NCBI GenBank assembly: GCA_907165135.1
Contig: OU015569.1
Span: 3,162,001-3,226,000, forward strand
Length of the DNA: 64,000 nt
DNA from: Oikopleura dioica
Taxonomy: Eukaryota; Animalia; Chordata
Direction of reading: 5' to 3'
Shown: positions 1-64,000 of the stretch, piece by piece
How positions within the stretch are numbered: position 1 is the stretch's first letter
Layout: every line of letters begins with the position of its first letter
Program-made: the position numbers and the translations under genes
The notes under the pieces: model-generated
The model's database searches: none
Told to the model about the DNA's origin: nothing
The model's input: the letters and a program-made list of their open reading frames with translations, nothing else

Positions 1-28
1 TGCACAATTGAAAGAATCGAAGGTGAAG

Positions 29-1445
29 ATGCATCCTGCTGAAATGTTCACTGAGGACGATTTCAATTTTTTGAAACGAGCCTTTGATGAGAATTCGTAT
101 CCTTCCAAGGAGGATATCGACAGTTTCAGTAAGAAACTTGGCAAAAGTCATACACATATCGGTCAATGGTTCGGTAACAGAAGATATAAGGAAGAAAAAA
201 AATTCAGCGATACCCAAAGAAAGCGACTGAACGAGGAGTTCCAAAGAAGTGACGGAAAGCCATCGATAGAGAGCACGTACAATCTTTCCATGGAACTAAA
301 TTTGACCTGTTTGCAGATCTCTGACTGGCTAGGGTCGGCAACCCAACAAAAAAACTCTTGTTGGGTAGTGGTTTTTGTTTTGTTGGGTTTTTGTTCGTTT
401 TTTTCTGTTGGGTTTTTGTTGGGTTAGGTTTTTGTTGGGTTACTTTTTGTTGGGTTTTGTTTGGTTTTTGTTTGGTAAATTTTTGATTTCGGCAAAATAT
501 GACATGTCTTGAGAACAAATGATCCCGGATAATGAATACTTTTTAAATTCTTTGTTATTTCCCCATAATGAACCAAAAAAATGACCATGCAACTCATCAA
601 AAACATAACAGAAAACACAACAATAACCCGAAAAAAAAACCAAACAAAAACCCTACAAGAAAATTTCTTGTTGGGTAGTGGTTTTTATTTTGTTTGGTTT
701 TTGTTGGGTCATTTTTGTTGGGTTTTGTTGGGTATTTTTTGTTGGGTTGCCGACCCTAGCTGACTGGTTCAAGAGGAAGAATCGATCGTTAGCATTCAGA
801 GCTGAGAAGATTGAGCAAAAAAAGCCGCTGTACATGGAGTACGAAAAAAGTGACGGGTATCCATCGAGAGAGAGCATCAACAGGCTCTGCGTGGAGTTAA
901 ACTTAACGTTTAACCAAGTCTACGAGTGGTTCAATACGAGGAGAAAAAATACCAGGAGGCAAGAGGCAATCAGAGCTGTCCAGTTGGAAAAGCCGAGCTC
1001 TCGCCAAAACGATGCGAATGGCAGTGAAAAAAACATTGGAGTAGTTATCAAATCATCGGAAAATGCTCTTTACGCTCAAGGGACGGCGGAAATTTCCTTA
1101 AGACTTCAGTAAATTAGAATCTAATAGCTTTTTACTCTATCAATAGTGATTTTCCATGAAAAGATAAAAATTCAAAAGCTGCAGAAGGAAATCAAAGCCT
1201 TAAACAAGCCGTCAGAGATAGTGAAGGTAAATTTAATAATTTGATAGCTGAAAAAAATGATTAATTAAGCAGGCCAAGAAGATAAAGACAACAACGACTA
1301 CGAAAGCGACGATTCGGACTACGAAATAATCCAGACACGCTTAACACAAGTGACCTTCCACCCCGACTATAAACAAGTTTACAAAACACCCGAAGGAGAA
1401 TTTTTGCATGTTAAAGAACGCGATCTCGTTTTCGAAGATAAATAA
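29..1445 (+). CDS. Divergent multi-homeobox protein (3 tandem homeodomains), interrupted by a MITE at 329-759; may begin upstream of the window
   Basis: Three helix-3 motifs: IGQWFGNRR, LQISDWFKRK (restored after removing the insertion and one TSD copy) and VYEWFNTRR, each preceded by a YPS/KPS loop. The 3' exons run to TAA at 1443-1445 via a probable GG-AG intron (1081-1163) and a GT-AG intron. Confidence 0.75.
329..759. mobile_element. Non-autonomous DNA transposon (MITE, hAT-like 8-bp TSD)
   Basis: Perfect 25-bp terminal inverted repeat CTAGGGTCGGCAACCCAACAAAAAA / TTTTTTGTTGGGTTGCCGACCCTAG. 8-bp direct repeat CTGACTGG at 321-328 and 760-767. Interior arrays of TTTTGTTGGG and an internal duplication (about 357-395 vs 667-705). 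Confidence 0.92.
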
Positions 1446-1459
1446 ACCTAACTATAAAT

Positions 1460-2962
1460 TTACCTTTGTGAGTGGCAGTGTAATAATCTGGCTTGATCGG
1501 GCAGCAGTTCTGATCCAAAAATACCCAGCTCGCCAGTCGAGTTAAACTTCTGAAACGTCACAGGAGCGCGCAGGTTTTTCAACGTTTTCAAACAATCTGG
1601 ATATTCCTTCGTCATGCATGTCTCGTCGTAGAGGTTGATCAATCCTGAGGTCGAACCGATCGAGAAAATTGTCTCCTGGTCGTTGACTCCTACAAAACAA
1701 GCTCTAGAAAGACGAAAGCAGGAATATAAATTTTACCTAGAGACGTGCATCCCGCCATATCTTGAAAACTGTGAACTGGCTCCATTTTTCGCAGATCGAA
1801 AGTCATCACTTGGCCGCATTCTGACAGCGTCCACATTCTATTCCCGTCTTTTGACATTTTTACATCAACATTCTGTTCTGTGGCGCTTTGCAGCACTCCC
1901 ACGACTTCCTTGTTCTTCTCTGAAAAGGATTTGTAAGTTCACTGATGACCTCTTGCTGAAATCAAGGAAGAGGAGAAGTACTTACTCGAAACGATGTGAA
2001 TAGGTCCATCTCTTGATGTAAAGGCCAGGTATTTGGACTCGTAGCTTGTGTAAAACTGTTCCACGCGATGCTTCCGATCTCTGCCTTTGATGAACGGCGT
2101 TCTAGTTATCGCGCCCGACTCCAAATCATGACTATAAAACCACTGGACATGGGAGGTGGCGAGGCACTCGTTTCTCGAAATAATGCGCGCGCATTTGATG
2201 TGAAAGTTGTCAAGGCGGATCGCTTGTAAAAGCGGGTTTTCACGACCGTCGATCTGAAAATTTACGTTCGAAAATATTTTCAAATCGTAAAAACTCTCTC
2301 AAGGCAAGTTCTAGAGACAATGCATATATGTCTCTCTCTTTCTTTTTCTAACCTTGAACATCGCCAAAGTGTCCGCTTGAGTGAGCATCGCCGCTGGAGC
2401 GTGGGGATGAAAATCAAAGCCAGAAATCGGCAGTCCGCCGAGTCCCCCAATGACGAGCGTTCCTACTTCCTCGATATCGATCTCGCCCTGTGGGAGGACT
2501 CCACGGCGTTTCGAGAAGATCTTCCCACTGAAGTTCTCCTCGTCTTCAGCGACCGGCTTTACGTTGAGCCACGCGCCGCTAAACTCGGCGAATTTCATTT
2601 CTGCCACTTTTTTTCTCTCGACATCATCATCCTCATCGTGCCACACGCAATCTTCTTCATCTTCGTCGACCGTCGGGGGCGTCTGTTCTTGAACTGTTTT
2701 TACTGGCGTTTCCGATGTTTCTTCATTGTCAGAGTCAATCACTTCACTTGATGCAGTGGAAACGACGCTCTGCTTCATTTTCTTCCCAAACAACCTCTCC
2801 ATTAGAGATTCCTCGGACTCGGAGTCTACAATAACGATTATGCCAGTATAAGTACATCTTCCACTTACCAGAATCGGACTTGTTAGCGTTCTGCTCGTCA
2901 TCCTTTCTTTCTTCGTTATTTTTCTTTAGCACAATCGCCGCTTTTCGCTTATTCTTTATCAT
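1460..2962 (-). CDS. UTP18: U3 snoRNP-associated WD40 protein UTP18
   Basis: Spliced ORF MIKNKRK...SESEESLMERLFG...WHDEDD...FHPHAP...IDGRENPLLQ...WD repeats. GT-AG introns join the ORF pieces in frame. Confidence 0.85.
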
Positions 2963-3116
2963 TCTGAAATCCGCAAGGTTGAAGCGTTTTGTGTAATCAT
3001 GAAGAGAGCAGCTTTTTTTAATATTAAGAGGATCAGGCTTTGCAAATCTTTGTAAATCAATGGCTTTTTTAAATAAATATTACGCTGAAGTAGATTCGAT
3101 TTGTGAAGTTGTGGAA

Positions 3117-4011
3117 TTAACGATTCTTCGACTCCTTGTCCACGCTACGAGGAGAAAGAACCTTCTTTCGCTGAAGAAAAAAATGATAACGGTCGCTTTA
3201 GAGACGGGAGGATTACCTGACGGAACATGTGACTGTATAATTGAGGGAAGTAGATTACATACAGCGGAATAATTCCAATTAGAACGTAATAATAGTCGAA
3301 GGAGAGATTCCATGTGTTCGGAAGGCCCCAAGAGTAAAGCTTCGAGCTATGAACCACTGGAAGTGCTCTACAATCAAATTTCAATAGAAACAGGTGTTAG
3401 CAAAGTGGACTGTACTTTGTGATGCAGATGAGCTCGCCAGTAACGCCCATGGGATAGAGTACGATGAAGAGAGTGTATCGAAGGTATGTGAGGATGAAAG
3501 GCGTCATGTTGAGTTGGTTGAAGGCATAATAGCTGAAAACGTTAGGACTTAGATAAGCAACATTTGAATCTTATCGGAAAACCACAGCTCATGATTTAAG
3601 ATCCTACTCTGCTTACGTGTATCTGATAACTTCTGTGACAGTCCAAGCAGCAAGGATTAAAACATATCCCCATGAGTTTTGCGTCTGGGGGACCGGAAAC
3701 AAAACCCCCAAATAAGAAACAATCGGGATGAGACTTGGAAGGCAGTGAGCATCACCGATGACTTGACGAATCCCACAGCTGCGTTGAAAACTTCAAGCAA
3801 GGCAGCTGTCTGGAAAATGAATAACGACTTTTCCGTGGCGCTAAATCAAAATTTTTCCTGCAAAGGAATTTGACGCGAATGCTTACCGGAACAGATGCTT
3901 GACATGGCCGCTGTGATTGTATTCTCTAACTGCAGCCCAGCCGATCGATGCCCAGCCAGCAGCGAGAATGACGTTATATAAGAGTAAATACGCACGATGC
4001 AGCCCGGTCAT
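3117..4011 (-). CDS. HACD: Very-long-chain 3-hydroxyacyl-CoA dehydratase (PTPLA/HACD family)
   Basis: [68 protein letters not shown]; canonical introns. Confidence 0.92.
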
Positions 4012-4326
4012 CTGATAAAGGCAATTTATTCTCTTTACATTTTTACAGTAGAGGTGTGTTCAAGATTCAAATGGCAAGAAGTTCAATTATTTAGGTGTCA
4101 GACTAGAGAGCTAGAACTTGGAAAGAAAGAAAGCGAAGCACGTTTTTCATGCCTTTTTGTTTCCTTTCGGTATTAGGTAAGTCTAAAGGATCATGCGAGC
4201 AGCTGTGTTTTTGTTGAAGAAAATCAGTCGGTGAAGAAGTTTAACAGAATTCGGCTTGAAGAACAAAAAAATTGAAGAAAGTAATTAACAATGCTGTGGT
4301 CTAAAATTGAGTTGTTGAGGTAATCA

Positions 4327-7300
4327 TCAGCTGTTATCATCTCGAGCTTGGGTCTAAAAGGGCGCATTAGAAAAGTATTTGAAAGATGCATTCAAGGGCT
4401 ACCTTAAGTCGGACGAATTCCTTAGCGAGCTCGTCGGTAGCACGCTGAGAAAGAATGCGTAAAATTGTGCAGCCAGTGTCGTCGAACTTTTCCCGCTTGA
4501 CGAGTGTCGCCCAGACAGCACAAGAGCCTGTAATCAATTCATTTTGAACTGAACTTTGAACTGAGCTTGCTTGTACCTTTGTTGAGGACTGGTCCGAGAT
4601 TGATGCTAGTTGATCCAACGAGCTTGTCAATACCCATCACCCACCAGTCTTTGCACGAGATATTGAGCTCGAAGGAGCCGGCTTCTTCCGTGGAAGGGAG
4701 CGTGAAACTGAAGTGTTAATTAACGAGAGGCAGAGAGAGAAAAAGGAGAGGTTACTTGGCAGTTTCGTTGAATTTAGGACTCTTTTGGTTCTTCTTGGCT
4801 TTTGTCGTAAAGACCCGCTTGTAAGGCTTCAATGCTGGTCCCATGATGTTGAGCTCGATATAAGGCCTAGTGTATGGTTAGTTTTTCTACTAGAAAAAGA
4901 AGATGATTACTTAAATGCGGCTTTCCATTTGAGATTCTGAGCGGAGACGACGGTAACACTCAGCGTCTTCTGCTGATTAATTTGACGCAAATCTATTTGA
5001 AGATTAACTTCCCCAAATGACTCCAACTCCTTTGGAATGTCTTTTTGTGTTTCGATAAATCTCTTGATCAGGTTATCTGGGAAAAATGAATTGAAGAAAA
5101 ATAGAAGAAGATGAGATTCTCTTGCAAGTCTAAAAAACTAAAGAGAAGGATTACCTGTGGAGAGCGTGTATAAAGATAGCGCATATTGAAGTGATTTGAG
5201 ATCGTTTGATTTACTCAAGAAGCCCTTCTTGAGGCCCATGTTGTCAGAGTGGAAATAAATCTTCAAATTTTCAATCGCACATTCCATTATCGCGCAGTGT
5301 CTAGGAGTCAGTGTTTTCTCAGTCGCTCCGATTCCGCCAGATATACCGCCTTGTACAACGCTCGCAGCACCCGAAAGGCTTCCAGTCAATGTTCCAGATA
5401 GAGCTGAGCTCTTCAGGTTCGATCCAAACTTGCGCCCGAGCTCTAGTGCACTTTTACCAGCGTTGAGAAGCATGTTCCCAGATGTAGATGGGAGAACGAC
5501 CTGTTTCTCAATCGTGTTCAACAAAATCTTCCATAAAGCTTTAAGCACTCTTTTCAGGACCGTCTTCTCCGCCGATTGCGAAAATAGCTCGAAAGAATCG
5601 TCGAGAGTCGACAGCACAGGGGAGAGAATGTTATCCGTCTCTACCATTACATCTGGATCGGTAGCGGGAGCTTCAGGACCTTTAACTTCGTAAAGCATTT
5701 CGCCCATTTGCTTGACGCCCTCGTTTATTCGAGCGAGGAAGGACTCGCCGAAGATAACTGACAATTCGTCGAGCTTGTTACTGTGCTTGTTTTGCAAGTC
5801 TTTGAGAATCTCTTGAGCAGATGGGGCGAGCGAATCGCCACCCATCATTTCGTACATCTTTTCTAGCTGCACTCGACTTTGCTGGACGTTGTTCATCAAG
5901 ATACATGCCTTTTCTTCGTCCGAGCAGTATTCGCGGAAATCAGCATGGATAAGTCGTACATATTCCATCAAGACATTATCAATCGTCCTCGAAAAGCGCT
6001 GCATGTAACAACCGCGCACTTCTGGATTTGGACAGTCAAGCTTGCGAATGACCTCGAATGATTGATTCATCTGCGTAAAGATATCCACTACCGAACATGA
6101 AAACAATGCCATATCAGTACTTGTCGCAAAGTTCTCCTTTTTATCGCGCTCGTAAGCGCCAGTGAGGAATTTCATCGAAATCGTTTCGTTTTCCTCGAGC
6201 CAGTCCAAAGTGAACGTCTGGAATAATGCCGGATATTCGGGCGTCATGTCGCCGTATGCTGGTAGACTGAGGACGTATTCTTTGAACAACCATTTCACCT
6301 TGAACTGGAGGTTCATGTAATCGGTCGTCGAACAGAGCTTCTGCTCAGCGTGCTCGTCCATTGCCCGGCGGAGATCGTCAATGTACAATTTCCAAAGCTC
6401 GATGGCCGATATTTCGAAAATGCTAAATCCTTCCAAAACATTCATCGAGTTCGAATAAACAGTTTTGTCCTCCTCGATGATGAAGCCGCAGAGAGTGATC
6501 AGCTTCGTCCAAAAATCCAACGATTTTAGACTCGTGTGCCCTTGTTCAACAGGATCCCAAGGAGTTTCATCCCCAAGCTCGCGGGAAAACAATTCGTGAC
6601 AATTAGAAAAGATGTAATTGTAGCTGCCTGCTACGCTTGCTCGCACGCATTCAGCGATGACATCTTTCGGTGGCACTTGATTGGAGAGCTGAAGAACTTC
6701 GGTCTTGAAAACGGATATTTGATTGAGAAGGCCGACGATCGAGCTTAAATCGTGGAGCCGTTGCTTGTCTGAGGCAGGGAAGTTCTCCCGATAGCTAGAG
6801 AGATCAATGCGGAGAGAGTTGTGCACTTGATCCAGGATGCTCTTGAAACGGGAGGAACCGAAGTTGGATGAGTTGAAACGCCTGCAGGGAGATATCTAAA
6901 ACAATTGTTTGACATATCATGATTTTGTTTATGCACTACCTGTGTGAACGAATCAGAAGTATAAAATTTGATAATTTTCTCTAAAAGCCTCGTCATGTAC
7001 CAAGGAACACCAGGCAACATATACTTCGTGGCCAAGCAGCTAAAATGCACCATCTCGGCGTAAATGGGTTCTATTCCGTAACGCACAGCGAATTCAGAGA
7101 CAATTTCGTTTTCCGGCAATTCGAAGAAGCGTTTCACCTCGTTGCCTTCTGGTTCGGGTAGTTTTGGGATGTCTTCATTTTTCGAACAGATGAATATGAA
7201 TAAACTTTCGTGGAGAGCGTTGTACTGGAGATGGTAGGGTGCGACTTTTTCTTCTCCCTTGATTTCACAGTTGATCGTCAGTTTGATCGCTCCTAAGAAT

Positions 7301-10107
7301 CATTGTTGATTGCGAAAAAATGGCAGGAGTTGATTACCTGATACAAGTGACTTTTCCGATCGCTTTTCAAGGTTGTACCAGAGCTCATTATCTCCCGAGA
7401 GCGTGCGCACCTCAATGACAGTCTGTCCGAGAAAGTCATCACTTTCTCTGAACAATTTCGATTTGACCTTGGACTTGATGTCATTGTCCTCGTCCCAAAC
7501 GCGCACTTTAATTCGATCCGTGGAGTTGGAACAGTCAAAGTGGAACTGCTCGTTCCACACTGGATTCAAATTTTTGTGAATTGTCTTTGTTCGTTTTTGG
7601 TTCCTGTTTCCGATTTGAACGGAGACGTATGGATCAGAAGTTCCGGTCTTGTCCTTAGGCGCCAAGCCTTGAGCTTCGTGCACTTTAATCGAAAGCTATT
7701 TTTTGGATTTAAATTCAACAAATGTCTACTAGACAAGTTGGCTGAATCATCATCATTCTCGCGTACTAATAAAATATTAAAATCCATTCCTTTGCACGCC
7801 ACTGGCTTGTTCCATCCAAAATACTTTGCCGCGCCGCGTTCAGCGCTCGCCCATGATCCTCGTCATTGACTCCAAACACCTGCCGTAGGATGTCGAAAAC
7901 GGCAGGGGAGGATTCAACGCGGTTCTCCATCGACTTGTTCATCACGGAAATGATTCTTTGAGTCTGCTCTCCGAGGCTTTCTTTCTTCGAGCTTCGTTCT
8001 GCCGCACGCTGGAGGCAGTCGGCGTTGATCAGATCTTGGCATTTTTCGTGGCAGATCAGTCGGCATTCGCTGCAACGCATTCCCTGAAATAAAAGACAGT
8101 TTATTTTCAAGCGCTAGAATAATAAATCACCTGACGAGCGAGGCCCCAAAGTAGCCCCCTGCATTCCTCGCAGCACACAGGCCGAGGAGCAGTGTAAACT
8201 TCAAAATTATGCGGCGTCGTGTTTGAAATAGGATATATAAGTGCCTTTCCAAGCGTTCTTAAAAATATAAAGAAAAAAATCATTCATTAGCGAAATTGAA
8301 TAATTAATTAGCCCGTTAAAAGGGATGATTAACTAGTAGGTGCACCCAATAATATATTTCTTGGGTCGCATGGCCACAAGGTCCTTAAAAAAGAAGAAGA
8401 GTATTTCACTTTTTCACTTGCTGTGTTGAATAATATATTTGAACACTGTGCCTGTAGTGTTTTCTTATAAACATGCTGTTTCAATTCGTTGTCCTGGAAG
8501 CTGGCACGCGAGTTCAGTAAAGCAGTGGTGATTCCCGTCTTTTGACGATTCATTAGTTCGGCAGTGAGTTCTTGCATCAATGGAATGGAGTTTTTTCGCC
8601 GCACAAGGGTTGTAAAGAGACCAATTTCGGTAATAAGCACGGCGCGTTATTTTTATTTAATTTTGAAACGACACTTGAAAAATTGAAAACGCAGAAGAAA
8701 TTTGAATCAAGAACGTTTACAACCCCGAAAGCAATTTGAAATTGGGCATTGAGTCTATCGAGCTGAGGAAGTTGGAGGCGATGGCTTGGACGCCCCAGCC
8801 GGATTTGCGGATCTTGGGAATGTCGGCACCATTGCCTTCGTTGTCGCTCTCGCGGATCTTCACACGGATCTTGTTTACCGCTTGAATCCAGCGGAACTTG
8901 GCCACGGAAAAGTTTTGGTCGTCCAAGTCGATGCCAGTTATGCTGTCGCGCACAAAGGAGAGCTGAGTGGTGCGCCGCGTCGACCCGCTGTTATCCTCGG
9001 TTCTGTCGGGTCTTTCATCGGATCTAGCACGGTTTATGCTGTGCTCGTTGTTTCGTTCGTTCGTATGTTCTTTTGGCGTAAATGGCACTCGCGAGGAGTC
9101 ATGAGAAGTCTTGATTTCTTCGTTTATTATCTGAGAAGGCAATTTGTGATATTCCTCCAAAGGCGATGCCGGGACGTCCTCCCCAATCAGAGAAGGCTTG
9201 ACAAAACTATTGTCGGTTTCCGATTTCGGATTCGAGAACTGGCGTTTCGGGCTCTTCCTGTTCGAGCAGAGCGCTTGCTCGCTCAGGCGTGATTCAGTTT
9301 CGCTTCCAAAGTTCTCCACGTGTTGATCGCACTCGGCTTTTTCTTCGATGCTTGTTTGGCAAAACTGCTCCTCGTCAGAGTAGAGCTTGTCTTCTGCGAG
9401 CTCATCTTCCTCGTGATAGCACTCGTGGTCCGAATTGTCGAACTCGATCCCGTCGAAGCCGTCAAAGCGCCAGTCGGATTCGAATGACGTCTGGAGAAGG
9501 AGGATTTCTTCCAGCGTCAAATCGGAGCCAGACTCGAACCTAAATAGTTGAAAATCACGCTATTCTCATTAATTGTAATTGATTTGCAATTGATGTGAAT
9601 TATTCAAGGAATAGATAAATAGATTCACCAAGATAACAAAATAAACCATTAATGCATTATTGAAACGTTCCAAGCCAGGATCGTTGATTTAACCCACCTT
9701 GACTCGACGAGCAGCTCATGGCAAGTTAACCGGTGCCCGCGAACTTTCGATGAGCCGACCGCCGTCGGGAGAAGTTCTTCGTACATCTGAAGCCACTTCG
9801 GCCCGCATTTCGGATCTGCGAGCGGCGTCTCTTCCGACGAAGCAGAAATCTCCTCGAAAGGAATACAAGCAGTGCCTAGGATCTTGTCCCAAAGAAAACC
9901 CTTCTCCCAGACTTCCAGTGTCACCATTTTGTCTCCGATCTTGTTGCTCGGGAGTTCAAAGCAAAACTCCTGTTCCCAGGCGGGCTGCTTTCCAGAGCGC
10001 TCGACCGACTGAGCTTTTAAATTATCGACTTTGATGGAGACATAGAAGTTGGAAGAAGTGTTGTCCGGCAGATCAAGGTTACCGCGGTGGATCTTCAAGC
10101 ACTTCAA
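4327..10107 (-). CDS. UNC13: Munc13/Unc-13 synaptic priming protein (C2A, CaM-binding site, C1, C2B, MUN, C2C); first exon not resolved
   Basis: C2A ([20 protein letters not shown]); CaM site [12 protein letters not shown]; KKTLQALIYP; C1 (HNFEV...[15 protein letters not shown]); C2B ([10 protein letters not shown]); MUN ([28 protein letters not shown]); C-terminal ILRILSQR. Confidence 0.95.
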
Positions 10108-11574
10108 GGGGATATATTTTTATATTATAATATTTATAACATAAATTATATAAAAAGATGTTTTTGATTGAGAAAAGAGGCAATTCATATAAATAGAAAA
10201 TTGATTTCTAGCAATTAGTCTTCTATGTCTTCAAAAATTATTAAAAGTGACTAAGGCGGCTAAAAAGGATGCTAATTTTAATAAATCCCCACGCAAAAGT
10301 GCCATGTGGCGTTAGCCGGATTCACTTCAAATCCCATACGTCACATGTTCCATACGTCGGGAGTTGAGCTCTTTTTCGTTGTGCTCCCATTTTGGCTCCA
10401 CGGTCATCTGAATGCGGATAGCGGTTAGTTTTTCTTTTTTTCTAATAAATCTCTAGTAGAAGGCACGATGTCGAGAATATAGTATTATGACCAAGGTTAG
10501 TATTGTGACGCAGGGCGACATCTAGTCTTAGCAAAAACAAAACTCAACCCCGCTCAGCGCCCGATCAATATCCCCGGTGTAATTTTTTAACAATAAATTC
10601 ACAGCCACTTTTATCATATCGATGAGAATCCTAATCGATCGATCTCAGGCCCGCTTCTTCTACTTTATCAGCTTTTCAAAAAATAATTAGAATATCAAAT
10701 ACTAAACTCAAAGAAATAAAACTGGAAAGATGAAGCTCAATTTTTCATTTATTATAGGAATTTTCAACGTGAGTTAAATAGCGAAAAATAATATGGAACT
10801 GACGGATAGTATGTAAGAATACCAGAGAAACAGTTCTTTCAGGAATATAGTATAGTACGTAGGAATATGGAAATTCCAGAAGAAAAAAAAAGTTAGAAGT
10901 CGCATTTGCACTTAGAATTGTGGATCATAGAAGAAGAAAATAAGAAGAAGAATATGAACTATGATATTTAAAATATGAATGAGTTTTTCAGGGAAGAATA
11001 TTGTACATAGGAAAAATAAAAAAGAAGCAAGTTTAAAAAAGCACGTGGTGTTGGATTCAGCAGTCACAGCAGCAGTGTTTGCGAAGAATTTTCGGACGGG
11101 CATGGTAGTGCATTACTGTATTAATATGTTCAGAAATAATGGTGCCAGAGGCAAATGATAAGCGTTCAGGAAGGTCTAGCACCTTTACGATCTTGCTTAG
11201 GCGAAATTGATTTTTTTTTTATTTAGAGATTAGGTAATATCGTTTATTCTGTTTCTTGAAATGACGAAGGAAAGAAAAAAAGGGATCAGGGAGGGTAGGG
11301 AAAGTTACGAACTTCGCGATAGTGAAATTCGGTAATGGTCGTTTTTTTTCTTGAATGACGGAAAAGGAAGGAGGGATTGGGGAGGATTGAAAGAATCATA
11401 TGAAACGTTGCTACAGAAAGGTTTTTGGCTCGAGGTAAGACAAGGTTAATATAATATATTACTGTACATAAATACTGATTATAGAATATGAAAAATCCAT
11501 ATCAGAGAAGGAGTACGCGATAGAGATAGAATACTTAATAGTTAGATACTGTAATTATGAACTTTGAAAAAAAG

Positions 11575-14500
11575 TCATCCAAGCTCGTGGCTTGGCGTGG
11601 AGGGGAGCAGTCCCCCACCACTGGTGCCTGCGTTGGGGGCTGCGGAGAAACGCGAGTGCGCGCCGATCTTGGGTGTCAGGTCGCCGTCTGAATAGCATTT
11701 TGAAAGAGGCTCCTCTTTCGACTTCTGCATATCGCCCCTACACTCACCAGAGATGACAGATTCAGTGCGCGCGCGTGGCTCCGAGGTCTTCTTGTAGCTC
11801 ACGGAGAAGATTGAGCTCGATTGAAGAGAGTTGGCAACGGAGCCGGACTCGGACTGGGTATCCGACACAAGCCGCCGCAGGGGCTCGCTTGTTGGGGAGG
11901 ACTTACGGACTCCGAGGGTTCGGCTCCGCATGAGGGGTGGAGAAGCTCAGTGCAGTACTTTTCGAAACTGTTGTTCGTCGGCAGCCGTAGCTTTCTGATC
12001 GTCTCCACCAAGTAGGAATTGCGATCTTCGAAGAAATGTCTAAAAAACGACTTCATTCCCTGGAAGCAACAAAAGCGCTCACCGATATCCATCAATTTTG
12101 CTCCTAAGAGCTCTGGCTGCGTTCACCGCCGTTTCACGCACTAGAACTCCAAGAACATCGCCAGAAACAATCATGTTGTCTGTCAGCGGACCAAAGAAGG
12201 GCAAGTTCTCCTTTTGAATGATTCTAATGCGGAAGAAGTTGTCCTTGGAAAGTGGGTAGATGCAAATGACAACGTCAGCGAATTCAGACGAAATTATTGA
12301 TGTACGGTACTCGCGCCAGTGCTCAGACCAGATTATTTGCACGTTGTCGTTGCCAATATGACGCACTTGATAAAGAGAGGCTGAGTTAAGATTTTAATAG
12401 GCGCGTACCTTTTATATGGGCAGGCTCTTCGTGGTTGAACATGGTCGAAACATGATACATTAATTCTAAAGACGAGTCGGCGTAATAAATCGAAGAGAAG
12501 CCCGTGCTCCCGTTGTCTTGGAGGCCTCCCATGTACCCTCGATGGTTAGACAGCTCGATTTCCCAGCCCAAAGAGCGAACAAAGTTCTCAAATGCCCGCT
12601 ACAAAGGCCTTTAGCGCTATAATTTATGATAGAACTTACAGATCCAGCTTTGTTCGAAAGAATCGACTGTTTGTCCTCTTGGCCATTGCCGACATAAATG
12701 CAAGCGAACTTGTGATTCTCGCGGATTGGCCCTCGATTGTCGAGATTTTTTAACTCGCGCTTGAGACGCTCCACTTTATGGAGCAAGTCGACTTTTTGCC
12801 TCTTCTCCCACGTGAGAAAGCCCAGCTGCGAAAGCAGAAATCTAGAGCGCCAGAACGTATTGTCGATAATAGAAGCAGTCGACGGTTTTGGCTTGGCGTT
12901 GAAAAAATGCGAGTCTGTGAGGCGAAGACGCGGGCGCGACTGAAGCTCGACGATGAATTGTTCTTTGATGGTGTCGATGATTCGGTGCTCGAATTCCTCA
13001 CTAAAAGGAGCTTTCGAAGGCACAGTCAGAGGCACGTCGATTAGACATTCTTGAGACTTCGAGTTGATATAACGAAGCATTTGTTCTAGACGATCTTTGC
13101 ATCCAATCTGAATTAATTGTTGAGTAAATATGAACAAACCTAGAGACTTTTACCTGAAGGGGCGATTCACTAGTCGGCAAAGAAGTCTCAATATTCAGAA
13201 CACTTTCGTCCTCAAGCTGCTCATGATCCCCATATTGCCAGTAATCGGCCAGTGAATACGACTGATTCTCCTCTCGATTGTCCAGAAAGTCGCTAGTACT
13301 ATGTGTCTTTTCTAGCGAATCCGATCCAATGTAGTCTGAATCGCTAGCCAAGCTTTCCGTCCCTTTTTCTGAAGCGGTCCCTTCTTCTTTGTTTATTTCT
13401 TCTTTGACATCTATCTCGTTTTCTAGCGAGTCCAGAATCTGGCAACTCCAGGAGTGTTTTCCTGCGTGTGTTCTTGTTATTACTCGAACTAAAAAAGTGA
13501 TTAGAAAGACACAGAACTAAGAAGAATTACCTTTGTCTTCGAATTCAATCAAAGTCACAATACACCGCTCGTCGATTGAAATAAATTGACAGTTTTTACT
13601 GAAACGGCAAATAAAGATAAAAAAAGGATGGTATAATAAACTCACCTTTCTAGCAATTGGGTATCGTCAAGGTCAGTTCCGTCGCTATCTAGAATGGTGG
13701 AGGACATCAGAGTTGGGCCAAATTTAAGGGGAAAATGATTCAAATGAATGGTTATTCTGTCCAAGCAGCATTGAGCAGCTTGCTTGAATTTCTAAAAAAG
13801 TAAAAAAACATAAGAAGAATTGAGAAGGAAGGATTTACTTGATTGCCCCGTGGCTCATCAGTAGAGTTCTCGGCAGTCCACTCGTTGATGGGCGCGATGA
13901 TGGTGTTTGGATCGAAGAGGTCGGTTTGGAGTGCGGACAGGTCGAATTCAAAGGAAGTGGAGCGATCGCCCGTTGCGATCTTGAACGTTTTTACAATCAC
14001 TTCGAATATACAGGTTTCCTCGGTTAATTCCATATTGAGCGGCTCCAGAAGTGCGGCTAGAGGGATAAATTATTGTCATACTTCAGTTTTAGAGCTACCT
14101 GGCTCGATAGACAATGTCCATTCTGCAATCAAGAAAAGCAGAACTGTAAAAAGCCTGTTTTCCCGTAATCTCGTCGAATACTTCAACTAAAAAGAGCTTG
14201 CTTTTTTCGTCTCTTGGCTAATTTTACCATTAGATCGGATGTAATCAAGGGCAGGACGGTGAGAATCGTGCAGTACAAACTGCGACATAGCGAGAGAAGT
14301 TCTTTGTTGTATTTGACAAGAGTTCTGAGGCAGCTTACAGCGGCGACAGCGACATTTATGTCATCAGATCTTTTGATCGACATCAGGCAGATTGACAAGG
14401 CTAGAAAGAGTTAAAATAACTTTTATGGGCAGAAACCCCTACCTTTGGCAATATCAGGCAGAGAAGGGTCTGGCATAGTCAGTCGACTGACGAGCCAAAG

Positions 14501-17500
14501 AGAAAGGGATTGAAAAGCAACGCATCGAGAGTGGCCCGACGGATCAAATTGGCAAGAAGAAATGATAAACTCGCCAATTCGTCGCTGGTACTCTTCATCG
14601 TCTCTAGTTACAAAGATGAGGGATTGAACCAGTTGCTGTGCTTCCACGCGTGGGCAACCATCGTCAAGATCGGAGGATTTGGCAATTTTTTCACAAGCGT
14701 CGAGAAAGTGCGGAATGAGCACTTGAGAGCCAGGAAGATTTCGGGAAAAGAATCCACCGCCGCAGCTTTTGACAGCTTTGTAGGTGAACTCGAGATTGTC
14801 AGTTTGGACTAGAGACCAGCGTAGCAAGCGATAGAACTGGCAAACCATGTGCGTATCCAGCTCATAGTCGTTGTAGATATTGACGATGAACTGGCGGCAA
14901 ATGAGCTCCAGAGCGAGTGACTGACCATCTTGGAAACGAGAGTCGAGTTGAAATGCACCAAGACACCAGGGAACGAATAAGTAAAGCGGAGGAACTAGCT
15001 CGGGTGGCTCTGGCGTCTCAGTGTTCGTCACTGAAACTGCAAGGTTATTGCGCACCTTATACAAAATCTCCCATTGCTTGTGCAGGTAGCCAAAGACGCG
15101 TGCGTGAATCTCTGGATTTTCGATTTTATTCACATCCCCAAGTACACCGAGAATCCGCTTCCACAAAACATAGGCGACATCCGCTGACCAGCCAGTCTTT
15201 CGACCACCAGCCATGACAGTTGTGTCCTCATCGATGTCCGTAAACTCATCTGGCAGTTCTGGATTAACATCGTTGCGGATGATGATCGAGTTCGTGTCGT
15301 AAGGGCCAAATCCCATGTCGGATTCCGAGCGCGCGAATGTTGAGTTACCCGTTTTATTTCCAAAAACCATCGGCGGTGTTTCATCAAAACTTTCAGACAC
15401 ATGATCCTGGTGATTAATCGCAGGATTCCAATCTTGGGTGAGCGAAGCAGTCTCCGACTCACCACCATCAGTGTTGTTGAATCTGGCAGAAAACGACTCG
15501 CTGTCACCAGTCTTTGGCCCTTTGAAAGAACCACCTGAGCGGGTTCGGTACCGCAGGCTACCGTTTTCGCCAGTTTTGAAAAGCTCGGCATCCGAGTGAG
15601 CTCGTTTTATCCTCGAGTCAGCTTCCTGTCCAGCATTTTGTCCATCAAGTTGCGATTTCGAGAAAAACTTCGGGTCGCGGATTGACGCCCCATCTGGCGC
15701 GGAAATTGGCGATGCTAGCTGATGCCCTGCCGCTCCTTGCTGAGCCGTGTTTTGTTGCGTTTCTTTTGGAGCTTCTGCTGGCCTTCGCTTACCTCGTCTT
15801 CTAGCACCAGAGCGGTCGAGGGGAAGTGCGTCGATGTCGAGGTTGTAAACATGTTGAATGAGCATGTTGGACACGACCTCCATCGTTTTGGCCCATTCCG
15901 TGATGAGCACTGACAAATGCGTCATTTCCTTGCTCAGCATCAGCATGTCGTTCCATAGTTCTGAAGAAACAGCAGCGTACAAAGACGCCTTGATCCACGC
16001 GACGATTAGTGTCTGAATCAACGGCTGCGTTACACTGCTGGATAATGCACCATTTGGCGAATCTGCGTTGTTCAAATGGGCACGAGTGATGTGCACGAGA
16101 ATAATAAGCAGTTGATTCCACGTGTCGTCATTCATCTCCAAGTGCATAATTATCGAGCGGTACTGATTGATGACGTCTTTGCAAGTGCACGAGTGCATTT
16201 CGATCATGTCAGGTTTTGGGTTCAGAAGGAAGACATACGACGAGTTGACGATGAAGGATTGTAACGCCGCCTGGTCGCCAGCACGAACGATGTCTTCTGG
16301 CGAGCCATCGTACTTTGGCTCCTCGCACCAAACCGGTTTGACACAAGGAGGCTGCCGTCCTTCGTTCGCGTTCAGCCACATGCTGAAGGCTTTGATCACC
16401 ACTCCCGCCGGGCTAATCGCCTTTTCTTTGTCATAAATACAATCGTCCACCTTGACAAAGGGTAGAAGAAACGCCTGGCGGAAGATTTCATGCACTAAAT
16501 TTACGTTTTCGCGGTTCGAAAACACCGTAGCGCGGATAATCTTGCCGTGTCTTCTGTGCTCTTCTTCGGACTCGAACGAAGATGAAACGCTTTCCTTGTC
16601 GTTTTCAGTTGTAGACGAGTTGTTTTCATGACTGCTGAGCTCGTCGGTTTCGTCAAGCGTTTCCATTTGCCCCTTGCTCTGTCGGGTCTTTTTCGGCGTG
16701 TTTTCGCTCTCCGGAACATCGATGCAGTACTGAACGAGCCACTGGATAAAAGCGACACGAGCTGGGAGAAGATCGTCTTTTGCCGAAATAGCCGAATCCA
16801 CAGAGCCCGTGTCGTCGATATATTTCACGTAGTCGTGCTGCTGTGGAATTGTTAGATGAAGCTGCAAGGATGTATTATAAATATCCGTGGATAGGTCCAA
16901 ATCGGTAAAGATATTCTGGAGATAGTATTCCTTGAACATGTCCCACATGAATTCAAAGCCTCGTTTCTCCAGCTTCTTGTCCTTCCACTTGAAAGCAGCG
17001 GAGTAAGTGGCCATCGTACCGATCACTGTCTGTGTGAAGATCTTTATCAGGTACCAGTTTTGATCCTGACTTTCTTTTACTTCGGGTGGGACGATCGGCT
17101 GTATCGGAACAGGAGTGATGATGCCTCCTACGTTTTCGTTGATCAACGAAGATAGTGTATGGCTTCGGCCATCGGAGCCCTTTGGACTAGGCATTCCGGG
17201 GATAAGGCTAGCATAGATCATTCTCGCATGCTCGCCAGCGTTGTCCTGCAACGCTTGAAACCACTGGAGAAAGATCTCCGTCCCTCGAATTCGCGTGTGA
17301 AGACAATTCTCAGGGTGGATCAAACGCTTGACAACGTCCAGGATTGAGTTGTACTGCCAGCGTTGGTTGATCTTGTCTGGCATTAAAAAGATCATCTCCT
17401 CGAGGACCCAAATGATTTGCTCGAGCTCTTCCTGCCCTCGCCGACCAGTTTGACCCCGGAGCTTTTGCTCCGTGATGAGAAAGTTTTCATAAAAGACATA

Positions 17501-17723
17501 GAAGAAGTGCGTGTCAAATTGATAGAATATCGTCTAGAACAACAAGTTAGACGTAATGAGTTAGTGAAGGACGAACCTGATGGTCTGCTACCTGAGTGGC
17601 ATTTTCAATGATATGGCGGAGGTTTGCAAGGCGCTTGTCCGGATCGCGCTTCGGGTCGAGGAGCTTCTGTATTGACTTGCGAACTCCATCACTCCCCTTT
17701 TTGTTGCCTCGAATGTTAAACAT
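11575..17723 (-). CDS. RALGAPA: Ral GTPase-activating protein alpha subunit
   Basis: N-terminus with KSIQKLLDPK and LIHPEN...FLQWFQALQDN; GWSADVAYVLWKRILGVLGDVN; Rap/Ran-GAP domain ENHKFACIYVGNGQEDKQSILSN, HRGYMGGL, RHIGNDNVQIIWSEH, FFGPL. Confidence 0.93.
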
Positions 17724-17998
17724 GTATGGCAGTAAGTCAAGTAGCTACAGAAAGTACTACTGGCTATAATCAGCGATCAAACTCGTCCCGACCCATCAAA
17801 CTCAACAATTTTCCTGCGAAAATGGTAAAAATCAAAGAATTCGACAAGGAAAGAATAAAATCAAGCATGTTACATGTATTGGTCCTTTTTCGGAAGTTTG
17901 GACAAAGAAAGAAAGAGAAACAGATAGGGCAATGAGAAGGAGCAAGTAATGAGTGAGAAAGAGAGATTATTCACAATGTTAGATCACGTGTCAGAATT

Positions 17999-20516
17999 TT
18001 ATCTGACTTTTTTGGGTCTTCCAATTTTTGAAGATTTTTTTCTTTTCGTTGATTTTTTCTTGGTTAGGTCGATTTCAGTACAGTCTTTTACTGGCAAGGC
18101 CGGATTGTCTTCTGGGTCTTCTATGTCGGGAGCTACTGGAATATAAATGCAACCGTCGTCTAATAACAACAGTTAGGAATAGTAACTAAAAGTGAATTAC
18201 CGAAATCTTCTTCGTCGCTGGAGAAAAAGGCTTCGATCTTTTCGACTTTTTCAACGTCGATTTCGATGTCTTGATAAAGCACATCTTCATCTGGAGGAAG
18301 AGATTTATCCTCGTCTTCTTCGTCGAATTCGGATTCTCTGAATTGATTTTAGAAATGAGAAAGGTAGAAGGAGGTTACTTTTCAACGTATTCGACGTTTT
18401 CATCGAGCTCTGTGAATTCAGGAGCAAAGGCGGACCAGTTTTCGACTTGATTTCTCGACCACACGGTCATCATACAATTCGAAACTGAAACAACGATGGG
18501 CCGCACCGGATGCCAGACAAGATCTAGCAATTGCTCTCCTCGAGTTCCCTGAAAGTTGGTAAAAGGATTTAGTAAAACCGGCGCCTGTGTTACATAATTG
18601 GCAGCGTCTATTTACCTCGAGAATTTTGACTAAATTCGTGTTTCCCGATTTGATCTCGCGTTCTTTTTCCCAAATGTAAATCTGGTGTTGCTTCGCGCTT
18701 CCCGCGCACACAAACATTCCATCGCCCGAGAAAACGCATGTCTTCCACAGCGTTCTGTTCACGAGATCCTGTAGCCGTTGAATAGGCTCAATCGTTGATA
18801 CGCAAGGTGGTTTCCCCTCGGGGATCGAGTAGTCGCTAATTATTTTCGAGCTTCAAAGATGCATGTTATCGCTACTAAAGGGCGGCAATTATAGATTTAC
18901 CTGTCATAAACACGAATAACTCGATCGACGGAGTTCACCAGAAAATGCGCGCCTTTTCATTGGGTCTTTAATCTTTCTTAAATCCACCTTTTCGCGTCTT
19001 AATTACAAGAGTAATTAGCTACTCGTTTTTATTAATAATTCGACCCTTACTTTCCGCGCGAATTTGATGTCCTTGACACCTTGGGACGTGTTGCCGACTT
19101 TGAACGCTTTGAGCAGCTTGTACTTCTTCGCGCAAATGATGAAGACTTTGCCCTTCGAGTTGCCAGCGTAAATGCATCTTCCGCGACGATCAAAGGCTGC
19201 GCAAACGCTCATGTCTCCATCCTCGACGCAGGGAAGAGAAATTCGCTCACCGCTTGTTTCTTTTTACGCGTTCGAAAATTGAAGACAACGAAGAATTATT
19301 TTCGGAAATTTTGAAGTCTCTTTCGATTTATTAGATTTACAAAAATTATAAAATCATGGCAATGCAAATAATTGCTATCAAAGAAATGACAAAGCAGATG
19401 CAGGGAAGCATGATGCGCGTGAATAACGAAGAGTTAAAGCTGTCTGCTAGACGCCAGTCACAAATGATCCAAAAGGAGCTTCGAAAAAGAGGATCACTAG
19501 GCAAAAATTGGAACCCAGAATACCTGAATAAGACGACAAAAAGGAAGAGAAGGGAAAATGTAAATATTTTCGTCCAGATTGTGTATTTTTTGCTAAAAGT
19601 AAGATAAAAAATATGGGCGAGTAGTAGGAGGGCCATATTTACCGATGTGTTACAAAATCATCGTCTGAAATTGGTGAAAGCAAGCTCCGCTTTTTCTGGC
19701 TCATTATTACACTGTTCCTACAATCAGGCGGCTTCGAATCTGAGTTCGTTGAAGAATTCTTGAAAGAAGAATCATTCAAGATTTTGTCATGATTCCCGAT
19801 CGAGTTGGAACTGGCCCCTTCGCAGTTCTCTGTCAATGAGGGAATCATTCTGTCAAACACCTCTACTGTAGTGATATTTTATTCCTATCGAGATCGGCTA
19901 TTGCTTTTCTATCGAAAACGAAGAAAAAAATCGGATCGATATTCATTAAGAAGGCAAAGAAACGACGCACGTCCTAGGGGAATATCTCCCCGATATGAGT
20001 AGATTGAGCGTAGTTTTTTTATTATGAAATTATTGGTTTCTTTCCCGGTTGGAATATTTCTTTAAAGGTTTTCTTATTTAAAATGTGGCTTTTGGAACGC
20101 GTGGCTAGAATAATCGGAGGTAATTTCATCGGGCAAACGAGTAGTTGCTTGTCATTTCGTGGGTTGAAACAAGCGGATTGAACGGGCCCAGGAAATCGAA
20201 AACTGTACTCGGCCTCGTTGGTGAGCACATTCCAAATAGCGACGGTGTGATCTGTTCCCGCCGTGACAAGCTTGTTCCCTTTGCGATTCCAGCCCACTGA
20301 ACAAATGGAAGAAGTGTGCGCGAGAATAACTTTCGCCGTCCGTCTCGTCAGAAAGTCCCAAATGACAATTCGCCCATCGTTGCAGCCCGTGGCGAGAAGA
20401 CTTCCTCGACGATTGAAGCTCGCGGCGAGAGTGTTGTTCGTCGAGTCTAAGACTCCGTCGAACTCTTCTGGATAAGTGTAGTTTTGCCCATACGCTTCCA
20501 ATAGCTCCAAGTTCAT
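17999..20516 (-). CDS. RBBP5: COMPASS/MLL subunit RBBP5 (WD40)
   Basis: MNLELLEAYGQNY...PEEFDG, GCNDGRIVIWDFLTR, AFDRRG, LQDLVNRT.WK, WHPVRPI, ENWSAFAPEFTELDENVEY. Confidence 0.95.
19346..19848 (-). CDS. Nested orphan gene in RBBP5 intron 1: about 150 aa, Ser-rich N-terminus, two hydrophobic segments
   Basis: ATG 19848; GT-AG intron 19642-19593 joins the 73-aa and 96-aa ORFs in frame (THR|KKYTIW); stop at 19346; AATAAA at about 19332-19327. Confidence 0.6.
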
Positions 20517-20679
20517 TTCATTCAAGAAAAACCCTAAAATAAAACTATAATATCAGATATCAATGTCTAGTTATTTTCCCGTGTTCGTGAAGAAATACAT
20601 GAGTTTTAATACAAGTCGTGGAGCAGGGAGTAGTAATGAGTGGGAACTTTGCAGAAATATTGAAAGAAAAAAGGGGAAA

Positions 20680-21868
20680 TTAGATAAAATCGCCGCCGAA
20701 AGGGTCGCCAAATCGTCCCCGTCCACCTCTTCTCGGGCCTCCTCTGGGGAAGTGATTTCCTGGGAAATCTGGAGCGTCAGGATCTCGACGGCCAAACATA
20801 TCCGGATCTTGAAAGGCTCCTGGTGCAAAAGGGGGGTCCCCGCGAATCGGGCCGATTCCGCCCGGCATCGGCATTCCTGGTCGCAAATCGTAGTCGCCTC
20901 CGATCATTCCTGGAACTCCTGGGAATCGAGGCGCGGGGAACAATGGATCGGGGAAAATCGGCCGAGGAGGAACTTGGATATTCGGCTCCGATTGAGTTCC
21001 ACGTGGTCTAGCTGCGGACTTGTCCCGTTGGTAAGATAGTCCGTACAATTTTCGCCATGATGCTTCGTCCAACCCAATTGTGGTGAAATTTTTAAAGTAG
21101 AGTCTTTTCCATAGACTTTCATCGCTTCCCACTTTTTGCAGTCGCTTGCACGTGGCACTGAGTCTCACAAGGCTTTTAGCATCGAGACGGGCACAGATAT
21201 CAAGGAGGATTTCGTCCGGAAGGGCGAGAAATCCTTTCGCTAGTCCACTCAACTCTTTGAACTTTAAAACAACTTTGGGGAGTATTTCTGTCAGCTTCTC
21301 CTTCTCGTCTTCAGAATTGGCGACAAACGATTCGGTGAAAACTGTAGCTTCGTATGTTCCGATTAAATTTACGACGTAAATTGTAGATGAAGGAATGTCG
21401 CTTTTGATGAAGTTCATTTTTGCTCCTGGAATCGGGCCATAACTGTACGTTTTTTGCCCGCTTGTGTCGACTGAATATTAATGTAGAAAATTGAATATAA
21501 AAGCATTTTGGTTACCATCTAGTCGAAACTTTAGTAGACTGAAAATATCGCCAAGAGGGGGAGGAGTGGAAATAGAAGCAACTAGATGAACTCGAATTCT
21601 GTCACCAGCGACGATTCCATGATCAGAAAAAGCTCCACTTAGAGGCAACATATCGGTCCCGTTTAGTGAAAGATCGAAATGATTCTCGGAAGCTGCTTCT
21701 CCAGAGATATCTTTTTCACGTAATAATCAAGATGCTCTTGGTTTAATGTTTGATTTAAATAATCCTTATTAACGTTCCTGCTGAAATTTTCGAGCGAAGA
21801 TCAGTTAGATCCGTTGCTTCCAAAGAAGTGTTTATATTTAGCAAGGGCTCTTTTATCCGAAGACGCAT
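20680..21868 (-). CDS. FBXO7: F-box only protein 7-like (UBL, short FP-like region, F-box, Pro-rich tail)
   Basis: MRLRIK...FDLSLNG...HGIVAGDRIRV (UBL); LALPDEILLDICARLD (F-box); PGMIGGDYDLRP tail typical of FBXO7/PI31. Confidence 0.85.
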
Positions 21869-22054
21869 TATTTTCTTAAGAAAATGATCTTTATCAATTG
21901 GTTGAACATTTTATTCAAATTTTGAAAAAAACTGATAATTGATAATTGAACTATCTGGAGGTTTTCTGGATGTTTCAGTTTGGCAGTATTTGTAGGATAC
22001 TGTACAGTAGTGATGGCAGCGAGTGTAGCCTCCATGAGGTTATTTTCGGCGATT

Positions 22055-25000
22055 TTAGAGCGATAGTCTTTTCATTTTACTAGCGGGAAGTGCATTTGTG
22101 CACGCTTCGATGAGCAAATTTCGTTTTCGATCTACGAATTCCACAATTGCTGCATCCTCCTCTTTTCCATTTTTCTTTTTTTGCGCCATTTCTTCCATCA
22201 GCTCCACCGAGTTGCGCCATGTTTCGTCGTCCAGCTGAGCCGTTGCAAGCGCCAGTTCCACTTCTTCCTTCTCCTTAATTCAATTGTTTCGATAAGGCTC
22301 TTATCGTAGAGTTTATACCTCATTTAGCTCGATTGCGCGGTGGATAACACCTTCTTCGAAGCCCGCTAATTTGGCGATTTCAATTCCATAACTCTGCGCA
22401 CAGGGGCCTTCGGAGACTTTGTACAAGTGTGTGATTTTCCCATCACGGACGAAGACAGAAGTGTGCATGTTGAAAACACCTTCGCAGCGAAATGCAAGGC
22501 TAGCCATTTCGTGGTAGTGGGTCGCGTAGAACGTCAATGATTTTATTTCTAGATGTTTTAATTTTACGAAGGGTCTAGCTTTACTAACTGGTAGCAATGT
22601 GCTCCGAAATCGCATACGCCAATCCGAAACCGTCCCAGGTGCTGGTTCCTCGCCCAAGTTCGTCAATAAGCAACAGCGAACGCTCTAAATAGAACTGAGG
22701 TTATAAGAAAAATACCATTATTTCTCTTAAACCTATCCTACTTATACAATTCGACATTTTCATGGTTTAAATCCGATATAATTTTCGTTGTTTTAAAAGC
22801 GCTACAAACCTGTGGCGTAGCGGAAGATTGCTTCTGTTTCGATCATTTCGTGCTGAAAAGTCGAGATGCCTCGTTGTAGATTATCTCCAGCCCCGATTCG
22901 GGCGATGATTGTGTCTACTATTGGCAGTCGAGCACTAGCTGGAAAAAGGTTCAAAGAGTGTCTCACTTACTAGATCATAAAAAGAGACAATGAAACCATT
23001 CCTGCAGGAACAAATGACCCCATTTGCGCAAGGAGGCAACAAAGACCAACGCTACGTAGAAACGTTGACTTCCCGCCCATATTTGGGCCGGTTAACAGCA
23101 TCAATCGTCGACTCTCACTCATTGCCACATCGTTTGGTACGCATTCCGCTAGTTGGCTTTCCAAAATCGGGTGGCGGAGTTCCTCAATTTCCATTTCTTT
23201 CTCTTTCACAAACTCAGGTTTCGCCCATGGTTCGCTCGCCGCCAGCGCAGAATGAGCAAGAGCCAGGAGAGCATCCAATGATCCAGTGACATCTCCGATT
23301 TGTAGCAGATACTTAGTGTAGCTCAATACAATGCCCATCATTCTTTGGACAATATCGCGAGTTAGTTCTTGGACGATGACGTTAAACTCATTGAATTCAT
23401 CGGACAAGGCTTGAAGACGTCCACTCGTGAAGGTGATTGCGCCTTTGGTGGTTGAAACACGACTGTATCGACCCTTTTTCTCCGCGGATGAAACCGCCTT
23501 GTCGTTTTTGTTTGTAACCCGGAAAACCTTTCCTCCGATTGTGACAGGAGCGTCGACGATGCTCACTTCGGAGATCGCCAAGTCTAGATCTTCAGCTGCA
23601 TCTCCGACGAGTTCATTCATTCTGGACACGACTTCGTCCGCCTTTTCAACTTGCTCATCGAGCTCTCCGCTGATGCCTCGTTTAATTGACAATGAATGAC
23701 GGCCCATGTCGATGTGGCTTTCGAATAGCAGAATCAGTTTTTGAATTTTGCCATCGACGATGTTCAGCGGCGAGAGAATTCTAGAGTAAAGACAAATTAA
23801 CGTCTTCTGCTCAAGGAAAGTAACTTACGGTTCAAAGATCGGATCCTCTGCTTCTTTCATTATTTCGATGATCGCAGGAACTCTCTTGCACAAATCGTGA
23901 ATGCGACAAAAGCTGCGCAGAGTCGCCTTCGCATTTATCCCCTTTGCCGATTCCGTCTGCTTCATTTTGAACGCGATGCGAGTAATGTCCGGTATACCCT
24001 TCAAGGCGACGGAAGAAAGGCGTTCTCGTACATCTCCGTTTTCGATGAAAGCGGCGACGATATTCTGGCGCTCAAGAATCGACTCTTCGAGCATAAGCGG
24101 CTGAGTTATCCACTGACGAACGCGGCGTATTCCATGCGGCGTGGCGCAGTGCATCGACAAAATTGAAAACAAGCTCTTCTCTGTATCAGAACAAAGATGA
24201 AGATTTTCGAAAATCGAGGAGTCCAGTCGCATCGTATTCGCCATGTTCAACGGGCTGACTTTGAAGAGCAATGGGCCGCTACTGCCACTTCCCATGTTCA
24301 AAAACTGCACCGCCGCGTGGAAGCAACCCATTTGCTCGCCATCATTGATCATTGAGCCTTTCGCAAAGAGAGATTTGCAATCTTCAGACTTTGGCTGCTC
24401 GAAATTTGATTTGGGAACTTTGGTGATCATTGCGCGGCAACGCTCGGCGATCCGCTCGAGTTTTGGATTCGAAGAAGTGACGAGGACTTCTTTAACTTGC
24501 GACTGGATAAAGATCGACTCCAAATTGGACAGTTTTGGATCATCATCAAGCGTCGCAACTTCTACTTCTCTGGCTTCGCCGTCCACGATGGCGAGAGAGT
24601 AGCGTTCTCCTTTGAGTTGCAAGCCCATGATTTTCGTTGACGGAATGTAGGAGTCACCCGAGGGATCGAAGATGAAATGCTCGACGCAGGAGAGATTCCC
24701 TGGCGATCCATAGTTGACCTCCCACTCCTCATCTCGTCCTTCCTCTTCGCCTCGCTCATATATCTCCACTCGATATCCACGGATGAAAACGAGCTCCTTG
24801 AGAAGCATGCGAAGCTGGATCAAGTTCATCATCGCCCACGGCATGTTGGTCGTATTCGCTTCTGTTTTTGCCTTGACGATGCTGTTTTCATTCTGCAGTA
24901 TTTCTACCATATGTCGTGTGTCATCCGCATGGACGGTGAAATGGCCCATGCTATCCATGCGAAAGACCCGAATGCAGTTTGCTTGCTTTTCTGGCAAGCT

Positions 25001-25066
25001 ATTCCAGAACTCTTTGAAGTGCTGACCGTTCACGCCTTTCAGCTGCGATTTGTAGTCTTTCGACAT
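22055..25066 (-). CDS. MSH2: DNA mismatch repair protein MSH2
   Basis: N-terminal [11 protein letters not shown]...VFR...FTVHADD; GSPGNL; Walker [15 protein letters not shown]; RIGAGD; [10 protein letters not shown]; YATHYHE; SYGIEIA. Confidence 0.93.
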
Positions 25067-25450
25067 TGCAGCCTTCTTAATTATTTACGTCGTATTTTTG
25101 TCAATACTCTCATTACAGATACAGTGTGTTAGTATGGCACTCAGAGTTACTGCTACAAAAAATGAAATTTTAGCTAAACTTTTTCACAGACTATTTTATT
25201 TTTGAAGATGATTATGATTTAATGATTGATCAACGGAATAAGATTTATTCCGATTAATTCACTGGAGAAGCGTTTCTAGAAAGCAAGAGAATTCTCTGCG
25301 GAATGGAGGAAGCGCACTTCTCGCGCGGGAGCGTTCAACTCCGGAGCTAATTGGTTGTTGCCGCGCGGGCTACTCTAACGCGACTAGTCTCACACTTTCT
25401 CGCACCTCAGGTTCACCACTGGCACCAGAGGATCACCAATTCTGTAAGTC

Positions 25451-26616
25451 ATGTCGTCGAGCCAGGTCAGGGCTCGATTTTGTGTGAAAATATATTAGTA
25501 AAAATATATTTTAGTATATTAACATTTGTTACTGAACTTGAAGCGAATTTTGATAATTTGAAAATATAAATATGAGCCTTCAAAGATTAATGGCAATACT
25601 CGACAGAAGATCCTTCGCCAGTTGAGGAACATCATCCCCCGCCCCATCACTATTTCCCCCGACGATCCCAACGCCCCACCCGAGCGCCGATTCCCCGTCC
25701 GGGTCTCCCCCCTGAACGTGCCCTTCGAGTACCCCGCTGAACCGATTTTCAAAGTACCCAAGGTTCCCAAATCCATGTTTTTCTACGACACTCCTAAGCC
25801 GAAGCCGGAACCAGAACCAATCGTTGGAATCTCTCAGCGTACCGTCTGGTGCCCGCTGAAGAGCAAGAATCAGCTGAAAGTAACTCCCATCTACGCTTGG
25901 GGATGGGACAGAACCTATGCCAGAAGTCGAGACCTCGAGAAAGCGGGAATTAAGTTTGTCCCACCATCAGGAAATAGGTGCGAAAGATACAGTAGTCTTA
26001 ATCTTGACCCAGAAATATTTGAAATAATTTCGCACCTCGAGAAAAAGAGCGAAGAAACAGAGTGGTTATTCCTTACTACCCACCGAACAGCGATTCTGCA
26101 ACTCCTCTGGCTCCTAAATCCAAGAATATTAAGATCCAAATCCAGCGGGACGAGCCAGAAGCTCAACTCCCTGACCAAGTCCCCACTCTCCAGCTTCCAA
26201 CACGGCAGCTTCCCTTGCCCGAGCAGGACCTCTTCGGGGTCAACTCCGAGGAAGTTCCTCAGCCTTTGTTTCCACCAAAAGAAGACGATGAAGAGGACGA
26301 AGACCCCTTTAACACTTCCTTTGTTGGAGAAGGTGACGATGATGATGAAGACGACGAGAACGGTGAATATCGCGGCCGAATCAATGAAGAAGTCGAAGAA
26401 AAAGCTGATGACTTCAAGGAAAACTGGGACCCCAATGCTCCCGGCCCATCTTCTCCTGGAACCGATCCAGGAACTCCACGACCAGGAGCGTCTACTAGGC
26501 GCCCGGCCTCTCGACAGATCTCCAAGGACGAATCTTCCCCGATGATGGATCTCTACGGACCAGAAATCGTCACTTCTATCTACAACGTCCGACGAGACGC
26601 CCTCAAGCGCCTCTAA
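25451..26616 (+). CDS. Orphan Pro-rich/acidic protein, divergent from MSH2
   Basis: MSSSQ|INGNTRQKILRQ... (intron 25466-25585). The frame switch near 25970-26050 is resolved by a GA-AG intron. Acidic C-terminal ORF ends ALKRL*. No family recognised. Confidence 0.65.
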
Positions 26617-26830
26617 ACTAAAAAAGAAATTTATTTATTGAAAAAAGAAAGAAGAAAGAAAAGCGCTCATTTATCTTCACCTGCCGCGCAAAAGAAAAAC
26701 AAAAAATTTCAAGAAAATATCAAAAGCACAGCCATTTATCTGCCCACTCTTCATTTATTTACTATCTAATAATATATTTTTTTATAAACCGTAAATTTGA
26801 TTTCGTGCTTCACCAATTTTTCTTTTCAGA

Positions 26831-28299
26831 ATGGCTAGTTGTGGAATTGCAAAATGGCTTCTTCTGTTGAGCACAACCGAAATCGTGAGTCCATTCAAAA
26901 GTGGTGTCTCGTCAGGATCTGTTGGAGGGACGTATAAATTCGCTCAGAAGTTGTATGGACAGGTCAGGAAATATCCTTTTTTTTTTTGAGGTAAACCGGA
27001 ATTTCAGGGAAACGTCTTTCCAGCACTAAAAACATTCGAAGCAGCTTTTCGAAATCATTTGTATCGCGAAGACGTCGAACTCACTTGCCAGCTGAAATGC
27101 ATAAAGAAGGAGAATGATTTTGAAGAAGATAGAGAAGAGATAGAAGCGAGGGCTTTTGAGTCTCTCTTCACGAAAACCCTTTGCCTGGAAAACTGCTTCA
27201 AAGAAAACAATGCTTCGGAAATGAACAGAGCAAGCGGAAATAGTAAAACTGAACTCGACAATGTAAGGCTTGATTCAATTCGATAGAGATTATTAATATC
27301 GATTTTCTAGCGCTTTGTTTATCATTATCTTCATTTTCTGTACAATGAGATTGGCGAAGGAAAAGAAGCGATGAACCTGGTCTGGACGTATTTGCAAAAG
27401 TTTCCGAAAAACAAAGACATGCTGAGTAATTACTTCCTGTACCTCGAGCTCTACCCCGAACTCAGTCGCGCCAAAGCCACTTTTCTCGACTACGACGAAG
27501 GAACTCTCGACAAGACCGTCAAGAAAATCGTCAAGCTCTATAATGACCAAGACTACGCTTCCTTGCCACCACTCATTGACGCCGCCATCATTGAGTACTT
27601 CCAGCTTCAAAAGACTTGCAAGCTCCGATGCTTCCTAACACCAGAAAAATCCGATCACAACTTTGGCCAGTCAACTTTCATTTCCCTTCTCGAGCAAGAA
27701 ATATATAATTTGGATTGTAAACGAAGCTGCTTGAAAATAAAGTCACCATATGGGATATTTTCCGACTTTCTTGTTAAATTTTTCGTACAGGCATTGGCTT
27801 TAAGAATCGATTTTTAGAGATTAGACTCTTATCATTAAAGATCAAGAATCAGGTTCTTTCTTCAGATTTTTCTTATAAAGTAAACATAAGAATGTCACCC
27901 AAAATTTTCACTAAAAAAGTTCGAACCCTTAACTTGCAATTCTATTCTGAAGCCCTGATTCTCGATTTTAAGTGCTCAATTTTAAAGCCTTCATAGAATA
28001 AAAACCAGACAACGTTCGATCCGTTGATTCCAATCGAGACCTTTCTTCACTACCTTCATTTTTCTTATTTCCAGAGCGGTAATCATACGGCGGCGGCGGA
28101 AATCGCAGCCACCCGCCTTCTCTTACCTCTTGACACCTTCCACGAAGGAGGAGAGAGCCGAGAAGATATCAACAACGACCTGCAAGCCTTTCAAATACTA
28201 AACCCAGATGTAAAAATTCAACCTCGTTCAGACATAACTGCGCACTTGGCCGAGCTTGATGAGCTCGAGTCTTTTCTGTTTTCGTCTCTTTCTTTATAG
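26831..28299 (+). CDS. CRTAP/SC65/leprecan-like secreted/ER protein
   Basis: Hydrophobic N-terminus; CxxxC motifs (CQLKC, CLENC, CKLRC, CKRSC); two YLHFxY repeats typical of the CRTAP/P3H N-terminal region. Confidence 0.7.
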
Positions 28300-28379
28300 T
28301 TCCACTAACTTGATCTTGCCTGAAGTTCCTAATAAATAAATAACGAAGAAACATTATAAATGTATATAATTTCCAGAAA

Positions 28380-31193
28380 ATGCCTGACATTCGAATAGTG
28401 CCACTGGGAGCCGGACAAGATGTCGGCCGAAGCTGTATTTTAGTTTCGATCGGCAGTAAGAATGTCATGTTCGACTGTGGCATGCACATGGGGTATCACG
28501 ATGCGAGACGCTTTCCAGACTTTAACTATATCACCGGTGGCGACCAGGTAAGGCCCTACCCGCCAATGTAAGCCCTATATCCTCTGGTTCTTATGATGGT
28601 ATTAATTGGTTCGATTGATAGTGGTTCGGGTTTAGTCCTTGTTTTATTCGAGTCAGTAGTTGTAACAAGCCGTTTTAGACAACTTTAACGCCGCATATCG
28701 ACGCTGTAATTATTTCCCACTTCCACTTGGACCACTGCGGTGCGCTTCCTTACATGTCCGAACAAGTCGGCTACGACGGCCCAATTTATATGACCATGCC
28801 GACGAAAGTGATCTGCCCGATCCTTCTGGAAGACTTTCGCAAAGTCGTAACCAAACGCAGCGCAAGTGAAGAGACAAACTTCTTTACTTCCGAAATGATC
28901 AAAAACTGCATGCGTAAGGTGGAAGTCTGCGGTCTCCACCAGGTCATTAAAGTCGACGACGAGTTGTCTATAAAAGCCTATTACGCCGGCCACGTCCTTG
29001 GTAAATAATAAAGAACAAACTAACGCTGATAAATGTTTTTGCAGGCGCGGCAATGTTCAAAGTAACCGTCGGTGATGAGTCTGTCCTTTACACAGGCGAC
29101 TTCAACATGACCCCTGATCGTCACTTGGGCGCTGCCTGGGCGGATCGCTGCAAACCAACCGTCCTTATTTCCGAATCTACTTATGCTACGACGATTCGAG
29201 ACTCAAAACGATCTCGGGAACGGGATTTCTTGAAGAAAATTCACCGAACGGTCGAGAACGGTGGCAAAGTGCTGATTCCCGTTTTTGCTCTTGGCCGCGC
29301 GCAGGAGTTATGCATCCTTCTTGAGCAGTATTGGGATCGAATGAAGCTCAATGTGCCGATTTATTTCACCGCTGGTCTTGCGGAAAAGGCGACCAATTAC
29401 TACAGTTAGGGCACTATTTACCCTCAGTACTCTTCTATGTCTTCTTTAGAGCTTTTCGTCAACTGGACGAATGAGAAAATTAAAAGCTCCTTTGTTGAGC
29501 GAAATTTATTCGACTTCAAATACATCAAAGCCTTCCAAAAAGAGGTGCACTTGAATCAATCCGGCCCGTGTGTTTGCTTTGCGACGCCTGGAATGCTGCA
29601 CGCCGGCATGAGCCTGGAAATCTTTCAAGCTTGGTGCTCCGATGAAAAGAACTGCATCATCATGCCCGGCTTCTGCGTGGCGGGCACGGTCGGCCATCGG
29701 CTCTTACACGGCGAGCGTCATTTCAAATTCAACGGCGTCAGCGTTACTAGTCGCATTAAAGTCGAGTACATGTCTTTTTCCGCCCATGCAGATGCAAAGG
29801 GCATTATGCAGTTGATAAAAATGGTCGAGGTTAGGCTCGATTGAGGATTTACGAATATAGGAGCCTTTTTGTAGCCTAAAAATGTAATGTTCGTTCATGG
29901 CGAAGCGGCCAAGATGGAGTTCCTCGCCAAAAAAGTGCAGAAGGACATGAATCTCCCTTGCTACACTCCGGCAAATGGCGAGACTGTCAACATCTCCTGC
30001 CCGCCTCAAATCCGATTGAAAATAGAGGCTGATTTGGCGAGGAAGATTATGAAGCGCTCTTTGAATCGCGCTGCTTTCCACGCCGCCTTGGTCAATGATG
30101 GTAAAGACGTGCTTTTTTGAAGGTTATGCAATTTATTTCTCCGATTTTTTCCATTATCGACCCAGAACACTATATATATTTAGAATCAGTGAACAAAATC
30201 TAGAAACTTGACCGTTTTAGTTTTTCGAAATTCACTTCCGGTTACGATTCTAGAGCCGGAAGTAGGCGAAATTTTGGAGTCATGGTAAAGTGTGACCTAT
30301 CAAATTGATGCGCAGAAGATTCTCAGTCATCTCATCATCGATATACTTGAAGAAACAGTCCCGAGCGCGGTTAAACTGACCGGTAAAACTATGAAAAAAG
30401 CATGAGTTAATGAGAAATTTTTCAATTTTTACCGGTCGTTTACCGGCGGTTTTTGACCGTGCTTAGACTCGGTTCCGATAAATAATGACTATATTCGTAG
30501 TGAGCTTCAATTTGATAGGTCATATGCTCGTTTTTCTTATAAATTTCGTGAACTTCCGGCTCTAGAATCGTAACCGGAAGTTAATTTCGAAAAACTAAAA
30601 CGGTCAAGTTTCTAGATTTTTTTCACTGATTCTAAATATATATAGTGTTCTGGGTCGATAATGGAAAAAATCGGAGAAATAAATTGCATAACCTTAAAAA
30701 AAGCACGTCAAAGCATTTAGTATTGCAAGTTCTCACATCAATTTCTTTTCTAGGGAAAAATATGGAGCTGCTCCATCCAGACGTGGCGATGAAAAAACTG
30801 AAAATCCAACAGCATCACTTTCAGTTGAACAGTAACGTCGACTTGCCAACCGGGGAGTCTTCTGCAGAGCAAATTATTGTTTCCTTGAGGCTTTTAATCA
30901 AGGTATAAATTCTTCTTTCCCGAGTAGTTTTCCATTAATTTTTCAAGACCTATCTGCCACCGATGTTAGAAAAGTGGGTTCAAATCGGAAATCTTATTCA
31001 CACGATCGAACTCGCCTCGCCTGACATGTCTCAAACAATCTCCATCACCGCAGAAGTCCGAACTAGCTACGGATACGTTGAAGTCCAGCGACACAGGAGT
31101 CTCAAAGTCACGTGGCCCCTCTCCGTCGACGACGAAATCGGAATCCTGCTCTCTCGGCTGTCGAAAGAATTCGCTCTCGTTGTTCCGAGATGA
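28380..31193 (+). CDS. INTS11: Integrator complex subunit 11 (CPSF3L) endonuclease
   Basis: [74 protein letters not shown]. Confidence 0.96.
30106..30709. mobile_element. Foldback/MITE element inside an INTS11 intron
   Basis: Near-perfect inverted arms of about 155 bp (GACGTGCTTTTTT...GAGCCGGAAGT / ACTTCCGGCTC...AAAAAAGCACGTC) with further internal inverted similarity; AAA on both flanks (possible 3-bp TSD). Confidence 0.9.
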
Positions 31194-31355
31194 ATTGCTA
31201 AAATGAAACTGCTAGATTTAATAACTTGCTTTTTGCTGCCTCTTTTTCTTCAATTTCACTGCCGAAAATACGCATAATAATTAATTATTAATATCACAAG
31301 AAAAAAGTATCAATCTTTGTGTTTCCCAGAGTGGTAGAGTAGGAAAGAAGGCGAA

Positions 31356-34300
31356 ATGAATGCAGAAAATGTGGCGAAAATGCTGGCAGCTACAGTCGCC
31401 CCGGAACGAGACGTAGCACAGCAAGCAGAGGCGAAATTGGAGGAAATGCAAAAAGTAACCCTTCTCAAGCTTTTACGAAATATTATTTATGAATAGATAA
31501 TCGGATTCCCTGGTATACTTCTACAATTGGTCATGGGCGAATCTGTAGATCAGTCAGTAAAACAGGCGGGCGCCATTATGCTCAAAAATTTTTGCCACAC
31601 TTTCTGGGCCGACAGGGAAATGACAGCAGCGGGCGACTCGGCGACGAACTTCGTCATTCATGAAAACGACAAAGCTGTATGTCGTCTGGATTACTTCCTA
31701 TTAGTTTTTCTATCTTTTCTTTAGTATATCCGGGAGAACATTGTCGAGTCTATCATTGCCTCGAACGAGCTTCTACGAAATCAACTCACAGTCATCGCCA
31801 ACCACATTATCAAGCACGACTATCCTCACAAATTCCCAGAGGTCAATGATAAAATCCTCGCTTATCTGCAGGTGAGGACGCGACGCGAATTCAATTCAAC
31901 CCAACCCAACTGCACAGTTCTTTATTAAAATTAATCGTAGGAGAGAGCGGAGCCAGCAAAGCTGATGGGATCTCTGCTGGTGCTCTACCAAATCGTGAAA
32001 TGTTTTGAGTACAAGAGCTCGAAAGAGCGCGAGCCACTGATCATGAGCATGAAAGTATTCCTGCCAATTATTCAAGAAATGATCGACCAGCTCTCGGCGG
32101 GAGACAATAACGAAGCATCTATCCTCCTGCAAAAACAAATTTTAAAAATCTTCTTCGCTCTCACACAGTACACCATGCCCCTGACACTCATCAACGCGGA
32201 AAACTTCGCCACGTGGATGGAAATCATCATTCGAATTATTGCAGTACGTAGCATCTTTCTTTTTGTTCTCAATTGAGACCTCTTTTAGATCGAGGTCCCA
32301 GCTTTTGTTGATGAGTACGACGAGTCTGATCGGGCAGAGTCGCCTTGGTGGAAGGTCAAGAAGTGGTGCTGCCATGTCGTCTCCAGGATTTTTGAGCGAT
32401 ACGGAAGCCCAGGAAACGTCGATGAACAATACCTAGATTTCGCCAACTTCTGGCTCAAGAATTATTCAATCAAAGGTAATCCCTCCCCTTAACTCAATAA
32501 GTCTAATCACGTTAAATAAGTGATGGCCGTCCAGCTCCAGGTGCTACAGCGGAAGAAGGAGGAAAAATACATCGCACCTCGCGTGCTTCAACAAATCCTG
32601 AATTACGTCGAAACAGCAGTTGGGCACGCACAGACCTGGAAGATCTTGAAAAACGTCTATAACGATATGCTGATCTACATCTTGTTCCCACTCCTGTGCT
32701 TCTCAGAAGACGACAAAGACCTGTGGGAAGACGATCCACAAGAGTTCATTCGATCGAAGTTCGATGTCTTCGAAGATTTCATTTCGCCCAATACTGCCGC
32801 CCAGACTGTGCTACATACTGCATGCTCAAAGCGTAAACAAGGTATATTTTATCGTTTACCGACATTGTTCTGATGCCTTGTATAAGTGCTCGAGCTAACG
32901 ATCAACTTCTGCTCTCAAAAGATTCAAGAAGGCTGCACACCACAAGAGCAAGACGGCGTGCTTCATATCATCGGTTCTGTCGCCGATGCCTTGATGAAAA
33001 AGAAGCCGTTTAAAGATCAAATGGAAGGAATGCTCCGTGACCTTGTTCTTCCAGCCTTCACCAATCAAGAAGGATACATCCGCGCTCGAGCTTGCTGGGT
33101 TGTTCAACAATGCGCACATTTGAAGTTCAAGAGCGATGACATTCTCAAAGCGATGGCCGATTGCGTCAGGTACAATTTTACCAAAAAAGTTCGTTTCTCA
33201 GGTTGAATTACTTTAATTAGGGGTCTCTTGCTCAACCCCCAGGAACACCTGCCCGTGCGTGTTGAAGCTGCGATCGCCCTTAACCAGTTCGTCTGCCAGC
33301 AACACAAAATTGCCCAGTACATGACTCAATCGCTCAAAGAGATACTTGAAGGTAACGTTTTATCTCGATCTTTCAAAATAACGGCTCTAGCACTTCTTTT
33401 CTTGATCAACGAAACTGAGAATGACGAGCTCACTGATGTGGTTAGGAAGATTATCTGCTACTACTGTGAAGAAATCGCTCCATTTGCTGTTGAAATGGCC
33501 GACAAAATTGTTGCGACCTTTTTAAAGGTTTGAAAAATTCTGTTACTCTGGTTTTAACGGCTTTAGGTTATCGACAATGATGACGAAGACACGTCTGATG
33601 ATCGAGCAATCACAGCTGTTGGTCTTCTCAACACACTGGAAACTATGCTCGACGTGGTTGATCAAGAAAAGAGCATCATGGCTCGCTTGGAGGGTATTGT
33701 CTGCCGGGCTATCGCGCACGTCCTGGCTAATAGAATAATGGACTACTACGAAGAAGTGCTTTCCCTGCTGTACTCGATCACATGCAACCAGGTCTCTCCA
33801 GAGATGTGGCAGGCGCTCGAACTCATCCACAACGTAAGTGAAGAACTGAGAGTTCAAGAATGCAACCCTTGTTCATTCCTAGGTTTTCAACGACGATGGA
33901 TTCGACTTTTTCACAGAAATGATGCCTTGCCTCCACAACTTCCTTGTGAACGACACGGAGATGTTCCTATCGAACCCTCGGAATCTCGAAATCTTGTTCT
34001 CCATGTGCTGCAAGGTGCTCACCTCAGACTGCGGAGAGGACCCGGAGAGCCACGCAGCCAAGCTACTCGAGTGCATTGTGATCCAATGCAGAAGCCAAGT
34101 GGACCCCATTTTGCCGAAAATTCTTGCACCCGCACTTGAACGACTTACGAAAGAAATCAAGACACCAGAGCTTCGCCAGATGTGTCTTCAGGTAACTTCG
34201 TCGGTCACTAGCTTAGCAAGCCCTGATTTGAGTTCTCCTAGTTCGGAATCCGAACTTCGGATTTTTCCACAAATTTTGCAAGTTACCCTTCTCAAGCTCG

Positions 34301-35105
34301 ATTATTTTAGGTAGTGGTCGCTGCAATGCTCCACAATCCGGATGTGGTGCTTGGCTTGCTTAACGAAATCCGCTTTCCGAATTCGCCCGAGCCAATCGGA
34401 TCCGATCAGTTTGTTCGCAAATGGCTCGGCCATATCGAGGATTTTACTGGCATCCACGACCGTAGAGTTTGCATTTTCGGTGAGAGCCAAAAGCTTTTTT
34501 CATTTTTCACATTTTGATTGATCAGGTCTTTGCAATTTACTGTTGTCATCTGCAAAGCCAGCATGCGTATGGGAACTTAGGAATGAAATTTTGCCGAACT
34601 TTATCCACCTCTTCAATGGACTCAAGAAAGCCGTCGCGCTGAGGGACGAGGAAGAAGACGGGGAAGAGGAAGACGCCGAGATTGACGACTCAGACGAAGA
34701 GCTAGAGGAAATTGACGACGATGCCGACTTGATCGACTCTGACAATGAATACAAAGATATTCTGAAAGACCTTGACGCAGGAGACGAGTCGCTTTGGGAG
34801 GCAGAAACTGGATTAGAGGTAAGTCAACAACCAATTTCACTGAATTTATGATTGATTAAGACTTTCCAAACCGATTTTGACGATGAAGAGAAAGAGGATA
34901 ACGATGAATATTTACGCTTTTGCAAAGCGATGCAAAGTATCGATGCGGGAGATAAGCAACTTTATAGCGGCATCACTGAAGGCTTAACGAATGAGTTCCG
35001 AGATGTAAGTGCTGTATTTCATTACAGTTACTGTAATCCTCTTATAAGGAGCTGATGTCCATCATGAATCTATCCGAGGAGCGAAAGAAAAAGTACTCGA
35101 CCTAA
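31356..35105 (+). CDS. IPO7: Importin-7/8
   Basis: [25 protein letters not shown]...[52 protein letters not shown], acidic tail; about 14 GT-AG introns. Confidence 0.93.
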
Positions 35106-35481
35106 TACAAACCACAAGAAGGATCACCAGAAAAGCTAAAAAAATGTTCACCGAGTTTAAAAGTTATAAATCTGCATTTAGGAAAAATACCTTTAACCAG
35201 TTCAAAAACCTTTAAAAAAACACGCTCTTTTCCACATTGAACCAAACACGCCATAAAAAAAACGGAGAGTCCAAACATGTAAAGCTAGAATAAAAATTAT
35301 TTTTTAACAAAAGATATGTGTATTTGCTCGTCTGTGGAAAAGAGAGAGCGATAATTCCTTAATGCCACCTGTAAAACGAATGATAGAGAGAGTGAATAGA
35401 ATTTGAATATTACTATTACGAGAGCTCCATACGTATTTACTGTATTTACGCGTATATTTTCATTCAGCACTGGAATGCGTT

Positions 35482-36593
35482 ATGGCTGGAATCGCTGATG
35501 GATCAGATCAACTAGTGCCAGGGCGGGTTATTACATGTATAACACGAAACGATGAACAGTTCTCTGGTGCCGTAAGTGGAGACTTAGCCAGGGTTTGCAA
35601 TAGAGGCTCCTTTGGGGGGAGGTTAATTAGGGCCATTAAAACGATGGACTATCTAGCAAATCAGACGCTTGTTATATTTTTGTCAGCAAATCACAGCTAA
35701 AAAACCTCCATAAAAGCAACCCTCCCCCGATGGAGCTTTAGCCAACGCTAGCTTGTTAGACAGTTGGGTATTGTGTACCTGTTTAAATTTCCTTTAGATC
35801 ATTGCTGCTGATCCCTTTAGTTCTATTGTGATGATAAAGTGCAGCAACAGCAAAGTTGTGTTGGTGAACTTGCGACAAATCAAGTCTCTTCAAATCGAAG
35901 ACAAAACAGAGCCCATTCCAGAAATTCCAAAAAGTTCGTAAAAATTTGCTTCACCAAAAATAGCCCAAAGAATAACAACCAGAAAAACAAGTCAATATTG
36001 TCAAGAAAATCATGGCGGAAAGACTGGCAATTCTAAATATCTGTTTTTAAGAATTCGCCGTTGCCAAGTTGGAGCAGCGTCTTTTGGGCAATGTTAAAGA
36101 GAAAATGAACTTGGCGCAAGAAGATGGTCACGAGAAACACCCTCTTGGCGCTAAGATCATACAGGCAAGGGTTCTCTTTTAAATTTACTTTACAGTCAGG
36201 TTTTGATTCTGGTTCGCTCACAAATCATCGAAATACGGGGCATTTTCTCCATTTATCCGAAAAAATGATCATTTGTCAGCCCTGAGTACCTGACTTAAAA
36301 TGATATATAATGATGCACTGTGCATCAAGTAAAATTACTAAAACCTTGGGGTAGAAAATCAACCGTATTCTGGAATGTAAATGGGAAGGCAAGAATATCG
36401 GTAAGCGAAACGTCTTTTTGTCTGTTTATTTAAGCAAATTCTAGTTGTAATGACTGCTGGTATTGAAATTCGGCCACCGTTCAACGAGGCCAACGTGTTC
36501 ATACGCAAAGGAGGAAACAAACAGGGAAAGGAGCGTATTCAGAAGTTACTCTCCAAATTTCACGAAGAAGAGAAGTCGTCGTGTATGCACTAG
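35482..36593 (+). CDS. LSM12: LSM12 homolog
   Basis: Spliced product with Lsm-like N-terminus (GRVITCIT...GAIIAADP...VVLVNL) and AD domain (KINRILECKWEGKNIVVM...IRPPF); not visible as one ORF in the track. Confidence 0.8.
35588..35751. repeat. Degenerate inverted-repeat element in LSM12 intron 1
   Basis: GCTCCTTTGGGGGGAGGTT vs AACCCTCCCCCGATGGAGC; ends CCAGGGTTTGC / GCCAACGCTAG resemble the 329-759 MITE termini; no clear TSD. Confidence 0.45.
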
Positions 36594-36935
36594 AAACTTA
36601 ACAGCTTGAAAATTTCAAACTTTTGACTTTCAAAACAGAAAAAACTGATTAGAAATGATAAACACATGAAGCATTTAACCGCGGTTTCGGCGAATGTCCA
36701 ATTTTCGTGTTTCTAGAGACGCGGTGGGTGTGTGCTTCGGATTGGGCCGCGGATTTAGATGCGTAGAGAGAGCTGCGCAGAGTACAGTTCGAGGTCAGTA
36801 CTGTTTGACATTGATATGTCACCTCAACTGCCCTCGGGTGGGGTTTTTGTTTCACCTTGGACGATGGCCAGTACTCTACTCTTCATATTCGAATATTTTC
36901 TAATTCCAATTTTTGGTTTTCAGAGCAATAGAAAA

Positions 36936-38074
36936 ATGGTGGGAGGACAGTCCTGCCGCCAGTGCGAAGTCTACCAGGAGCGGTTAGACTCGCTGCGTTC
37001 CGACTACGAAGTTCTGAAAGAAGGACCCTTTCTTCCGCCTTTTGGAAAGCCAAAAGAAGTAGAAGAGATCAAGGAAGAGGGCCTAGCCGAGCGAAACCGC
37101 GTCTTGGAGCAGCGACTCACTCAGGAACGCTCGCGCGCGGCCGAACTAGGTAAGTGAGAACTTTTTGGTTGAAATTAATCATCAGATGAGTCCCTAAAGG
37201 CGGCGTTGAGTGAGCTCCAGATCCAGAAAGACCTGAACCACGAGCTCCAAGAGAAATTGTACCTTGGCGGACACATTTTGGAGAACGCTTATCACCTACA
37301 GCAGCACGAAAACGTCGAGCGAAATGCACAGCTACACGAAAAAATCGAACGCCTGAGCAAGGACTGTGGCATCCTCAGAATAGACCTAGAGCAGCACGAT
37401 GTTAAACATTCCGAGAAACTTGAAAAGGCGGTGCAAAGGGAGCAGGTGCATCTTGATACCATCAAAGCGCAAGAACACGAGCTAGAAACGACGGGAAAAC
37501 AGCTTTCTGGTAAAGCGAGAACAAAAATTTTGAAAGATGACGCTGATTTCTAGCGGCCAGAAGCGATATGCTTTTGATGGAGGACAAAATTACCACCCTA
37601 ACACGCATCGTCAACGACCACGAATCGGAAAACGACCAACTTCGAGTTCGTAAAAATTTTGATAACAAACATACCTTTTACAAAAATTTTGATTGAACTT
37701 AATAATTTTACGATAATTCCAGCTACGAGATTTTCATCGGAGATTTCCTATTCATTTTTTCAGATGGAGCTCACCGAAGCCTTCCGCGCCAAAAGTCAGC
37801 TCGAGCGAATGCTAGAGCAGTACAAAGACGATTTAGCTCGTCGAGAGACTGAACCACGTATCGGTGAGTTTTCATCTACAAAACTCTGGAATATGTTTGT
37901 TTTAGATAACCTTTTGCTGAACGACGAGGAATACGTCCAGAACGTCTCTTCGAAACCCATGTCTATTCCGGAACGGCTTCTTATCCATCGTTTTTGATTT
38001 ATATTTTAAATGATAAGAAAACCGACCAAAGTCAAAACGAAACTAATTCTTCTACTGAACTCTTCATCAATTGA
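36936..38074 (+). CDS. Uncharacterised coiled-coil protein
   Basis: In-frame spliced heptad-rich exons (LAERNRVLEQRL, LHEKIERLSKD, LERMLEQYK); last intron probably GA-AG 37971-38017. Confidence 0.65.
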
Positions 38075-38277
38075 CCTTCCACAAACGACCTTCAAATTCT
38101 CTTCTCTCCTCCTAAATGATAAATACAAGTCTTCTCTTCCAACTTAAACATAATTTCTGTCTCAAAAACGAAAAAACGTATTCCCAAAGTTCAAATATTT
38201 CTATTTCTAGAGATCCGCTCTAGAACGGGAAATCAACCAGTTCCTCCTTCACTCCTCCTTTCAATCCGAGTTTTAGA

Positions 38278-39770
38278 ATGAAGAAGGATTTGCGCCCTGA
38301 CTCCGCTAAGATCAAGACCGACTCGGCGAGTAACAACTACGTCGGCTTCGCCAACTTGCCGAACCAGCTTTATCGTAAAGCTGTCAAAGATGGCTTCGAG
38401 TTCACGCTGATGGTCGTTGGCGAATCTGGACTCGGGAAGTCGACTTTGACAAATTCGCTCTTTCTCACGGACATTTACGGCGCCGAGTACCCTGGTCCAT
38501 CGCAGCGAATCAAGAAGACCTCAAAGGTAAGACTTCAGTAATAAGAGTTTGCCGATTTCAATTTCAATTTCAGGTGGAGCAAACACGAATCACCGTCAAA
38601 GAAAGTGGAGTACAACTCAACTTGAGCGTGGTAGACACTCCCGGCTTCGGCGACGAAGTCAACAACGACAAATGCTGGGATCCGATCATTGAGTTCATCG
38701 AGTCCCAGTTCGAGCTTTATCTGAACGCGGAAAGTCGAGTTGAGCGGCCGTGCAAGATCCAGGACACACGAGTCCACTGCTGTCTCTACTTCATTGCGCC
38801 CAGCGGCCACGGGTTGAAACCCCTCGACATTGAATTTATGCGACGCCTTCATGACAAGGTTCCCTTTTATTTTTTATACCAGAGACTCACCGCCCACTTG
38901 AAGGTTAACATCATCCCTCTTATCGCCAAGGCAGACACTTTGACTCCTGACGAGTGCCACGAGTTCAAACGCGAAATCCTCCGTGAAATAGAGCTGCACA
39001 AGATCAACATCTACAAGTTCCCAGACGGAGCAGACGACGAAGAAGCCCGAGCGAACAAGAGAATCCGTGAACGGATCCCATTCGCCATCATTGGCTCTAA
39101 TCACGTTCTCGTAAGAGCTTTTATCTTGTCCATGATCGTGAAAACTGAGCTTTTCTTTTAGCAACTGAATGACAGACGCGTGCGAGCGAGACAGTATCCC
39201 TGGGGCATTTGTGAGATCGAGAACGAAGAGCACTGCGACTTCAAGGTCCTTCGTGATATGCTCATTCGAACACACATGCAGGTAGCGTACTCCTCCATGA
39301 TTCCAACTTCTTAAAAAATTAGGATCTTGTCGACCTAACGGCGATGGTGCATTACGAGAACTTCCGCGCCACGAAGCTCTCTCAACTGATGTCCGGTAAC
39401 GCAAAGAGCACTACCTCGCCCCTGCACCAGCTGGACGTGGAACGGCGAGAACACAAGAACAAAATGAAGCGAATGGAAGCCGAGATGGAGCAAGTTTTCG
39501 AACTCAAGGTCAAGGAAAAAATCAGCCGACTCAACGACTCTGAAATAGGTAAATCTAGTGCATGGATAACGATGCTTTAAGTGAATTTCAGAGCTTCAAC
39601 GGCGCCACGAGCAACAGAAAAAGAAGCTGGAAGCGGAATTCGCCGAGATCGACTTGAGGCGGCGCGATTTCGAAAAAGAAAAAGCTGAGTTCGAGTACGT
39701 CTACCGCGAATTCCAGGACAAGATCCAGACGAGCGACAAAAAGAAAAAGAAAAACGCCTCGCTCTTCTAA
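38278..39770 (+). CDS. SEPT7: Septin, SEPT7-like
   Basis: [55 protein letters not shown], long C-terminal coiled coil ending KKKKNASLF. Confidence 0.85.
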
Positions 39771-40802
39771 AACAGCAGCATCAAAATTGAAGTTACCACA
39801 CAAGTTCCGCTCAACTCTTACTCGCTCAATATCTAAATATCTCCGAACTAAAACTGCCGCTTACTCCAAACACATAAATAATTCGAGTTCAAACGCGGCC
39901 CTTTCCCCCTCCCTAAATGTGAAAATTAAGCTTGATGGTTCTGAAAGCGTCCAAAACCTATCCCAACAAACACAATTTGAGATTAAAACCTATGAAAGCG
40001 AAATTTTGATTTTCTGTAGCTTACTACCCTTACTGCCTTTTTAAAAATGATGATTCTCCGCAAGTTCCGTGTCCTTTTTAAATGTGTGACTATTGTAGGA
40101 AGCGTCTGACTACCTCATTATTATTTTATTTAATATTCGACTCGTTAGGAATGGTGTAAAAATTAACACTGGTGGAAATAAACTCGTCGCACACATGTTC
40201 GATCAACTACTTTTTTTCTTATCAGTCATTAGGGATTATTGACTGATCTATTGCTTTATTTTTTCCAGGTAAATGCAGGAACTGCAACATTCGCAGGTAT
40301 TCTCACTCGCTAAAAGATGGATGTCGTCGATACTTTTCACGACAAACTTCATCTAACTCTGACTCCAAGAATAATATTTAGTGATTTTTAAGTCCTTTCG
40401 GAGTTTGTTGAAAATTGACAGTGATTTGCGGGAGTGAAAGATCAGACTCAGAGAACTATAGTAGAGAACAATAGTAGACATCCTTTTTAAAACCGAAAAT
40501 GTGCACGGAGGTAATCCTTCAGGATCCGCGAAGACAACGCATTGCTGGCGGTTTAGTTACGTTTACTCAACCATCTTTATCAGTGGTGAACAATGACACG
40601 CAAGAGGTTTTGTCATGACGAGTCACACCTGAAGCAGGAGCTTTCGATTTTACTTGTGACAACAGTCTGTCGCAGCAAGGTAACGAACCGTTATAATCAC
40701 CGCTAAATTGGAATATTTTACGATTCACCTAAAAATTTAAAGATTGAGATTTTGTATCTAAATTATCCGTTTTATTAGGCTCGTTAATGTAGACATGAAA
40801 TT

Positions 40803-43800
40803 TTAAGAGTCGAAGGACTGCCAGGACGGTTTCCGCTGGAGCAATCGCGGTTGAACTTCGTAATCGATCGACACATTCCCGTGCAGAGCATCAAAAATGG
40901 CAGTATCTTCTGGATTCTTTCGTACTCTAGATTTCGATGCCTTCGCAAGAAGCGTTATTTTTAGCTTGTTGCCTCCGTATTGAATTGTTTGGACGAGCTC
41001 GTCCATGTCCATAAAGTCGAGGGAAGATTCGTCCAGTTCGATGAGTCTGTCTCCGACGCTAACTCCCGCTTTTTATGGCTTCAGATTGTCGTTCTATCAC
41101 TATATTGATGCTTGATCAAATAAATATTGAAGCCGTTCCTTGATCAGCTGCACCGTTCGGTTGAACATACTCAACATAAAATCCTTTCGCATCTTTTGTC
41201 ACTTTGAATCCAAATGAGCCATTGTCTCCTCTTGTAAGAGTCACTGTCAGAGGTTGCGTCGCCGACGAGAACTCGTCGTTATTTGCAATTGAGAGTACTT
41301 GGAGCGTCACTTCTTCTGTGCATTTGCTTCGGACGTAATCGACCAGCTCTTCATGCGACCATTTGGAAGGGTTTTTGGCGTTTATTGAGCCCAGACGATC
41401 GCCGATCTTGAGCCCAGCGCGATCAGCTGGAGAGCCGATCGTGACATCTTCAAAGAAGTGTCCGTCCGCGTCGAACCAAAGATGGAATCCGAAACTCTGC
41501 TGGGCTCTCCTTGCAATTCGGATCGTCTTTGTCTGGAGCTGGTCAATAACCTCTTTGAACTCAAGAGTGAGAGTAATTTCTCCATTGGTGGTGCTCTCTA
41601 CGTACTGCACAACTTCTTCGACGCTCCAGGCGGTCACATCTGTCCCGTCGACCTTGAGAACCTTGTCTCCATCGCGCACGCCGAAGTATTCGGCTGCACC
41701 TCCTCGTTTCAGCCAGTGAATAATGTGCGACGAGTCAGACTCTTCGAAGCCGCTCGAACGAGCGAGCTTAAAACCAAAATCTTCATCCTCGAATTTGAAA
41801 ATGGTTATGTCAGTTCTCACGGTAACGCTTGTCTCAGTGACGTCTGAGTTTGAAACGAAATTGCCGCGCTGACGATTTCTTCGCCGACCGACTTTGGAAC
41901 TTTTGGACAACTCGGCGAGAATGGACGTAATTGGGATCTTTTCACGTTTGTAACGGTGGAAGGATTTGGTGTCGATCGACAAAGTGAGCAAAACGTTGTT
42001 AGAGGACTAAAAGATTGAAGTGAACATTAAAGATCTTTGAATGTAAATTACTTTTATTCGAACAGCGACATCTTCGGGAGAATCGTGCTCGATATTGATG
42101 TGGTTGAGCTCGATGATTCTATCTCCGACTCTCAGGCCCGACGATTCCGCGATGGATCCTAATTTCGCAGCTTATAAATTTCAACTCTCGGGTTATGAGT
42201 TATATGCTCGTTCTCGAAGTGTGAATATCCCACGGTGACTAACTTAACAAAAGTGGTTAAATTAAAGCTGTTCCTGAGTTCACTGTCGCGAAGTAATGTC
42301 CGTGCAGATCCGTTCCGACGGTGAAACCGAAAGACTCGTCTTTTTCTCGCTGAAGCCTGCAAAGCAGCGGTTTACCGGCAATGTTATTTTGATCGCTTTT
42401 CTGGTCCAACACAAGAATTTTGACATGATTTCCAGAGTTCTTAATTAGCTCCGCTACTGCCTCGTGGCCCATGGAATCGCATTTGATTCCGTTAATTTCA
42501 AGAACCCGATCGCCATCCTTCAATCCAGCTCTGCGAGCAGGACTATCTGCCTCGATTCGCTTTACTATCTGGGCTTCGCGATCCCGATCAATCGCTAGGA
42601 AGAAGCCAAAGCCTTCGCTGTCTAATTTCACCAAGTCGCACAGCCGCGGAACTCCGACATCCGCACTTTCATGCAACTTTGAAAAGCCTGAGATGGATTC
42701 TCCCTCTTCCGTCCCGACGAAATCATCTTTGTGCTCGTCCTTTGTAAAGAAGATGGGCTGTTCCGGAACTGGTCGTTCATCATTCTTAAGCTCGTCCATT
42801 CCGCTTGTCTTGAACTGCACAATATTTCTGTAATGCGTATCCGACTTTCCTCCAGCAACAAGCAAAGATACCTCCGAAGGCGCATTGCGTAGTTTTTGCA
42901 GAACTGCATCATGGTTAGCATTTTCCACGCTCATCCCGTTTAGTTGAATAATTCTGTCTCCAATTTTCAGGCCTGCCCGTTCGGCAGGACCTCCCGCATC
43001 GACTTCCTCAACGTAATGTCCGTCGCGATCTTGATCGTAGTAGATGCAAAATCCAAGCTGGCCATCTTCTTTATAGATTTTTGTAAGTCTTGGAAGGGCT
43101 CTTTTATACTGCATATCATACTCCTGCGCCACGACAATCAAGTGGCAAATGTTCTCGCCAGAGAGGATCAACTTTGTGATAGTAGTGTGAGATTCATACT
43201 CGCAGTTGATGCCGTTGATTTCGACGACACGGTCACCGAGTCTCAAGCCGCCTCTATCGGCCACGCCACCGACATCGACCCACTTGACAATTTGCCCTAC
43301 TCGCTCGTTATCAATAACAACGTAAAGTCCAAAATCTTCAGATGGTAGTTTCACCAGGCGACAGTAGCGAGGCTTAGCCACTCGAGATGATTTGGATTTC
43401 ATGTTTTTCGCCAAACTTCGCGTGACTTGGACTCCCTTCCGCCTGAAAAATGAGTCGCACTCGGGAGAGAGCACCAGAAGCTCGACTGTTTGTCTTGATG
43501 CACTTCCAACATCAAGTTTGGACACGCGCTTGCCGTCGATCTCAATCAAGCGATCGCTGTTTTGAAGTCCCGCTTTATACGCAGGTGATCCTTTTACAAC
43601 TTCCTCGACGTACTGCCCCGTTCCGTTTTGCAGCGACAAGACGCGGAAGCCAAATCCAAAATGTTCGTTCTTTGTGATTTTTATTATCCGCGGATGGTGT
43701 TGCAAGTCCAAAGTCACTCCAGCGATATTCTCTCTGTTTAGATCAATATTTTTGCTCGAGTAAGTTTCGTCAACTTCTTCGCTGATAAGGAGCAAAGTGA

Positions 43801-44848
43801 GGACCTTTCCAGCTGCTTCGAGTTTAAAACGAGCATCAGGTAAATTGTTCTGATTCAACTGCACGCCGTCGATTTCGATGATTCTACTTTGCTCCTTGAT
43901 CCCGGCTTCTTCAGCAGGGGATCCTGTTTTGACTTTTTTAATGACAATTCCATCTCTGTAGTTGTCCACTTCCAGTCGGAGACCAAAGTCGACTTTTTGA
44001 CTTGAGCGGTTGATTTGAAATAGTTCCGGCAAAAGATCATATCCGCTCTTTTTCGCAAACGCCTTGAATGAATGGATGGCCGCTTTTTGCTCGGCTCCGA
44101 CAAGAGCTGTTTTGTCTTCTTCATCTTCAAATCCATGGCTCAGGCGGATGTGGTAAACGGCGACAAACAGGAACTTGACGATGAATGAAATAAGGAGGGT
44201 GACGGTAAGCGCAATGGAGTAGATGAACCATTCTGTAAGAAAAACGCTGACTTGGGGAACGCAATCTTCTGTGAAGTATTCAATTCGTTGGATAAACTCA
44301 TCACCACCGTCATTATTTGAAGTGCACGCCATTTGCAATAATTCCTTGTCGTTATCCGTAACATTTAGTCCCATTTGTGTCCAATCTTCCGTATTGAAAC
44401 AACACTCATTAGCGAGTTCTACTTTTTGCAAGTTGATAATCGTTTCCGAATCTTTTTTGTAGTCGAAAATGTCGCTGATTTCGAAGGAATAAGAAAGCCT
44501 GATGAACAAGGCATGCAAGATCGACGCAATTATGAAGATGAGAGCTGACAAAAAACCGATGTAGATTGAAAGAAGTTTTTCTTTCTTGAGGTTGATAACA
44601 AACATGCCGCCAAAGGAAATGCAAAGAGAGCAGATTCCAAGGATTTTCATCATCGATGCATAAAAATTCGAATTCTCCAACATCGACAAGATCACCAATT
44701 TCGCCCTGCCAAGACTGCTATCACTCGCCAACATTCCTGAAACGATGGCAATACCGCCCAGTAACCAGTTGAAAATATGCAGCATTGTCAAGGAGGTTCT
44801 CGTAAACTTCCATCTCTCGAATTTGAGCAGCAAAAAAGAAATATTCAT
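40803..44848 (-). CDS. Tetraspanin-like 4-TM domain fused to 9 NHERF/PDZK1-type PDZ domains
   Basis: Four hydrophobic segments with a CC..C..C loop, followed in the same ORF by repeated PR...[FL]G[FL]...GSPA..AGL..GDR[IV]..[IV]NG units; introns at 42273-42159, about 42051-42007 and 41138-41069. Confidence 0.8.
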
Positions 44849-45345
44849 TCTCAGATTTCCAATGCAGCGAAGGAAAGAAAGCACCAGGCGCGCTTGAAAT
44901 TGTTTTGGTGCTACCGCCTGTGGGCAATTTGGACGAAGATTTTTGGTGGAGCAAAGTTTCGGTCATTTTCCAGCATGGTTTCATAAGAATAGTTTCATAG
45001 ACCAAGTTGGCTTGGACAGAAAGTTCGGAAATGGGCAGACTTATCATGTCCATAGGAAGACAGATGGGAGGGAACGATTGTCGGCTGAACACACAGCGCT
45101 GACATTTGGCGCGTATTTGAATATTCTCTATCTGGTGTGAGGGGCACTTGACATTTGTCACCAGCTTATATAGGTTTTTCCTCAGTTATCAAGATTTTGA
45201 TGAGAAATAAGGGAAATTTAATAAGGGTATCATGATCGAGATGTACTCTTTGTAATTTCTAGAGCTTTTTTTATAGGGTCCTCCCTAAAGACAAATACGA
45301 ATCAACAATCATTCAATTTAATGATTATGATTATTTTTCAATTGG

Positions 45346-46383
45346 CATGGGCTCGAAGATAAACAAACTGAGCAAAACATACAAACGTATTATCTTAGTA
45401 CGCCTTTGACATTCGTTGATCCAAGTTGCTTCACATCAAATGGCTTAATAGCCCCGGTTTACAAGGGCTTCCCCATAAACTAAACAGTGCCCACGTGGCG
45501 CCCTCTGCTCCCCCTTTCAAGGGTTCTCGACGGGAAAGAGGAAAACTTCTCAGGTGTCGATGTGAACAAAACTAGGGCGAGAGCAATACTACAGACCTGC
45601 AAATCCGACTGTGAATTTTCGTCCCACGTGCGAGGAAGATCAGAAGACTGAAAAATAATAGAGATTTCTGAGAAGAAGGAGAAGATGTGGATAGAATGCC
45701 TATTCATCACAACAGGAGTCTTGGGCAAATTCTTCGGATCAGGTAAAATCTTACTTGAGGGATAGTCTTCGGAAAATATAATCAGGTGACCAACTACGCG
45801 ACTACGAGTCTGATGATGAAGATCTCGCAAAACTCAGGGAGGAACAAGTTTTTGCGTTATTCTACGAAGGAATGGATTTATTTCCCTTTATTTTTGTTTA
45901 TAAAATACGAAGAAGATTCTATTCTATCTTGATACACCTAGTCTCATAATGAAAACCATGGCAAGGGGAAGAAAAGGACGTCTCATCGCCGAACCCACTG
46001 AATAGCGCGCCTGCATTATCCACGACCACAAAACCTTCGATATTGTCGCAGGTAAAAAACAATTATCAAAGTGTCCATTGTGTCCATGACGCGTCGTCGA
46101 TCAAGAAAACGGAAAATGAATTTTTAGCCATTTCCCGGAAAGGAGCGAATTGCTCAGCCAGAACAGATGGATGATCTTTTGAAAAAGGGACGGGCGCTCT
46201 AAATTTAGAATAATAACTAAACGCTTCGTTATTTTTTCCCTTCGAGAGTCACCCTTTTTAAAGAGCTATTTATTGGCGGCGATTGTGGCGGGCATCATTG
46301 CTGGAGTTATTCTTTCCGTAGTCATCATTTCCCTAACAGGTTCTGAGCTCGTAAAAATGCAGGTGAATGAGCGGTATATTTAA
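45346..46383 (+). CDS. Possible small orphan gene with a C-terminal TM helix; exon structure unresolved
   Basis: Coding-like exons (DQLRDYESDDEDLAKLREEQ; PFPGKERIAQPEQMDDLLKK|SYLLAAIVAGIIAGVILSVVIISL) with GA/GG donors; not all joins are in frame. Confidence 0.35.
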
Positions 46384-46780
46384 GTTCACCGAGTGTACAA
46401 AAGCAATCAGGGAAGCTACGTCGTGCCGCTGCTGAAACCGTCGATAGCGGAGAGTGAATGAACGAACGAAACCACTTTTTGTGTTTGTACCATAAATTTG
46501 TATACACGAGTCTTTCTCACTTTGATCAATGCGACAGTGAGAGCCACTTCTACTTCCTGCGCCTGACGATCAAAAGAATAAAAGTCCTCTCCTCGATCGT
46601 TTCGTTGAATTTGGTGATCATTTGCGAAAAATATTATAAACGAAAGGCCAAAAAATGAAGCGGATTTAGATGAGATTAGTTATTTCCGAGTAATATCGCA
46701 CAGATGTGTCAAGGTCGAAAGAAAGATCGGCTTTGGCCGATTCTCAGACAATAGGCTTTCAGGAAACATAAGCATTTGAT

Positions 46781-49700
46781 TTAAAGAAATAGAAGCAATA
46801 AAAGGTAAAGAATAGAGCCGAGAGCAGCAATCGGAGATGAACTTGGTTCTTTAAAAGCCCATCCCAAGTCGCCTTCGAAATTCATTGTTGATCGCAAGGC
46901 AATGCGTTTTACACGCTCTGTTTCCCCGAGAAACTCCATTCCAGTCAATCTTTCAATCTCGAGCAGCCTATCCAATGCATAATATATATCAATAAGAATC
47001 TTGAAGTTTACCTGACTGAGTGCATTTCTAGTTTTTCTTGCCACCACTCGACGAATGGTATGTAGTAAACTAATCTGCAGTTGAAATTGCCCCAATAAAG
47101 CGGCCGTGTTTCTTCTTGATTGATGACCATGCACGGAGAATATTCACTGATATTGTTTCATCTTATTGATTCCGGAAATACAATTTGACATAAAATATAA
47201 GAAATTGTTCAAACTATCCTTGCGAAAGAGTCAGAAGTATTGTGCCTCCAAGGATACAGGGCAGGATAAAGTGAGCCCTCTTGATCTTCGAGGATAAAGT
47301 ACATGTGTGATGGTTGAAAAACACCCTGTCTATTTACCGGATCACCAAGAGGCTAAGATTTTCTGTAAGTTAAAGGGCTTTACAATGAAATATCCGGCTC
47401 CTATTGCACCATTTGTTCGTCTGCCTGTTCATCCATTCAGAAGGAGGAACATAAACACCAGTTCCTGTTGTATCGAATGCAGTTCCGAATCGAAGCGATT
47501 TAACGTCGTTGGAAAATACTCTTGGCAGCATGTCATCCTTTAGTGTGTGCCACCAGTAAGGTTCATCGAAGAACTCGAGTCGCGAGTTGTCTTCGAATCC
47601 GAGCCGTAATTTGTTCATACACTCGTCAAGTGAAGAACAACTGGAGTATGTGGGGAAGTTGTGATGCTCATCAAAAGCTATGTCGATCGATTCATCAACT
47701 TTTACTCCGTCGGGAAATTTAGTTTCTCCAATAAATGATTTTGATTTAGCGGGATTCGTGGGTCTTTTTAAAGCTGGCTCAAATCGTCCGTCAAGGGAAA
47801 ACTGCTGTGAATAGAATTTTTCCATCAACTTTGGAGAATCAGTTCTTATGCCAACAAGATCCATGAGAAGTCGGAAGACTTCTACGTTTTGAATTGGTGG
47901 AAGAACGACATTTCTTTTGATTTTAGGGCCGTACATTGTCAATGGGACTTTCATGCCTTCATATTTTGAATCCCAGCCGTGGTTGCCCATGTATCCTTCG
48001 TCGTTACAATTGTTCCAGGGATACGAAGTTACTTTCGTTGCAGGTTTCATGTAATAAAGCAAGAGCTCAATAGACGGAGTCGGGTTGTCATAATGCAAGC
48101 GTTTCGGTGCCAAGTATTTGTCATAAATTTTAAAACCGTTCTCATTCCATGTGCACTTGACGCCATTTATAATCTCGACAACATCAAAAGGATCTGATGA
48201 ATTTGAGCCCATAAGACCACCCTGCTGTGCTGTAGTTGTTTTCGTTAGAAGATTTGTAGTCCTCATAATATTCGGGTTGACTTCATCTAAAAGGGGAGCT
48301 ACAGCAACCATGTCCTCGCATAAAGCCTGCTCCATTCCGTGATCGGTAGTCAATACTATGTTCACGCATTTGTCTAAGTTGTACATTTTCAATCCATCCA
48401 TGAGCTGCTGTAGTTGTATGTCAACTCTTTTTAGTGCTTTATCGAGCTCTCCGGACTCGTCGTATGGACCAAAAGCATGTCCAATATGATCTGGCTCGTC
48501 AAAGTACAATGTGAGAAATTTCGGCCGGAAACCTTCCTTTGGTCCTGACCCAGGATAGGGAGGGAGATTAAGCCATTCTAGCATCTGATAGATTCTGTAT
48601 CCAAAAGGCTCTTCTCCGTATGTTCCATAGTCCCAAAAGTAAGTTGGATTCTCGCCATTTATCGAGAGATCATTACCAGCCCAGAGACAAGACGCTGAAA
48701 TCATGTCGTGTCGCTCAACAGTATTCCAGAATGGATCTCCTGACCACCACCCTTCATCAGGAGAGGAAACATTGCAAGAGTAGTCGCCAGTGTTAGGCGA
48801 GAAGACGTTGCAGCTTGCATCTTTTTTCCAGTCGTACCATTTGTTTCCAACAATTCCGTGTTGGCTTGGATAGAGTCCAGTCATAAGTGTGTGGTGATTC
48901 GGGAAGGTTTTGCTCGGATACGAAGGCTCCATAAACTCAGGATAGGAACCACACTCTCGCAATTTCATGTAAGTTGGTAAAAATTCTTTCCGTTCCAGGT
49001 ATGATTTTCTAAAGCCATCAGTCGAAATTAGAAGCGTGGTGCCTTCGTAAGTTTGATCAGGGCATTCAAACTCCTCTTCCACAATGCACTCTGATTCTGG
49101 AAATGTTGTCTGTCCTTTGCACGAAGTCAAATAGTCGGTGCAGCAGTCCTTTCGCTCTAGGCACTTGTCATCGCACCAGCACTGGGTTGACTCGACCGTG
49201 TTTGTGTTTGAGTTGTTTGGCGCCTCACCACATCGATCCCACTCTGGGAGTGAGGGAAATCCAGCTCCCCACTAAATTTATTCTGATATGGCCTGCTTGA
49301 TTTAAAAATAAGTACTTTGCTATCTTTGTTTTTGCATAAAAAGATTGAAGCGTCGTTAGCGTACGCAGATCGTTTGCTTCGGGTCGTTGAGCGTTTTTTC
49401 TGAAATCACAATTTATCAATATAATTGTTAAGTAAGTACTCACTCTGAGATGGGTTATGAGATTTTCGAAGCTATCCGTCGCCTGGAACATATAGTTTTT
49501 GTCAAATCTTACGTCGTCAAGCTTTTTAAGAATGTCCGACAAAGAACTTTTCTCTTCTATGTCTTCAGCAACATTTAAATCAACCCCAAATGATTGCCCA
49601 TTATCAAGCTGGAACAAATATCTGATGGATGACACTCTACCATGTCTGTAGAAAGGGATGAAGGTAAATTTCGATTCAGGATATCGTTCAGCAAGATTTG

Positions 49701-50263
49701 GAAGAAGTTTGAATAGAAACTCCGCGTGTGCATTTGTGTTTGATGGAAAGAAGTTGTTAGATGATCTGGCAAGGGTAGTCCTCAACTTAGAGGACGCCAT
49801 CTCAGCGAGAAACAGAGGCTAAACAAATATGTATTTACAAATGATGCAAAAAGTCTTCTGAGCGATAAGATTATTTCACCTGAATCCCCGTGTTTTTCGA
49901 ACTGGAGCGAGGATCGACAACCTTAGATCTCAAAACGCGATCATAAGAATTCCATCTGATCCCTTTGCCCGTCACCATGTACGGTTGATTCTGCTTCTTG
50001 TTATAGATGCAAATGTAGTCCTCGTTATGAAGAATCCAGTAGTCTTTGTAATACCTCGAGACCTCCAGAGGCACTTGAAACTCATGCTTGATTTCCAGTT
50101 CCTTTATTTTCTCGAGATCCAAAGCGAAGTGCGAGTCGAATAGGGTTTCAGCCTCTGGCAACCATATTGTATCAGGTCGTTTCCCTACGAGCTTTGTTAA
50201 GCGAGCCTGTAGTTGATTCCTACCTGCTACAATGGCAGCCAGGAAAAATGCAGGAAACTGCAT
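46781..50263 (-). CDS. ENPP: Ectonucleotide pyrophosphatase/phosphodiesterase (signal peptide, NUC-like, SMB, PDE, NUC, hydrophobic tail)
   Basis: SMB motif CWCDDKCLERKDCCTDY; catalytic motifs ISTDGFR, PSKTFPNH, DEPDHIGH, TDHGM, GNHGW; NUC end MHSVRLLEIERLTGMEF; hydrophobic C-terminus. Confidence 0.9.
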
Positions 50264-52578
50264 CAGGTCTCTATCGTAAAATGGAAGCAGTGGACTCAAT
50301 TTGGAAGATTTTGAAAATCAAATTTACTTTGGGATAAGTCGGAGATACAAGAACCCGCATGAATATTTGATTTTTTATTTGCCAGAAACGATAATTTGCA
50401 TTTACTGCCGATTTTCTAAAATCGTAGATATATTTTAGGATAAGACATCTTTCGTACCCTTTTTGTAGTTAAATTAGTTTACAAGTAGCCATCTAAAATT
50501 ATTTTGAAAACCATCAAAGAACTTTTTCAGTCATCGAGATCCAAAAATAAATTGTCATAAATGAGGAGCAGCTATATTTTTTGTTATTTCTTTTGTCATT
50601 TAATTCTTGCTATTTTTAATTTTCCAAAAATAATATCAAATTGAGCAATTATCGTGAATTTAGGGGAACTCAAAATGATATATTGTTTTACTTGCACCTT
50701 TGTGAATTAACCAATAAACTCAAAATAAACTGAAACTTTTCTTAATTCTGTAAGTCATAATTGCCTTCTGCCTATTACTCATCCGCAAGTTTATCGTTAT
50801 GTTGATAAGCTTAATATATTTTCTGTCAACTTGTCGCCAATTTATTGACTTCTCTCTCTTCTGCGAGATTTGAGCATGCGTCTTTCACGCTATAAATTAT
50901 TCCAGTTAGCAATAAAAGAACACTTCAAAAAATTTAAAAGATTGTTGCATAAGACAAGTCTTTCAAATAACAACCGTTCCGGGACTTCTGTTTGTTTGGT
51001 GCCCAGACGAGAAGTAATTTATTCTTCAATTATCAGTATTAAATAGTCAGAAAGCTAAGGAATGGTAAGCTCAGAGTTGACAGTATATAAAGAAAGCAAC
51101 TCAAGAGTGTTTATAGCGCGTGCTTAAAAATAGCTCCATAGGGCAATCTTAGGTGTCTCCCCACGTGATCGTCGAATTCAAGCTATTTGTTACGAAACAC
51201 TGAATACGATGTACAATGAATAACAAACGATGAATGGTGGATTGCATGATGGATAGCTTGCTTTCGAAGAAGGAAGATTCTTGAGTCGGATGCTCTCGCA
51301 TGCTTGGGAAACCCATGCGGTGAGAGACGCGCCAATTCAACTTTGGACTTTTCGCCACTTTAGGGAGATCCAGTCAAACGCATCGTTGGACTCAAGGAAC
51401 AGTTTCCTTGACTCGCGCTATCTGCATAAAAAGACATTCTACGAGAATCATCGAATCGGAAGCAGAAAAGAAAGAGATCTAAAGGAAGATGGTTTCAGAA
51501 TACATTCGCGGTCAGTCCGACTTGCGTGCACTTTCGCTGCTCGAGGAACTAAAGGTTCGTTCAATTAGAATTGGAGACATGAAGGAGTATGGGGGCATTT
51601 TAGTATGTGTTGTTGCAGCAAGACATGCATATTGCCAAACAAGCGATTGAAATCGAAAGATTAAACAAGGAAAATGAAAAGCTTCGCGGAGGTAAGCATT
51701 AATCAATCTTTCCTTCGAATAAAAAAAACTCAAAAGATATAACACGACTAAAAGAAACTCCAAAGGATATTTTGTTCTGCGATGCAGACATGAACTCAGC
51801 ACCAAACTCCCCAAAAGCTGAGCGACGGGAAGAAGACATGAAGTTTAGGTCACCGTCTAATAGTGCCACTCGTTTCTTGTAACAGACCTTGACCGCGTTA
51901 AAGTCCGAAAAGAGCGAGGACGATTCCGAGAGTGATGAGCCAAAGGACAAGTATGAGATGTTCAGAATCTCATGAGTGATTGTACACGTAATGGGAGGCG
52001 AAAATATTTTTATATATTTTTCTGTCCCAATGATGTTCAATAAAAATAACAGTAGAACACACGTTGAACTCTTGTAAAGGAGCTGGTCCCAAAGATGATA
52101 TTTCGATTGAATAAAGAAAAAGGAAAGGGGCTCTTAATTTATATCTTACCAACATATTCGTCTCTCTGATGTCTTACTATAGCTCTATAATAGAGTCCGA
52201 GAAGGAGCAAGAAAACTTGGAGAAGCGTCGTGAAACGGAACAAGAATTGGCGGAAGTTATAAACCCAGCGCATATAAAAGAGGCTAAGGAGAATATCACG
52301 AAATCGATTAGCCAGGCGCTGAACAGAAATATGATTGCGCCTCACCAGGAAAATGATTAGAATTTTTTAATCGTCGAGCAAATAAATATTATTGCACAAA
52401 AACGCCTCTCACTGAGTCTCGATCATTTGTACATGAGAGTCTATAATTTATAGATGATTAAAATTAGAAATGATCAGGAGGCTAAATTCTAACCATTGTT
52501 AAGGAAGAGGTACCAAAATAACTACTAATGACAACTATTAGTGCCTATCTTTTTGTTCTTGCGCCATCATGTGTTTAG

Positions 52579-53600
52579 ATGGCGCGTCCACCACTTCTAT
52601 ATGACCCGACGTTAGCTCGTCAAAATCCACAAGGACCGCCACAAGCAGCTCAGTTCAATCTCAGGAACCCGTTCGCCGTGCAGTCTAACAGGTTCTTGAA
52701 CAATCAGCAAAGTAACTCTCTTGATAATTATTCAATAGGCCAAGCCAGCAGCTGACAGAGGAGGAGAGCAACAATCCAAGACGAGGTCGCTCCGAGTCTC
52801 TTCCAAACACTTCCTTTCCTCCACAGCAAAATACAAGCGAGATCAACTCGCAAATGTACCAGACAACAGCATTCCAACGACGCCACGATCGTCAGGTTGC
52901 TATTTCTCTTTTCTTCCGTCATTAATCATTTTTCAGAGCCTGTCGCGATCAGGCTGCGGTGGCGAGATTCAACAATTCAACCAATATGTCGACAACGGTG
53001 TCTACGACGTAAGTTTCCCATCATTTGAGGCTGCCAAGAGCTTAACTCGCCTTTCAGCAAGTATACGGGTACGGCTTCAACGATAGTTTCAACAACTCTG
53101 TCGATCAACAGGTGAGTGCGCTCAAGTTAGGCAGGGCCCCGTAAAGGCAATCTTAGAACACTCTCCACCCAATGTATCAAACTTGGCAACTGGGACCGAA
53201 TCCGATGGCAGGAAATCAAGATAGCTACGGACAAGCACTGACTCCCAACTCGACGAGTTCTTCGAATCTAGACCCCTCTGGTGACCAGCCGAGGGCGCGA
53301 AAGCTCAACGAAAACTGCAGATGTGCGTACTGCAACAAATGCTTTCAGGTAACTCGATGACAACCCATAATAATGAAATGATTGCTTAAAAACTAGAGCA
53401 CGTGGCATCTGAAGCGACACGAGCGAACGCACACGAACGAAAAGCCCTACAACTGTCAGAACTGCGGGAAGTCTTACTCGGATAACAGCAATTACTCGAA
53501 ACACGTGCGCAAGTGCTTCAGCGGAATAGTTGACAACGACATCATGCCGCAAATGGCGGCGCCTGGATCAATGGGATCCAACGAACCAGGCGCCAACTAG
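52579..53600 (+). CDS. Zinc-finger protein (C2H2 + C2HC)
   Basis: Spliced ORF with five GT-AG introns ending CAYCNKCFQ|[40 protein letters not shown]. Confidence 0.85.
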
Positions 53601-55069
53601 TTGTTGCTTCTCATCACTCCCTGTGCAATCTCGTACATTTTGTGGCAGTAACGTATACTTCAGTGTAAATTCATTCTGTACATAGCGCAATAAAAGCACA
53701 TCCGAAGGGACGCGCTGGAGTGATAAACGCTTCATAAAAGGCGTGTCGAGCAGAAAAAAAAGCAATCAAGGAAGAGTACCAGGGGTTCATTCGTTTACTA
53801 CTTCCAAGTGAGTCATTTCGCGGAAGTTCGTAGCTGGTAGGTCTTTTGGGGGCTTGGAGATGATTACTTCTGATGATCTTCGCGAGCGAGGCATTGAACC
53901 AACCAAGCTTCAATATTTAAATGCATCTTGTTATTACTAGGGATTTACCTCGGGAAAGCCAAAGAGGGCCGATGAGAGCGGAAACTACGCCCTTCACAAT
54001 CAGCCTTTACCTTTCCTCCAATGCAGAAAAATAACAAGAAGAATATTGTCGACAATATCTTAAGTTTAGTACAAGTAAATGTCAGCTATCCTAGCACTTA
54101 CGAACCCATATGAACACAGCGTAGCCAGTTGATCTACAAGGGAAGTATTACTCTCGTTATCTCTATGTTTCCTATTCTGATATGTACTCACATGTGAAAT
54201 ATCATAACTGGAGTTAGAGTTCTTTTACCGCGAATCGCATCTAAGACTCCCAACGGGGGTATATAATTGATTCTAAGGAGCACTGATTACTTTCTTAGAC
54301 TCATTAACGACACGATCTTGTATAGTCGCGGTGCAACAAAGTGAAAAACTCAGTATATTCAAAATCAATACGTTTGAAAAAAGTAATTGAGCTCATGCCT
54401 TGAAAGCTTATGCATTTTATTTTCTTCGGTGTACACTGTACATCCTGAATACTGTATCCTGTTTTGCTGCTGATGCACGTCAAGAAAATTAGAGGCATGA
54501 TGGAACAAGTTAGTTGCCAGTTCCGTCAAGTTCTAATATTATTAGAAGGGAGATATGGTCTCATGAATTTATTATAAAAAGTTTGAAGACTTTTTGTTGT
54601 CGATAAGGGTGGATATTTGAATATTGGGTTGGTGAAACGGAGTGAAAAGAGCAGTTTTTGACATGAGAAGCCTAATATGCATGCAATTATGAAATTTGCA
54701 TGTATATATTGGTTTTAATTTAATACAGACACGTATACGGTATAAAATGGTTATGTATCGTATGTCTCGCCAAATCGGTGGGTTCACGGCCCGGCGCATG
54801 TACATGTTTGGCCAGACAGGCGAGAGGAGACTGTGCGAGGCAGTGTGAGAGGCTTAGGCGATAGGTTAAACCTGCAAGTTACTTGTTCTTGGAGGATGAA
54901 ACCAGTCATCTTTTTTCTGTGTCCGTAAATTTGGGGGAAAACGGGGAATATTACAATATAGTTAATAAATGAGGGCAAGAAGATTAAATATAATACATCT
55001 AACAGAGCTCGGCAGGACCCAGAAATTTGGGAGAATAAGGCGCCTCGCGAGTCAACAACTGGCAACTGA

Positions 55070-58000
55070 TCAGCCATCCATGTTGTCCTCGCGCTCGTGG
55101 GGGTTGAGCACGCCGGGGACGTTCATCTGACGCTTGCGCTTCTCTTCGGCCGCCTGTCGGATCTCCTCTTCTTTCTGGTCGAGGAAAAGGTCGAAGGTGT
55201 TCTCGCCGGCGAACTCGCGAATTTGAATCAGGAAGTCTCGGATGTGCTCGCGGAACAGCGCCAGATCCGAGTTCATCGCGAAGAGGCCTTCCACGAAGAC
55301 CTTGATTTGAGAACTGAAAAATGTCAATTAAAATCTTGGCCATCGAATTTTTTTTCTTACATTTGGAGTGTTTTGAAGTGCTCTTGAAGCAGCTCTGCGA
55401 TGTAGTTCTGGACGAATTCGACGTTCTTTTGCACGATTTCCGCCTTGTTGTTTCGAATCCATTCGGCGTCATTTTCTCGTGTTTCGTTGGGGTAGAGAGG
55501 CACGAACACATGACCGTTCTCAACCGACAACAGAATGTGGCACAAGATCTGGCAGTGCATCGGCAAGCCAGCAATGTGGGTAGTGTCAGTAACCACGCCA
55601 AACACCTAGACAAAACAAAATGTGAAATAGAGTCGATAGCACACCATTTACCTGGCTGATAACTTCCATAAGATAAGTTTTGTAAAACTCCTGTCCTTGG
55701 GCGCCTCTGGACTGGACGTTTTTCAAAAGCTGCAGCATAATATCCAGGCCTGTGTCATTGACGTTTCTCATTGTGTGTTTGAAAGCCCAGACGATTGAGT
55801 CGAGAATGAGCTAAAAATTAAGGTTGAAAGTTAGTAAAAGAGTAAATCCATCTCACCTTGAACATTTGAGGCGGGATTTCGAGGAAAGCGCCGAAGCATC
55901 CCTTGTTTATAGCTTGAATGAGCAAGAAGAAGTTCGTCCTGTGCTCTGGGAACTCTTCGAAGTTCTTATTAATCATCTCGAGCGTGCACTCGAACACGGC
56001 GTCGAGGATCTTTGGAATCTGTGGTGTGATCATTCCCTCCAGACGATTGACGATTGTGGCCATTGTCGAGAGAACTTCAGGTTCTCGAGCTGCCGGGACA
56101 TTCGATCGGTAATCTAATATAAAAGGTTAAGAACGAAGTTTTCTCGTTTTTGTTTCTTACCAAGGAGAACAGCGTCGAGAAGAGGTTCGACAAAGTTATC
56201 AGAAACAAGTCTGGTATCGGTTGTCTTCGATACCCAAAGAGAAATCAGAGTTAGCGTCTCTTTTTACAGTCTTCATCTCTCGGATAATAGGCTGCTTGGT
56301 GACCTGCTCGCCGCCTCGAAGAATCGCGGAGGAAATTGATTCTGAGAGTACTTTATAGACATTCAGAATGTCGAGGAAGATTCGGGCAAGTTGGATAATG
56401 TATTGATGCCCGAGGGACTTGCAGGCGCGGACGTTAGTTCTCAGAATATTGACGATTTCCTTGACGACTTCAAATTCTCGGAGAGACGCAACATCCTTGG
56501 TAGCAGCTAAATGAAATAAGTTAAAGAAAGCAGCTTGAAAAGGGAGAAACCTTGGATGTATCTGTCAAAGGACTCGTTCGGCAGCAACATGTACTGTTCA
56601 ATAAGTCGCTCTTGAGTAACCGCGTCCTGCTGTGAGCTGATCATGATTCCAACGGCTTCGTAAAAGGTATGAATCTGCTGGGGCTGCAAGTCGCAGATAA
56701 TGGAATTGACACCGTTGAGGATTTCCTCGATGAAAGGCATCACCTCGCCCATCTAAAGAGAAGAAGGTAATTGGATGAAAGGGATGCAAATATACCTGGA
56801 TGTGGACAAAGTATCGTTTGCACTTTTGCGAGATCTTGATGAAGGTATCGCAAGCCATGTCCTGGACACCATCGTGCGTTTCGTGCATAAACTCAAAGAG
56901 CTTGTTTACGACGGTTTTCAGGAACTTCCAGTGCGCGCGGAGGAAGCGAGGATACTGGCCAACAACGTACATGATATTCGAGGCAATAATCGCCTTGTTG
57001 TCTTTGCCTCGTTTTTGTTCGCAAAGACCGAGCAAGTCCTTTAGGGTTTTTAAATAAATTGTGGAAGCGATCAATAAATACCTTGATGACTTGAACGAGG
57101 AACTTTTTCTCGGCATCTTCGGTCATTGCGCCTGAAATCGAACCGATGGCCCAGCAGAGCGTGTTGAGATTCTTTCTCGACCACTCGGATTGATCGACCT
57201 GTCGGGCCAGCTTCGAGGTCATGATTGCTTCGGTGTCCTTGTGATCCAAATGCGTCAAGTACACGAGCGTCTCACGCATTGTTTTGTACAGGTTGATGCT
57301 GTCGGTGTCCTTTAACTGTTCGCGAACAACTTCTCCGTTTTCATTTTCGACGACGAGGACTTCTTCCGGCTTCGCCATTCGGGAGATCATGATTTTGCGC
57401 ACTTCTGTGAGCACCGGAAGGTAGAATTGGCGCCGTGGCGGGACATCCTAGACGAACAGATAAAATGCTTGAATGAAAGAATGGGGAATAGGTAGTAGAA
57501 GCGGTAAGATTGTTGGTGGGAAAAGTTGTTATGAGAAAAATGGAAAATGAAGAACTGTTTTTGAATAACGCAAAAAAACACGATGTTAATTGAAATTTAA
57601 AAAGCGCGTGTTTTGTTACCGAGAGCAGCGTGCTACAGAAGTCGCCTCTGATTCCATCACACCAAATATTATCATTAGGGATCTACAGACACATGACGAT
57701 TTAGAATAACAGGAGCTTTTTTCTGGACCTGATTTTTCTACTTACGGGAGTGTTGTTGAAGCCGAGAAGGCCTTGATGGTAGATTTGCTGATTCGAGGGC
57801 GCTTCTTTGTAGAGATCGCCGCTGAGTGAGTGCCAGAACTCGAGGCAGACTTTGAAGACTTCGGTTTCTTCGACTTCGGAGATCTTGACGAGGTAGCGGA
57901 TGCCGTCTAGGAGCTCGGCCTTGCAGCTACGTTCCGCCAGCTCGGCGTAGTTCTTCAAATACGTCTCCAGGAAGAGCGCCAGGTTCTGGATGAACGCTTG

Positions 58001-59290
58001 CTGCGAGTCCTTGCCCTCCTTGTACGCTTTTTTAAGATCAATATCGACCGGGAGCATCTTCTTGAGCTCAGTAATCGTCGCCTGGTACAACTCGACGTAC
58101 TCAGTTTCGTATTCTTTCGCGCTCTCGCCAGTGATGCCCGCGATTTCAGTCAAGCACTTGAGCGATACGTTGCGGAAGTCGGGCACGTTCAGGAAGCGCA
58201 TGATCAATAGCTTGCACACGTCTGTCTTCATCAAGAACCCCATCGGAATCCAGGAGCAGAAGCGTAACAGCGTGTTTAGCGTCGCATCCAGTAATAAGGA
58301 ATTATTAGTGTTGTTCTAAAAAAGGAGATAAGTACTGTTATAGCCTATTACCAGGCAAAAAGTAAGCTTTTTGATCTGTGGCTTTAGCCCGTCGACCTCC
58401 TCCCTCTCTCTATACACCCTTCCACGGGGAGGGTTAAAGACCCCTCATTTTCGTTTGTTACGTACCAGTACGAACATACAGAGCTCGAACACTTGTGAGA
58501 ACTCAGTTGACATCGATCGCTTCAAATGTTGGATCTTGGCCTGGGTCATTTGGCCGGCGGAGTAGTCGAAGACCTCTTCCGAGAGCAGCTTGAGGATCAC
58601 CATGTTGTTGGTGCACAAGCTTTCGCTTGATTTGGAAGCACCGCAAATATCTGAAAAGGGATGAGGACGAGGCAATGGGGGAAGGGGAAGTTACCTGATA
58701 TGAAACTTGGCCAGTTCTGGGGCCATTCTTGTTTCAGCACTTGAACGAGGATCATGTTCAATTTGTTCAAGTAGACTTTTTCGTCTTCGGCCTTTTTCGC
58801 ATCGGAGCTAGAAAATTTGCATCTTTTCTTTTGGCGCTAGAATAGTACCTGATTCCGATAACGAGCTCAACGATGAAATCTTTAATCCCTTCGCACTGGT
58901 TTCGAGGGAGGACCTTCCATCGTGTTTTGATGACTGATTCGAGGATTTGAAGGCCGTAGAACTTTGTCTGTTGGGAGGTGGAGGTCTGCAATGCGCGATT
59001 TTAGAGAAAGCTGGAAGAAAATGGGAAGCGAACCTGGAGAATTTTGTCGACGCGTTGCCAACTGTCGGGGTGGTCCTTGAGCTGGTTTAGGATTTCGTGC
59101 GCTTCTTTGTGGTTTGGTCCTGCATCGTGGTGCAGACAGTGTACAACCTAAGACGATGGGTTAAAATTGGATTTACGGAAAAGAGAATTGAGGATGATGG
59201 AATTGTTACCTGTTCGAGAAGTGGCACATCTAGGTTCGTGTTGAAATCAAGTAGTCGTCTCGCTCCTCCGTTCTGCATGCTGACTGCCAT
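55070..59290 (-). CDS. XPO1: Exportin-1 (CRM1)
   Basis: [105 protein letters not shown]. Confidence 0.97.
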
Positions 59291-59552
59291 TTTCTAACTC
59301 TAACCGGCTGAGGCAAAAGCCACTTTTTCAAAACGCAAGTCAACGCTTCTGAAAATCACAAAATTGAAAATTCGAATCAATTTTCGTCGTAAATAGAAAG
59401 TACAGTAATGCTCGTGAAGTTTCTTTCTTAAAGAAATTCTCTCTCTTTTAGTCTTCGCCGCAGTCTCTTGCTACAGTAGTATCATCGTCTCTGACTGTAT
59501 CATAATCAAATAAAACAAAAATGATAAACACTTTTTTTCATCGAGATAACAT

Positions 59553-60662
59553 TTAACACTTTAGGACGAGATTTTTGATTGGTTGAGGAAACTGGTTCGG
59601 TCTGGCTTTTACAAAAAGTACAATTATTGTTATCGGCGATGTGCACACGCCTGGGGCGGAGGAGGAGCCTATCAAGCGTGGGAATTTCTTGTTCTTCCAG
59701 GAGAGGAGAGGAAAAGGAGGACTGGTGGAGGAGGAGTCACCGGAGGAAAGGTGATTTAGGAAAGGAAGGGAGGAATTTTTAACTGGGCGATGAGTGGATG
59801 GCCTTCGACTGCGCAGCGCACTTGCCCGTTGCGCGGGGAAATTCCCGCACTCGCTGAAAACTAGTTTGAACCGGTTCGCTCCGGTTCGACAAAACCAGCC
59901 ACCCGTCAACCGTCAGATCCTCCGTCAGAGCATCCACTGGAAGAGCTGAGTGGAAACTCCGACGCTGAGAAATCCATTCGAAGCGGCACTTCCGTTTTTT
60001 CCCTTCTGAAAAATCGCGATCTTTGAATCCAATCAATTGATTTTAAATCAACATTTATCGAAATTATTTAAAAAATACTATTATTTAAATGTCTTCGAAA
60101 AAAAAAAATTCTTTTAATAAAAAACATTCGTATAGAACACAAACACAGTTAAAATTCTACGATTGATTTAAAAAAGGAAAAGTCCTTTCGAAAGAAGAGT
60201 TTTTATGAAAATTATTATTAATTAATAATTCTATAAAATTATTAAAATTGAATAATAATTAAAAGCCTTATAGATTACAGATCGATAAGCGCGATCACTA
60301 TCTTTGCGAAAAATAAACAAGAGAATTGCTCTTTTAAATTTAAAGACTCTTTTAAGGACAAATTAATAATTTACGCCTTCTGCTCTCTCTCTCTGAAAAT
60401 GCTCATCAGAAAATGCTCTCAGAAAATGTAAATTCTAATGGCGCTAAATTATACTGACCTAGAGCCGCCTCGTGTTGGAATAAAATATTCTTCCGATTCT
60501 ACATTAAATTTCAAAAGATTACCATCGTTGAAAGCATCAAATTTTATGCTCACGTGGCTTTCATTGAGAATTTCTGAATTAAGTTTTCTGAATATTTCAG
60601 AATTCGCCAGTCAGCAATCCAAGCCTGGATTCTCCCCTGGAAAAGTTTATGGAATTTTCCAT
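59553..60662 (-). CDS. Probable orphan Ser/Pro-rich gene upstream of XPO1; middle exons uncertain
   Basis: MENSINFSRGESRLGLLT|EILNESH... small exons with plausible splice sites; a 49-nt GT-AG intron joins the 85-aa and 118-aa ORFs in frame. Confidence 0.4.
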
Positions 60663-60719
60663 GTTTTCGAATCATGATTTTATGACGCGTGGTCCTTTAC
60701 TTGTGATTACACTGTGACT

Positions 60720-60832
60720 CTAGGGTCGGCACCGACCACCATTTTTCATGGTCGTTTTGGTCGGCCGGCTCGGCTTTTTTGGTCGGTCGGTATTTTCAAT
60801 TTTCTGTTCCAATCGAAATTGTCCAACTCTAG
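60720..60832. mobile_element. Short MITE remnant related to the 329-759 element
   Basis: Begins CTAGGGTCGGCA (12/12 identical to that TIR) and ends TGTCCAACTCTAG; internal GGTCG repeats; no TSD seen. Confidence 0.5.
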
Positions 60833-60874
60833 GCGAGAATATTCTTTGTTTTTCTAAAGTTTACATCTGTTCGA

Positions 60875-60919
60875 GGGCTGATGAAGGCTCAATTGTAGCC
60901 GAAACGCGTCCCCAATAAA
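60875..60919 (+). ncRNA. Minimal type I hammerhead ribozyme (Penelope-like element type) followed by AATAAA
   Basis: GGG-CTGATGA-A-GGCT(caattgt)AGCC-GAAA-CGCGTC-CCC-AATAAA: intact core, stem II, palindromic stem III (ACGCGT), GTC cleavage triplet, 3-bp stem I. Confidence 0.75.
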
Positions 60920-61114
60920 TTATGAATCAAACAAGAATTACCTCGTATAGAGACGAGGAAAATATCATGTATTCTTTCTGAGACAAACATCGTTGATCCA
61001 AAAGTCTTTACTTTTCTTTGTTTGTAGCGGTTGAGTTGGGCAGTATTGTAATAAAATAATTATAATAATATATTTAAATAAGTGGATGTTTACTAGCAGG
61101 ATAGGTCAATAGGG

Positions 61115-61231
61115 CAGAGTTCGAATATTTTAAAAAGATGGCCACCGACTGCCAGCCATTTTCAAAACCGCAACAAAATTAGCAGTGGCAGATGGCAGTT
61201 GGCAGTCAACTGGCAATAACTTTCGAACCTG
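61115..61231. repeat. Small degenerate inverted-repeat element
   Basis: CAGAGTTCGAA ... TTCGAACCTG ends with internal TGGCAG/CTGCCA repeats; TSD unclear. Confidence 0.35.
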
Positions 61232-61594
61232 CGATAAAGGAAAGTTGTAAAGCAGATTGTTTTAAACTACTTAACAAAGCGGCTAAATTCACCGCTTTAA
61301 GATGCCTCCGTTACATAATGGATAATCCAAAAATGGAGAGCTCTGATTGGCAGAGCGACGCCAGGACGAGCGCCACCGTGATCCACTCTTTTCAGTTTCT
61401 GGGTTTTCTCGACGTTAGTTACAGGTTAGTTAGGGAAAGTTTTTGTACATTATCTCTGTCACATGAAAGTCTACTCAAGAAGGGCTATTACTGAAGGTTC
61501 GTAAGATCATTTCTTCTCCAGAAACAGCGTCAAATCGGGCGAGAATAAGTTGCTTTCGTTGATCTGAAAACTAGCTTCGACGGAAACTTTACCA

Positions 61595-62723
61595 ATGGAA
61601 GTCGCCAACATCGCCACCCCAAGTCCTTCGGAATCCACGGAGCCGGAGCAAGAGCCGACTGTCATCATCTTCGGCTACGAGCTCAATCCCCTGTCTCCCG
61701 AACTCAAGGAGCGATATCATGTCGCAGGAAGAGTCCCAAGAAGGAAGTCAATGAACTTGGAGGACGCGAGAGCTTACGAGGTTCTCCCAGTCGACCTGAA
61801 GATCAAACAGCTCATTCAATATCTGCTGGTAGAGGATTTACGATCGGGCAATCAGCCGATTGAGTGGTCATTCACCGACCCTTCGGACAAGTTCTGCTGG
61901 GTGACGTCGATCCAAAGTCATGAAGTGTTTCCATACTTTCTCTACAAAGCCGTAAGTCATGTGACATACACATGTATATTTTCAACACAATTTTCCACCG
62001 TCTGATCTTACTTTTATAGGCATGGGATGAAGACTTCGAGGCGATCCAATGGGGCGAACACAACCAAGGGGAAACGATCTTGGTTAACTTCGAGCTCCTC
62101 TTTATGGTACGTCTGAATTTCGCTGCTTTAAATTAACGGAACAACTTTTAGTTTGCCCAAGGCCACGGAGAATTCGCCTGTTACCGGCCAACGAACTACG
62201 AAGACAACTTTGTAGCCGGACAGGCGAACCGACTCGAGCACAATCTCGTGCACATTTACGGTTTCAATGGTATCGGCTGTGAAAATTTGGAAGAAGATCG
62301 CATGCTCAACGAGCAATCCCACGTCCGTATGTTCCAAGCAACCAATGAAACATTTCTTCATCAATTTTTAGTCGACGGTTTCTTCGACAAACTGGACGGA
62401 ATCTGCCACAAGTACGGGCTCAACTCCGCGGGGCAATGGCACGAGTTCCACCACTCCGACTTTTTTCAAAGCGGTGAGAACAAAAAACTACTCTTCTCCT
62501 TGATTTCATAACTATTTCTAGACAATCCCAAGATCGAGGACCGCCACAGGCCGAAGAGAAAGAACTCCAAGTTTTTCAAAATCTGCCAGACGCTGAAAAT
62601 CGACTATCGCGTCCGAAAAAATGGCTTCGAGAAGAACGCTGTAAGTCTCAAAACTATCGGTATTTTTCATGAATCCGGTTACTTCAGCAAGACGGAGTCC
62701 CAAAGCCGAACCGAAAAAAGTAG
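61595..62723 (+). CDS. Uncharacterised protein (about 300 aa)
   Basis: Four GT-AG introns join the ORFs in frame from MEVANIATPS to KPNRKK*; no family recognised. Confidence 0.7.
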
Positions 62724-63008
62724 AAGGACTCGCTTCAATTAAATTAAATTGCCTCACTTATCATATGCACTGTCAGCTTCAATTATCTGCCAATCTGCTA
62801 TTTCCAGTTACTTTGATTGAAATAAACCCTAATCTTGGTCAAAAAGGCTTATACCGAATTCGACAAATGCCCGTTTGAGAACGAGGGATTTGAACATAAT
62901 GAATGGAAATTTATTGGAGTGTCTGTTGATTTACTGTAGAATAAGCAAAATGAAAACTAAGGCAGATGATATAAAAATATAGTATCTTTCAAGAAAACGC
63001 AGGTTATA

Positions 63009-63842
63009 ACATACCCCACCCCCAAGTTTTCGCGCATTCCTCGGTGCATTTTCCGTAATTTACTCTTCCTGATTTGTCCAAAACCCCCCAAATTTACGCC
63101 GCTTAACTTTTCCGCGCGCCTCAAAATTTCTTCTCCTAACTTTTCTGCGTGCGCCCAAATTTACTCTCGCGGCGCTGATCGGCTTCGTCGGTTAACTTTC
63201 TGAGTGCACAAAAGTCTTGTTTAGCTCGCTCCGGGTAAAGAAAGGATGATCTTTAATAAAAAGCGAGATGCCCTTATAGGGCAGCCCTATCTTATGTAAT
63301 CTTTGATAAAATTATTGTTTATTATTACAGTGAAGATAGATGAAAAGTTTTCATTCAGAATTTTTCATTTCAAAAGTCGTTACGACTTCTGCGGAGCAAA
63401 ATCCTGACCTCAATATTTTAAGTTACTCGAATGGTATGATTTTTATGTGTCCAAGCCACGAAAAATTTCCAATTCTGGCGCCTCAAGTACCTGAAAACCA
63501 ACTGTATTCGACTGCTTTTCACATGCTTTTAGTATTTGCATGTTACTTAAAATTATCTATTCTAAGTCGAGTTAAAATTTCTGTAAAAACAACTTTGAGA
63601 ACATGCACTAATAAATAAGTATTACTAAATTTTCTTTCGCGCCCGTTAATGAATCATTAGCATTGACGCGCATTTCAGCGGGTCGCGAGTAAATTTGGGC
63701 GCACTCGGAAAAGTTAGGAGAAGAAATTTGGAAACGCGGGGAAATGCGAGGAAGCGTAAATTTCGGGGTTTCGGAAAAGTTAGGAAACGTAAACTTGGGC
63801 GAAATACCACGATTTGCGCGGAAATTTAGGGGAGGGGTATGT
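63009..63842. mobile_element. Non-autonomous DNA transposon with long degenerate TIRs
   Basis: ACATACCCC...GGGGTATGT termini flanked by TA; arms of about 170 bp (e.g. AAATTTCTTCTCCTAACTTTTC..GTGCGCCCAAATTTACTC vs GAGTAAATTTGGGCGCAC..GAAAAGTTAGGAGAAGAAATTT); no transposase ORF. Confidence 0.8.
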
Positions 63843-63855
63843 TATGTAGAATTAC

Positions 63856-64000
63856 TCAGGTTGAAGAAAATATGGTATCGCCAGTAGCAGCGTTTACGTC
63901 GTCGAGAGTAGAGTCGCTCTTGTCAAGGGCAAAAACACGGCCACAATCGTCCAGCAGGTTCAGCTGGCCATCTTTTACTTTTTCTTTAAAGAGCTTTTTG
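63856..64000 (-). CDS. Probable 3' end of a gene entering from beyond the window
   Basis: Open frame KVKDGQLNLLDDCGRVFALDKSDSTLDDVNAATGDTIFSST*. Confidence 0.3.
   Translation of the reverse strand, partial: KKLFKEKVKDGQLNLLDDCGRVFALDKSDSTLDDVNAATGDTIFSST

Follow-up and report, generated by a model that had tools for sequence, protein, structure and literature searches.

A Terminal Stem at the Ends of Non-GT Introns in Oikopleura dioica

Introns with complementary ends in the window

The window, a stretch of 64,000 nucleotides, belongs to the Okinawa assembly of the planktonic tunicate Oikopleura dioica. A preliminary description had reported introns here whose two ends are complementary; all 13 arm pairs that it cited lie where it placed them, with 5′/3′ end duplexes of −6.3 to −15.6 kcal/mol, and its counterexamples in INTS11 (28548 to 28678) and IPO7 (31872 to 31940) have no stem in that register.

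Introns were analyzed over 255 kb, a single stretch of one contig, and are mostly predictions of a two-class gene model that demands an exonic AG, a feature derived from the literature, of non-GT donors and does not use pairing as an input. A one-class model, which fused neighboring genes, called spurious non-GT introns, and diluted the signal, was dropped in its favor. Homology searches were run per exon, and junctions were compared with homologous proteins; the raw RNA reads come from a diverged lineage and cover few junctions, and the ortholog set is small and curated by eye.

On the reverse strand, UNC13 has a GA-AG intron (7696 to 7789; 94 nt; posterior 1.0) with a stem from +4 and a GC-AG intron (8245 to 8451; 207 nt; single copy in the genome) with a terminal stem and a purine-rich acceptor. 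Open-frame alignment to homologous proteins supports the boundaries of both, the first junction fitting UNC13 homologs and the second giving an ungapped match to homolog P0115. Alignments of the same kind support two GA-AG introns of a PDZ gene (41069 to 41138, 70 nt, 7-bp stem at +5 to +11; 42159 to 42273, 115 nt, single copy, conserved 6-bp stem at +4 to +9) and a GA-AG intron of ENPP (47147 to 47218; 72 nt; weak stem; GC donor in the ortholog), also on the reverse strand. A spliced transcript contig from another lineage backs the GA-AG introns of the FBXO7-like gene (21711 to 21777, reverse; 67 nt; stem starting at +3, its 3′ arm conserved between lineages) and MSH2 (22939 to 23001, reverse; 63 nt; stem exchanged for a different one, of 8 bp, in the second assembly). 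On the forward strand, the CRTAP-like GC-AG intron (27791 to 27996; 206 nt; single copy; stem at +6 to +15, shifted in the 108-nt ortholog) and a GT intron of an orphan gene (25466 to 25585; weak donor; strong stem of −14.5 kcal/mol; GG donor and stem in the ortholog) take their boundaries from alignment with a second assembly of O. dioica. A homeobox gene has an in-frame GG-AG intron with a candidate acceptor (1081 to 1163, forward; 83 nt; 5-bp stem, −5.9 kcal/mol), and its tandem paralog also has a stem.

Stem introns absent from the preliminary description include a second GA-AG intron of ENPP (47330 to 47400, reverse; 71 nt; −12.1 kcal/mol) and, on the forward strand, a predicted GA-AG intron (25971 to 26047; 77 nt; 10-bp stem, −15.9 kcal/mol) and a predicted GC-AG intron (36165 to 36354; 190 nt; −5.8 kcal/mol). 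Further predictions on the forward strand are a GA-AG intron with a weak stem (45870 to 45965; 96 nt; −4.8 kcal/mol), a GG-AG intron (46188 to 46263; 76 nt; −11.1 kcal/mol), and a GA-AG intron (52123 to 52193; 71 nt; −7.6 kcal/mol). The GT introns cited earlier proved to be a selected minority. The stems of the orphan gene, the LSM12-like gene (35572 to 35797, forward; GT-AG; 226 nt; long and imperfect, −8.9 kcal/mol), and UNC13 (9540 to 9697, reverse; GT-AG; 158 nt; weak donor GTGGGT; moderate, −7.4 kcal/mol) are real; the XPO1 GT-AG intron (57448 to 57745, reverse; 298 nt), probably genuine and in agreement with human exportin-1 spacing, has unremarkable end pairing (−4.9 kcal/mol) that gives no evidence for the class.

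Stem, donor type, and register

Pairing was judged against arms exchanged between introns of the same class, which preserves composition. Over 255 kb, the ends of non-GT introns pair at −8.0 kcal/mol, whereas exchanged arms reach −4.4 kcal/mol (n = 43, p = 1.7e-9). The excess recurs outside the window (n = 32, p = 2.5e-7) and in other O. dioica assemblies (n = 11, p = 5e-4), and it stands against a same-intron control (p = 5e-5). GT introns longer than 60 nt, in contrast, pair no better than swapped arms (n = 66, p = 0.34), and dividing long GT introns by donor strength or acceptor pyrimidines reveals no stem excess; the stem tracks donor type rather than length, and GT introns as a class go without it whether they are short or long. 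When confidently predicted introns longer than 60 nt with an end duplex of −6 kcal/mol or lower are counted, the non-GT class contributes 28 of 40 and the GT class 6 of 66 over 255 kb (Fisher p = 8e-11), and 6 of 11 and 1 of 19, respectively, inside the window; roughly 30% of the non-GT predictions lack a stem below −6 kcal/mol. The claim that most introns above about 60 nt are stemmed is not borne out, and the data do not support length alone as a predictor.

Sense pairing is ahead of antisense pairing by a small margin (p = 0.036). G-U pairs, previously taken as a sign of pairing in RNA, are not enriched over A-C in the stems (14 versus 12, p = 0.37), so that we infer rather than observe pairing at the RNA level. 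Two scans run without a gene model, both underpowered in that the chance-pair background is several-fold above the expected signal, gave no clear excess: 223 versus 194 for GA in one (p = 0.02, uncorrected) and nothing in the other.

In the non-GT class, AG/GVAHGG donors (slash, exon-intron junction) go together with acceptors rich in purines, and the introns measure 58 nt or more. Its GA, GC, and GG donors are preceded by an exonic AG and usually have A at +3, with G at both +5 and +6. Pyrimidines at −8 to −3 number 2.6 versus 4.5 in GT introns, RAG acceptors account for 67% versus 19%, and U1 matches of the donors are 5.4/9 versus 6.0 to 6.4; the learned acceptor profile has a C at −10, and a branch-like A peaks at −14/−13, as in GT introns. 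Transcript contigs and protein alignments show AG acceptors and exact removal from mRNA. The canonical GT/GC donor that pairs with U1 does not define these introns, whose donors include GA and GG and, probably, CC in one case, and the U1 5′ end is canonical in four full copies, with no variant U1 among them. A 2-nt AG duplication at non-GT introns is compatible with the data.

The helix is 5 to 12 bp long and runs from about +4 to +12 with −16 to −8; pairing is maximal at +5 to +10 with −14 to −9, and the register peaks at +2 to +5. The position, described earlier as fixed, is a narrow register in which the 5′ start varies from +3 to +7 and the outer 3′ base lies mostly at −7 to −9. As had been proposed, the stem overlaps U1/U6 positions +4 to +6 and the pyrimidine/branch region. 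Covering the U1 site and the branch region in this way could equally inhibit splicing.

Turnover of the arms and the RBBP5 intron

Native arms outperform cross-lineage chimeras in 9 of 10 ortholog pairs (p = 0.01). At +7 of the PDZ intron at 41138-41069, the C-G pair of this assembly corresponds to T-A in the second, a two-sided change; in MSH2 and ENPP the arms have been replaced wholesale between lineages with pairing kept, and the ortholog of ENPP 47400-47330 has almost wholly different arms that still pair (−9.7 kcal/mol). Stems are kept across GA/GC and GT/GG donor switches, and ten stem introns are shared between lineages; one GA stem intron is missing here. The helix is specific to the non-GT class, located at intron ends, variable in sequence, and persistent across lineages. 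The preliminary interpretation is supported in that a nonrepeat stem at a set position near the intron ends goes with weak donors and acceptors rich in purines; the stem has also survived sequence turnover between lineages. Since the stem is retained in related lineages despite changed letters, it probably helps the cell find non-GT introns.

The arms might instead be neutral relics of introners, DNA transposons whose terminal inverted repeats would have remained at the ends of the introns they created, as described for Fritillaria borealis; altered proteins or snRNAs, for example U1 carrying m6A, would then cope with the odd donors. We regard this as unlikely: BLAST among the introns of the 255 kb finds no family, 3/3 tested introns are single copy genome-wide, no target-site duplication was found beyond AG, where identity equals the null, and the arms start within the intron. 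Orthologous arms, moreover, have diverged in sequence without losing their pairing, and donor type changes at one site. An ancient transposon origin is possible and would be compatible with a present function.

The RBBP5 intron (19260 to 20104, reverse; 845 nt) is defined by an RNA contig joint at 19259/20105 (transcript L031, four genomic versions). It reads best as CC-AG, with a cut that can slide by 2 nt, and its stem joins +3 to +15 with −7 to −19 (−13.8 kcal/mol). A small gene is nested within it on the same strand; the second coding intron of this gene (19479 to 19523, reverse; GT; 45 nt), whose joint is seen in reads, has no stem, and its counterparts in three other versions have a GA donor, about 59 nt, and a stem. 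On the best reading, an RNA-supported RBBP5 intron with probable CC-AG ends and the stem of the class is new here.

A functional stem could also act as a brake or selector, hiding weak donors and branch sites and so delaying or gating splicing through retention or acceptor choice. The helix does span +4 to +10 and the likely branch A, and in the second lineage the donor arm of the RBBP5 CC intron can pair with two acceptors (−13.2 and −9.9 kcal/mol), of which reads use the nearer. We nevertheless find such a role quite improbable, as the class is common among housekeeping genes, the transcripts at hand are cleanly spliced, and the association of the stem with the weakest donors is left unexplained. 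That the signal is an artifact of selection and composition, with G-rich donors and C-rich acceptors pairing by chance and good cases picked by reader or model, is consistent with the C at −10, the flat scans without a gene model, and the selected GT examples but is very improbable, being already largely refuted by the composition-preserving arm swap within classes and opposed by persistence outside the window and in other assemblies, the absence of signal in GT introns, and a negative same-intron control.

Proposed role in splicing and relation to known systems

We consider it probable that a selected stem helps the U2 spliceosome define weak-donor introns, which would make these a second, stem-bearing class of U2-type introns in O. 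dioica. The helix would form in nascent RNA and keep a weak donor beside its own acceptor, thereby substituting for part of the role that U1 pairing and the pyrimidine tract play in GT introns. As the U1/U6 site and the likely branch A (−14/−13) both lie under the helix, it would have to be opened while the spliceosome assembles, either through strand exchange or with the help of a helicase, and catalysis would fall to the ordinary major spliceosome; selection would preserve pairing and not sequence. Pairing of intron ends has experimental precedents (PMC12501133, PMC4691745). A more far-reaching possibility, which we hold only tentatively and think rather unlikely, is a dedicated structure-reading splicing route within the animal spliceosome: the exonic AG and the distance from the helix would place the cut, leaving the donor dinucleotide almost unconstrained, even to the point of CC, and helices in competition would select acceptors, for which the RBBP5 intron that hosts the nested gene is the example.

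Nonconventional introns of Euglena pair from +4 to 5 to 6 nt before the exon, with a spacing needed for splicing (PMC12501133, PMC3935182), and a helix joining the ends a few bases within both junctions, near +4/−6, is likewise found here. In Euglena the core is a conserved CDG/CHG and AG acceptors are missing, whereas O. dioica keeps the acceptor AG, the +1 G, the exonic AG, and a frequent +5 G, with sequence-free arms and a looser register. The stem introns of O. dioica would work in the manner of Euglena nonconventional introns but are not among them. The (AC)m-(GT)n bridged introns of zebrafish also pair at their ends, which enforces splice-site pairing and reduces U2AF2 dependence in a U2-type setting (PMC4691745); the zebrafish arms are extended simple repeats and belong to GT-AG introns, whereas O. 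dioica has unique arms of 5 to 12 bp tied to non-GT donors, with no complementary simple repeats at the two ends. F. borealis, another larvacean, shares non-GT donors, inverted end complementarity, a canonical U1 5′ end, and the lack of a minor spliceosome, but its intron ends are transposon terminal repeats, its acceptors AC/AT, and its U2AF duplicated (10.1101/2025.08.15.670264; PMC13326754); O. dioica has AG acceptors, no families or target-site duplications that we could find, and arms that turn over with pairing retained. Dependence on U2 snRNPs is reported for F. borealis only.

These same introns have been treated before: the portions available of two papers (PMC7072748, PMC8008620) put noncanonical introns at about 10 to 12%, describe an upstream AG and A at +3 for the GA-AG introns that O. 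dioica has in common with Eurytemora affinis as a type, and give dinucleotides and flanks with no terminal stem, leaving the mechanism open. No published description of the stem class was found in a search that did not cover Denoeud 2010 and Henriet 2019. Published counts class 11 to 12% of O. dioica introns as noncanonical. Their splicing with a canonical U1 has been a standing question since publication of the genome, and current work concerns U2AF and snRNA methylation; a cis-acting stem offers a concrete answer, and one open to direct testing because the animal can be cultured. If true, it would represent convergence with the Euglena splicing code within an animal U2 spliceosome, improve gene prediction in larvaceans, and illustrate a route by which transposon-born or decayed splice sites become fixed.

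Terminal stems and donor type

The terminal stem, in which a 5' arm near the donor pairs with a 3' arm near the acceptor, exists but is narrower in scope than first stated. All 13 arm pairs cited in the preliminary description were found in the window sequence. The MSH2 and FBXO7 introns lie at the sites spliced out in a transcript contig from another lineage; both PDZ introns, ENPP 47218-47147 and UNC13 7789-7696 and 8451-8245 leave joined frames matched continuously by fetched homologous proteins; and the CRTAP and orphan-gene introns map to the syntenic scaffold of a second O. dioica assembly. Removal of LSM12 35572-35797 leaves an open frame, and the resulting protein length agrees with that of human LSM12. 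A 63-nt in-frame exon predicted by the gene model within the XPO1 intron (57620-57682, minus strand) cannot be accommodated in human exportin-1 and is therefore an error or optional. A local direct repeat of ~209 nt (30106-30710, 90% identity) lies between INTS11 and IPO7.

Pairing was tested on 255 kb of contiguous sequence, window included, using a self-trained gene finder that, being built on position profiles alone, is blind to intron-end pairing. Its two-class version, unprompted, found a class with donor AG|GVAHGG and a purine-rich acceptor, without the 40-50 nt length peak. For 361 predicted introns (posterior at least 0.9), the duplex energy of +3..+20 against -22..-3 was compared with arms swapped within class. 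Native arms of non-GT introns reach -8.0 versus -4.4 kcal/mol swapped (n = 43, p = 1.7e-9); the excess holds outside the window (n = 32, p = 2.5e-7) and is significant for GA and GC introns separately under the within-class swap. Over the same 255 kb, no pairing excess over swapped arms was found in GT introns of ≤52 nt (n = 244) or >60 nt (n = 66, p = 0.34), and the generalization that most introns longer than about 60 nt carry a stem is not sustained. Among introns >60 nt, 28 of 40 non-GT versus 6 of 66 GT reach -6 kcal/mol (p = 8e-11; 6/11 versus 1/19 in the window alone); the stem therefore tracks donor, not length, and since no intron of the non-GT class is shorter than 58 nt, it was first met in long ones. 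The pairing maximum lies at +5..+10 with -14..-9, and within the same introns the 5' arm pairs far worse with the adjacent inward window (p = 5e-5); the interior is weakly structured at most. Two scans without a gene model had too little power for the stem signal and decide neither way.

Origin and turnover of the arms

Class introns share no mutual resemblance across the 255 kb, in line with the earlier view that they are not one repeat family; each of three tested introns is single-copy genome-wide, and a search of exon and intron ends for a target-site duplication found no shared identity past the AG. Within this sample the class is not a current transposon family; an introner origin in the distant past, of the kind described for Fritillaria borealis, is possible. 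The second assembly has in its orphan gene a GA-AG stem intron (L028:6219-6306, minus strand) that is missing at window ~25854, a lineage gain or loss.

Comparison loci came from two older O. dioica assemblies (presumably Bergen), a third assembly and metagenomes, whose alignable stretches share only ~70-77% identity with the window. The window and the second assembly have the gene order IPO7-INTS11-CRTAP-orphan-MSH2-FBXO7-RBBP5-RALGAPA-UNC13 in common. Non-GT introns predicted in these relatives give -7.6 versus -3.6 (n = 11, p = 5e-4; one of the donors is mis-called, and some of these introns are orthologous to introns of the window), and long GT introns predicted there have no stem. Native arms beat cross-lineage chimeras in 9 of 10 hand-checked orthologue pairs (p = 0.01). 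The pair at +7 of the 70-nt PDZ intron is C-G in the window and T-A in the second assembly, and the arms of MSH2 and ENPP 47400-47330 are mostly replaced with pairing retained. The donor itself can differ at a fixed site: GA or GC in ENPP; GT or GG in the orphan gene, with a stem on both sides and a weak GT donor; and, at one site of a small gene nested in RBBP5, GT without a stem in the window and GA with a stem in other versions. Such turnover is predicted by selection on pairing and not by neutral decay. Three rival explanations are, in descending order, neutral repeat relics, a regulatory brake and an artefact. The stem is probably under selection, with a putative function.

Known systems and a proposed mechanism

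In the Okinawan O. dioica OKI2018_I69, 11% of introns are non-canonical (PMC8008620), and GA-AG introns with AG upstream and A downstream are known, without a settled mechanism (PMC7072748). One protein encoded in the window is identical to that of a gene in the X-specific region of OKI2018_I69. The O. dioica class would work in a similar way to Euglena nonconventional introns, in which a +4 to -6 helix and strict spacers are required (PMC12501133), and to zebrafish repeat-bridged introns, which dispense with U2AF2 (PMC4691745). It belongs to neither group, since it keeps AG acceptors and lacks both a fixed core and repeats. No description of the O. dioica stem was found in the literature searched, two key subscription papers lying outside its reach.

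U1 is canonical in all four full copies in this genome; one further copy (L005/L006, G000:C4:6603540-6604297) is split by an insert, and each of its halves is flanked by the same element sequence. Donors of the class agree with U1 at 5.4 of 9 positions and have G at +6 in 58%, versus 6-11% in GT introns; acceptors are pyrimidine-poor, and a branch-like A is retained at -14/-13, within the 3' arm. On the most likely reading, suggested by the class contrast and conservation, the helix would pre-pair a weak donor with its own acceptor; known spliceosome geometry suggests that it would then be opened while U2 and U6 take over. U1 m6A (PMC13326754) could act alongside the helix. G-U pairs, previously taken to indicate RNA-level pairing, do not discriminate (14 G-U versus 12 A-C at mismatch positions in this sample), and the sense-strand advantage is slight (p = 0.036); what argues for RNA is the link of the stem with splice-site register and donor type.

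The RBBP5 intron and its nested gene

An extreme class member is the 845-nt RBBP5 intron (20104 to 19260, minus strand), skipped exactly by an RNA contig nearly identical to the window genome (single contig, depth 2); the junction is identical in a transcript of another lineage. The cut position is ambiguous by 2 nt. Read as CC-AG, exonic AG and AG acceptor are kept in 4/4 genomic versions and the helix (-13.8 kcal/mol at +3/-7) falls in the class register; slid readings require AA, CA or AC acceptors. Three other versions of RBBP5 have a GT intron (L028:11743-11820 in the second assembly) that the window lacks (~20153). As would be predicted for an operon, MSH2, the FBXO7-like gene and RBBP5 are all spanned by one spliced transcript contig of another lineage (L031).

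The nested gene (19350-19705, minus strand; ~86 codons, hydrophobic) is expressed and conserved in all lineages. Some 60 non-coding nt of the intron (19924-19985) show strong conservation between lineages and have RNA read coverage; they are possibly the leader of this gene. In the second lineage, reads (loose ends at 19484, runs X2 and X5) join the RBBP5 donor exon to the nested gene's last exon, and there both acceptors are possible partners of the donor arm (-13.2 and -9.9); in the window genome it pairs with the far acceptor only (-13.8 versus -3.2). This single case hints that competing helices choose the RBBP5 acceptor; splicing onto the nested gene's last exon would truncate RBBP5.
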